NCBI GenBank assembly: GCA_001643675.2
Contig: LSRY02000052.1
Location: 434,001-498,000 of the forward strand
Direction of reading: 5' to 3'
Length of the DNA: 64,000 nucleotides
Origin: Monocercomonoides exilis PA203
Lineage: Eukaryota > Protista > Preaxostyla
A program made the translations under genes and the position numbers. How positions within the stretch are numbered: position 1 is the stretch's first letter; the number at the start of each line of letters is the position of its first letter. The notes beneath the pieces were generated by a model. The model did no database searches. It had not been told where the DNA came from and worked only from the letters and a program-made list of their open reading frames with translations. Below are positions 1-64,000 of the stretch, in pieces.

Positions 1-3000
1 TATTCAAAAACATTGACTGAGGCCGGCTCTCTTCCGCTGGGGACAGCACTGCACCAATCGATGCTCAGCAAGCTGAATGTGAATGGGCTTAACTCGTTGG
101 ATGCGTCGTTGACGATTGCTGGTCTGTCCAAGGAAATAGCAAATAAATCGAAAAAATCGGAAGACTGGGACGAGCCCGTTACGCTTGAGAGAGCACGTTC
201 TGCGCTGACGGAGACATTCAACACTCAGCCGCTGTGGATTATGGACGAGCGCACATTCACAAGGCCTCAGTGTCGCATCCTTCCTGATCGCATCGAGGTT
301 GAAGGGTTCGTGCTTGTGCGGGACATGTCCAGCGGGATGATAAAATTGGACGATCGGCTGTTTTTGAGTGGAAGCACACGCGCTGAAAGATTGGAGCAGT
401 ATTCTTTTGCCAGAGCTCCGTATTATCGTGCTCGGATGGCGCTGCGGCTGAACCTGACAGTGGAAGAGATTACGACGGATGTAATTCAGGGGCTCAGAGA
501 AGTTGTGAAGACAGATAAGACACAGACAGACGAATTTGATCATCAGAATATTGCTATTCAGCTATGGACAAAGAACGAATTTGAAGACGAAGAAGAATTT
601 GAGGAGAAATTACTTGGAGGAAAAGTGCCCGAAAAGAAGGATAACTTGACGAAAGATGCTTCTGGAAGTTCCACTTTGAGAAGGGGAAAAGAAGGTTCTG
701 GGAAAGACAACGCCAAGTACAATGAAGAAATGTCGCTTGCGAAGCCTTACACAACCGAATACGAAAAGCAAAAGGAAAGGGCCGATTCAATTTTTCAACT
801 TATGAACACAAGGATTAGCGACATTGGAAAAGTTAGAAATGAACTCATGCATAGCAAAACTATTCATTCCAAAAATATAAAGGATTCTGATACCATGATA
901 AGATGTCTTGTTTGGCTCATTAAAAGTAAATTAAAGGAGAAATACATTGGAGATATCGGAAAAGTGTTGATGAGACTATTTTCCATTTTTACAAGTGTGC
1001 CAGAAATCACTCGCTATATTGTGGACAAAGGTTATCTCCAACAAGAAAACTTTGGATTCAGGTTCGACCAAGGAAAATGCTTCACGACTCTTTTCGCATC
1101 GATTGAAAACATTGTCGTTTCCAATCCGAACGAATTTGTGGATAGCCGCGAGCATATTTTGGAAGTGCTGAACCAATCGTACCACTCTGGGCTGAAGTAC
1201 AGCTATCTTGGGCGATGTTTGGAGTCATGTGCCTGTGCCTGCATCAAGACCCGCACCCACGCATTCACCGTAGCGTGTATGATGGGGCCTCAAGTCCTCG
1301 GTGCCTCGAGACATTTTCAGAAGAGTCTTATTGTCGGAGTACCAAAAGATCATCATGCTGCTGATTCTCAGAAATCTTCTAGTTCTCAGAATCATGATGA
1401 GTCCAAAGTTTCTGACAGAAAGCACCTCACTGAATCTCAAAAGCAAATATTCATGCTTTCATATTGCCTTGACCGCATTGAAGTGATCATTCCGAGTATT
1501 TTCGCATCGCTCCTCATGCTGAACCCGCTCTTTGTGGAGAAGAGAGGCAACGATAAAGAGTGCTATTTTGCAGCACATGATGAGGACTCTGCAGAGGAGT
1601 TGTATGGAATGCGCTGCAAAAAAGACGAGGCTGTTCCGCTGTGTACCAAATGGCTTTGGTGCATTCGAGTGATCAAAAACATACTCAGCCTGCTAACACA
1701 TCTCTGCTACGATTCCTGGGATGCGACACTTTTGTGCTGCACTTACAAGAGATTTCCGAATTTTCTGACTGTGGATGATCTCAAGTCGAAAAAGAAAGAA
1801 GGTCTCATCATAAAAGAGCAGAAAAAGAAATCCAGACATTCAAAAGGCAAATCACGTTCTAGAAAAGCACGGAAGCGCCGTGTAAAAGCCTCGCGATCAG
1901 GATCTGATTTAAGCGATGAAGAATATTTTCAGTCAGAGTCAGATGAAGGCTTTTCTGGTTCTGATTCCGAAGACGATGAAAGCAGTGATGACTCTGCTTC
2001 TATCTCTGATCCTTGCTGTTATTGCACTCCAAACTACTCTGCGATAAATAAACACCGAATGAAAACTGGCAAGAAAGGAAAAATTGTGCAAGGCTCAGTG
2101 AAGACCAATCCAGAAAACGAAAAAGAAATTAGTGAAAAGGAAAAGGAGTTAATGGGCTTGATCACTGAATATGAAAACTTCAAAAGAAGAAAGGAAAAAA
2201 GTATGACAAAAACGTTTGATTCGATATCGAACTATGCTGGGTTCGAAACAATTCAAATTCAGGGAAAGCAAAATGTTCTGGACTTTAGCATGGAAGGCCT
2301 TGGTAAAGTGATGTGTAGAATTCCAACTGCAAAGGATCTTCGCTTCAATGAACCGAAGTACATCACCGGTACGACCAATCCAGACGATGCACCGATTGTC
2401 CTGCACTTTATATTCTGCTGTCTTCTTTCGAAGATCGCGTCAGTCCGAAGAGCTGCGCTGGTTACGCTGATTTCGATGCTTAGTGTGCATAACAAGTCGG
2501 ATAGTCAGAACTTCGACTTGGTCATTACCCATATTCTGCGAGGGATGTCTGATGCGAAAATACCGTTTGCTCTGCGCTCGATGATCCAGCTGTTTGCGTC
2601 AACCGACAATTCGCCGTTGGATCCAAACAATTCGCGTGAGAAGAAGCTTCAGTCTGGTTCAAGAGCCATTGGGAAAGACCTCACAACAAATCTGGAGTCA
2701 TGTCTAGAGCGCTCTCAGACAGCTGTTCTTTGCATGGATCTGGTCGAGTCCTTTGTGCGCCTCTCGTTCGAGGCAAATGTCGACAAAGATCTCAGAAACA
2801 AGCTGGTCGGTGAACAGCTGCCAACAGCGTATGTCATTCACTGGGTGTCTCGATATGTTACTTGTGAGAATGTGGATGTCCTGGCTGTTCTGGTGCTGAT
2901 GGCCGATGAAAGTGTCATAAAAGTACTTATGAGGACGCATGTGCCATTTGTACTGCTTGAGGCAAGGCGTTCAGCAAGAAGGAAAATTGTATGCTTCTTT

Positions 3001-3342
3001 TTTTGTAATATTGTTGATCAGTTATACATTGTTTTATCTGTATTTATTTTTTTCAAATTAATTCCAACTTTTTGTTTGTGGATATTATCTTCATATATTT
3101 CCTTTTTCATTATCTTTGCAATGTTAATAAATATTTCTTATCTGATTATTTAGGCAATTGAAGCATTGTTACGAATGGTCAATACACAGAAGAATGAAAG
3201 CAAACCCTACAAATGGCAAAACACCGCTCTCAGAATTCTCCTCCCCTATTTATATGACTCTACCATTTGTGATGAGATCATTAAATGTTATCGTGACAAA
3301 AATGATTTTTTGGATTTGATGGAAAAATATACATTAAATTAA
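1..3342 (+). CDS. Large hypothetical protein, 5'-truncated by the window; possibly a helical-repeat (ARM/HEAT-like) protein; last intron at 2989-3153
   Basis: Frame is open from base 1. The 1046-aa ORF turns into AT-rich intron-like sequence after ...RRKI. A GTATGC donor at 2989 and TTTAG acceptor at 3153 splice in frame to AIEALLRMV...KYTLN, ending TAA at 3342. The fold suggestion comes only from amphipathic helical segments. Confidence 0.75.
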
Positions 3343-5787
3343 GATCGATAGTTGTGAAAATACTGAAAATGAAGCTGTTTATGATGATGTAAAAATTAAA
3401 CAAATGGCAACATCAGGCTATTTCTCGAATCAAGCTTTTTATCCGTTTTATTTTATTTTGATGTGAATTTTTTATTTTTCTCCAATTTTTACGGATATTG
3501 GATACATCAAAATTGAGTCATAGTATTAAGTTTGGTACTACTGACTTTCTGATAATTCTTATGTGACTCATCTTTGTATAAACTTTTATATTTCATTTAA
3601 TTCATTTGTAATTAATCTTTTTTTTTAATCATTTTTCTTATCATTACGTCAGCGTTATTTATTTTTCATTTTCAACTGACAAACTTGTTTGCCAACTTGA
3701 CTCTATACTCAAAGTTTTATCACTATTCAAATGTTATGTTGATTCGTTTTCGAACCATTGAAAGACTTTCTTTTTAAATTCTGTTTATCAAAATTCTTCT
3801 AATTATTCTGTTTTGTTTCTTACTTTTGTAGGCTTATGAGCTGTTAACAAATAATTTGCTGATATTGCTCAACATTTCACAAATCCTCCAAATTATACAA
3901 TCTTATCCATCTGGATAAGAAAGTTCGTATTTTATTTGATATGCTTTTGTTGACTCACGCTTATATTCCTTGGGGAATTACTGTTATTTCATATTGAAAT
4001 ATTCCCAATAGAGGTGCTCGCTTATTCGATTTATTTTGTGAAACTGCTTAATTTTTATTTTTTTGAGTCTTGTGAGTTTCTTTGAAAACTTTTTGTTTTC
4101 AAATATGTTTCCTTCATTTTTTAATTTGTTTTGCAATGGTTCAAAAGTTTCAACTTTTTTTTATCAAGATTTTTGAATTTTCTTTTAATGATTTTATGTC
4201 TCATCCGAAAACATAATCTCTTTTTATCATTTCACATTCATTAAAAAATCGTTGTATGTATTTTTAAGCACATCAGGTTAAAATGCAAAAAAGAGACCCG
4301 AAAATGTCATAACAAAATTCTGAGAAAATTTAGAGACCGCTCCAATAATATTGAACCAAAGAAAGTTGATCTGAGAAACAACTCTAACAATGGAACAATA
4401 GACAGTGGAGAAAAAAGTTAAAAATCAAAATCCAGTATTATAACATTTCTTTCAAACAACAAGAAGAACGACGCTTGAATGATCACTTTTGATTATTAAT
4501 TTCACAATTTTTTTCCTTATAAAAAAATGGACGTTTTCGCAACAATTGGAAAACAAAAAGATTTAAGCACAATATGTTATTTCATCAGCAATAACAAATG
4601 TCGATTTGATAACAGGTAGTGTCTTGTATATAAACCAAAGTCATAATAAAGACAAAATAAATGAAAAAGTATTTGACTTGTGTTGTGATTACAATACAAA
4701 ATATAAAAATGTTAAAAATATTCATTTTTTCATGCGCAAACTCAACATTCACAAAACCATACATACATGTGAAAACAAGTTAAAAAAACAAAAAGGTTTG
4801 AGATTTAAACGGCATAGTGAATATATCAAGAGATAAAGATCAAAATCTTTAAGAAAAAATTAAAAAATAGTTGAAATGCGAGAATATTTCAGACAACAAA
4901 AATGTTAAACAGAATTCATTTGTGTTTCTGCTTTGAAGCGAAACACTAAAATAAAAACAAAATAACCTCATTTTATTTGTTTCCGAATTCCCCATATGTA
5001 TGGTTGTTTCAGGTGTGAAAACAATGATATTCAAAAACGTTTGTTCACTGCATGAAGCATCTCATATAACCTTCTATTTATTTGAAATTCATCCAGTGCT
5101 GTTCTTCTTAAAATGATTTTCCATTGTTGTTTTGCCTATCGGATCATGTGAAAAATGCCTTCTCTTTTGATGTTTCAGCATATGTTGAGTATGCCCAACA
5201 AAACTACCTCTTTTATTGAATGAATCGGTCGAAACAATCAACAATTATTTGGAATCTGTTTCTCTTTTCATTTAAGTTTCATAGCTAATCTGCTCCAAAG
5301 AAATGAATTGGTTAATTAAAGCCTTTTCATTTTCTTTTTCATCTTTCATGCATTTTACTCAAATCTCTTTGCTTTTTCCAGATATGTGTATTTTGTTGTC
5401 TATTTGGCTCCTTTGAGCCAAAACGTACACCAAACAATCCGTTCAACTCACTTTGCACATTATCAATTCACAACCTTCTCTTCTTTAAATCACTTTGTTT
5501 TCAAAAACGCACACACAATTGTTATTCTTTTGTTCCAGTCGAATTTTCACTTTATTTCTCTCAATTAAAATCAAACAGCAGCTGCTTTTCTGTCAACTAA
5601 CACTTTCTTCCTTCCAAAAGTCAGTCGCGTTCCAGTCTTTTCCCTCAAACTCTTAACTCAATTTCATCTCTCTGCCTTTGCTCATTCATTCCTTTCTCAA
5701 GCTCCTTTCAAAGCAAAAGCAATCCAAATAGACTCTCCATCAAAATGCACCTTCTGGACCATATGCACCAGCACTCTCTCCGATGAT

Positions 5788-7978
5788 CTATTCATCTTCA
5801 AATTCGCTGTTCAGTTGAGGTGGTGTCGGCAGATCGACATCCAACGCATCGTCCAAAGGAAAATCTGGTGGATCATCTGGCGGTGGTGGAAGGTCCTCAA
5901 AATCATCAGCGCCCAACTGCTCCTCTGACTCTTCTGTCGGTGTGGGAGGAGCATCATCATCAGGAGCAGCCCAAAATACAGCGTTTTCATTTGTATTCTC
6001 ATCAGCTTCATCATCAGACACATCATCAGCCACATCCATCTCGTCTGGTGGAGCTTCCAGCGGTGCTTCTGGAAGGTCATCCAAAAGCACATCTCCGCTC
6101 CCCATTGCCAGCAGCTCCTCTTCTGGCAGTGGCAGTGGCGGTGTGTCTGGCACCGAAGACAAGTTCGACAGAAGCGAAGGCGGATCAGGCAGATCTTCGC
6201 TGATTTCTTCTCCGTCTTCTTCGCTTCTCCTCTCTTCAACCGCATCTGGCGCCTCTCCCAGCTCGCCAGACTCGCCAAACCTTTCCAGCTCTTCCGTTTC
6301 GCTTTCAAACTCATCAACGTCAATGTGTTGCTTGCTCTCAGTCTTTTGATGTTGCTCCTCTTCCTCTTCCTCCTCCTCCTCCTCCTTCTCTTCTTCTTCC
6401 TTCTCTTCTTTTTCTTTTTCTTCTTCCTCTCTCTCCTCTTCCTCTTCCTCTTCCTCCTTCTTCACCTTCTTCTTCTCCTCCTCCTCCTCCTCTTCTTCTT
6501 CCTCTTCCTCTTCCTCTTCCTCTTCCTCCTCTTTCTCCTCTTCTTCTTTCTCTTTTTCCTTCTGCACCTTCTCCTTCTCCTTCTCCTCCTCTTTTTCCTT
6601 CTTCATCTTCTTCACCTTCTTCTTGTCATCCTCCTCCTCTTCTTCTTCCTCTTCCTCCTCCTCTTCTTCTTCGGGTGCACTTTCATTCAAAAGAGGAGCT
6701 GGTAATGATGGTGACAGCGGAATTGTCTTTTTGTGTTCTGAAAGAGAGTCTGTTTGAGAACTAGTTTTGTTATTCAACAGCTTGTCCCTCTGTGACATTG
6801 CCTTTCTTTTCTCTTCTGTCTGCCCATCTGTTTCTGAGTCAGTGTGTTCGCTTGATTCATCATCTGATTCCGATTCTTCTTTTTCTTCTGCTTTTTCTTT
6901 ATCTTTCTTATCTTTGCTTTCCTCTTCCTCTTCTTCCTCTTCCTCTTCATCATCATCATCATCTTCTTCTTCTTCTTCTTCCTTCACTTTTTTACTTTTT
7001 TCTTCACTTTTTTCTTCTTCTTCAACTCCATCTTCTTCATTCATCTCATTGGAATCAGCATTCGTTATTAGCTCTCTTGTATCTGGTGGTGTCTCATCAG
7101 TTGAATTGTCTTCGTCTTCATCCAAAAGCGCATGAGCATTGCTTGTTTCAGCCATTTTGGCGCTTTTTTCTTTAGAAGCTTCCTTTTTGGGGTTGATGAC
7201 TGCTTCTGCAGCTGCCTGCAGAAATCCATTCGGCGAAGAAAACATGGGCAAAGAGAAAGGAGAAAAAACGTTATTGGCATCAGATGCATCTAAAGAAGAA
7301 GAAGAAGAAGAAGAAGAAGAAGAAGAAGAAGAAGAAGAAGAAAATGATGTTGAGGACGATGAAGATGAGGAAGAGGAAAAAGAGGTGGAAGAAAATGAAA
7401 TGAAAGTTGAGGAAGATTCGCTTGAAGAAGAAGAAGTTGGTAGTTCTGAAACAGTAACTGAAACAGAAGAAGAAGCAGAAGGAGAAGGAGAAGTGGAAGT
7501 GGGAGTTGGAGTGGAAGAGGAAGCAGAAGATGATGAAGCAGATCCATCTTGTCCATCAGCCTTTGCTTCATTTGCACGTGCAAGTGCTTCTTCTTCCATT
7601 TTTCTTATTCTTTCTCTTTCTCTTTCTCTTTCTGCCTCTTCGTCGTATTCTGAGGACTCATCTGACATCTCGTAATCATCACCTTCACCATATTCATCTT
7701 CGCCTTCGCCTTCGTCTTCGTCTTCGTCTCCATACACAACAATATCTCCATCGTCATTGTATTCGCCTTCTTCCTCTCCTTCTCCTCCTTCTCCTCCTTC
7801 TTCTCCTTCTTCTCCTTCTTTCTTTTCTTTCTTTTCTTCTCTGTCTTCTCTATCTTTCTGTATTCTTTCCATTTGCGCCCCTTCTCCTTCCTCTTCTTCT
7901 GCTGGGACAAACAGCCTGGGCGAGCTCACTCGCTCTTCTGAACCCATCTCAGCTGAAGTTGAGGGTTCCAAAGAAGAA

Positions 7979-8009
<31 letters not shown>

Positions 8010-8056
8010 AAGAAGAAGAAGAAGAAGAAGAAGAAGAAGAAGAAGAAGAAGAAGAA

Positions 8057-8089
<33 letters not shown>

Positions 8090-11000
8090 AATGATTCACC
8101 TTTCTCTGCTTTTATCTGCCTAATCGAAGGAACACGCGTTTGATTGTCGCTCTGCTCAGATTGAGGCTCAGAAGAAAGAACAGGAACAGAAGCAGCACCA
8201 GCTGCTGTGGCTGGAGTGTTGGCAGAGAAGTTCTCTTTCGCCTCCATGCTGTTCAGAAGCGTGTCTTTCCCGTCTGCTTGCGAGCTGGCCAGCTGCTTCG
8301 CCTTTGCGCGTGCTCTTCTCTTGGCCTTTTCTGAGGCCTCTTTCAGCATCTCCTCCATCTCCTTCGGGTGCAGCGACCGGACGATGTCTTCTGTCTTCTT
8401 AAAATCTGCTGCAAAAACAGCAGGCGGTAGGCCCATCGCAATCCGCAGCGCGTTTTCTGCCCGCTGTTTTGCTGTCAGCTTCGGCTTTTTAGTCAGTTTT
8501 GGCAATTTCATCTTGCCAATGTGCGGCGCTTTGGGGCCACATATCAATTCTTCAATGCTGATATCCTTCCTTTCTTTCTTTGCATTGTTCCTTTTGAGCG
8601 CTTTCTCTTTCCTCCGCCTCTTCATCCTCCTTTCGTATTCTGAGTCGCTTTCATCCGATCGCTGGTCATCTGCCGAGGAATACACAGAATAATCATCTGA
8701 TTCGATGCTGCTGCTGCTCTCTTCTTCCTCTTCTTCTCCCGCTCCTTCTCCTTTAACAGTTTTTCTCTTCTTTTTGCTTTCTTTTCCGCTCCCTTCGTTT
8801 TCATCCTCTTCATTCTCCCCTTCATCCTCTTTAAGATCGTTTTCTTCTTTCCTCACTTTCATCCGTTTCAAAGTGCCCAAAAGCTTCGTCAATTCAGATT
8901 GATCGCGTTGAAACGACTGATCAATTCGTTCTTTCGCATCTTCTGTAATCTGAGTGGGATCTCTCCAATTGACACAGCTTTTCCCCAAATAGCGTCTGAA
9001 CGAAAGAGGCAAATTCAGCTTGGCCATCTTCCGGAAAAGAGCTTCCACAGTCAACTCGCTCGCGTGGAGCTTGCTGGAAAGAGGGGTCCTGTCAAAAAAG
9101 AAAAGAAAAAGAAAGATAGAAAGAAAAAATAAATAAAATAAATAAAATAATTAGAAACATTGGATTTTTGAAATAAACAAATGACACTCAAAAATTATTA
9201 AATAAAGTCCAACTTACTCGAAAAACACAAAACAAAGATTTTTTTTTTTCCTTTTCCTCTTTCTTTTTCAAGTGAAAAAAAAGTTTGTTGAAATTTTTAT
9301 GATTTTTCGTCATTTCTTTTGCACACTCTTCAAAGCGAATGACTGCATTTGGCACTTTTTTCTTAAACAGTGCTGGAAGAACCACAAAAGGATTCTTCGA
9401 AACGTCAATGAACTTCAAATCAGTGCACTCAGCCAAAAGGCTTGGAAGAGTTGTTATAAGATTGTCTCTGACTATCAAACGCTGAATCTTCTTCCATTTG
9501 CCTTTGATAGCATTTTTTATATTCAATCAAAAAATAAATTCATTAAAATAAAAAAGAAAAAAAAAAACACAGCCACAAAAGATAAGCTTTGCAATCAATA
9601 ATAATCAACATTGCATACTGATATCTACTGGGAGCATCAAAATCTTGTTCCCTGAAAAGTCGCATTCAACGAGATTCTTAAGATCGGGGAGTTTTGTGTT
9701 AATGAAGAACGAGATAGTATTGTAAGACATGTCTAAATATTCCAGCTTGCCCAAACGAGCCAAATTGACTGGCACGTTTGTGAATTTATTCTTTGACAGC
9801 TTCAAAGCTTTGATGTCTTCGAATTTGAGAATATCCTTCGGAATTTCTTTCAGCTGGTTATCAGAAAAATCATAATATTCCAGTGTTTTCCAGTTTTCTG
9901 ATTCTATGTCAAATTTTGCGACAGAGTTGCTGGCATACGAAACATGACTCTTTTCATTCTTGTAATGCCATTCCTTATGTGAAGCAATTTCCAACATGTT
10001 GTATTCTAAATCGCAGAATTTCAGAGAAGATGATTCAAAAAGATTCGGACTGAGCTTAAATTTGTTTCCAGAAAGCGACAAAACATAAAGTTTTGTAAAG
10101 TTATTGATGAAATCTGCATCTATCTTTTCAATTGAATTACCAGCTAGCGAAAGAATACACAAATATTTCAGGTTGTAAAGAGATTTTGGTACCTGCACAT
10201 AAATGTTTTCGAAATAAGAGAAAGCATTAAGGCATTAAAACTTAAAACTTTTGCATCACAAATAAATAAACACATTCGACAAGCCAAAAGAAAAATACAA
10301 AAAATATTCCTTAGTTTTCATTGCATACTTTTTTGAACTTGTTCATCGATAAATCGAGCTCTTCTAAATTGGTTGGGGTATTTACTTCAAAAAGGTTATC
10401 ATCGTTGATGAGATTGTTTGACAGATCAAGTGAAATTAGCAACGGTGGAAGAGGAAAGTCGAAGAACTGAAAGAAGTTAGAGGAAAGACTGGAGAAATAC
10501 GTTATAAAAGCATTGTGAGTAATAAATAAATAAATAAATGTTAAAAAATAAAAATAATAAGAAAATGCTTTTGAATATTTATTTAAAAAACAATTTCAAA
10601 ACAATCATTTTTATTTATTCATCACTCTCTTTGAGAAATACACACATCAATCTTCTGAGGGATGAAAGCTTTTCCAATGAGTTTCCCACTGTGGTTAGTC
10701 CGTTGTGGGATAGATTCAGATAAAATAGATGGTTGTATTTGATCATTTCCTCCGGTTGTGGAAGAATGGTGATAGCATTGAACGACAGATCCAGCTCTGT
10801 GCAAAGAGCAGATGGATTAAAATAATTGGCAGGTGTTCCGTCATGTGAAGAATCACGTGAATGTTTATGAGATTGCTTCGAGTGGTGATGCCAAGCATCT
10901 CCTTCTTCATGTGCATCAGAAGAAGAATTCGCAATGGAATCGGGGTCAACTTCAGTATCAGAATGCTCTGACAATAAATCTTGTTCGTCTTCATCATCTT

Positions 11001-12385
11001 CTTCCTCCTCATTATCCTCCATAGACACTCCGATTAACTTTCCCGTATCTTCGATTCGATCAATCTCCTCTTCAATCCATGTTTTTCCTTTCATTTCATC
11101 AAACGAACCGTTGGCTGGATGAATTTCGTTTCGTTGTTTCTCATAAAATTTTCTGTGCCTTTTAAATGTACGTCGAACAAAACATCTCAGATCCCATATT
11201 GCTTCTTTATTAAGAAGCGGATGAATCGGCAGTAAATGAGGCGGAGGAAGAAAAACGATGCCCTTAAATCTGAGGTCTAACCGTTGAGGCTTCATTGGGA
11301 TCATTTGGTTATGCTCAATTTCCGTATTTGTTGTGTCATTTGCTGCAAATGCATCTGAAAAAAAACTCTTCTTTGAATTTTCAACTGAGTGAACGTGAGC
11401 AACGCGAGCTATTTGCTTTAAAAGTCCCAATATGTACCATTCTTTGTCATCCACTTTTTCAAGGAAAGGATAATCTCTATATAATGTTTGCCTTTCTATC
11501 TTTTGTGTACTCAGTTCATCCAATGAGCTGCCTTCTGATGTTGCCTCCAAAACAAACTTTGCAAATGATGATCGTTTTTCACATTCTTCACCAATCCTTT
11601 TTGACCTTTTTCCTATCGTTCGTGTTGTTAATTTCCTAAATTCCTCTGTGAAATAATCTTTTGCACACCAGTCGTCCAGAAATAAATCAGGAATGTCTAC
11701 AGGAAATACAGGATAGAACAAGACATCCACAGCGTTAATTTCTTGACGGATAACTTCAATGTCATATAGAAGAACTGGGCACAATACAGGCTCCTCGAGA
11801 CATCCATAAGTTACATGATCATTATCATGCCTTGAAAATACAATTCCCTTGTGAAGTTTTGTTGATAATATCCCAGATTTGGGAAGAATATATTGCTCCC
11901 AACAGTGATTTAGAGTTTCTTTTTCGTGCCACACTTGTGAATCAAGCCCCAGCATCACAATTGGTAATTCAGAATGTTCAATTTCATGTGCAATCTAAAC
12001 GAAAAACATATATTGATGAATAGAACGTCACTCAAAAATAAATTTTGTAGCAAACGGGTATCAAAGAAAAAAGGCTGTTTTTATCTCGAAGGCTGAATGC
12101 TAAAATTGCAACGTCCGGTGGTGCCATTGAGCCATCATTCTCCTTAATATTTTCCAAATCTTGCAAGGAATTTTTAATATGTATTATCTCATATGGAATC
12201 GAAAATATGCAAAGCTTCAACATACTGTTAATAGCAAAAAAATCTAACACAATTTTGTCATCTCCAAGAACCACAGTTCTTGGAAAAACTTCTTGCGCAA
12301 GTATACGAACAACTTCAGCGATATCTATCATTGCCCCAGCCATAACATAGCAGGAATACCGTTTGGTACGTTTGGTTCCATCCAT
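5788..12385 (-). CDS. Six-exon gene: N-terminal degenerate Rho/Ras-like domain, leucine-rich repeats, and a long Glu/Ser-rich tail with an acidic/Pro-rich C-terminus
   Basis: The ORF pieces join in frame through GT-AG introns: 12055-11995 (LIP|IAHE), ~10645-10489, ~10328-10193, ~9618-9503 and 9326-9089 (RFEE|TPLSS). LRR units include ELDLSFNAI, YLNLSHNGL, SLDLSNNLI, ELDLSMNKF, ILSLAGNSI and YLDMSYNTI. The last splice junction is the least certain. Confidence 0.72.
7972..8089. repeat. (GAA)n/(GAT)n trinucleotide tract encoding poly-Ser on the minus strand
   Basis: Directly visible. A shorter tract of the same type lies at ~7293-7341. Confidence 0.95.
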
Positions 12386-13045
12386 TTAAAATTTTTTAAA
12401 AAAGGCAATTACCACAATATTTTCCATTTTCAAGTAATACTTACCAACTTTTTTTTTTTGAGATTGATTTTTATTTTTTTTTTTCAATAAATTCAAATTT
12501 CAAAAGAAGAGAAAGGAAGAAAGTGTTAACTGATGCAGTGATATTGTGCAATAAGAATTTCAATCCTCTCTTTTAGTTGAAATAATCTTGCTTCATCTAT
12601 TTATTTCACTCCAACTGGATCATAAAAATTTTGCAGAAAATTGAAACGTCAAGGTTTTTCTTGAATGTCTGTTAATATATATATTTATTTTTCAATTTTT
12701 AATATTGTTCTGGCTCAGTCAATATTACATTATCATTCTCAAAAATAATTTTTTTTAAAAATTATTTCAAATGAAAATAGATAAAGAAGTTGACATCTAA
12801 AAAATCGTCTTTTACAAAAAATCAGCAAAGAGAGATCATACGGCCAGCAATGATTTTTTTCTTGAAAATACCCAAAACTGCATCGAAACCGAGCTTAACG
12901 TACTCATTAATTAAGGTCAATTTGAAAATTCTTTTCGAAAATTTAAGTATTTTCCAACATTATCAATCTTTCAGAGATAAAAATCTTTTATCAAGCCCAT
13001 CATTTTTTTTGATCATGTTTTCTGTAAGGTTTTTTTTTCCCACAT

Positions 13046-13299
13046 GGGTGATTATTTTTGAAATCATAACTTATTTCGTTGTCTTGATTGTTCAAGGTTG
13101 TTTGTCATTGGGAAGAGATTTTTGATACAAATGCTGAATTCATCACGACTGTTTCAAAAACAAATGATTGAGCTGATATAAAGACGATGATCTCTTGAAT
13201 AAACCTGTTCTCTTTTCAGTGTTCATTTTCTAATATTCAAGGTAGTTATTTGAATCGAAAATTTTGAATGAAAAAATATGATTTCATAAATAATCACCC
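13046..13299. mobile_element. MITE-like element, 254 bp, with 23-bp TIRs and a 4-bp ACAT target-site duplication
   Basis: The left end GGGTGATTATTTTTGAAATCATA matches the reverse complement of the right end, GGGTGATTATTTATGAAATCATA, with 1 mismatch. ACAT flanks both ends (13042-13045 and 13300-13303). Confidence 0.65.
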
Positions 13300-13439
13300 A
13301 CATTGACTAATTTAAACAAGAGAACTAAATGAATTAGGGTTAACGCTTAAAGAAATTTCTTTTCAATTTCATTTCATGAAGATATTTGGGCTTGAATATG
13401 AAGATAAAATTTCTTCATAATTCAAAAATTGTAAAAATA

Positions 13440-14009
13440 CAGATGTCGCACAAAATACCGGACAAGATCGCTTTCACAATAACTGAAAGAGAAACAATTC
13501 TGAAAATTTTCCTCAAATTTTATCTCATCAATGCAAACTCATTTGATATGCAAAACTTTCTTTATTGCTTCATTTGTGCTTAGAAAAAAGTTATTTTAAA
13601 AGTTTTGCATATCAAATGGTGGTAAATATTGACTTTCAAGCTTTTTTTGCACAAAGCACAAAAAAACTGCTTCACTCTTAACTTTATTTCGCTTTCTCAG
13701 ATTTCAAAATAAATTTGATTTTCATATCCTTTAACAGGTATCATTGAAATCAAAACAAAAAGTTTTCCAACATTTCACGAATTTCAAAAAATGAACACAT
13801 TTTTATTGCATTTTTTGTTCTCAAAAAGCTTACCAAAAGTGCGTTATTTTTCAATGAAAATACCTGAAGACAAATATTTTGTACCAAATGAGTTTGCATT
13901 GATGAGATAAAATTTGAGGAAAATTTTCAGAATTGTTCCTCTTTCAGTTATTGTGAAAGCGATCTTGTCCGGTATTTTGTGCGCTGTCCGGTATTTCATG
14001 CGATATCTG
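13440..14009. mobile_element. Tc1/mariner-type non-autonomous element (MITE) with ~105-bp TIRs and TA target duplication
   Basis: The ends read TA|CAGATGTCGCA... and ...TGCGATATCTG|TA. Bases 13447-13545 match the reverse complement of 13885-13983 with one mismatch. The right TIR has an extra copy of the AAATACCGGACA unit. There is no convincing internal coding sequence. Confidence 0.75.
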
Positions 14010-14747
14010 TATGTTGAATATCCACTTTTCAGTATTCATTCAAAAACATAAGAGACGATTATTCAAACCGAAATTGTTCACAAAAAAAGTCTGACTTCAA
14101 AAATAATTACACGAATATCCTTTTTTTAGTTTTTCAGAAAGAGAAATTTTGAAATTTATAATTTCATTTTGAAACTTTTGAATTCGAATGTCTTGCATTC
14201 ATATTCACTTGAACATATTTTATCCCCAGAAATTTGAAACACTTTTTTTGGGGACTTTGACATTCAACGAAGTGTGATTTGACTGGTTGGTTTGCAAAGT
14301 CGGAGAGCACTCGAAATGCTGCTAACACCAGAACATCCAACAAACACGATGTTTTGAATGTTTTGAGAATGAATCTGTGTCAACTTCAAAAAGGATTCTT
14401 CGATTGCTCTTGATTTTGAAATCAAATGGCATTTTTAAAACGACACATTCTTCAAGCTGTCTTTCAGAAAAAGAAAAAGAAAAAGAAAAGAATTAAATAT
14501 TGCAAACAATTTTTTGACTCACAGCCAAAGTGATCGCCAAAAAAAAAATTAAAGCAAATTTGAAATGACGTGGAGGATAAACTCCAGAATCAAAATAAAA
14601 TAAAAAATAAAATAAAATAAAAAATGAAATTAAAAATTTATGCAAATCAATAAATAAATAAATATTTATTTGAATGTTCGAATAAATATTCAGCTATCTA
14701 TTCGTCAAGTGCTCGCTTCCGAGGCAGCCACCCATTCCCACCCCATT

Positions 14748-16845
14748 CTATGGAGTGACTCTTCCCATATACCGCGGATACATGCACGCGTCTCGGATGT
14801 GGTACGTGTTCGTCAGCCAGCACAGAATTCGCTCCACCCCAAGTCCAAATCCGCTGTGTGGCGCTGTCCCATACTTCCTCAGGTCCAGATACCAGTTAAA
14901 TGGCTTCGGATCCATCTTCCTCTCTTCCAGCACTTTGCACAGCTCGTCGTAGTCTGAAATCCTGCTGCTTCCCCCAATAATTTCTCCAACCGTCGGCACA
15001 AGAACATCCACACTTTCTGTAAACAGCGGGTCGTCTTTGCATTTCTGATCAATAATTCCCATCAGCCCCCAGCCACACCAAAAATCAAAACAATGCAATA
15101 AACACAAAAACACGTTTTAAACACAATATTCATAATCGCGAAACTCTCAAAAAAAAAAAAGAAGAAGAAGAAAGTATTCACCACACCTTCATGTAAAATG
15201 CTTTTTGGCACGCTGGGAATCGCATCAGCATAACCGGCACGTTGATGGTGTCCACAAGAAACCGCTCTGGCTTCTCTGGAATGTCGTCGGGATATTCATA
15301 ATATGTTCCATCTTCTTTCTTCACATCGTGATCCTTCAGCCATCTGCATTAAAAAAAGAAGAAGAAGAAATAAAACATGTAATAAATAAATAAATAAATA
15401 AGCAAATAAAATATAGCCTGCTCTATCAAAACACATCCACCCACGAAAGTCTCATCCTCACGTGTTTCATACTGGATGGCTTCCATATATGTCATTCGCT
15501 TAAACGGTCGCTGCAGGGGCTTAAAGTCCTTGTTGAGCACGCTCAGATCGTCCTTGCACACCTCTATCATCTTGTCGATGACAGTGCATATGAAGTCTTC
15601 TATGAAGCCAAGAAACGCATCAAACTCCATAAACGGCATTTCTGCCTCAAGATGAGTGAACTCTGCCAAATGCCGCCTGGTTGTGCTCTTTTCTGCTCTG
15701 CAATTTCCACAAAATCAAGCGACAAGAAAGTTATAATGAATGAATGAATGAAACAATAGTTCGGTGAATAAATTGCGTAAAAACATTACAATTTGGTTTG
15801 TTTTGTTTTTTTAAAAAATAAAAAATAAATAATTAAAATAAAAAATAAATAATTAAAATAAAAAATAAAAACTCACTAATAAATCGATTAATCATCCAAA
15901 CCTATAGCTCGGCAGAATGCAGAACACATTTCCTAATGATTGTATCACAGTTTCCAAATACAGTTGCGACGATTCCGTCAGAAACGCTGTTTGGTCGTAA
16001 TACTTAATAGCAAACATTTCAGATCCGCCCTCGCAAGCATTCTTCACAATCGTTGGCGGCGTAACCTCCTCAAAGTTTTTGGAATAAAGATACTTTCGAT
16101 ATTCAAACAAAAGCCTCGACCGAACTCTCATTGTTCTCGTAAGAATGTCTCCTCTGTGCTGCAGATGGCGATAATTCATTCTTTGCTCAACCCCACTGTC
16201 AGGGTTCAACAGCTGCTCAAATTCTGCTGGGCATGGCCCAATCACTTCAACATAATCCAACAAAATCTCAAATGGCGATATTTCTGTTGTTCCTTTCTGC
16301 ACTGTGCCCCACGCATCGATGGTGCTTTCTCTCGTCAAGTTTACAATAACATCTGACTTTGCAAGCGCCCCGTGCGCAACACACTGAACTTGCTTCCCCA
16401 GATTTCTCAACGCAATAAAAACAAGGTTTTTCCCGTGCATCCGGATTGATGAAACCCACCCGAACGAATGTATCCGTTCCCCGAGATGCTCTGGAACGTC
16501 TCCAACCTTGACTTCGGGAGCTGTTGGATCGCTGTTGGTGATTTGGATTGAACTCGAAGGAGTCGAAGATGACGACGCTGCGTCTGATGGAGTCTCTGAA
16601 GACGACGCTTTCGCTTCTTCGCGCTTGGCTGCCTTCAATTCCTTTGTCAGATTGCGTCGGATTTCCTTTTCCTTCTTCTTCCTCCCGCTTGTAGTGACTT
16701 TTCCTCCTGTCGATATAATCTCTTCTTCATATTTCTTCAGCCCTTCTGCAAGCCTCTTCAAATACTCTGGCGGCAATTCCTCGAACGTCCCTTGCTTTTT
16801 CGTTTTTTCTTCCTCGATTTCAACCTTTGAATCCGCAGTTGACAT
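14748..16845 (-). CDS. NARS1: Asparaginyl-tRNA synthetase, cytosolic type, 4 exons (copy 1)
   Basis: OB-fold start ([19 protein letters not shown]), [10 protein letters not shown], spliced motif 2 [33 protein letters not shown], and motif 3 [22 protein letters not shown]. Three GT-AG introns restore the frame. Confidence 0.93.
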
Positions 16846-17073
16846 GAATTGTTATTCGATCAATTCCCATCATTTGATTATATTTCATTAATTTTTTTCT
16901 GGCCAGGTTTGCAAGAACAGAATGGCCCGCGGGCAGGGTGCTTCCTCTGCACACAAAACAAGCGAAACAGGAGATTGAATGAAAGGCAGCCATAATATTA
17001 GAAATATTTTCTGATTTTGCATGCTTCTTTGCTTTTGCGCGAAGTTTCCTTGTATTTGCGTATTGTTTTCGAT

Positions 17074-19540
17074 ATGAGTCTAATTTATTCTTCGGAGGCG
17101 TCGCACTATCGCTTGTGGCCGTTTTCTTCTGAAAATGCTGCTTCAAGCGTGCTGCAGTCTTCGTGTTCTTCTTCATCGTCTCATCCATTTGGAATAAGCG
17201 CCCCACACACCCAAGAGCCGTGCAGCAAACCCTTTTTGCCTTGCTTGATTCGATTCGGCCAGACAGCCCGAACCGAGGACGAAAGCTGCTGTGATGCGTC
17301 TCAGAATCATTGCTATGAAAAAACCGTTTCTCAAGGTTATCCGAAGTCGTGCTTCGTTGGCAGCAGTCAACTTCTTTCGTGTGGCCGGACGAGCACCAAG
17401 GATGACGATGGAGAAGGCTGGGGATGCGAAGCTTTATGGCAGGATAACTTTGAAGGAAAAAAGGATTTGAAGGATTTGAAGGATTTGCAGCCGAATGCGA
17501 AGAAGTTGCTGGAGTTTGAGCCTATTGTTGGGTCTCCTCCACTGACAAATATAGCCGCGCCTGGAGCTGGTGTCGAAGCATGGAACGAGATTTCTTGCCA
17601 ATCGACTGGGAAGAGGATCTGGAAAAAGGAAAGCAGGTGTTTTGAGTCACCTTCGAAGGGCAAGAGCGCAGAATTTCACGAACGCTTTTTTGTGGGGACG
17701 GTTCAAGGGTATGTTCAGGAGTGTGCAAAGGAGCTTGCTTGGCGGGAGGAAAAGAAAGAAAGCGAAATCCGAGATGAAAATGTGATTTCTCAAGGAAACA
17801 ACAACAGAATGGAGTCTCGTTCTGGCCCTGACGAGCACAACAGCCGCAGCACGAAGCAGTCGCCTGGGTTGGATTCTGTTGGGTCGTGGTCGTCTCTTTC
17901 GGACTCTTCATTGGAGGAGCATCTGGCGCAGAATTTTGTCGACTGGCAGCCAGTGGATGTGATGCAGAGGGAGAGATGCGCAGATGTGGACTTTACAGTG
18001 AGAGGAGAAAAGAGAACGGAAATAGCAGAGGAAAAGAAGGAGGAGATGGTTGGGCGGTGGCGGCGCTATGAGCTGGAGAGCAGAACGAGGGAGGATGGAG
18101 GTGTTTTGGCAGAGGGGGAAAGCAGCAGCAAAGAACAGGAGAAAGGAAAAGAAAAGTTGGAGGGAGAGAAAGATATGGTGAATGGGAATCGGGGGAGATT
18201 GAAGGTGATCAAAAGGGAAATCAAAGAGGCGAGAGAGTACTACAAAGTGTTTGGTGTTTGGGTTAGAAAAAACTGGGGTGGAGAAGAAGAAGAAGAAGTG
18301 CGGCTGTGGGAGGAAGCTGAAAGAAGGGTGAGAGAAAAAGAGAGAAAGGGATGTTGGAAGGGGGAAGAAGGAGATGCCATTTGCGCAACAATCGAAGAGC
18401 TGAAGACCAAAACGAAAGAAGGCGAAACAGGTAAAATGGAAGAAGAATCAGAAAAAGAAAAAAGAAAAAGAGGGGATGCTTCGGCTGCGGATTGAAAGAG
18501 AAGAAGCAAAGCAGAAAGAGAAGGAGTGGAAAGAAGCAATGAGCGATATGGAACGGTATGAGCTGAGTCTGCGAAAGGACTATGAAAAGAAGAGTAGAAT
18601 CGACTGCACAAAGGACAGTGATTGCCGTTCTTCACTTCGAGAGTGTCATGTTCTTTCTTTGCCCACGGAAGATTCAACACCATGTGAAAAGGGCAATGCG
18701 ACTGCGAGCTCAAGTGATCTGTGCAGAATATCCCCAGCGTTGCCATCTGGGCACTGGCAGGATGCGGCTGTAATTGCTCAAGCTGTCCTGAATTCATCAT
18801 CTTGCTCCCCTGCTCCCTTTATTCCCTTTGCTCCAGAGCCTGCTCCACCGTTTGCGAACTTGCTTGGACCTCGCTTGTGCTCCTTCAGAAATCAGCATTT
18901 AATCAATCAGAAATATTCATCAAATTTGACCATTGCTTCTCCTCGTGCAGCATTTGGGCCATCTCCATATTTTAACTCAGCAAATGATCCGTCATTCAAA
19001 TCCTTTGTTTTGTCATCGCTGCCTCGCCTCAAATGCTCTGGTGATGATATTTTCTGCCGGAATTCATTCAACCCTTGCTGTATTGAAAATCCACCATTTC
19101 CCGTCCAAAAGGAAGGAGCTTCTGAAGTATTTTCTGCAATGTCGAATACTTGCTCTGATGATAATATAAACGATTCGAAAGCGAGTGTCAAACACCTGTC
19201 AAGTGATGTTTCAATAGAAAATCATTGCATTACCACATCATTTATTTCATTTGCCTTTTTCAAAAGCAAAGTTCGGGCTAATCTCCTCAAGGCCGAACTT
19301 CGTGGGTTGCACGATAAAGGAAAATTGATCATGCGTGCTCGGCTGCTGTCTCAAACTCCTCCACAGATGAGATTTTTGTGGAGCTTTGATGAGCCTCCGG
19401 AGAACGTTAAAAAGGAGTGGAAAAGGTGGTTTTATCTGAAAGGAAGGTTCAAAGGTAAGTACTCAAAAAAACAGCTTGAAGCAATATTTTTAGAAAAGAA
19501 AAGCAAAGAAAATCGAAACTGCGAAGAAAAGCCAACCTGA
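17074..19540 (+). CDS. Hypothetical protein of a locally expanded family (~820 aa), with an apparent 1-nt frameshift in an A-run near 18470
   Basis: The 492-aa and 354-aa ORFs are fused in the mirror copy (690-aa ORF). ATG at 17074 (MSLIYSS). It shares the IKREIKEA...VFGVW...KNW...LWEEAE motif with the 40256 and 42806 ORFs. Confidence 0.65.
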
Positions 19541-20654
19541 AAGGGGAAAAAAAGATTTTTTTTAGTCATTAAGAGGTAAGATTGCTTATTAAAATAGAAG
19601 GTAGTAAATAATAATGCATTATTTTATATTTTTTGCGTTTTATTGATATGAAAGCTTTGTTTGACTTTAGTTGTTTTGAGTGAAAATTATTGTTGGTTAT
19701 TTGTATTTGTTTGACTTATGTTCGAATTATAATAGATGAAATTTGAATAGACTTGTTCAATTCAAATAAATCCATTTAATTCAAATAAAGTTAGTTTATT
19801 TTAAATGAAGTTGGTATATTTTAAATAGATATTTTACCATAACTATGAATTGTTTCGTAAAAAATTATAAATTCTGGATACAAACAAGTTTTTTCAAATA
19901 GTTCAACTTTTTAGACGAAACATCTATGTTGTTCCTGTAATTACTCATTCTTTCGATAAATATAGTTTTTTTACTGATAAACCATGAAAAACCCGTAACA
20001 AGTCTGTCTTTCTCGTAATAACCCTGTCTTTTTTGGTATTCATTTAAATGAAATTGTTGTGGGTTAATGAAAAAAACTTTCAAATCCATCAGTCAGCGAA
20101 TGAATTTCTATATTTGATTGATTTCATTTGTTTATCATGTTGTGAACATTCATTCTCGATGAAAAAATGACATAATTTTCGTTTATCAAAAGAAAAATTG
20201 GTCGAATATTTGAAATATTTTCCATTGTTTTTTGCAAATGTGTGAATGTTTTTTTGTTGTTTTTTTGAAAATCAAAAAATCTCCAGAAACATTATTATTT
20301 CTCAATGCGACAATGGTTTCCATTAAAAGAAATGCTCTTTGACAGATATCATGAGTTATTCTCGTAACAAATGCTTCTTATCCGTAATAACTGCGACTTA
20401 TTAGTAATAAGTTCATTATTCAGAAAAGAATCACACTCTCCGTAAAATATCTAATGAAGATTATTTATTCAAATTAACGCTGAAATCCATCTTGAAAATG
20501 TACTTAAAAAATTATATTTTATCTTTCAAAATTGCTAAATGGTACATTTGGTGTTGTTTTTTAAAGAATAAATAATTCAATTTTTAAAACAATTTTGATC
20601 TTTTAGTTTTTAATTGGAAATATGACAAAATTCCAACAAAATGAGCTTCAAAGT

Positions 20655-20817
20655 CAAAAAAAAAAAAAGAAAAAGAAAAAAAAAAAAAAAGAAAGAAAGA
20701 AAAGAAAAGAAAAGAAAAGAAAAGAAAAGAAAAGAAAAGAAAAGAAAAGAAAAGAAAAAGAAAAAAAAAAAGAAAAGAAAAGAAAGAAAAGAAAAAGAAA
20801 GAAAAGAAAAGAAAAAA
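20655..20817. repeat. A-rich/(AAAAG)n microsatellite, mirrored at ~33112-33260
   Basis: Directly visible. Its length differs between the two arms. Confidence 0.95.
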
Positions 20818-21779
20818 CTTGAGAGTTTAAGAAATCCTTTGCGACAATTAAATTTTTTGTGAATTGAGTCGGTCGAATTTGCAAAGGAATGTCGACAAAC
20901 TTCTAATTAATAAGAATAGATTGTTTTTTGATTAAAAACTTTTTTTCAGAAATAAATAATTGAAAATTATTAATTCTTTATATTCAAAAAAATAGTTTAA
21001 TATTTTTTTCACCATTATTTTGATTGTTCTGATGTCAAATTGAATTGAGGGATAGATCAAAATGTTTTTCCTGGAATAACTCTGTCAGGCTTTGTTTGCA
21101 CTCTGTTTTTCGGTGTACAAACTGTATGTACTTTGTTAATCTGTAATCTTGATCATAAATCGTCTTTGTCTTTATATTATCGTTAAATTTTTCAAATAAG
21201 ATATTCTTTTTATTTTATCTCTATTGTTATGCATAATTGTAATTATCATCAGTTAAACAGAACAAACGCAATCAAATTAATTTTGAAATTGGTTGCTTTG
21301 ATTTAATGAATCTTCAAACTTTAAGATAAAAAATCTCGAAAGTTTTTCACGAAAAAAGATCGCACTTTTAAGTTTTGTTTCTGATTTTCTTAGAATTGTT
21401 TCGTTATTTCCAGATATATTCTTTATTGTTAATTATTTTTTTAATTATTACATGGATTTAGTCTAACTTAATTCTTGTTATTATATTTTTTTACAAACAA
21501 TAGAAAAATTTTTCAAAAAATCAGTGTAGCTTTCAGTTGCTGACTCCTTTTTCAAATTTCTGATATTCCAGAATAAGTATTATTAATAAACTGGTTTGAA
21601 AAGTCAATTGATTGTAAATTTTTCGTTCTTTGTAAACGACAGAAATTTCGATCAAGCTTGTTCATGAAAAATTTAAACAAGAAGATATATATGTTGATTT
21701 GGGAAAGTGTTTAAAAAGAATATTATATTGACTATGTCTTATCTACTTTTAAATATTTATTTGTTAACTGTTTGTTGAA

Positions 21780-22837
21780 AAAATGCCTTTGTATGAATAT
21801 CGGGTTAGAAAATAAATGAGTTTTGGATCAAAAGAGTAGGTCCAAAGCTGGATGAGCTTGTATCGATGGAGATGATGCTGGAAAAGTTTCAAAAGAGAAA
21901 GGAGAACAATGTAGAAAGGAAAAAAATGAATAGATCGCGGAGAATATGTGAGAAAAATGTTATTCATTCAGAGACATAAAAACATTCGTTGAGTGAGAGC
22001 GGATCGACAGAATACATTCTGGGGAAAGATTCAGATAAGATTCCTGATTGGGCTTTAGAAAAGGAAGAGGAGGAAGAGACAAGGAAACGAACTCCCTCAC
22101 CTTCTATCTCATCCACTTCAACAACAGACACAGATGCAACATTTGTTCTTGGGGAGGATCTGTGTCCAACTTCTTCTTCCATGTCTAACTTAGTTGATTC
22201 AATAGCTTGTTCTTCGCATCATAAAAAATTGATTGTGAATCTGAAAGATTCACTGTTCATGCTGCTTCATGGGAGGAATAATACAAAGGAGATGACGATA
22301 GGAACGCTGGAAGAAAGAATGATAACTGCTTCCCAAATCCTGTTCTGGGTAACCAATGGAGCTCTTCATTCATTTGACGAAATGGAAAATCCACTCCAAT
22401 CATTGGACAATTTGAGTCCTCACATTGTGTTGTTCTCTGAGCACGTGGTGATTTGTATTGTGATGCAAACTGGGAGTTCTTCGTCAGAGGATTCGGGCAC
22501 ATCGTCTGTGTCATCGTTGAACATTGTCTCGTCATCATCAAATGTGTCGGTGATGAGCGAGAGGTTCACGGACTCGCTGCTGCCTTCGTCGGCGTTTGAG
22601 GATGAAGAAGGGGAAAAGGAGTATTTGCGGTGGAGGACGCTGGAGCTGCTGGATGGGAGGAAGAGGCATGCGACAAAGAAGTCGGTTGTGTTTTCGATGG
22701 GGATGATGCTGTTGGAGTGCATGACGCTGGCGATCCCGTTTGGGGGTGTGAAACACAGGCAGCTGGAGATACGATACGGAGAAAAACCAAAGAATATAGT
22801 AACTGATGAGCCGTTTCTTGAGATGGTTGCGAGATAA
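21780..22837 (+). pseudogene. Relic of a tyrosine-kinase-like C-terminal domain from an expanded gene family
   Basis: RWRTLELL...ATKKSVVFSMGMMLLECMTLAIPFG resembles kinase subdomains VIII-IX. The catalytic loop is degenerate (DNLSPHIVL). There is no ATG at the ORF start, and the upstream sequence looks coding but is interrupted by stops. Confidence 0.65.
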
Positions 22838-23765
22838 CAGAGGGAACTGATATTTCAAAATAACGAACAATGTCAAAAGAGTTATATCATTTTCAACAGT
22901 TATCAAAAAATTGTTTTTTATTTTCTTTCTTTATTATTTTTATTGTTATTTATTATTAATTTGTATCAATAACAGCACACCTTTTATATTAACATGACAT
23001 GTCCTGGTGAATTTTCTTTTTTGGTGAAATAATCGAGTTAGAGACATGTTTTCCAATCTTTCTTTAGAACTTGGAGAAGTTCTAATTTTTTTTAATTTTG
23101 CTTTCTGACATTAATTTTTATTCAATTTTTCTCACACATTGAAAACAATAATTGCACAAATATTTATCCATTAATGAACAATTAAAGCATATTGCGAAGA
23201 TAAATACACGAAAAAAACCAAACTGAATGAACAAAAGTGTTCTTTGTTGCAAAGAAACATTGATTTGATTTGGTGATATGAAAAAATACATTATCTCAGA
23301 AAATACATGGTTAACAGCAATTATTATCAGTTTTAAAAATCACTCGTCATTCAGAAGAATGAAAAACGTTCGAATTCGAAACGAAAGTTCCACGAACATT
23401 GTTGAACGCATCGATTTGGATGAATAGCAACTGAAAGCTAAGAAGATTATTTTATTTAAATAAATAAATAAATATATTTTCAAGTATTCATTCACAGTCT
23501 TCAGATGATTCAATAAAAAAATTAAGCATGCCTTGTTTTTGAAACTCATTTGTCTTCTTCTTTATTGCTTTATGCTTAAATTGATGTTAAATATAAAAAG
23601 TCAATATAAAAACATTTAGGAAATAAACAATACCAAACATTGTTCAGAAAACTGCAATATTTTGAAGGCATTATTATCAGGTTTCACACATTTCTCAGAA
23701 CTCATCACTGAAAAGTTAAAAGATTGCTTTTCCTTTCAAATCATTTAATCTTCAAAAAGATTCCT

Positions 23766-26749
23766 TTATAAAAGAAGCAATGCATTAAGTGTTTCTGGTG
23801 CAAGTGAGTACCTTCTGTCTCCAATAATTCGTCTTAAGCGAGAGAAAATTCTCTCGCAAGATGCTTCGCTGCAGGGAAACATTGTTAAAGAATAGCAAAT
23901 ATTGGCAAAAATTGTGGGAATAATTCCTTGCTTGCTGATTTCAGAATAGAAAACTTGAGAATTATGATGTTCCACATGCAGAGAGTTGTCCAGGAAAATT
24001 GAAGAAAAGAGAGCGTTGAGGCTATCAATATGGCAAGAAGCCTTCAGACATGAAATTTTAGAAAGATAATCATTGAATGCTGACTTTAATCTGAGAAACC
24101 AATCCATACTGATTGTTTGTTGGATTTTGAATAGAGATTTCTTGATTTGTTCTGCTGACATTGTTCTATCAATGACTGGAAATTCATTTGCACCAAGTTC
24201 TTCAACGTCTTTGTCATCTTCTGAAGTGCTTTCAACATTATCTGAGCATTTGTCTTCCTTTTTTTCAGCTGAATTTGATTGCATGTCATGATCTTCAAGT
24301 TGTGTATGTTTTTTTCTTGTATCGTAAAATGATGACTCTTGCTCACATCCTACACAAAAAGGAGAAAGAACCTCGAATTCATCATCAGCTGCATTGATTT
24401 CTGCTTGAATAATGCCTGCTTCGTCGAAATCAATTTCATAGAGGTTTTCATCTTCATTTGAAATTGCTTCTTTTTCAATAAGTGAATTTTCTGTCAAAAG
24501 AGTTAATAAATGCAGCAAACTGTTGTTTGGTGTATAGATTGGTGAAGTCGATGATATGGAGTGCAAATCTTTTGGAAGCGGCTGAAGTTGAACTTGTGTT
24601 TCGGTAATTGCTTCTGCTATTTTATCTTTTTCTGGGCTTATAAGTTGGAGAGCAGAATAAAAAGTCTCAACCGATAACGGAGAAGAGAATGTTGGGTGAG
24701 GAAAATTTGTTGGAAAATTTGTTTTTTCACTCTTCGAAAAAAATGAAAGCGCATATTGTTTGTCTGTAAAAAATCCATTTTCGCTGTTCTTATCTTCCAT
24801 TTCATGAGAAAGTGTTCGTAACTTTTTCTGTTGATTCTTTGTGAACACAGTATTTGGAATTTCTTTAGAAGGACAAAGAAAGACAGAGTTACTTGGCATA
24901 ATATCTTTTGTGGATTGAATAGATGTGTCGCAACGCATCCTTTGAATTTGAGTTTGATCTGAATCCTTTGAAAATGCAGATGAACATTTGAATAGCCTGT
25001 ATTTTTCTTTCAATGTCATAAGTTCTGTTGAATAAGACTTTGAAAGCAAACCGTTTCTATAGTCAAGTATACTAATTGGAGTTAAGGAATGAGCCAAAGC
25101 GATTTGATCTCCTCGTTCTTTCCCTAAAAATGAATTGAACAGTTGGATTACAATAAAGCAAACTCCATATTGCCAATCGGGGGAAGAAAATTCCTCAAGA
25201 TCTTGCAACCACATGTATTGCGCAATGGATTTCAGAACATTGGGAAACACATCGCCAAGTTTTGTTTCATCGTTTTCAAATAACAACTGCAGTTGTTTCA
25301 GTGGTGCAAGTAATAATTCACATCGGATCACATCATCAATTTTTTCTTTGGATAAAAAATCTGTAAATGACGTATTGTGAAAATTTTTTGTTATGAAACA
25401 ACATATTTCGAAAAGACAAAGCCACCTTGTTTCTATGAAAGAGGGGCATTTCGGTAAAAACGGGTTCTTTGTTGATGATTTTCTTGTAAACTTTGAAAAT
25501 GATGTAATTTCTTCCTTTAATTGAACGAAAAATGAATAATCCTTAAAAAGGCGTGTGACAATTAAATTGATTAAGTGGTTACAACAATAAACAAATATCG
25601 GTGAAATTTTCTTCGGTGTTTCTTCGACTGAGCACAACTTCGAATGATCTGCAAAGCTTTGAATTGCGAGTTTTTGTGGAAGCAAGCCGTCCGTGCAAAA
25701 ACAGCGCACTTCTCCTTTCAAATTCGAAACTTCTCCAATAATATCATTAGCCAGATAGAAATAATCAGTGGTTGTGAAACATGCCTTTTCAATTTTCCAG
25801 AAAAATGGAGATGCCTTTGTCTGCAACGGAACAATTGTGATGACAGTGTATTTTTTTCCAGCAACTATCCCTCCGTCCATCATTACGGCAACCATTGAAT
25901 TGAATATTTTTGCATTTCGTTCAGAAATTCTTTTCTTTCCTTCTTCTTGAATAAGTGCTGTCAGCTTTCTATATGTGAGAGTTGGAAATATGGTCGTAGG
26001 TGAAAGAGATGGATTATGTTGAGATACAATTATTAATGAAGATATAAATTTATTGAATTCATTGGAGTAAGCAGAAAGAAAAGCAATGTTGCAATGACCA
26101 ATTAAATGTAAATATTGCTCAACCAACGAATCAAATTGAAAATGAGTTGGAACAATTTTCTTTGCTGACGCTTCAGACAATCTTGAAGATGGATGAAACT
26201 TGAAATATGGTAAAATTGTTGATGCAGTTGTCAATGCGCATCGATGATTCACAACTTTATCGCATCCTTTTCGTCCGGAGATGGCACAATTGATTCCTTG
26301 TTTGCTGTTTGGACACAAGAAATAAATATGTCCATCTTTTTTAAGAGATCCATCTGTCTTGACAGGAGTATATGCCAACCAAAGCTTTCCATCGCATGTT
26401 TCAAAGTGAATTTTACCAATTTCTTCTCCAGTATTTTTTGGGTGCTTGTAGACTAGATTTTAAGCAGAAAAATGCAAATTAATCTGAGTGATATTTTATA
26501 AGAAACATACAATTTCCGCCATTGGATGATTTTGTTCTTGTTAATTCCACGAAAGTGCATTCATAGTTCTTTAATTCCTCAACTTTTCTTTCAAACGCTT
26601 CAAGCTGCAAAGATGAATCATATTAAAAAATAAATAATTATACATGCTGGGGTAAAATGAGATTGCCAAACAATATTTTTCGCTGACATGCATCTTTGTA
26701 ATTCAATCGACAATTCTTTGATAAAGTTATTTTTAGTCATTTCACTCAT
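23766..26749 (-). mobile_element. hAT-superfamily DDE transposase-like gene, intact copy, probably with 2 short 5' introns
   Basis: Motifs: VMMDG (D1), FCTDG (D2), CCNHLINL (CxxH), ETRW, and a C-terminal hAT dimerisation-type segment PCSEASCERIFSRLRRIIGDRRYSLAPETLNALLL (E). A Cys/His cluster near the N-terminus may be a zinc finger. A GTATGT...TAG intron extends the ORF upstream, and the predicted ATG is at 26749. Confidence 0.88.
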
Positions 26750-26757
26750 TTTTCAAA

Positions 26758-26809
26758 TGATCTCGACAAACCGACTGATCTCAACAGACAGACTGATCTA
26801 GACATGATC
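26758..26809. repeat. 18-bp direct repeats TGATCTCGACAAACCGAC / TGATCTCAACAGACAGAC / TGATCTAGACA next to the transposase start, mirrored at 27125-27176
   Basis: Directly visible. These may be subterminal transposase-binding repeats or a promoter element. Confidence 0.6.
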
Positions 26810-27184
26810 AAGTCGAAAAGATCTGTCGATTTGACAATAAAAAGATATTTTTGCATTTTCATGATTTATTATTCATTATATTAATTCTCAAAATAAATAG
26901 TGAAAAAAAAATAATAGAAATTATATGTTATCCAATTTTTTAAATTTTCCAAATTGTTAAGTTTCAAAAGTGTTTTGAATTTCATTGTCTGTCAAATTGT
27001 CGAATCAATTTGACGGAGTCTGTATGTCGCAAAGGCTTAATTTTATGAATGACTAAGATGAATAATAAATCATGAAAATGCAAAAATATCTTTTTATTGT
27101 CAAATCGACAGATCTTTTCGACTTGATCATGTCTAGATCAGTCTGTCTGTTGAGATCAGTCGGTTTGTCGAGATCATTTGAAAA

Positions 27185-30165
27185 ATGAGTGAAATGACTA
27201 AAAATAACTTTATCAAAGAATTGTCGATTGAATTACAAAGATGCATGTCAGCGAAAAATATTGTTTGGCAATCTCATTTTACCCCAGCATGTATAATTAT
27301 TTATTTTTTAATATGATTCATCTTTGCAGCTTGAAGCGTTTGAAAGAAAAGTTGAGGAATTAAAGAACTATGAATGCACTTTCGTGGAATTAACAAGAAC
27401 AAAATCATCCAATGGCGGAAATTGTATGTTTCTTATAAAATATCACTCAGATTAATTTGCATTTTTCTGCTTAAAATCTAGTCTACAAGCACCCAAAAAA
27501 TACTGGAGAAGAAATTGGTAAAATTCACTTTGAAACATGCGATGGAAAGCTTTGGTTGGCATATACTCCTGTCAAGACAGATGGATCTCTTAAAAAGATG
27601 GACATATTTATTTCTTGTGTCCAAACAGCAAACAAGGAATCAATTGTGCCATCTCCGGACGAAAAGGATGCGATAAAGTTGTGAATCATCGATGCGCATT
27701 GACAACTGCATCAACAATTTTACCATATTTCAAGTTTCATCCATCTTCAAGATTGTCTGAAGCGTCAGCAAAGAAAATTGTTCCAACTCATTTTCAATTT
27801 GATTCGTTGGTTGAGCAATATTTACATTTAATTGGTCATTGCAACATTGCTTTTCTTTCTGCTTACTCCAATGAATTCAATAAATTTATATCTTCATTAA
27901 TAATTGTATCTCAACATAATCCATCTCTTTCACCTACGACCATATTTCCAACTCTCACATATAGAAAGCTGACAGCACTTATTCAAGAAGAAGGAAAGAA
28001 AAGAATTTCTGAACGAAATGCAAAAATATTCAATTCAATGGTTGCCGTAATGATGGACGGAGGGATAGTTGCTGGAAAAAAATACACTGTCATCACAATT
28101 GTTCCGTTGCAGACAAAGGCATCTCCATTTTTCTGGAAAATTGAAAAGGCATGTTTCACAACCACTGATTATTTCTATCTGGCTAATGATATTATTGGAG
28201 AAGTTTCGAATTTGAAAGGAGAAGTGCGCTGTTTTTGCACGGACGGCTTGCTTCCACAAAAACTCGCAATTCAAAGCTTTGCAGATCATTCGAAGTTGTG
28301 CTCAGTCGAAGAAACACCGAAGAAAATTTCACCGATATTTGTTTACTGTTGTAACCACTTAATCAATTTAATTGTCACACGCCTTTTAAGGATTATTCAT
28401 TTTCGTTCAATTAAAGGAAGAAATTACATCATTTTCAAAGTTTACAAGAAAATCATCAACAAAGAACCCGTTTTTACCGAAATGCCCCTCTTTCATAGAA
28501 ACAAGGTGGCTTTGTCTTTTCGAAATATGTTGTTTCATAACAAAAAATTTTCACAATACGTCATTTACAGATTTTTTATCCAAAGAAAAAATTGATGATG
28601 TGATCCGATGTGAATTATTACTTGCACCACTGAAACAACTGCAGTTGTTATTTGAAAACGATGAAACAAAACTTGGCGATGTGTTTCCCAATGTTCTGAA
28701 ATCCATTGCGCAATACATGTGGTTGCAAGATCTTGAGGAATTTTCTTCCCCCGATTGGCAATATGGAGTTTGCTTTATTGTAATCCAACTGTTCAATTCA
28801 TTTTTAGGGAAAGAACGAGGAGATCAAATCGCTTTGGCTCATTCCTTAACTCCAATTAGTATACTTGACTATAGAAACGGTTTGCTTTCAAAGTCTTATT
28901 CAACAGAACTTATGACATTGAAAGAAAAATACAGGCTATTCAAATGTTCATCTGCATTTTCAAAGGATTCAGATCAAACTCAAATTCAAAGGATGCGTTG
29001 CGACACATCTATTCAATCCACAAAAGATATTATGCCAAGTAACTCTGTCTTTCTTTGTCCTTCTAAAGAAATTCCAAATACTGTGTTCACAAAGAATCAA
29101 CAGAAAAAGTTACGAACACTTTCTCATGAAATGGAAGATAAGAACAGCGAAAATGGATTTTTTACAGACAAACAATATGCGCTTTCATTTTTTTCGAAGA
29201 GTGAAAAAACAAATTTTCCAACAAATTTTCCTCACCCAACATTCTCTTCTCCGTTATCGGTTGAGACTTTTTATTCTGCTCTCCAACTTATAAGCCCAGA
29301 AAAAGATAAAATAGCAGAAGCAATTACCGAAACACAAGTTCAACTTCAGCCGCTTCCAAAAGATTTGCACTCCATATCATCGACTTCACCAATCTATACA
29401 CCAAACAACAGTTTGCTGCATTTATTAACTCTTTTGACAGAAAATTCACTTATTGAAAAAGAAGCAATTTCAAATGAAGATGAAAACCTCTATGAAATTG
29501 ATTTCGACGAAGCAGGCATTATTCAAGCAGAAATCAATGCAGCTGATGATGAATTCGAGGTTCTTTCTCCTTTTTGTGTAGGATGTGAGCAAGAGTCATC
29601 ATTTTACGATACAAGAAAAAAACATACACAACTTGAAGATCATGACATGCAATCAAATTCAGCTGAAAAAAAGGAAGACAAATGCTCAGATAATGTTGAA
29701 AGCACTTCAGAAGATGACAAAGACGTTGAAGAACTTGGTGCAAATGAATTTCCAGTCATTGATAGAACAATGTCAGCAGAACAAATCAAGAAATCTCTAT
29801 TCAAAATCCAACAAACAATCAGTATGGATTGGTTTCTCAGATTAAAGTCAGCATTCAATGATTATCTTTCTAAAATTTCATGTCTGAAGGCTTCTTGCCA
29901 TATTGATAGCCTCAACGCTCTCTTTTCTTCAATTTTCCTGGACAACTCTCTGCATGTGGAACATCATAATTCTCAAGTTTTCTATTCTGAAATCAGCAAG
30001 CAAGGAATTATTCCCACAATTTTTGCCAATATTTGCTATTCTTTAACAATGTTTCCCTGCAGCGAAGCATCTTGCGAGAGAATTTTCTCTCGCTTAAGAC
30101 GAATTATTGGAGACAGAAGGTACTCACTTGCACCAGAAACACTTAATGCATTGCTTCTTTTATAA
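27185..30165 (+). mobile_element. hAT transposase-like gene, mirror copy with homopolymer frameshifts
   Basis: Same protein split into 326-aa and 521-aa ORFs by 1-nt deletions in runs near 27595, 28385 and 28400. Confidence 0.85.
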
Positions 30166-31091
30166 AGGAATCTTTTTGAAGATTAAATGATTTGAAAGGA
30201 AAAGCAATCTTTTAACTTTTCAGTGATGAGTTCTGAGAAATGTGTGAAACCTGATAATAATGCCTTCAAAATATTGCAGTTTTCTGAACAATGTTTGGTA
30301 TTGTTTATTTCCTAAATGTTTTTATATTGACTTTTTATATTTAACATCAATTTAAGCATAAAGCAATAAAGAAGAAGACAAATGAGTTTCAAAAACAAGG
30401 CATGCTTAATTTTTTTATTGAATCATCTGAAGACTGTGAATGAATACTTGAAAATATATTTATTTATTTATTTAAATAAAATAATCTTCTTAGCTTTCAG
30501 TTGCTATTCATCCAAATCGATGCGTTCAACAATGTTCGTGGAACTTTCGTTTCGAATTCGAACGTTTTTCATTCTTCTGAATGACGAGTGATTTTTAAAA
30601 CTGATAATAATTGCTGTTAACCATGTATTTTCTGAGATAATGTATTTTTTCATATCACCAAATCAAATCAATGTTTCTTTGCAACAAAGAACACTTTTGT
30701 TCATTCAGTTTGGTTTTTTCGTGTATTTATCTTCGCAATATGCTTTAATTGTTCATTAATGGATAAATATTTGTGCAATTATTGTTTTCAATGTGTGAGA
30801 AAAATTGAATAAAAATTAATGTCAGAAAGCAAAATTAAAAAAATTAGAACTTCTCCAAGTTCTAAAGAAAGATTGGAAAACATGTCTCTAACTCGATTAT
30901 TTCACCAAAAAAGAAAATTCACCAGGACATGTCATGTTAATATAAAAGGTGTGCTGTTATTGATACAAATTAATAATAAATAACAATAAAAATAATAAAG
31001 AAAGAAAATAAAAAACAATTTTTTGATAACTGTTGAAAATGATATAACTCTTTTGACATTGTTCGTTATTTTGAAATATCAGTTCCCTCTG

Positions 31092-32150
31092 TTATCTCGC
31101 AACCATCTCAAGAAACGGCTCATCAGTTACTATATTCTTTGGTTTTTCTCCGTATCGTATCTCCAGCTGCCTGTGTTTCACACCCCCAAACGGGATCGCC
31201 AGCGTCATGCACTCCAACAGCATCATCCCCATCGAAAACACAACCGACTTCTTTGTCGCATGCCTCTTCCTCCCATCCAGCAGCTCCAGCGTCCTCCACC
31301 GCAAATACTCCTTTTCCCCTTCTTCATCCTCAAACGCCGACGAAGGCAGCAGCGAGTCCGTGAACCTCTCGCTCATCACCGACACATTTGATGATGACGA
31401 GACAATGTTCAACGATGACACAGACGATGTGCCCGAATCCTCTGACGAAGAACTCCCAGTTTGCATCACAATACAAATCACCACGTGCTCAGAGAACAAC
31501 ACAATGTGAGGACTCAAATTGTCCAATGATTGGAGTGGATTTTCCATTTCGTCAAATGAATGAAGAGCTCCATTGGTTACCCAGAACAGGATTTGGGAAG
31601 CAGTTATCATTCTTTCTTCCAGCGTTCCTATCGTCATCTCCTTTGTATTATTCCTCCCATGAAGCAGCATGAACAGTGAATCTTTCAGATTCACAATCAA
31701 TTTTTTATGATGCGAAGAACAAGCTATTGAATCAACTAAGTTAGACATGGAAGAAGAAGTTGGACACAGATCCTCCCCAAGAACAAATGTTGCATCTGTG
31801 TCTGTTGTTGAAGTGGATGAGATAGAAGGTGAGGGAGTTCGTTTCCTTGTCTCTTCCTCCTCTTCCTTTTCTAAAGCCCAATCAGGAATCTTATCTGAAT
31901 CTTTCCCCAGAATGTATTCTGTCGATCCGCTCTCACTCAACGAATGTTTTTATGTCTCTGAATGAATAACATTTTTCTCACATATTCTCCGCGATCTATT
32001 CATTTTTTTTCCTTTCTACATTGTTCTCCTTTCTCTTTTGAAACTTTTCCAGCATCATCTCCATCGATACAAGCTCATCCAGCTTTGGACCTACTCTTTT
32101 GATCCAAAACTCATTTATTTTCTAACCCGATATTCATACAAAGGCATTTT
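31092..32150 (-). pseudogene. Kinase-like relic, mirror copy
   Basis: The 282-aa ORF is identical to 21989-22837. Confidence 0.65.
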
Positions 32151-33201
32151 TTCAACAAACAGTTAACAAATAAATATTTAAAAGTAGATAAGACATAGTC
32201 AATATAATATTCTTTTTAAACACTTTCCCAAATCAACATATATATCTTCTTGTTTAAATTTTTCATGAACAAGCTTGATCGAAATTTCTGTCGTTTACAA
32301 AGAACGAAAAATTTACAATCAATTGACTTTTCAAACCAGTTTATTAATAATACTTATTCTGGAATATCAGAAATTTGAAAAAGGAGTCAGCAACTGAAAG
32401 CTACACTGATTTTTTGAAAAATTTTTCTATTGTTTGTAAAAAAATATAATAACAAGAATTAAGTTAGACTAAATCCATGTAATAATTAAAAAAATAATTA
32501 ACAATAAAGAATATATCTGGAAATAACGAAACAATTCTAAGAAAATCAGAAACAAAACTTAAAAGTGCGATCTTTTTCGTGAAAAACTTTCGAGATTTTT
32601 TATCTTAAAGTTTGAAGATTCATTAAATCAAAGCAACCAATTTCAAAATTAATTTGATTGCGTTTGTTCTGTTTAACTGATGATAATTACAATTATGCAT
32701 AACAATAGAGATAAAATAAAAAGAATATCTTATTTGAAAAATTTAACGATAATATAAAGACAAAGACGATTTATGATCAAGATTACAGATTAACAAAGTA
32801 CATACAGTTTGTACACCGAAAAACAGAGTGCAAACAAAGCCTGACAGAGTTATTCCAGGAAAAACATTTTGATCTATCCCTCAATTCAATTTGACATCAG
32901 AACAATCAAAATAATGGTGAAAAAAATATTAAACTATTTTTTTGAATATAAAGAATTAATAATTTTCAATTATTTATTTCTGAAAAAAAGTTTTTAATCA
33001 AAAAACAATCTATTCTTATTAATTAGAAGTTTGTCGACATTCCTTTGCAAATTCGACCGACTCAATTCACAAAAAATTTAATTGTCGCAAAGGATTTCTT
33101 AAACTCTCAAGTTTTTTCTTTTCTTTTCTTTCTTTTTTCTTTTCTTTTCTTTTCTTTTCTTTTTTTTTTCTTTTTCTTTTCTTTTCTTTTCTTTTCTTTT
33201 C

Positions 33202-33260
<59 letters not shown>

Positions 33261-34372
33261 GACTTTGAAGCTCATTTTGTTGGAATTTTGTCATATTTCC
33301 AATTAAAAACTAAAAGATCAAAATTGTTTTAAAAATTGAATTATTTATTCTTTAAAAAACAACACCAAATGTACCATTTAGCAATTTTGAAAGATAAAAT
33401 ATAATTTTTAAGTACATTTTCAAGATGGATTTCAGCGTTAATTTGAATAAATAATCTTCATTAGATATTTTACGGAGAGTGTGATTCTTTTCTGAATAAT
33501 GAACTTATTACTAATAAGTCGCAGTTATTACGGATAAGAAGCATTTGTTACGAGAATAACTCATGATATCTGTCAAAGAGCATTTCTTTTAATGGAAACC
33601 ATTGTCGCATTGAGAAATAATAATGTTTCTGGAGATTTTTTGATTTTCAAAAAAACAACAAAAAAACATTCACACATTTGCAAAAAACAATGGAAAATAT
33701 TTCAAATATTCGACCAATTTTTCTTTTGATAAACGAAAATTATGTCATTTTTTCATCGAGAATGAATGTTCACAACATGATAAACAAATGAAATCAATCA
33801 AATATAGAAATTCATTCGCTGACTGATGGATTTGAAAGTTTTTTTCATTAACCCACAACAATTTCATTTAAATGAATACCAAAAAAGACAGGGTTATTAC
33901 GAGAAAGACAGACTTGTTACGGGTTTTTCATGGTTTATCAGTAAAAAAACTATATTTATCGAAAGAATGAGTAATTACAGGAACAACATAGATGTTTCGT
34001 CTAAAAAGTTGAACTATTTGAAAAAACTTGTTTGTATCCAGAATTTATAATTTTTTACGAAACAATTCATAGTTATGGTAAAATATCTATTTAAAATATA
34101 CCAACTTCATTTAAAATAAACTAACTTTATTTGAATTAAATGGATTTATTTGAATTGAACAAGTCTATTCAAATTTCATCTATTATAATTCGAACATAAG
34201 TCAAACAAATACAAATAACCAACAATAATTTTCACTCAAAACAACTAAAGTCAAACAAAGCTTTCATATCAATAAAACGCAAAAAATATAAAATAATGCA
34301 TTATTATTTACTACCTTCTATTTTAATAAGCAATCTTACCTCTTAATGACTAAAAAAATCTTTTTTCCCCTT

Positions 34373-36837
34373 TCAGGTTGGCTTTTCTTCGCAGTTTCGA
34401 TTTTCTTTGCTTTTCTTTTCTAAAAATATTGCTTCAAGCTGTTTTTTTGAGTACTTACCTTTGAACCTTCCTTTCAGATAAAACCACCTTTTCCACTCCT
34501 TTTTAACGTTCTCCGGAGGCTCATCAAAGCTCCACAAAAATCTCATCTGTGGAGGAGTTTGAGACAGCAGCCGAGCACGCATGATCAATTTTCCTTTATC
34601 GTGCAACCCACGAAGTTCGGCCTTGAGGAGATTAGCCCGAACTTTGCTTTTGAAAAAGGCAAATGAAATAAATGATGTGGTAATGCAATGATTTTCTATT
34701 GAAACATCACTTGACAGGTGTTTGACACTCGCTTTCGAATCGTTTATATTATCATCAGAGCAAGTATTCGACATTGCAGAAAATACTTCAGAAGCTCCTT
34801 CCTTTTGGACGGGAAATGGTGGATTTTCAATACAGCAAGGGTTGAATGAATTCCGGCAGAAAATATCATCACCAGAGCATTTGAGGCGAGGCAGCGATGA
34901 CAAAACAAAGGATTTGAATGACGGATCATTTGCTGAGTTAAAATATGGAGATGGCCCAAATGCTGCACGAGGAGAAGCAATGGTCAAATTTGATGAATAT
35001 TTCTGATTGATTAAATGCTGATTTCTGAAGGAGCACAAGCGAGGTCCAAGCAAGTTCGCAAACGGTGGAGCAGGCTCTGGAGCAAAGGGAATAAAGGGAG
35101 CAGGGGAGCAAGATGATGAATTCAGGACAGCTTGAGCAATTACAGCCGCATCCTGCCAGTGCCCAGATGGCAACGCTGGGGATATTCTGCACAGATCACT
35201 TGAGCTCGCAGTCGCATTGCCCTTTTCACATGGTGTTGAATCTTCCGTGGGCAAAGAAAGAACATGACACTCTCGAAGTGAAGAACGGCAATCACTGTCC
35301 TTTGTGCAGTCGATTCTACTCTTCTTTTCATAGTCCTTTCGCAGACTCAGCTCATACCGTTCCATATCGCTCATTGCTTCTTTCCACTCCTTCTCTTTCT
35401 GCTTTGCTTCTTCTCTTTCAATCCGCAGCCGAAGCATCCCCTCTTTTTCTTTTTCTTTTTCTGATTCTTCTTCCATTTTACCTGTTTCGCCTTCTTTCGT
35501 TTTGGTCTTCAGCTCTTCGATTGTTGCGCAAATGGCATCTCCTTCTTCCCCCTTCCAACATCCCTTTCTCTCTTTTTCTCTCACCCTTCTTTCAGCTTCC
35601 TCCCACAGCCGCACTTCTTCTTCTTCTTCTCCACCCCAGTTTTTTCTAACCCAAACACCAAACACTTTGTAGTACTCTCTCGCCTCTTTGATTTCCCTTT
35701 TGATCACCTTCAATCTCCCCCGATTCCCATTCACCATATCTTTCTCTCCCTCCAACTTTTCTTTTCCTTTCTCCTGTTCTTTGCTGCTGCTTTCCCCCTC
35801 TGCCAAAACACCTCCATCCTCCCTCGTTCTGCTCTCCAGCTCATAGCGCCGCCACCGCCCAACCATCTCCTCCTTCTTTTCCTCTGCTATTTCCGTTCTC
35901 TTTTCTCCTCTCACTGTAAAGTCCACATCTGCGCATCTCTCCCTCTGCATCACATCCACTGGCTGCCAGTCGACAAAATTCTGCGCCAGATGCTCCTCCA
36001 ATGAAGAGTCCGAAAGAGACGACCACGACCCAACAGAATCCAACCCAGGCGACTGCTTCGTGCTGCGGCTGTTGTGCTCGTCAGGGCCAGAACGAGACTC
36101 CATTCTGTTGTTGTTTCCTTGAGAAATCACATTTTCATCTCGGATTTCGCTTTCTTTCTTTTCCTCCCGCCAAGCAAGCTCCTTTGCACACTCCTGAACA
36201 TACCCTTGAACCGTCCCCACAAAAAAGCGTTCGTGAAATTCTGCGCTCTTGCCCTTCGAAGGTGACTCAAAACACCTGCTTTCCTTTTTCCAGATCCTCT
36301 TCCCAGTCGATTGGCAAGAAATCTCGTTCCATGCTTCGACACCAGCTCCAGGCGCGGCTATATTTGTCAGTGGAGGAGACCCAACAATAGGCTCAAACTC
36401 CAGCAACTTCTTCGCATTCGGCTGCAAATCCTTCAAATCCTTCAAATCCTTTTTTCCTTCAAAGTTATCCTGCCATAAAGCTTCGCATCCCCAGCCTTCT
36501 CCATCGTCATCCTTGGTGCTCGTCCGGCCACACGAAAGAAGTTGACTGCTGCCAACGAAGCACGACTTCGGATAACCTTGAGAAACGGTTTTTCATAGCA
36601 ATGATTCTGAGACGCATCACAGCAGCTTTCGTCCTCGGTTCGGGCTGTCTGGCCGAATCGAATCAAGCAAGGCAAAAAGGGTTTGCTGCACGGCTCTTGG
36701 GTGTGTGGGGCGCTTATTCCAAATGGATGAGACGATGAAGAAGAACACGAAGACTGCAGCACGCTTGAAGCAGCATTTTCAGAAGAAAACGGCCACAAGC
36801 GATAGTGCGACGCCTCCGAAGAATAAATTAGACTCAT
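34373..36837 (-). CDS. Hypothetical family protein, mirror copy, with a frameshift in an A-run near 36590
   Basis: A 690-aa ORF plus a 150-aa ORF. The lesion is at a different site from the left copy, so the consensus of the two is intact. Confidence 0.65.
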
Positions 36838-37065
36838 ATCGAAAACAATACGCAAATACAAGGAAACTTCGCGCAAAAGCAAAGAAGCATGCAAAATCAG
36901 AAAATATTTCTAATATTATGGCTGCCTTTCATTCAATCTCCTGTTTCGCTTGTTTTGTGTGCAGAGGAAGCACCCTGCCCGCGGGCCATTCTGTTCTTGC
37001 AAACCTGGCCAGAAAAAAATTAATGAAATATAATCAAATGATGGGAATTGATCGAATAACAATTC

Positions 37066-39163
37066 ATGTCAACTGCGGATTCAAAGGTTGAAATCGAGGA
37101 AGAAAAAACGAAAAAGCAAGGGACGTTCGAGGAATTGCCGCCAGAGTATTTGAAGAGGCTTGCAGAAGGGCTGAAGAAATATGAAGAAGAGATTATATCG
37201 ACAGGAGGAAAAGTCACTACAAGCGGGAGGAAGAAGAAGGAAAAGGAAATCCGACGCAATCTGACAAAGGAATTGAAGGCAGCCAAGCGCGAAGAAGCGA
37301 AAGCGTCGTCTTCAGAGACTCCATCAGACGCAGCGTCGTCATCTTCGACTCCTTCGAGTTCAATCCAAATCACCAACAGCGATCCAACAGCTCCCGAAGT
37401 CAAGGTTGGAGACGTTCCAGAGCATCTCGGGGAACGGATACATTCGTTCGGGTGGGTTTCATCAATCCGGATGCACGGGAAAAACCTTGTTTTTATTGCG
37501 TTGAGAAATCTGGGGAAGCAAGTTCAGTGTGTTGCGCACGGGGCGCTTGCAAAGTCAGATGTTATTGTAAACTTGACGAGAGAAAGCACCATCGATGCGT
37601 GGGGCACAGTGCAGAAAGGAACAACAGAAATATCGCCATTTGAGATTTTGTTGGATTATGTTGAAGTGATTGGGCCATGCCCAGCAGAATTTGAGCAGCT
37701 GTTGAACCCTGACAGTGGGGTTGAGCAAAGAATGAATTATCGCCATCTGCAGCACAGAGGAGACATTCTTACGAGAACAATGAGAGTTCGGTCGAGGCTT
37801 TTGTTTGAATATCGAAAGTATCTTTATTCCAAAAACTTTGAGGAGGTTACGCCGCCAACGATTGTGAAGAATGCTTGCGAGGGCGGATCTGAAATGTTTG
37901 CTATTAAGTATTACGACCAAACAGCGTTTCTGACGGAATCGTCGCAACTGTATTTGGAAACTGTGATACAATCATTAGGAAATGTGTTCTGCATTCTGCC
38001 GAGCTATAGGTTTGGATGATTAATCGATTTATTAGTGAGTTTTTATTTTTTATTTTAATTATTTATTTTTTATTTTAATTATTTATTTTTTATTTTTTAA
38101 AAAAACAAAACAAACCAAATTGTAATGTTTTTACGCAATTTATTCACCGAACTATTGTTTCATTCATTCATTCATTATAACTTTCTTGTCGCTTGATTTT
38201 GTGGAAATTGCAGAGCAGAAAAGAGCACAACCAGGCGGCATTTGGCAGAGTTCACTCATCTTGAGGCAGAAATGCCGTTTATGGAGTTTGATGCGTTTCT
38301 TGGCTTCATAGAAGACTTCATATGCACTGTCATCGACAAGATGATAGAGGTGTGCAAGGACGATCTGAGCGTGCTCAACAAGGACTTTAAGCCCCTGCAG
38401 CGACCGTTTAAGCGAATGACATATATGGAAGCCATCCAGTATGAAACACGTGAGGATGAGACTTTCGTGGGTGGATGTGTTTTGATAGAGCAGGCTATAT
38501 TTTATTTGCTTATTTATTTATTTATTTATTACATGTTTTATTTCTTCTTCTTCTTTTTTTAATGCAGATGGCTGAAGGATCACGATGTGAAGAAAGAAGA
38601 TGGAACATATTATGAATATCCCGACGACATTCCAGAGAAGCCAGAGCGGTTTCTTGTGGACACCATCAACGTGCCGGTTATGCTGATGCGATTCCCAGCG
38701 TGCCAAAAAGCATTTTACATGAAGGTGTGGTGAATACTTTCTTCTTCTTCTTTTTTTTTTTTGAGAGTTTCGCGATTATGAATATTGTGTTTAAAACGTG
38801 TTTTTGTGTTTATTGCATTGTTTTGATTTTGGTGTGGCTGGGGGGCTGATGGGAATTATTGATCAGAAATGCAAAGACGACCCGCTGTTTACAGAAAGTG
38901 TGGATGTTCTTGTGCCGACGGTTGGAGAAATTATTGGGGGAAGCAGCAGGATTTCAGACTACGACGAGCTGTGCAAAGTGCTGGAAGAGAGGAAGATGGA
39001 TCCGAAGCCATTTAACTGGTATCTGGACCTGAGGAAGTATGGGACAGCGCCACACAGCGGATTTGGACTTGGGGTGGAGCGAATTCTGTGCTGGCTGACG
39101 AACACGTACCACATCCGAGACGCGTGCATGTATCCGCGGTATATGGGAAGAGTCACTCCATAG
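37066..39163 (+). CDS. NARS1: Asparaginyl-tRNA synthetase, cytosolic type, 4 exons (copy 2)
   Basis: Mirror of 14748-16845. Introns at 38010-38213, 38439-38567 and ~38725-38866. Stop TAG at 39163. Confidence 0.93.
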
Positions 39164-40255
39164 AATGGGGTGGGAATGGGTGGCTGCCTCGGAAGCGAGC
39201 ACTTGACGAATAGATAGCTGAATATTTATTCGAACATTCAAATAAATATTTATTTATTTATTGATTTGCATAAATTTTTAATTTCATTTTTTATTTTATT
39301 TTATTTTTTATTTTATTTTGATTCTGGAGTTTATCCTCCACGTCATTTCAAATTTGCTTTAATTTTTTTTTTGGCGATCACTTTGGCTGTGAGTCAAAAA
39401 ATTGTTTGCAATATTTAATTCTTTTCTTTTTCTTTTTCTTTTTCTGAAAGACAGCTTGAAGAATGTGTCGTTTTAAAAATGCCATTTGATTTCAAAATCA
39501 AGAGCAATCGAAGAATCCTTTTTGAAGTTGACACAGATTCATTCTCAAAACATTCAAAACATCGTGTTTGTTGGATGTTCTGGTGTTAGCAGCATTTCGA
39601 GTGCTCTCCGACTTTGCAAACCAACCAGTCAAATCACACTTCGTTGAATGTCAAAGTCCCCAAAAAAAGTGTTTCAAATTTCTGGGGATAAAATATGTTC
39701 AAATGAATATGAATGCAAGACATTCGAATTCAAAAGTTTCAAAATGAAATTATAAATTTCAAAATTCCTCTTTCTGAAAAACATAAAACATAAGATATCT
39801 TCGATTTTCAAAAACTGAGGAGAAAATTTTTCATTTCTATCATTTTCAAATAAATGAAATATCATTATTAATAAATTTCAAAATGAAACATATGAAGCAT
39901 ATTTTGATAACGTTGTGACATGTTAAAGGAAAAATTGGGAATAAATTCAAAAGAGAAAACAAACAAGTGCGAAAAGTTCAATGGATGTAATTTCCATAAT
40001 AATAATTTTTGTTGTTTTTGCTGTTATTTATTTTGCAATGATATTGAAAGGATGAGCTTTAATACGGGAAATTTTAAGGTTCATAATTTATTTGTTTTTT
40101 ATTTTCATTTTTTATAATTTATTATTTCACGGTAACAAAAATTTTCTGTGATTTATATTTTGTGAAACACAACAAATCTGACAAAATTTTAAAAGAAATT
40201 ATATGCTGCAAACGAAACTTCTAATTTTCCTCTTGAATCATCAAGATTTCTGTCT

Positions 40256-42379
40256 GTGGAAACGACCATTCAAACACAAATGAAAGAATTTGGTGCTTCA
40301 AGTGAAAATCCTTTTTCTGTACCTTCTTCAAGTTTTTTGCATTTAGCACCTTGCAACAAAGATTCCTTTATGAATTTTACCAAATCAATAACTGATTCAA
40401 AACATTCTCAATTTACTCATCTTACGGATTTCATGTCGGAGAAAAATGAAAAAGATTTTTCTTTTTTTCAACGAAAATTAATTTCAGATATTTTGGAAAA
40501 ATCAAAGCCTACAGAAGCATTGAGCACGTCGAATGATGAAATGCAAATGCTTGATGTTGAAGCACCACTCAATGCTGAGGGGCAACAAAAATTGAAGAAT
40601 AATCTATCCAATAACAACAATGTGGCATTTCAACCAGAAGAGATCAATCAAAATATGAGCGAATGTCATGTAGGTGAATATTTAAAAGTGTTTGAACATC
40701 CACTTACTTCAGTCACGAAACCTCCTCCAAAGCCTAATCCTTCACAACTCCAACAACGTCTAATGACAAAGGATTATCCAATAGAAGCATCAACCATCCA
40801 AGTTATAAGTGAATTTGGTAAAGAACTTCTCCAACTGAAGCAAAAACACAATCATTTCCATGAAAATCATAATCCGAGAAATGAAAAGAATTTTCTTTCA
40901 TCTCAACAGTCCCAAGATCAGAAGCCGATGAGCCGTCCTTCAACACCAGCAAGTGCTTGTTCAACCGACTCAACATGGTCACTGGAGCCGCAGCTGGAAG
41001 ACAACATCACGCGGTGGCAGCCAGATCCCGCAAAGAAGACGAACCGCTCGTTTGACGTGGAGGTTGAGCTCGAAGATGCGAGTGTGTCGTGGGCATGGTC
41101 GGTGGATGAGGATGGGCTGTTCCGCAAGTGGCGTGCGGAGGACATGGCACATGCTGCCCAGAAGATGAAGGTGTCTTTGCTTGCAGAAGAAAGCACAGCA
41201 AAAGCAGACAGTGCGACAAACAGCAAGGAACCGAAAGGAAGCGACAAGGCTATTGGAGAAAAGAGGCGTGCAGTGATTAAGAGGCAGATCAAAGAGGCGC
41301 TTGAACACTGGCGCGTGTTTGGGAGGTGGCTAAAGAAGTCGTGGGTGACAGACGAGGAGGAGCAGCGCCTGTGGGAGGCTGCTGAGGCCAAAGCGCAGTC
41401 AAAACTGATCGAAGCGCAGAGAGAGGTAGAGGAAGGGAAGGTGGGGAAGCAGACACTGGAAGAAACGAGAATAGCGCTGAGGGAGGAGTATGAGAAGGGA
41501 AGTGATGCGGAGCTGACTGAGAAGCTTGTGAAAGTCATTCAGTGCAAAGAAGACAAGATGCTGAAGAAGTCAAAAGTGGCTGGGTTGACACAAATTGAGA
41601 AGTATTGGCTGAAAGTGGGGAAGCAAAACAGACAGAAATGGAAAGAAGAAAACAGCACTGCAAAGTTGTTGCCTTCATTCGAGAGGCCATTTCAGCAGCA
41701 GGCAAATGCCATGCAGCAGAATGAAATGGAAAGAAATTTCTCTTTCGCGAAAACTTTGCATTCGGAAGCATCTCAACAAACATGCTCCTTACCAACATTT
41801 ACAAGTATATCTTTGAATGAACAAGTGGATGAACAGATTATTTCTGAACATGACGAGGATTGCCTGCCAACACAGAATGCTGAAGTGATTTCCTTCAAAC
41901 CACTTTGTTTATATTTTCAGTTTATGAATCCTTTTCCATTGATGGCAAAAGATGCAACAGAATCAGCAAACACTGTTATCCATGCTGTTATTTCTTCTGA
42001 TCCCTTATTGCTAGAAGAATCAAATTCCCAACAAAAATTCCAGCTATTTGACAGAAATGAGAAACTCAGAGCTTTCAATGACACTTCATATGGAATGCGA
42101 AAAGCTAAAAGAAAAAGAAAAAAAGGAATTATTCAATCACTTTACGAAAATATAGATCCAATTTTTGATGAAGTGAGGAATTCGCCTCCTCTTGTTGTTC
42201 CATTTATTAAAGCCACATTATTTAATAAATGCACTTTTCGAAACGATGCGTGTTCATTTACGAGAAACAATAGCATAAAACAGATTAAACATCTTCAAAA
42301 TAGTTTGATTCAAAGCGAACTGAATCATATGCCCCTTTTGTCGAAGCCAATAATTAGTGTACTAGGTTTACATGTGTAA
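40256..42379 (+). CDS. Hypothetical protein, paralog in the same unknown family (first ATG at 40280)
   Basis: 707-aa ORF containing RRAVIKRQIKEALEHWRVFGRWLKKSWVTDEEEQRLWEAAE. Confidence 0.75.
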   Translation: METTIQTQMKEFGASSENPFSVPSSSFLHLAPCNKDSFMNFTKSITDSKHSQFTHLTDFMSEKNEKDFSFFQRKLISDILEKSKPTEALSTSNDEMQMLDVEAPLNAEGQQKLKNNLSNNNNVAFQPEEINQNMSECHVGEYLKVFEHPLTSVTKPPPKPNPSQLQQRLMTKDYPIEASTIQVISEFGKELLQLKQKHNHFHENHNPRNEKNFLSSQQSQDQKPMSRPSTPASACSTDSTWSLEPQLEDNITRWQPDPAKKTNRSFDVEVELEDASVSWAWSVDEDGLFRKWRAEDMAHAAQKMKVSLLAEESTAKADSATNSKEPKGSDKAIGEKRRAVIKRQIKEALEHWRVFGRWLKKSWVTDEEEQRLWEAAEAKAQSKLIEAQREVEEGKVGKQTLEETRIALREEYEKGSDAELTEKLVKVIQCKEDKMLKKSKVAGLTQIEKYWLKVGKQNRQKWKEENSTAKLLPSFERPFQQQANAMQQNEMERNFSFAKTLHSEASQQTCSLPTFTSISLNEQVDEQIISEHDEDCLPTQNAEVISFKPLCLYFQFMNPFPLMAKDATESANTVIHAVISSDPLLLEESNSQQKFQLFDRNEKLRAFNDTSYGMRKAKRKRKKGIIQSLYENIDPIFDEVRNSPPLVVPFIKATLFNKCTFRNDACSFTRNNSIKQIKHLQNSLIQSELNHMPLLSKPIISVLGLHV

Positions 42380-42805
42380 GCATTACCTCCTTTTTCATTT
42401 CCATTTAAATGAAAATAAGCCTATAAATATTTGGATTATTTTTTTTTTTTTTGCGAAACCACAATTTTTTATTCATAACAGATGAAAAAAGAACTTGCTT
42501 AAAATCGATGCAAATAGAAATGCAAGTTTATTCTTATATATTCTTTGCTTCTTTAGATAAAATTTACGATCTTTACACATGTTCTTATGTAATTTTGAAT
42601 TTTAAATTTAATTCTTTAATAATGAAATAATTATTGTTTCATTAAACATTCAGGAATCAAAACATGGAATTCAATCATCGAAAAGAATTTCTTCTTTTTC
42701 ACAGGCCCCGGTTAATCGCTCATTCGGTCGTTTGCTTTTCTTTGACTTGATGATTTATTTAAAATTACCCAATGACATGTTAATTGTTACAAACATTTAT
42801 TTTAT

Positions 42806-44905
42806 TTGATTTTAGGGGATATTTCTTTCGTAACTTTCCCCAAGAAAGCGAATATTAAGCATGATTCCCCGATTATCATCCCTTTTCCAACAGTTGTGCA
42901 ACCTTCTTTATCTTCATTATCCACAGCTCTTCCGAGTTCAAGTGGTAAAAATATGACAGCATCTGGAACGTCTTCACCATTTTTCATTCAGCCCTCTGGA
43001 ACAGAACTAATTGCATTAACAAATGTTGCTTCGAATGAATTAGCTTTAGATGAGCTTACTCCTAAAAATGAAAATCAACTTTCAAAAGCATTTTCATCTT
43101 TTCAATTCTCAGTAAGAAAATCATCAAACATTCATCAACAACCACACGCGGAGCCAAAAATACATTCTAAAATCACATCACAAAACCAAAAAACAATCGA
43201 ACAATGTTTGCTGGATTCACAAAAATTACCTTTTCAATTAGAAATGCTAAATCAAGAGGAAATCATTGAATATGATCCGAAGAAAAAACTAGACGAGCTT
43301 GATTGCGAGATGTTGGAGAAGATGAAAGGTGAATCAATAATGCACAGATGGAGAAGAGAAGACTCATTTGCAATGGAAGATGCAAGAGACGCATCGAATC
43401 TTGTGGAGAAGGAAGGAATTGAAAATGCCGAAGAAAAAAATGACAAGGCCCAAAATTTAGAGAAAAGCAAACATAAAATGGGAAAGTACAGACGCGAGCT
43501 AATTCGAAGGCAAATACAAGAAGCGAAGTATCATCAGAAGATTTTTGGGGTTTGGCTGAGAAAAACATGGATTGTGGATGAGGAAGAAAAAGAAATGTGG
43601 TCAAAAGCCGAACGAAAGGCGCTGGGCAAAGACAGGGAACAGGCGATGCAAAGAGAAGGAAGCGCTCAAAAAGAGCTGTTCACACTGGAAGAGCTCAAAA
43701 CGAGGCTTCAGGAGGCAGAAAATGAGGGAATGGCTGAACACGAGACGGAGTGTCTGAGACAGGAAATAGAGAGGCTGGAGGCGAAGCGAGAGAAGAAAGA
43801 GAGGTGGAGTGGGCTGAGCAAGATGGAAAGATATGCGCTGGAGAAGGCGAAGGGAATGGAGACAGAGCAGTCTGAGTATTTCACGTCGTTCAGCCCACTC
43901 ATGCGCGATCTGCGGAACGATCCTCCAAAAAAGCCAAAATGCGACAATCAAAAAAAGAACACTGAAAAAGACAACAGAAACAATCAGCCACTTTTGCCTT
44001 CTTTACCTTCTTCACCTTCTTTGCTTCTCGAGCACTTTGAACAGAACGAAGTTTCGTTGCCATATGAAGAAAGTTCAATTCATTCATCTTCTCCAATGCT
44101 CTCTCAATGCTTGCTATCTGCTGACAATACAACTTGTGGTGCTTCTTCTTCGCTGAGACTTGCAAATCCTTCATTTTTGTGTTCGTTGCCTTCTTTGCCA
44201 ACACAAAAAGCGTCTTTTTTATCAGAAATTGCACCTGATGCTAAATATTTTGGAAACGATAATTCATTAATTAATCCATCAGCTTCGCCATTAACATCAT
44301 CATCATCACATTCTTCTTCTTCTTCTTCTTCTTCAACTTCTTCAAATTCTGCTCCGTTGCTGACATTCAACATGCAATCTCTGAAAGCACAAAGGATGCC
44401 ACATCCAAAAGATTCATCCACAACACAAATTCCTTTTTCTGACTCAAAATTCAATTGTTCTGCTTCTTCTGTGTTTCATTCACAAAAAACGCCTGCAAAT
44501 ACATTCAATCTTCTCATTGACCCATTTCATTCAGTTTCGAATGAGAGCAATGAAGAACAAATCCCATGTACTGTTCTTTCAGTTGATGTCAGTCCTCAGT
44601 TTGACATGCACAATTTGGAGAAAGTGGTTATCGATTATGATGAGCATTTGTCACGCTTTTACGATCCAATGAACAATCCAAGAAAAATTAAGAAATTCTT
44701 AAAATGGGGTAAAGATGCTACGAAGAAGATGACCAAGACTGCTCAATTGCTATCTGAAATAAAGGAATGCTCAATGATTGTTGTATCTTTTTCTGCAAAA
44801 GAATTACTGAACAAAAAAATCGGAATTCAGAAAAATGATCTTGTAAAATCCATATTTGAAAACAAATTGGATAAAAAAAGTTATTTCTTTTTGTTTTGCA
44901 CATAA
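42806..44905 (+). CDS. Hypothetical protein, paralog in the same unknown family (5' end uncertain)
   Basis: 699-aa ORF containing RRELIRRQIQEAKYHQKIFGVWLRKTWIVDEEEKEMWSKAE. Confidence 0.75.
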   Translation: MILGDISFVTFPKKANIKHDSPIIIPFPTVVQPSLSSLSTALPSSSGKNMTASGTSSPFFIQPSGTELIALTNVASNELALDELTPKNENQLSKAFSSFQFSVRKSSNIHQQPHAEPKIHSKITSQNQKTIEQCLLDSQKLPFQLEMLNQEEIIEYDPKKKLDELDCEMLEKMKGESIMHRWRREDSFAMEDARDASNLVEKEGIENAEEKNDKAQNLEKSKHKMGKYRRELIRRQIQEAKYHQKIFGVWLRKTWIVDEEEKEMWSKAERKALGKDREQAMQREGSAQKELFTLEELKTRLQEAENEGMAEHETECLRQEIERLEAKREKKERWSGLSKMERYALEKAKGMETEQSEYFTSFSPLMRDLRNDPPKKPKCDNQKKNTEKDNRNNQPLLPSLPSSPSLLLEHFEQNEVSLPYEESSIHSSSPMLSQCLLSADNTTCGASSSLRLANPSFLCSLPSLPTQKASFLSEIAPDAKYFGNDNSLINPSASPLTSSSSHSSSSSSSSTSSNSAPLLTFNMQSLKAQRMPHPKDSSTTQIPFSDSKFNCSASSVFHSQKTPANTFNLLIDPFHSVSNESNEEQIPCTVLSVDVSPQFDMHNLEKVVIDYDEHLSRFYDPMNNPRKIKKFLKWGKDATKKMTKTAQLLSEIKECSMIVVSFSAKELLNKKIGIQKNDLVKSIFENKLDKKSYFFLFCT

Positions 44906-45235
44906 CTTATATTTATTTATTCAAAAATTTACGTTTGCATATTGAATGAAAATTCTCACAAAAATTATATCATCAATCATTTTTGCTCAAAGAATCATTT
45001 TCGTTGCATTTGTCACGAAATATTGATATTTTAACACTTTCATTTAAATATTTTTATTGTTAAGAACAAATAATATTCATTTATTGAAAATTTTTATTTC
45101 ATTAGAGTCAAAATGATTCCATGATCATGACATCCCTTTACAGCCTACTCTCCAATATAACATAAGTGCTGTTTTGGACGCTTGAGGTGACATTTCTCAG
45201 TTATTTCGATGTCATTAACTACTGAAAATAAGTTA

Positions 45236-48200
45236 ATGCTCTCTGGAAGCGAAATAGCTGGATTAGAATTTGTATCAAAAGACTTTGAGAAACAAAATCA
45301 GATTATCGCCTCTTCCGGTTTGAAAGCATATTTTTATTCTGATTCTATAAAAGCTGAAATTTCCTTATAAAATTTTAACAAAAATTTATATTATTTTCTG
45401 GATTTGAAAGATGAACACGTTTCATTCAAAACTCAGCATTTGAGCCTTTCAATTGATCCAAATTCCGTGAGAGACTTTTTCTCTTTGGACACTCAAAAAA
45501 GAAGCAGTGCTTTTCAAGCAATGGACATGATTGAAGGAAAACGACCTTCTTCCCAAGCTGATCTTCCAGAGAATTCATTCCTTTCTTTACCACCTTCACA
45601 GCTCCAAACACAAAAAATAGAATATCGCCGTAAAGGAGATGAAAAATCAATCGATTCAATGGCGGATATTTCGCTTTTGGATCCGTTGGCTGCCAAAGAA
45701 CATAAAAAGAAGGACAAAAAATCAAATCCATTCCGCTCATCTCAAAAGCATAAAGATAATAGCGAAGGAAACAAAAAAGAAAAGCACAAGCGAAGGCATC
45801 ATCATGGATCAATTTCCACGGATGTTGAAAAATCAAAACTTCAATCATCTTTTCAAGTATCTTCAGTGAATGATCAATCGATGAATCTTCTAGCAAATAT
45901 TTCCCTTACTCAGCCACTTCCTATGACAAGGGAATCGAAAGCAGAGTTGAATGATAAAAAATGTTACACAGAAAACAGCAGCCATCTTCGCATGACAACT
46001 CCCTCGGAAATTTCTGAAAACACTCATAACAATTATGAAGATGAACAATGCATAAAACCAACTGAGATTATCAGCGAAAATGAAATAGCGATTCGAAACC
46101 TCTTTAAGGCATCTACTGCAAAGACAGCTGCAGTCAACGTGCATTCTGAAGCGTCTGGACCTTCAACAGCATCTCCTCACACGCTCCTGTCTCCAAGCAC
46201 CACAGCCAGCCAACTCACTTCTCCCTTTTCTCCTTCCTCTTCTTCATCTTCTTCAGGACCCAACAAAACCTCCTTCCCCTCATATCTTTCCCATCCCATG
46301 TCTCTTCCTCTTCCTGAAGTGCATTCTGTCTCCGCAAAGGAGCCAGAGGTCATCCTCACCGATCCTCCTCTCCTCCAGCCATACGACCCAGACAAGCTTC
46401 TCTATCTCTCTCCTCTCTCTTCCTACCCAGACACACAAGGCACAACAGACACAACAGACAAGCCATCTTCATCTGGATTCGTATCTAACAACAAGCAGCT
46501 CCTCTCCTTCTCTCCCATCCCTGGTGCCTCTGTGCCGTCTCCTCCTTCGTCGCCCAGTGCAGATGTGCACCGAACATCCTCTCTATCTTCTGCCCACAGC
46601 ATCCACAGCACCCTCAGCTCTGAAGCATCGCAGGCGCCAAATTCTGTTCCGCTCCACACAAACAGCTTCTTCTCCACTCCGCTCGACAGCCTCGCTGCCA
46701 ATCTGCCGCAGTCTTTTTCATCAACCGCCAGCGGGCTTGCTGCCTCAGAGCATGCCAGCTCCTTCCATCAGTACTCTTCTTTCATGATAAACACACCTGC
46801 ATCTTCTTCTGTTTCATCGCCAGCTTCTTCTCTTACTTGGTCATCGTCCAACCAGAACTCATCAATGACATCAGCTTCTTCATCATCTTCCTTCTCCTCC
46901 TCTTCCTCCTCTTCTTCCTTGTCATCTTCATCATCCACAGCAGCCTCTTCCTCCTTCTCTTCTTTCCTCTCAAACACTGTGAATGACACTCTGAGCGATT
47001 GCCTTCCCCCTTCTCTTCTGCCTCAGTCATCGACCTTCCAGTCCTCCATCGATGCTCCATTTCACCACTCAAACTACCCTCTTTCCTCCAACTACACTTT
47101 TCTCCAGCTCTACCCAAACAAACACTCTAACCCTCACCTCTTGTCGAAGACTGCTAATATTTCATCTTCTTCCTCCTCATCATCTTTATCAGCAACAACA
47201 TCGTCTTCTTCCTCATCCTCTTCTTCTTCCTCTTCTGTTGCCTCATCTTTTGTATCAACCATCACCTCTTCCACATTTTCCCCTTCAACCTCACTCGTTG
47301 CCCCCATCTCTTCATCATACGATCAGATCTTAGTGGCATCTTCTCCTCAAAGCGACTCCCTCTTCATCGGCTCACCTGCACTTGCTGAGCATCTCTCACT
47401 AACTGAACAGTTCGACGCTGCTTCTTCCTCCTTTGCCTCCTCCTCCTCTTCAGAGCACCCGAAGTATCTGCCTGACCATCCTTCTCTTTCTGCCTCTGCT
47501 ACGCAGCAGACAAACAGCAGCAGCTACGCCGTCCAAAGCGATCTCTATCCTTCGTCTCTCTCTTCATCCTCACCTGCCTTCTGCGCATATGCCCATTCTG
47601 ATGCTGCTGTTGATCTGCCCTTCGCATTCTCTTCGACTTCCTCTTCTTCTGCTGCCATGTCTACTTCTCTCGTGTCTTCTTCCTCTTCTTCCTCTTCCTC
47701 TTCCTCTTCTTCTTCAAATTCTTCTTCTTCATCAACTGCTTCTGCTTTATCTTCATTGTCGCCATCGATGTCTTCTGCATCAGCTAATACATTTGCTTCT
47801 TCTTTGTTCTCTCCTTCTCTTTCTTCTTCTGCTCTATCAAACTTAAGTCCCTCTCATTCACTTCTTCCATTCTCTTCCTCAAAGCCTTTATCTTCGCACT
47901 CTCAATTGCTGCCAACAGCAACAATAATAACATCTTCATCTTCTTCATCTTCTTCCTCTTCTTCCTCCTCCTCATCATCAACATCATCATCAGATGTATC
48001 AGCCAATGCTCCTCAGTTTCTGTCTTCGCCTCGCATTTCTTTTGAGTCCAACTCACCTGCCATGGGCACTGATGGGTCTTTGTTTGTGCAGCTGACAGCG
48101 GAAATGAAGAAAGAGGAGGAAGAGAAAAGAGGAGAAGATAGAGAAATGCTGCTGAAGTACAAGCAGAGCAAGCAGAAGGAGAGGAGCAGGGAGAGAAGGA

Positions 48201-51200
48201 AGGGAAGAGGAAAGGGAAGAGGGAAAGAACGAGGGAATGAAAATGGCTCAACTTTGAATGGAAGCACAGATAACAAGGCAGATGGAAAAACAGATGAAAT
48301 GGACAAGAATCAAAGTGTGGATGCAAACAATCAAACAAAAGATGCAAAATATCAAAATGAAAAAGATGCTTTAGAAAATATTGAAGATTCCAATTCATCA
48401 ATACCATCTTCTGCTTGCTTTAATTTCACTTCTCTTTCTTTGACAACACCAGAAAGTATGTTGAAGAAGAGAGAGGATAAAAGGGATTCAGTGAAGAATC
48501 CAATAAATGAGGATAATTCTGCAAGTGGAAGTTTCATTGAACAGTCAGAGAAGAATTCTGAAGAGACAAACAGAACAAAATTGGAAAATGAAACAGAAAA
48601 GACAGAAAGTGTGCCAAAAGATGAAGAAAGACAAGAAGAAAAGAATAAACAAAACAGCAGGCAGATAAAAGAAGAAGATCAGATGAGAGAAGGAAAGAAC
48701 AGAAACAATGGAGGATTAGCAGCTGAATCAAAGGAGACACTTGAAAAAGGTGCAGATGAAACAGAAAGACTGAAAAACAATGACAAATCCAGACACATTC
48801 AGAAATCTACTGGATCATCATCAGCATTACAGAAGAGTGTAAAAGAAGCAGCAGATGATGAAGTCGACGAAGATAGAGAAGAAGAGGAAGATGACGACGA
48901 TGAAGAAGAAAGCAATGAAAGTGAGAGAGAAGATGATACCAACAGCAACGATTCATCTACAGACACAACCACATCTGACTCAGCCTCTGTCATCTCTCTC
49001 TCTTCTTCGACATCTTCTTTTGTGTCTCTGCTGTCTGAGTCGCTTCTTTCGCAGTCGTCTCACTCCAACCACAGCAGACACTCTGCATCCTGTCCAAGAA
49101 GCAGCTCTGCCAACAACACATCCACCGGAACCAGCGCTGACAAAGAGAACAGCTCAATCAATCAGACAAAGTCGCCATTCTCTTCCTCCCCTTCACCTTC
49201 CATCGCTGCCTCTGCCTCTTCCTCTGCCTCTGTGTCTGTCTCTTCTTCTGTTTCTGTCCACTCAGCATCGCGTGCCAAGACGCCTCAGATGATCTTCTCG
49301 TCTGCCTCACCAAACTCCATTCCCACTCCATTCCCTGCCGTCTCCTCAAAACTCTCCTTTTCTGGCAGCGTCGGCTCCCCTGGCATCGGAATGATGCTGC
49401 CCTTTCAGTCAGCACAGCTGGCAAGGCAGCCACCAAATGGACAGGGCAACACAACAGACAATATTTCTCTGCCATCACCTGGTCTGCCTTCGTTCACGCA
49501 GTTCCCCTCTTCTCCTTCCATTCCTTCCATCCCGTCTTATCCTTCCTTCTCGACGTCGATGGCAGCCACCTCCCCCTTCACGATGCCTGCACTCTACTTA
49601 AACAGCCAATCTCCTGACTCTTCACCCACTCTCATCCCTTCGCTCATCCACTCGGCCATTGCCAATTCTTCGCCTGGCATTGCGCCTGCACTCCCTCCTT
49701 CTCAGCAAGAACAGCCGAAACAGCAGAGCCAACAGACACAGCAGTCACAGCTGTCTGCACAGTCATCAACGCAACAGCAGCAGGGTCAACAGCAGAGCCA
49801 GCAACACACAACTCATTCTGTGCACTTCAGCTCCATTCAGAGCAAAGAAGGAAAGAACAAAAATGCTTCTGACCCATCTTTTGCACAGGCTCCTCTGCCA
49901 ACCATTCGATTTGTTCCTCTTTCGTCTTCGACTGTTGGAAGTGCTGGTGGCACACCCAGCACACTCACTAGCACCACTCCTCCTGCTGGTGACTCTCCTT
50001 TCATTGCTTCTGCATCTTCTTCTTCTTCTTCATCTCCATCAACATCTTCAACGCTTTCCTTATCTTCCTCCTCTTCTTCATCTTCTTCTCTCTCACCGTC
50101 TGCTGCTCAGTCTTCATTCAGCACAAATCAGTCATTTTCATTGACTTCTCTGCCAACAATGTGGAGTCCTATCACAAATGGCCCTTTGGCTGCGCCTGCA
50201 CCGATGCTTCCTCCGCACATCCAGTCACTCAGCCAGAGTCAACATGCTGTTCAGTCACAAAGTAATCTTCCTTCTTCTTCTTCTTCTTCTTCTTCAACTT
50301 CCTCATCGCTATCTTCTTCTTCTTCTTCTTCCCTTTCTCCATCTTCCTCTTTGAGTGTATCTCATCAGACAGCATCATCCTCAGCTTTGAAGTCATCTCC
50401 CTCTCAATCGAATTCTCAGACTGAACAGAACAATCAGTCAAATGTGCCAACACTCCAGCCACTGTCTCGCCTTCCCCAGGCAAACATCCAATCTCCCTTG
50501 AAACAGACCTTCTTTCCTTCTTTCCTCCATCTCTCCACGTCTGCCCGCTCTTTTGTGCCGCACAAGCCGTCTTCGCTCTCTTCGACATCTGCAGAGTCAA
50601 ATCCACCTTCTCAAATTGCACAGAAGATGAATGCATCGCAGAACACACCACTGCAACAATCATCACAGCAGAAGATGACAGAACAGAAGCAGATGAATCA
50701 ACAACAACAGCAGCAGCAGCAACTGAATCAGCAAGAAACGATGATTCGTGCTGAAGGAGCAGCTTATCGACAGTTTAAAGATGACTCGATGAATCAAAGG
50801 ACAGAAAATGGAAGAATAATGAATACTCAATTTCGTATGGATGGAGTGGCAGAGAAACGCAGCAACACTTTTGATGCAACTGCAATGCGTCCTCAACAGA
50901 TGCAGATGCAAACACAAATAAAAACACAAAAGCAAATGCAGATGCAAATGCCGACAAATCAGCAGGAATGGGGTGCTGCGATGGGAGTGACAAGAGAGAT
51001 GGAGGAGCCTTTTGCGAATGAGCAGAAGATGATGAAGCTGATTATCCTGCCACAACAACAGCAGCAGCAGCAACAGCAACAACAAGCACAGCATCAACAA
51101 CAGCCACAGATTTTGATGTATTCACAGCCTCATTTGCAGCAGCAACCCCAACAGCAGCCTCTTCAACAAATGCAGATGATTCAGTTTCCTCCTTCTCAGC

Positions 51201-51877
51201 ACATTCAACAAATTCAACAGATTCAGCAAGTTCAATCAGTTCAATCAATTCAACCTGTTCAGTCGTCTTATCAGTTCGCAAAGGCACAGCCAGGTCCCTC
51301 AATCAAGTTGGTCGGGCTTCTTCCCCATCGCGTCATCACTCCACAGGAGCTGTCGTACATGCAGTCTTCGTCGTATGTCCATCCAATTCCACTGCAGCCA
51401 CAAGGATTCAATGCTCCTTCATTTACTGCACAGGACAGAGTATCTGCTGAACATTTTGCTCCTTTCCAATCGTATGGACAGTTTGATGCTCCTCGTTCTA
51501 TGCATCCATCGATGACTTCAGCAATACCTATGCCATCATCATCTTCTTCTTCATCCTTTTCTTCTTCTCCTTCTCCTTCACCATCGCCTTCTTCCATGTC
51601 CATGTCTATGACTTCTGGCACATCCCCAACAGAGCCAACGCCCTTCCCAGCTGACAGATGCTACCATTGTGGTGCAAAAGGGCATCAGTTCATCGACTGT
51701 CCTCTTCATCGTGAGAAGCTCTCAGTCGACAGAGACTCATGTTTCCGATGCGGAAGAAAGGGACACACGTCGAAGGAGTGCACATTTGAGGACACGCGGG
51801 TGTGTTTTGTCTGCGGAGGTGTTGGACACATTTCGAAGGAGTGCCCAACAAGAAAGAAAAAGAAAAAAGGCAAATAA
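45236..51877 (+). CDS. Very large Ser/Gln-rich disordered protein with three C-terminal CCHC zinc knuckles
   Basis: 2157-aa ORF with CYHCGAKGHQFIDC, CFRCGRKGHTSKEC and CFVCGGVGHISKEC (CX2CX4HX4C). A probable first exon at 45236-45317 (MLSGSEIAG...) is spliced via GTTTGA...AAG to 45411. Confidence 0.85.
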
Positions 51878-53389
51878 AAATTTGTGGTTGAGTATGATTG
51901 TTGTTTATGTTATTGTTGTCAGTTTTGAAAAAAATATTTTTTTTTTTTTATTTTTTTTTATTTTTATTTATTTTAAATATTTTCATTGAGAATTTGATGA
52001 ATATATTTGTTAATGATTTTCAGAGAGTTAATTGTCGGCACTCTAACTTTTGTGTGTTTGAGAGGCTTCTTTACCTTTCGTATTTATTTCATTTATTCGA
52101 TATTTGGAGTGCAATTCGTAATAAAATATTTTTTTTTTTTGTTTTGGTTTTTTAAAAGAATACCTAATTGTTATCTTTTTAATGCAACATTTTATTCATT
52201 ATTCTTTTGCTTTTTTTGAGCTTTGTTGAGATTTATTGTGAATTTTTTTTTTTGTTTTGTCCAAGTTTTATAAATTGGATTTCTTCAAAAATGTGTTTAG
52301 TTTTTTATAGATTATTTTTTTGTTTGCTCTTTTGATGAAAAATGTCATTTGTGAACAGAAATGTACAGAATTAAATATTCATTAACATTCGAATTCAGAG
52401 ATTTCACTCCACGCATTTTAAGTTTTCGTAATCAAAATCTCACTTTTCTTTTTCCTGTTGAGCGATTGACAATGATTGAGCCAGTTGCATTCGATTGGTT
52501 TTCACAATCAGTTGATAATGCCGAGAAGGACAAAGAATGAAAAAGTTGAAAAAGCAAAAGAAGAAGAAGAGAAGGAGAAATGGCTTTTTTTTAATGGTTC
52601 CAAATAAAGACGGAGATAGGGAGAGATAGAAAAGAATAATCTTCAAACAGACCAGATCAATAAAAGATCAATATCCTTATGAGAAATAAATTCTTATTTT
52701 TTTCTTCAAAGATTTGCTTATCCAAAAACGTGTTATTGAAATAACAAACATCGGTTCTTTTACAGAAGAGTTTGCGATCAAAAAATGAAGAATCTCCTTT
52801 CTTATTCATGAAAAAAACCTTGCTGTCTTGAATTTTCCTCTCTTGCATTTGTGCTAACTCACCTTTCCTTTCTAACTTTCTTCCAATGTTTTGAACCTTG
52901 TTAATTTTACAAACAGCAAAAATATTTCTTTTATTCAACAAAAAAAGTGATCATTTTTCAGAAATCTTATCAACCTAAAAACATGTCACACACTCAACAC
53001 GAATAAGCACACTCATCGATGAAATTTGTAAGAAGAGAGATCAAATAAAAAAAGTGAATTGGAAGATTTTAATTAAAAGTGAAATGACTGCAATTGAAGT
53101 GATATGAAAACTTTCAAAAATGATTTATAATCAAATAAGAAATTGAAAAAGCAAAAACTTTTGAAGAATGAAAAGTACCTCTGAAACAGGGTCAATGAGG
53201 AAGAAATAAGAATGCTAATAATCAATCCCCTTTCTATTTCTGTCTGTTGCTTTTCAACTTTTTTATTTCGCATTCAACTCTTTTCTTTATTTCTCTCAGA
53301 AAATATTCAATTGTCATTTGCTCATTTGCACCTTTCAGTAATTTCGTTGATTTGAATTAATCCACACTTTTGTTTTCTTTGGATAAATA

Positions 53390-53898
53390 ACGTATTTTCT
53401 TTCTAGCTCCTTCTTCAATCATTCTTTATCAGAATGCTCATAAGCTATTTCTCTGTTCGTCTTTTGCAAAGTGAATATGCTGTTGCTTTGAACAATCAAA
53501 TATCCATCCACAGAAACATGAGGCGGAAATAAGTCATCATTAAATATTATCAATTGTATCCAACATTCAACAGCTACCGTTTGGAATGATATGTCAAAAT
53601 TATCGATTTTTACCAGGAGAATATTGTCTATTTTGATGCGGTAAATGAAGTGAGACATGAATGCATAATACAAATTGGACCATCAAGGTTGTACGATAGA
53701 ATAAAGCAGAGGAGAAAAGAAAGAAGAAGATGAAGAGTATTGAGTACTGGACGAAAAGAGAAGGATGCATAGCGACACAATGGGAAATGATGATGAAGAC
53801 AATATGCTTTTTCTCCAAATCATCCATTTAACAACGATGAATGGAAGCTGTTCGATAGATGAAATGATAAAACCATTAGTCATCATAGCTATCTGCAA
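53390..53898 (-). pseudogene. Possible decayed gene: colinear ORF pieces separated by in-frame TGA codons
   Basis: 53683-53898 and 53419-53673 lie in one frame, joined across ...QP*WSNLYY.... The product is not recognised. Confidence 0.25.
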
Positions 53899-54030
53899 AA
53901 TGAATGAATAAAATATCTATTTGTTTAGTTTCCATCAGTTATATCTCCTTTCTGATGTCCGTTGTCTTGCATCATTTCCGAATTTTGATCATCATTATAA
54001 GAAACATATACCTCGAATGAATTCAAACAC

Positions 54031-57000
54031 TTATTTTTTCGCAGAAGTGATCAACTGATTATACGAAGTTAGTTTGTATTTTGTGGCTGACCTCATCTTC
54101 GCCTCAATTTCAGCGCGCTTCTTTTCTCTTTCTCTCTCCGCCCTTCTCAACCTCCTCTCGTTCTCTGCGTTTCTCAGCTGCTCTTCTCCAAAGGCTGCCA
54201 CCAGAGTCGGCGGGTCGTTGCGTCTTATGCGGAAGATTTCAGGTGTCTGCTGCATCTTCACAGCGTGTGCCAGTTCGCGCGGCTTTGCCCATTCGGGAAC
54301 ATTTGCGAAGGACAAGTCGAAAGTGCTGGGGGTGTCGGGGGTGTGAGGGATGTAGATGTCAGTCAGAACAGGATGAGGTGGTGTTGCAAGCGCAGAGGAC
54401 ATGTGGCTGGGCGGAAGAGATGTCATAGAGGGAGAGGAAGATGATGATGAGGTAGATGATGATGAGGAGGAGGAAGAGGTTGATGAAGAAGATGTTGGCT
54501 CCGAATGCTGTTTGATAGAAGAATGAGCAGCTGAAGTTGTCGACGAAATATTTGTAGTCTGAGTTTGATTTGATGAAGACTGTGAAGAAGATGCAAGTGA
54601 AGTAGTTTGTTTATCATTTGGATGTTTAGCTGAAGGCATTTGCATTAGATGATCAGCAGTATTGTCTTTCCCCTTTCTTTTGTCTTCTTCTTTCTCTCTC
54701 TCTTTTCCTTTTCCCTTTCCATTCAACAATTTTGCTGCCCCAACATTTGGAGTGCCAGCTGTTCTGTGTGATGGAAGAGTCACATGAGCAGAAGAACTGG
54801 CATTACTTCGATTGTTTATGGAAGACGCATTTTTTGGTGCAGTTGCTCTTCCTCTTGCAGACGGAGTAGAAAACAGAGTGCGCGAAGCTTGTTTGGAAGT
54901 GTTCTGAACAGAAGATGAGGAGGAAGAAGAAGAAGGTGAACTGTTAGAAGGCAAAGAGGAGGAAGAAGCTGAAGAAGGAGAAGGTGCACGAGTTTTAGTA
55001 GAAGAGAACGAGGTTGATGATGATGATGAAGTTTGATGTGAAGGTGAAATCTTGCGAGAAGCAGAAGCAGAAGAAGCAGAAGAAGAAGAAGATGAGGCAG
55101 AAGGTGTTGGAGAAGTGGAATGGGCAGAAGTCGTGTGGCGATTGGAAAGAGAAGAGTATTTTGGCAGAGGCGGATGCTGTCTTTGAGAAGGTGAAATGGC
55201 ATTTCTCTGCTTTGGATGTGTTTGTGGCACATTTGCAGCTTTTGAGGAAGAAGAAGGGCGGGTTGAAGGAGAAGGAGACAAAGAAGAAGGAGAAGATGAG
55301 GGAGAAGATGAACGAGAACGAGAAGAAGAAGGGGCAGTTGATGTGGATGCTGTTGAGAATGTTGGAGAAGAAGGAGAAGAAGAAGCAGATTTCGGTGAAG
55401 CATAAGAAGTCTTTTCCTTTGCAGGAGTGAAATGCGGCTTGTCATTTTTGGCTGTCTGTTTTGTGTTCAGATGAGATGGAGTGGCTGAAGGTGTGTCTTG
55501 TTTGGTGTGCTTGTCTGTTGGAGGAAGAGGAGGGTGTTTTGAGAGAAGAGGCACAACACGTCCGGCTGAAGTGACTGCAAAGGGAGATTCAGAAGAAGAA
55601 GAAGAAGAAGGCGAATGCACAGAGGACGAGGGAGGTGAGGTGGATGAGGCAGATAAGGAAGAAGAAGAAGAAGAAGGTGAAGAAGACGATGAGGAAGAAG
55701 AAGCAAAAACAGATGAAGAAGAAGTGGAAGAAGAAGAATGAAGTGTATGTTTAACAAGAGCTGAAGGTGAATTTGAGTCAGACAATTCATTTTCGTCTAT
55801 TGGAGACAGAACAGTTGCAGTTGCATTGTTTGCGTTGATGTTCATTTCATTCTGCATGTTTGACTCGCCAAATGAATGAGGCATGACTGAGAAGCTGCTG
55901 TCTGCTGATAATTCATTCATCTCATTCATCTCGTTCTTCTCATCCATTTCATCCATTTCATCCATTTCATTCATCTTGTTACTCTCACTTGTGATGTTTA
56001 ATGGCAGATGAGCAGAAGATGCAGCTGTTGAATGAGGTTTTTTGTCGAAGATGTCTGGCAGAGTGATCTTGTTGTGGAGAAAAGAGGGAGAAAACGACTG
56101 AGGTTTGCTTTGAGTGGAAAGAGGGGTGGAAAGAGCAGTTGTGGAAGGAACAAAAGAGGAAGAAGAAGAAGAGGAGGAGGGGGGGGAAGAGGAAGAAGAT
56201 GCAGAGGAAGATGGAGAATGAGAGTCATGAAACGGAAGAGCAGATGGAGAGAACAGAGCAATTGGAGAAGGGCTGTCTTCAGGAAGTGATTGAGAAGGTG
56301 TTCCAAACGAGGCAAGTGCAGACAGACTGATAGATGAATGCTGGAAGAGACTCAACGGAGTGGTTAGCTGGACAGAGGAGAACGATGGCAATGAAGAAGA
56401 AGAAGAAGAAGAAGAAGAAGAAGAAGAGGGAGTGGAAGAAGAGGGAGAGGAAAATGCAGCCATCAATGAAGATGGAGAGGGAGATGCAGATGATAATAAT
56501 GATGAGGAAGAGGAAGAGGAAGATGAAGAAGAAGGCGATAAAAATAACGAGGAAGAGGAAGATGAAGATTGTGATGGTGTTGATGAAGAGGAAGAAGAGG
56601 AAGATGGAGATGATGATAATGAGGAAGGTGTAGCAGAAATAGAATGAAGATCATTTGTCAAATATGAAGTGTTATGCTTAGCTGCTTCAATGTGTTCAGA
56701 TGTTGTTGTGTTTCTTTTCGAAGCAGAAGAAGTTCTTTTTAACAATTTTGGCTGTTCTTTTGCTTCGACATTGACATTTGGAGAAGTCTGCTGAAATGTC
56801 TCAGAAACAGATGAAGAAGAAAGCATTGAATTCTGTCTGATTGTTGATTCCAGAGAAGAAGAAGAAGAAGAGGAGGAGGAGGAGGAAGTAAAAGAAGAAG
56901 GAGAAGGAGAAGTCCACAATTTGCTATTCAGAGCAGAAGAAACAGAAGAATCCGAAGAATTCAAAGCAGCTTCTGTGTTATTTGATACTCTTCCTTCAGA

Positions 57001-59001
57001 AGAAGATGTGTTTTTATCAGAAGAAGAAGAAGAAGAAGAAGAAGAAGAAGAGAAAGATGGACGCAGCGGAGACGAAGGTAGCATCTCGACAAGCGAAAGA
57101 AGAGAAGTTTCAGGCTGTTTTTTGCTCTCTCGCTTCGAAAACAAACTCGACTGAGGCTCTTTTGGCTTGTCATTTGCGTCTTTTGGCTCAAAGTTTGATG
57201 GAAGTGGAAGATGAGGTTGTTGTGATGGATGCAACAAGTCTATTTGTTTATCAGGTTTAGTCAATGGAGAAGAAGAAACAGACGAAGAAGATAAGGATGA
57301 TGAAGAAGAAATTGTCGAAGGGGAGAAGGAAGGAGTTGAAGAAGAAGAAGCTGAAAAAGAAGAACGCAAAAATGATTTTGTTTCGTCTGTTCTTCCAATT
57401 GAACTGACAGATGGAACAGTTAAGGATGAAGATGATGACATATGTGCAATTGATAAAGGACTCAACAAAGAGGATGAAGAAGCTGTTGTTGGTGAAGCAG
57501 ATAAACCAGAAGCAAAAGAAGAAGAAGCAAAAGAAGAAGAAGAAGAAGAAGCAAAAGAAGAAGAAGAAGAAGAAGAAGAAGAAGAAGAAGAAGAAGAAGA
57601 AGAAGAAGAAGAAGAAGAAGAAGAAGAAGAAGAAGAAGAAGAAGAAGAAGAAGAAGAAGAAGAAGAAGAAGATGATGATGATGATGATGAAGCAGGAAGA
57701 GGAGATTGTATTGGGGCAGAGAGTGATGCTGTGGAAGTGTTTGTTGTCGAAGCCAAATTTGAATTGCTCTCAGAAAGCAACATCGACTGACGAATATCCA
57801 AAAGTGAAGTGGAAGAAGAAGAAGAAGAAGTCAATTTTTGACGAGAAGGACTTCTTTTGCTTGAATCATTCTGTTCTTTCTGTTGCAGTGAAATGTGTGT
57901 CATTTGTGGTGATGTGGAAAATGACGATGATTTTTTCTGAATGTGTTGCTGTTTGTCAATTGTGAAAGAAGAAGATGAAGAATCAGAAGAAACAGACGGA
58001 ATCCAATGGCTCACAAGCTCAGTTAAATTAGCTTTAAGAAGTTGATGCTGAACATTTTGATTTGCTTGTGTGTGTTTGCTCTGGTCGAAATCTGACAATT
58101 TCCCAATTCTCGGAAAAGAATCCTCTTTTAACATTTTTTCTGATTCGATGCCAGGAGCCAATTGGAGTGTGGTTGCAATTTGAGAAGGAAATGTTTCGAT
58201 TTTTTTGGGAGTGGATGAATGATGCGTGGAATCTGAAGTTAAAGAATGAATCGGTAAAGTTGTCCTTCCATTCTCAGAATTCAATTGCTTTTCAGAAATT
58301 GTTGCAGAATCTGGAAGTCGCAAAGCGCTTTGCTGAACAACAGAAGTACTATGAGAAGGTATGAGTCCAGCGGATGCAGGTTGGGTTGTTGATTCTACTT
58401 TATTTATTGATAATTTTCTATTTTTATTGGACTTCGTGACAAGAGAAGATAAGAAAGCTATTGTGGATTCTGATGATGTAACAGATTCTTCGTTCATAGG
58501 TGGTAATGTCGAAATCAAAAACGAAGGAATGGAAAAAGTTGAGGTTGTATTCTCTGAGAAATTTGTATTGTTGACAGATTCATTTGCAACTTCATCATTA
58601 TTTGAGGTTTTCTCCAAAGAAATACTATCTCCTGCGTCTTGCATCTCATCTGCTCTGCTTCGCTTTGAGCTTCCCTGTAAGAATTCACTTTGATTTGATA
58701 AAGAGCTCTCAACTTCTTTTATTGGCGAAAAGTCTCTTTTAACAGATTGTTCCATTTCTTTCCTGCTACATCGTCTTGGCCCAAATTCTTCCTTTTCGAT
58801 AGTATCTGGAAGAGTTAAATTTTCTTCACCCTCTTTCCTTTCATCACGATTTATTGAAGAAAAAACAATTTTCGGTTTCTCCTGCTGTAACCACTGTTTA
58901 AACTCGTTTAATGCGCAAATGCTGTTCTCTGTAAACTCATTTAAGACACTTTCAAATGAGTTTATTAGATCTCTCTCTTTTTTTCTCTGTGAATTATTCA
59001 T
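54031..59001 (-). CDS. INCENP: Probable inner centromere protein (INCENP)-like, Ser-rich, single exon
   Basis: The C-terminal VPEWAKPRELAHAVKMQQTPEIF...LVAAF fits the IN-box pattern (PxWA, LxxAxxxQ, IF, LxxxF). The N-terminal LNEF...LNEFKQWLQQE resembles the INCENP N-terminal helix. The middle is long and disordered. Recognised by eye only. Confidence 0.62.
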   Translation of the reverse strand: MNNSQRKKERDLINSFESVLNEFTENSICALNEFKQWLQQEKPKIVFSSINRDERKEGEENLTLPDTIEKEEFGPRRCSRKEMEQSVKRDFSPIKEVESSLSNQSEFLQGSSKRSRADEMQDAGDSISLEKTSNNDEVANESVNNTNFSENTTSTFSIPSFLISTLPPMNEESVTSSESTIAFLSSLVTKSNKNRKLSINKVESTTQPASAGLIPSHSTSVVQQSALRLPDSATISEKQLNSENGRTTLPIHSLTSDSTHHSSTPKKIETFPSQIATTLQLAPGIESEKMLKEDSFPRIGKLSDFDQSKHTQANQNVQHQLLKANLTELVSHWIPSVSSDSSSSSFTIDKQQHIQKKSSSFSTSPQMTHISLQQKEQNDSSKRSPSRQKLTSSSSSSTSLLDIRQSMLLSESNSNLASTTNTSTASLSAPIQSPLPASSSSSSSSSSSSSSSSSSSSSSSSSSSSSSSSSSSSSSSSSSSSSFASSSSSSFASSSFASGLSASPTTASSSSLLSPLSIAHMSSSSSLTVPSVSSIGRTDETKSFLRSSFSASSSSTPSFSPSTISSSSSLSSSSVSSSPLTKPDKQIDLLHPSQQPHLPLPSNFEPKDANDKPKEPQSSLFSKRESKKQPETSLLSLVEMLPSSPLRPSFSSSSSSSSSSSDKNTSSSEGRVSNNTEAALNSSDSSVSSALNSKLWTSPSPSSFTSSSSSSSSSSSLESTIRQNSMLSSSSVSETFQQTSPNVNVEAKEQPKLLKRTSSASKRNTTTSEHIEAAKHNTSYLTNDLHSISATPSSLSSSPSSSSSSSSTPSQSSSSSSSLFLSPSSSSSSSSSSSLLSSASPSPSSLMAAFSSPSSSTPSSSSSSSSSSSSLPSFSSVQLTTPLSLFQHSSISLSALASFGTPSQSLPEDSPSPIALFSPSALPFHDSHSPSSSASSSSSPPSSSSSSSSFVPSTTALSTPLSTQSKPQSFSPSFLHNKITLPDIFDKKPHSTAASSAHLPLNITSESNKMNEMDEMDEMDEKNEMNEMNELSADSSFSVMPHSFGESNMQNEMNINANNATATVLSPIDENELSDSNSPSALVKHTLHSSSSTSSSSVFASSSSSSSSPSSSSSSLSASSTSPPSSSVHSPSSSSSSESPFAVTSAGRVVPLLSKHPPLPPTDKHTKQDTPSATPSHLNTKQTAKNDKPHFTPAKEKTSYASPKSASSSPSSPTFSTASTSTAPSSSRSRSSSPSSSPSSLSPSPSTRPSSSSKAANVPQTHPKQRNAISPSQRQHPPLPKYSSLSNRHTTSAHSTSPTPSASSSSSSASSASASRKISPSHQTSSSSSTSFSSTKTRAPSPSSASSSSLPSNSSPSSSSSSSSVQNTSKQASRTLFSTPSARGRATAPKNASSINNRSNASSSAHVTLPSHRTAGTPNVGAAKLLNGKGKGKEREKEEDKRKGKDNTADHLMQMPSAKHPNDKQTTSLASSSQSSSNQTQTTNISSTTSAAHSSIKQHSEPTSSSSTSSSSSSSSTSSSSSSPSMTSLPPSHMSSALATPPHPVLTDIYIPHTPDTPSTFDLSFANVPEWAKPRELAHAVKMQQTPEIFRIRRNDPPTLVAAFGEEQLRNAENERRLRRAEREREKKRAEIEAKMRSATKYKLTSYNQLITSAKK
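57500..57690. repeat. (GAA)n microsatellite encoding poly-Ser in the INCENP-like gene
   Basis: Directly visible. Confidence 0.95.
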
Positions 59002-59366
59002 TTCATATTGATCATATAGATAATTTTTTATGAAAACTTCAAATTATTTTAATAAATTGCGAATGTAACTCTTTTAGCATTTAAGAGAAAAAATAGATTA
59101 ACCAAATAAAGAGATATTGAGATCCACAAAAATGAGTTGGTGAATAAATTTAAAAAAAAGACATGTTCACTAAATTTGTTAAAAAAAATGAAAAAATAGA
59201 CTTAGAGATTATAAAAGAAGTACAGAAAGAAAGAAATGATGACAAAAACATCACAGTAGAAATAATTCAAATACTATTGATGAAAATAACTCCGTATTTT
59301 TTGAATGTATTATCAAGCCACAATTAATGCGAAATTGAAGATTGAATGGACTAACACTTTTGCATA

Positions 59367-60270
59367 ATGTTCCAATTTCGGATATTGCAATCAAAAGAAC
59401 AAACATGTGAATGTAAAGATCTTTCAATTAAAGATAAAGTGAGGAGTATCCAATTTATTTCGTGCTCAGCAGTGTTATATGGTGGAGGATTTTGGTTTAA
59501 TCCAAATCGATCAACAGCTCCAAGCAACAACATTTATTGCTATTTCTTCTTCTTCGTTGATTGCAGTTGCAACGCTTCCACTCCATATGGTCACGATGTA
59601 ATGTATTACGATTAATACAATCTCTTCTCATCGAATAACCCGTTCTACGAATCGTACACAACGAATAGTGATGATAAGAGAGTGTGCCGTTATTATTTAT
59701 CAGGCAGTTGGACGTATCAGCACACAGAAAAGAAGAACTGGCTTAAAGAAGGGATGAAAGATAGATATGTTGGGGCGAGCGGAAGGGTTTCGTGCGGGAT
59801 GTGTGTGATGAGCGAGTCTGCGCCGTGCAAGATAATGGGGCATGCTGTGGTGGGTTTGTTAGAGATGAGCTCATCAGTCACCCTGATGGAAGGGGATCAC
59901 ACAAGCGAGACAACAACAATTGATATTGGATCAAAGAAGATTATTGTTGTTGGGAAAGGCAAAGATAAGAGTTCGATTGAAATAGGGGCACTTTCATCAA
60001 CAAGAGAGCTGTTCAGTGTGTCAACAGGTCATCTGGGAATGAGCCATTTGAAGGTTGATTGCAACTCAATTTCAATTCCTTCACCGAGTGTGGTTGTTGT
60101 ATCTGATGGAGGTGGGTCACTCTCGTTGGGGGATGTGATCACCACGAGTAAAACAGGATAATGTGTGATATCGTCTTCAAAGTTTGTGGTGTCAATGTCG
60201 TATCTGATGATAGTTGTCGTGAAGATTAAAGATATGTTCATTTCGAAATCATTACCCCTGGGCAAATGAA
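59367..60270 (+). pseudogene. Fragment of an expanded, probably surface-protein, gene family with stops
   Basis: The coding-like frame (YGGGFW...YGHDVMYYD*...KKNWLKEGMKDRYVG...ELFSVSTGHLGMSHLKVDCNS) is broken by TAA at 59615 and 60161. The family assignment is from recall of repetitive oxymonad proteins. Confidence 0.55.
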
Positions 60271-60607
60271 ACCAAAACAATATTTCTGTTTTTTCTTTCA
60301 ATCATGAAATTAAAACAAAATAACAATTCCAAAAAGGTTTGAAATTCTTTTTCTCAAACTTACTTTTTTAATTTTCAATTTGTAGTTCCGGTCTTGAAGC
60401 GTACAATTTTCAAATTAAATAAAAAAATACAATGAATCATGATAAAGAGAACATACGCAAAAATCCGCATTTTCTTTTTCAAAATTCGTGAAAATGAAAA
60501 GAAGTTTCCAACCACTACGTCTTTATAAAAATGAAATTGGATAAAACAAGCCATTTGTTAAATCTGAACGAAAAATTGAAAAATAGTGATCATAACTATA
60601 ATTATTG

Positions 60608-61601
60608 ATGGAAGAGAAGTGGACGTTTCACAAAATTGAGGCGAACATGCCTCATTTGAGGGGTAGAGAGCCTCAAGAATTTCTTGGCAAATGGGGGTTA
60701 AAAGACAGCTTCACATTTCAAAAATATGCATTTGACCAACCAGTCCAACCATATCAATATACTCATTTACTGAATTGTTTTATTACAGAACCAGATGTTC
60801 AAAGATTTATTGGAGCACGATTGCGCACAAAGGAACATTATTCTGCTTTAGAATCTTTACCTATTGAAAGCATGAAAACCGATATGCTTCTCGCAACGGC
60901 AACAGATTTATCTCTTTTTGATCCTTTGGAAAAAACTGGTTTATCTTTGAAATTGAAAATCAAAATAAAGAAATAAAATTTAATGTTTTTTTATAACATT
61001 TTTATGTCATCATAGCTGTGCGGAATGATGGAAGCATTATTAAATGCTTTTCAATTCCACATCCAGATTTTGATGTTTGTGACAGAATTCGAGAATGCCT
61101 CCTTTGCGAAGACTCTGAACTTTATGAATTATTTGGACGTTTGAGCATAACTATTTTTAATATTTACAAAAAATTTGATATTTTTATTATTTTTCAAAAT
61201 TTAGCTGATCAAAGAAAAGAATTCTTATTTCACATATTTCAACGACTTGTATTAGGCGGAGAATTGTGTCAATATGAAGACGTGTTACAGCCTTATTTGG
61301 AAATGACAAAAAATATTTATAAGGACTTAGTTGGGTTTGAACAAATTTGTATATGAATTCAACTTAAAAATAAAATTTCTTTCTTTCTTTTTTTAGCGTT
61401 CAGAGAAATGCTGTAACAGGGAAACTTGAAATAAGATCGAAAGTATTTCAACTCAGCCGCAATTCATCAGCACTTTTAACAACAGATGGAGTTGCAATTC
61501 CATTGTTCCCTGGAAAAGATCAGACTAATCCAAGAAACGGACTGTATTTTATTATCGATCCTGGGATGCGAACGTTGAATATCATGAGATGTACCGTTTG
61601 A
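60608..61601 (+). CDS. CFAP300: Cilia- and flagella-associated protein 300 (C11orf70/DUF4498), dynein-arm assembly factor, 4 exons
   Basis: Motifs LGKWGL, FDQP, LLCEDSELYELF and EFLFHIFQRLVLGGELCQYEDVLQPYLEMTKNIYKDLV. Three GT-AG introns restore the frame, and TGA falls at 61601. Confidence 0.88.
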
Positions 61602-62364
61602 TCAATCTTCTTGAAGGTGACATTTGTAGAAAATCGAGTCTAATGTTCAATTATCGAAGAGATTTGTCAAACGAGAGTTTTAAAAATGTAATATATTTTC
61701 GAATACAAGCTTTTCAATTTAAATTTCCATTTGGGGATCATTTTTGCTTTTAATGATGAAAAAGAAGAGTTCAAAGAACCTGCAAACCAAACGAGTTTGA
61801 AAGCAAAACATCCATTTTCTTTTCCTTTTTCTCAAATCTTCTATTCCATTTTTCATTTCATTTTTTATTAAAAAAATTAAAAAAAAATATCACAGAAAAC
61901 AAATTTCTGTTAATATTTTTTACGACTCGAGATAAAAGATTGAAAAAACAAAACAAAACAAAAAAGAAAATGCATGTTTTTGTAAAATGAAGTAAGATTT
62001 GTTAAACTTGTTTTGTCATTTAGAAACTTCAATGCAAAGAAAAGTAATATGAAAAAATATAAATATACATTAAATTGTTCAAGAACTAATTATTAACTCA
62101 TTATGTTTGATGCACATTTGATAAACATAGCAAAAATAACTTCGTTTTTTGTTCAATAAATCAAAAATTCGCTCGCAAAACCGAAAAAATTGCATGAACA
62201 GTTAAATATTATCTGGAAAAATAGAACATTTCAATGTATAACAAAATTTCACTTGAATTGACATTTTTAAACAAAAGAAGACTTATTTTTAACAAACAAA
62301 AAAATGAAAAAGAAAAATTTGTTATGGTTATTTGTCTAAGCAAGTTAGGTTCAGATCACATGAA

Positions 62365-64000
62365 ATGTTATTAGCAGTCATCTTCTGCTTTTTATCATTT
62401 CACATCTCAGAAGATTCACCAACTTTTGAATTGAATGAAAATTATGTTATAACAAAGTCCTCAGAAAACAACTTTTCCAAATCTCAACGAACCGAGGAGT
62501 CAAATTCAATATTGGGAAATGGTTTCATTTTCATAAATAGGAGATTTAACATTAATTAATTTGACTTTAATTTTTCAGAAAAGAACATAAACATTACTCT
62601 CAAAAATATTGGCTTGAAAAAATACCTTGCCATTAAAGATGGCCTTCTAACTTTTTCGGATGCCCCATTTGTTTGGACTGCTCATAAATTGGAACATAAA
62701 GGAAGCACAGATTATTTTTCTCTTTGCCATTCTTCTTTGTGCTTGACTAAGTTTGTTCATTTTCTGTATTTAACATTTCGAACATTTGTATCTTTTTCAT
62801 TATTTTCAGAACCGGATTTACTCGTGTTTCTTTAAATCCAAAACCTACACAAATAGCATGGAGATTTACAAAAGTTAATAGACGCTTTCCGTCTTTATTT
62901 TTTGTGCACTTTTTTGATAATTCCATTAATTTGTCATCTTTGATCCAAAAAACATACTACCTTTCATCTATTGAAAAATCTGATGCAAATGACATATGGC
63001 AAATATGCAAATTTGATAATGTGATGTCAATGATAGATGCATCACATTTTAAAAAAGAAGATGCTGAATCGAAATTTGATGCATTTATTCCTTCACCAGT
63101 AACATCAACGATGACTTTTACTCCTATGAGCCTTTCTGTTGTTGCAGGAAATCCAATTATCTTCTCTTTTCGTTTAACAAACTCGAGAGGAAAAGCGATT
63201 CCAAAGGAGGAATTTGACGAATTGAGAAGCGAATTTTTACTGGATGTGAAAGGATGCTACGGACTGAATCTGGATTCTGAAGACAACGAGGCAAGCACAA
63301 CAGGAATGCTGCCTATTTCGTATTATGTTGAGGAAAAATCGTCTCCTTCTTCGTCTGTCCTTAAGCTGTCTGTGCATTTGTATGAGGAAGGATGCTTTTC
63401 CATTCAGCCGCTTGTCAAATGGAACATGACAGCCTTGGAGAGAAAAAGAAACATCGATTCACAACAAACGCAAATCATCAATGACGAAATTTCAACTTCT
63501 TCTTTTTCCATCTCTTCTCATTCACACAACTCATCAGCCACACACCAATCACCCAACACAGATGAACTGATCACATCGCTGACACTCCAGCGCTTCCGAG
63601 TGTCTGTCCAGGCAGGTCCCTTGTATGTTGGAGAGAGCCAGTTTTCGAACATTTTCCCGAGTTCATCCGAAAGGGGGATCAAACATACAAATCTTGGCAT
63701 GACGAATGAGATGAAGGCAGAACAGACACAGATGAGGTTGAAGAAGCTGATTGAACAGATTAAAAAATTGAAGCAATTGAAACTGACAAGACGGACGAAA
63801 CAGAATAAAATCACAGCCACTCAAAAGCAAACGAGTAACAATCTAAAAAATACTTCCATCTCTTCTACATCATCATCATTATCATCTTCTTCTATTAATT
63901 CTTCATCTTTACTTGATTCTTTGCATCTGAACAATATCACTTCCACATCCGCATCCACACCCACAGCCACAAAGATACCCGATGTGGAGGCAGGAGACAG
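62365..64000 (+). CDS. Signal-peptide-bearing hypothetical protein, 3'-truncated by the window; possible filamin/Ig-like segment
   Basis: MLLAVIFCFLSF start. Introns at ~62522-62578 and ~62751-62809. The third exon appears open to the window end and includes VVAGNPIIFSFRLTNSRG. Confidence 0.6.

Follow-up and report, generated by a model that had tools for sequence, protein, structure and literature searches.

A palindromic segmental duplication with head-to-head hAT elements at its axis in the nuclear genome of Monocercomonoides exilis

Monocercomonoides exilis PA203, a deep-branching protist without mitochondria, carries in its nuclear genome a genuine palindromic segmental duplication, the arm length of which rests on the assembly, with two hAT transposon copies head to head at its symmetry axis. 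The explanation that we favour, with a probability of roughly 0.6, is that a head-to-head hAT/hAT joint broke and that fold-back, break-induced copying outwards from the break gave the palindrome. At this locus it can be seen with single-base resolution how mirror-image copies of entire host genes, among them an essential-type aminoacyl-tRNA synthetase, can be seeded by a DNA transposon. All positions below are those of the window, which is the whole stretch of 64,000 nucleotides analysed (contig LSRY02000052.1, positions 434,001 to 498,000), unless the contig is named.

Results

Extent and identity of the palindrome

A first-pass annotation of this DNA had proposed a 25.6-kb inverted repeat at 14129-39782 with near-identical arms of about 12.7 kb, and this was borne out. 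On the 633,478-bp contig the palindrome occupies 448,129-473,782, in the interior and about 160 kb from the nearer end. It is composed as follows:

14129-26876, plus strand: left arm, 12,748 nt (host DNA at 14129-20831 and hAT element positions 1-6045)
26877-27057: non-identical centre, 181 nt (26877-27039, left hAT end; 27040-27057, right copy)
27058-39782, minus strand: right arm, 12,725 nt, reverse complement of the left arm

Alignment of the two arms with blastn covered 12,766 columns at 99.71% identity and included 8 mismatches and 25 gap openings. The differences are chiefly one-nucleotide homopolymer changes, as the annotation had also noted: about 13 such indels were counted against four clean substitutions, at 14144, 14208, 20669 and 25587. 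The majority of the indels are deletions in the right arm, and a (GAAAA)n tract at about 20691 differs by 14 nt in length between the arms. Each arm consists of about 6.7 kb of host DNA and the 6.2-kb hAT element. The host portion is present in two copies genome-wide, both of them in the palindrome, and the duplication is apparently young.

The near-identity of the arms would be uninformative on age if the palindrome were old and had been homogenized by arm-to-arm gene conversion, with its edges escaping and diverging, because conversion would keep the arms identical. Consistent with this, the differences cluster towards the ends of the arms: of the four substitutions, two fall less than 80 bp from the outer border, and the inner border has 6 mismatches in 18 positions. 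The clustering could also reflect better polishing where the reads were anchored in unique DNA. Moreover, the differences in the 18 inner nucleotides are not random decay, since each version matches an existing lineage of the hAT family, and conversion accounts for the maintenance of arms, not for their origin. We consider an old, converted palindrome very improbable.

Host genes in the arms

The host DNA contains two genes, each with its mirror copy:

14748-16845, minus strand: complete asparaginyl-tRNA-synthetase-like gene (three coding blocks, 16845-15892, 15669-15349 and 15113-14748)
37066-39163, plus strand: mirror copy of this gene
17017-19540, plus strand: gene of about 840 codons
34373-36894, minus strand: mirror copy of this gene

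The earlier suggestion that host genes had been copied is therefore correct, as whole genes are present in both arms. The gene of about 840 codons, for which no family match was found, is interrupted in both arms, by a homopolymer indel that is not the same in the two. Because such frameshifts are uncorrected in the arm genes and differ between the arms, the annotation of these genes is unreliable.

The hAT element and its two copies

Four features describe the element in the palindrome:

20832-27039, minus strand: complete left hAT element, 6,208 bp, with its transposase gene on the minus strand
27040-33097, plus strand: right hAT copy, inverted and without its last 145 bp, left tip (33097) still joined to host DNA
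23766-26749, minus strand: left transposase gene (short first exon starting with the ATG at 26749, followed by an 870-codon ORF at 26378-23766)
27185-30165, plus strand: right transposase gene, its frame broken in the assembly by 1-nt homopolymer deletions at 27597, 28388 and 28404

The ends of the element were defined from its family, which has at least 16 full-length copies in the genome. Perfect 8-bp target duplications flank three of the other copies (ACGAAATA in C61, ACTAAACA in C91 and AATGAAGA in C20), and the 14-bp terminal repeats TAATCCTTTGCGAC and TAAGCCTTTGCGAC are conserved across the family copies. The left element has 14-bp terminal inverted repeats, AAATCCTTTGCGAC at its left and the reverse complement of TAAGCCTTTGCGAC at its right. 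No 8-bp target duplication was found at its flanks, which read AGTTTAAG and ATTTTATG.

The start codons predicted earlier at 26749 (minus strand) and 27185 (plus strand) are both present; each starts a short first exon whose frame continues in the long transposase ORF, and this ORF is intact in the left copy. Pfam identified the hAT C-terminal dimerisation domain PF05699, which spans residues 833-869 of the 870 and scores 25.8 bits (cut-off 21.4; E 9e-06). Outside this C-terminal domain, Pfam and NCBIfam gave no match, an RNase-H-like DDE core and a BED zinc finger having been sought, and comparison with PDB sequences gave none at E<=1. By the target duplications of the other copies, the terminal repeats and the dimerisation domain, the element in each arm is a member of the hAT superfamily. 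At the axis the two elements indeed lie head to head.

Only three element tips are present in the window and the right copy therefore lacks its right tip. The two left tips remain attached to host flanks that are identical, and the two copies are identical except for the 18 nt adjoining the joint. A simple nested insertion of one hAT element into another, with both halves of the target retained, was rejected: there is no fourth tip in the window, and the left flank is (GAAAA)n and not hAT. A genome search found no other palindrome centred on the same family; the remaining matches were solitary, without an adjacent inverted pair.

The central joint

Two features lie at the centre:

27039/27040: central joint, last base of the left terminal repeat fused to an internal site of the inverted copy
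27040-27057, minus strand: 18-nt tract continuing the right copy in register, similar to the A-type lineage

A transposon had been placed at the axis in the first-pass annotation, and its tip indeed lies exactly at the joint. The joint follows immediately after the terminal base of the left element, with no shared bases (no microhomology), and the fusion site in the right copy lies 145 bp short of the end of that copy. The centre had been called a 181-bp unique spacer. Its length of 181 nt is correct, but it is not unique, as it consists of 163 bp of the left hAT end and 18 nt of the right copy. For the 163-bp left end no donor was found elsewhere in the genome, the best matches being 85-87%.

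The 18 nt at the joint belong to a hypervariable subterminal segment, in which the two copies carry the versions of two different lineages. The tract matches C61, a copy of the A-type lineage, at 17 of 18 positions (one mismatch) and the left copy at 12 of 18. Exactly at the arm border the divergence of the left copy from A-type copies rises from 5-7% to 23-31%. The border of the arm falls where a conserved hAT block ends, and inverted homeologues from two lineages make up the 18 nt that follow.

Support from sequencing reads

The genome is the PA203 Nanopore assembly (LSK108, Canu 1.8, permissive correction, corMinCoverage=0), and the full arm length and the outer joints are based on this Canu assembly alone. 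Four read runs were used, which come from one sample and one study and are probably the source of the assembly; their library types were deduced from contig statistics. The sequenced DNA had not been amplified: in addition to Nanopore data, the assembly paper describes a MiSeq library of the TruSeq PCR-free type, which we take to be run X2.

An unbranched unitig of 241 nt, from a run judged to be short-read DNA, covers 26847-27087 without differences at a depth of 77.5; a relative that is surely single copy has a depth of about 101 in the same run. A 155-nt unitig from a second run covers 26933-27087, also without differences. The 241-nt unitig ends exactly 30 nt inside both arms, as the k=31 graph of a true hairpin structure predicts, and the private variant A at 26864/27070 is present in each of the 30-nt arm stubs. 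After 27039 no alternative flank was seen among the well-supported loose ends listed; 76 weaker ones fell outside that list. Since a single unitig without branches, at a depth close to single copy, spans the spacer together with both joints, the centre is not an artefact of fold-back reads. The caution given earlier, that the palindrome could be a fold-back read or an assembly artefact, is thereby largely answered for the centre.

A narrower form of this caution is that the central joint is real and that either a single 12.7-kb arm or a single outer joint was built by Canu out of Nanopore reads that were fold-back or chimeric. The permissive correction and the predominance of homopolymer errors among the arm differences are consistent with it, as is the reliance of the outer joints on the assembly; the assembly authors themselves describe poor polishing of repeats, with which the homopolymer differences fit. 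Besides the unitig evidence from the centre, including the shared private variant, the depth of the arms argues against it: in run X3, exact-match arm unitigs have a depth of 17-23 and diverged single copies one of about 12-13, a ratio of about 1.5-1.9. In addition, the palindrome lies far inside the contig with a different unique flank on each side, and two independent false joints in unique DNA would be needed. This makes a partial artefact quite improbable. Unitigs considered as arm-specific support at 25587 were set aside, because they are confounded by other copies of the hAT family.

The outer borders and readings based on transposition

The outer ends of the palindrome are the following:

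14128/14129: left outer border, 116 bp beyond a MITE-like repeat cluster (13041-14012), not a transposon tip
39782/39783: right outer border, the flank beyond it unique in the genome, not a transposon tip

Microhomology or extended homeology at these borders was not significant (91 of 1500 random AT-rich pairs scored as well, p ~0.06).

A hairpinned flank after hAT excision would give rise to a palindrome of the flank without the element, and after sister-chromatid or reversed-end transposition the rearrangement would be expected to be bordered by transposon tips and 8-bp target duplications. Both had been put forward for this locus. The hairpin origin is ruled out by the presence of the element inside both arms, and the axis is no flank-to-flank joint. 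Sister-chromatid or reversed-end transposition, as it was formulated and as the sole cause, is ruled out as well: the left tip of the right copy is contiguous with host DNA, a target duplication is absent and the outer borders have no tips. Of the borders, that at 27039 is a tip and those at 14128/9 and 39782/3 are not, and joint engagement of two tips of separate or sister elements was not found.

One-ended or alternative transposition of the Ac/Ds-like sister-chromatid type, with the right tip of the left element entering the sister copy and with re-replication and fusion of aborted forks into an inverted duplication, could give a direct transposase origin. A joint at the exact terminal base without microhomology is what strand transfer leaves, the left transposase ORF is intact, and maize Ac provides a parallel in head-to-head fragments with copied flank (bioRxiv 10.1101/2020.01.07.897926). 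The target next to the tip is nevertheless not that of a sister, as 6 of its 18 positions disagree with the left copy and the sequence agrees with another lineage. Furthermore, AGTTTAAG and ATTTTATG differ where an 8-bp target duplication would be expected, a single tip was engaged, the outer borders are not transposon tips, and the junction of the right copy's left tip with host DNA implies that the element was not mobilized. A direct transposase origin is considered unlikely.

Discussion

Fold-back, break-induced copying as the favoured explanation

As the left tip of the right copy stays contiguous with host DNA, the host DNA must have been copied by a repair or replication step. In the favoured explanation two hAT sequences would first have come to lie head to head, either because one tip was inserted into another copy or because transposase cut at a tip. 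A break at this joint would then have been repaired by fold-back and break-induced synthesis, with the conserved block on the inner side of the hypervariable segment (...TTTTATTATTCAT) as the priming site. Synthesis would have proceeded outwards through the entire element and 6.7 kb of neighbouring genes, and the new end would have been joined to unrelated DNA at one outer border. The outcome would be a second, mirror-image copy of two complete host genes. We infer the initiating double-strand break solely from the transposon tip at the joint.

Three observations count against the favoured reading. The fold-back stem at the axis would be only 18 nt long with 6 mismatches, which include the two 3'-terminal bases, the supposed head-to-head insertion left no target duplication that could be tested, and the outer borders show no significant microhomology.

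Palindrome formation of the fold-back type is an already known kind of event. Older work by Butler and Yao, by Tanaka and by Rattray reportedly dealt with fold-back inverted duplications or large DNA palindromes. Fold-back priming at a break near inverted repeats is an established mechanism (PMC10622511).

A second palindrome and possible wider meaning

Another palindrome, at least 15.8 kb long, is found at a distance of 46 kb, and its axis holds a foldback element. The text of the assembly paper contains neither the word stem "palindrom" nor "inverted". Large palindromes seeded by transposon ends or foldback elements might, as a tentative reading that is less likely than not, be a systematic and recurrent route of gene duplication in M. 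exilis, with perhaps dozens of cases; the hAT-centred palindrome would be the one that shows the joint at base resolution. With the same reservation, read-through transcription of the head-to-head hAT copies might give a hairpin RNA that silences the family. In maize, hairpin RNA of Mu killer and Ac killer silences a transposon family. If such palindromes are confirmed, they would explain part of the 7-Mb gain in size over the older assembly and would help to account for the size of the "unclassified repeat" fraction and for the expansion of gene families in M. exilis.

Comparison with known systems

The human Y palindromes P1-P8 are maintained by arm-to-arm gene conversion. Like these, the M. 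exilis palindrome has gene-bearing arms of very high identity (>99.9% in the human case) and a short non-duplicated centre. Its arms are 10-100 times smaller, the host is a protist, the axis is transposon sequence, and there is no sign of conversion at the locus.

With Nanopore fold-back (template-complement) chimeras the locus shares a near-perfect palindrome and arm differences due to homopolymer errors. It is unlike them in that the joint also occurs, at single-copy depth, in a second run that is presumably short-read, and in that the centre is structured (181 nt) and lies inside a contig between unique flanks.

In maize, sister-chromatid and reversed-end transposition of Ac/Ds, composite insertions and 'Ac killer' inverted repeats have been described (PMC3744419; bioRxiv 10.1101/2020.01.07.897926), as well as alternative transposition of Ac with re-replication, which gives head-to-head Ac fragments and copies at least 10 kb of flank (bioRxiv 10.1101/2020.01.07.897926). 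Common to both systems are the hAT superfamily, head-to-head partial and full copies, about 10 kb of copied flanking host DNA and a breakpoint at the exact tip of an element. In contrast to maize, one tip is engaged at the M. exilis locus, an 8-bp target duplication is lacking, no element tip lies at the outer borders and the copied element is attached to its host flank.

Fold-back inverted duplications have been described in yeast, in the rDNA of Tetrahymena and in gene amplification of mammalian cells (Al-Zain et al., 2023, PMC10622511). The M. exilis palindrome differs from these in being interstitial and small (12.7-kb arms) instead of a dicentric or terminal rearrangement, in the short (18 nt) and imperfect seed homology at its axis, and in having an exact transposon tip at one side of its loop. 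It has in common with them two long inverted arms around a short loop, which is bounded by inverted homology, here the head-to-head hAT sequence that may have been present beforehand; the arms extend far past the seed repeat into unique genes, and a second, unrelated joint ends the duplication.

Arms of the palindrome

The palindrome claimed at 14129-39782 by the first-pass annotation is present. When its inverted arms were compared by blastn they were 99.71% identical across 12,766 columns. The features to which the text refers are as follows.

Features of the palindrome (window positions)
14129-26876, plus strand: left arm (blastn)
26877-27057: centre between the arms, 181 nt
27058-39782, minus strand: right arm (blastn)
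20832-27039: hAT element, complete left copy
19820-20456 and its right-arm mirror: dispersed repeat of 0.63 kb, ahead of the (GAAAA)n tract
Outer part of the arm: complete asparaginyl-tRNA-synthetase-like gene, three coding blocks, profile positions 11-454 of 455
Outer part of the arm: gene of ~840 codons, no family match

The outer 6.7 kb of each arm has no match elsewhere in the genome. The 0.63-kb repeat has a 97% copy at C25:1117356-1117984 and others at 82-87%. Clean differences between the arms were restricted to four substitutions (at 14144, 14208, 20669 and 25587). Besides these, about 13 one-base homopolymer indels were found, in most of which the right arm is the deleted side, and the (GAAAA)n tract (~20653-20815) differs in length by 14 nt. 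The indels interrupt reading frames at non-matching places in either arm: the ~840-codon gene loses its frame near 18458 in the left arm and near 36442 in the right, and the transposase ORF is intact in the left arm and broken in the right. This pattern has the look of an unpolished Nanopore consensus in a repeat, and the arm differences say little about real divergence.

For M. exilis PA203 a Nanopore assembly of 82.3 Mbp in 101 contigs with an N50 of 1,379,369 bp has been reported (PMC8767320); the sequence analysed here comprises 82,301,135 bp in 101 contigs, of which C50, the contig carrying the window at 434,001-498,000, measures 633,478 bp and C17 1,379,369 bp. Unamplified DNA was sheared in g-TUBEs, prepared with the LSK108 kit and assembled with Canu 1.8 (corMinCoverage=0), followed by Nanopolish and ten Pilon rounds with TruSeq PCR-free MiSeq reads; poorer polishing in multi-copy regions was noted by the authors (PMC8767320). 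Neither the stem 'palindrom' nor the word 'inverted' occurs in the text of that paper, and the abundance of such palindromes in M. exilis is unreported in it (PMC8767320).

The hAT element and its family

A transposon makes up the inner 6.2 kb of each arm; a genome search with the arm sequence found at least 16 further full-length copies of it (82-95% identity). Its ends were set by alignment of five copies with their flanks. The presence of 14-bp terminal inverted repeats (TAATCCTTTGCGAC and TAAGCCTTTGCGAC), of 8-bp target duplications that are perfect in three of the aligned copies and of a hAT dimerisation domain at the end of the long ORF indicates that it is a hAT element; sequence searches did not recognise the catalytic core of the transposase. 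Only three tips lie within the window, at 20832, 27039 and 33097. This implies that the left copy is complete and that the inverted right copy has its left tip and lacks its right one. The flanks of the left copy, AGTTTAAG versus ATTTTATG, show no target duplication.

Over their last ~200 bp the copies form at least two lineages, and C62, C8 and the window copy are mosaics. Two conserved blocks in this region enclose a subterminal segment that is hypervariable. Judged from these sequences, the lineages and mosaics suggest that the copies have recombined with one another. An internal segment at 21965-22770 (ORF 21989-22837, 282 codons; mirror 31092-31940) has at least 30 separate copies elsewhere at 74-81%, five of them on contig C47. 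No protein-family match was found for its ORF; the transposon may have captured this segment, or may carry it as a nested repeat.

The central joint

The centre had been described as a 181-bp unique spacer. It proved to be hAT sequence from the left and right copies and not foreign DNA. Positions 26877-27039 are the final 163 bp of the left copy, and 27040-27057, read as reverse complement, are the in-register continuation of the right copy, matching at 17 of 18 positions the segment of the A-type, a lineage of the family exemplified by the copy on contig C61. The right copy thus ends 145 bp early, abutting the last base of the left copy (27039) with zero shared bases at the joint. Identity of the two copies extends to 26876/27058; beyond, they differ at 6 of 18 positions, each version of this 18-nt segment representing a different lineage. 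Between the left copy and A-type copies, divergence is 5-7% in 26700-26876, rises to 23-31% in 26877-26970 and falls back to 6-12% over the final 69 bp, and the 18 nt of the right copy are plainly A-type. Because lineage divergence jumps at the arm border, this border falls where a conserved block (...TTTTATTATTCAT) gives way to the hypervariable subterminal segment.

Support for the structure

The stretch at the palindrome centre was present in four sequencing runs, all as Logan unitigs and all from one sample and one study. The longest contig of run X2 (151,814 nt) can only be bacterial genomic sequence from the mixed culture, which indicates that the run is DNA. Absence of homopolymer-deletion variants points to short reads, and X2 is most likely the MiSeq library. 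Run X1, with 5.2 million very short unitigs and numerous one-base deletions, is by these properties probably Nanopore data.

In X2 a 241-nt unitig of depth 77.5 spans 26847-27087 with zero differences, and consists of the entire centre with exactly 30 nt of either arm. Such stubs are expected, because a k=31 graph must branch there if the arms are reverse complements. The unitig itself has no branches, so that an alternative flank past 27039 is not present at appreciable depth in this run. A 533-nt unitig of X2 that joins the end of another hAT copy to its unique flank has a depth of 101, which places the palindrome centre at roughly single-copy depth. A 155-nt unitig of X1 spans 26933-27087. 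Variant A at 26864/27070 is carried by both 30-nt stubs and by no other copy. In run X3 arm-identical unitigs have depths of 17-23 versus 12-13 for diverged single copies, which is weakly consistent with two arm copies. At several sites in the transposon part of the arms all unitigs differ from the assembly (e.g. 27938 G>A); either these unitigs come from other family copies, or consensus errors were left in both arms.

The first-pass annotation had cautioned that a fold-back read or an assembly artefact might explain the palindrome. The X2 and X1 unitigs and their depth show that the central joint does not stem from a single-molecule fold-back read, and the centre is real. The outer joints and the duplication of the host part depend on the assembly, in which the palindrome lies 160 kb from the contig end, its two sides have different unique flanks and the host part occurs only here. 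An artefact would require two independent false joints in unique DNA. The whole structure is therefore probably real (about 85%). The analysis bears out the observation and revises its anatomy.

Outer borders and neighbourhood

Transposon tips were looked for at both outer borders and found at neither. A MITE cluster ends 116 bp before the left border; the flank past the right border is unique in the genome. The cluster of nested MITE-like repeats, immediately left of the palindrome (13041-14012), contains a ~270-bp unit (13612-13889; more than 40 copies, 82-87%) enclosed by ~108-bp inverted repeats at 13447-13555 and 13877-13983, and a second unit (13041-13306) with a 96% copy on contig C5. 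Leucine-rich-repeat proteins are encoded at 9605-10198 and 10615-11958. The window also holds three very long ORFs free of introns, at 45404-51877 (+; 2157 codons), 54031-59001 (-; 1656 codons) and 5788-9054 (-; 1088 codons). They contain internal repeats and have a strongly biased base composition. A pair of CCHC zinc knuckles closes the first; for the other two no family matches were found.

Other palindromes

A second palindrome lies 46 kb downstream on C50, with arms from 512,175 or before to 520,055 and from 520,123 to 528,000 or beyond. The arms measure 7.9 kb or more but less than about 12 kb, and end before 508,000 is reached; they are 100% identical over the compared 5.8 kb and are separated by a 67-nt spacer. 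The axis of this palindrome is formed by a ~1.07-kb foldback element from an abundant family, which stands alone at tens of further loci. Its cargo is one gene, 5.8 kb long, from a large family. A further inverted pair on C50 (578,001-579,356 and 585,139-586,493) is 99.8-99.9% identical as far as the sequence was compared, with inner ends 5.8 kb apart. On C32, 690263-696062 (-) and 699614-705413 (+) gave equal scores to one query, with inner ends 3.5 kb apart, and this region (690-705 kb) is likely a palindrome. Both pairs are probably additional palindromes. Among the hAT copies from the genome search none other has an adjacent inverted partner, and no further palindrome centred on this family was found there. 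Large palindromes with inverted-repeat elements on their axis look like a feature of the M. exilis genome, of which the one at 14129-39782 is a variant probably seeded by a hAT sequence pair.

Origin of the palindrome

That the joint falls precisely on the terminal base of a hAT element implies that a transposase-made end or a true insertion was involved. The left tip of the right copy is joined to the same host DNA as that of the left copy. This indicates that the host genes were copied by DNA synthesis and not carried by transposition. Aberrant transposition of the Ac/Ds type had been cited as a known source of inverted duplications, and direct alternative transposition with re-replication is the nearest transposon-specific precedent. 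It fails here, since a target duplication is absent and neither the number of engaged tips nor the outer borders fit.

Head-to-head insertion followed by fold-back, break-induced repair is preferred. In this reading a resident A-type copy would have received, 145 bp from its end, a head-to-head insertion of another hAT element, which had an end type of its own and of which only the last 163 bp would remain. A break in the inserted element would then have been repaired on the inverted resident copy as template, with priming in the conserved block and synthesis running outward, first along the element and then along 6.7 kb of host DNA, until the newly made end became attached to unrelated sequence at one outer border. 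This accounts for a joint that falls exactly on a tip, for the change of lineage at the arm border and for the copying of the genes. In a close variant, separable only with an ancestral allele, there would have been a single element, cut by transposase at 27039, and the inverted sister copy would have been joined after an in-register detour of 18 nt on an A-type copy at an ectopic site.

The value of the locus lies in a joint known to the base level, in the fact that complete housekeeping genes were duplicated, and in the unreported abundance of such palindromes in this genome. The proposed mechanism belongs to a known kind and is not a new principle: work in yeast has established a fold-back, break-induced pathway at breaks that lie close to natural inverted repeats (PMC10622511). 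The route proposed for the M. exilis palindrome is this pathway, of which the palindrome would be a further example.
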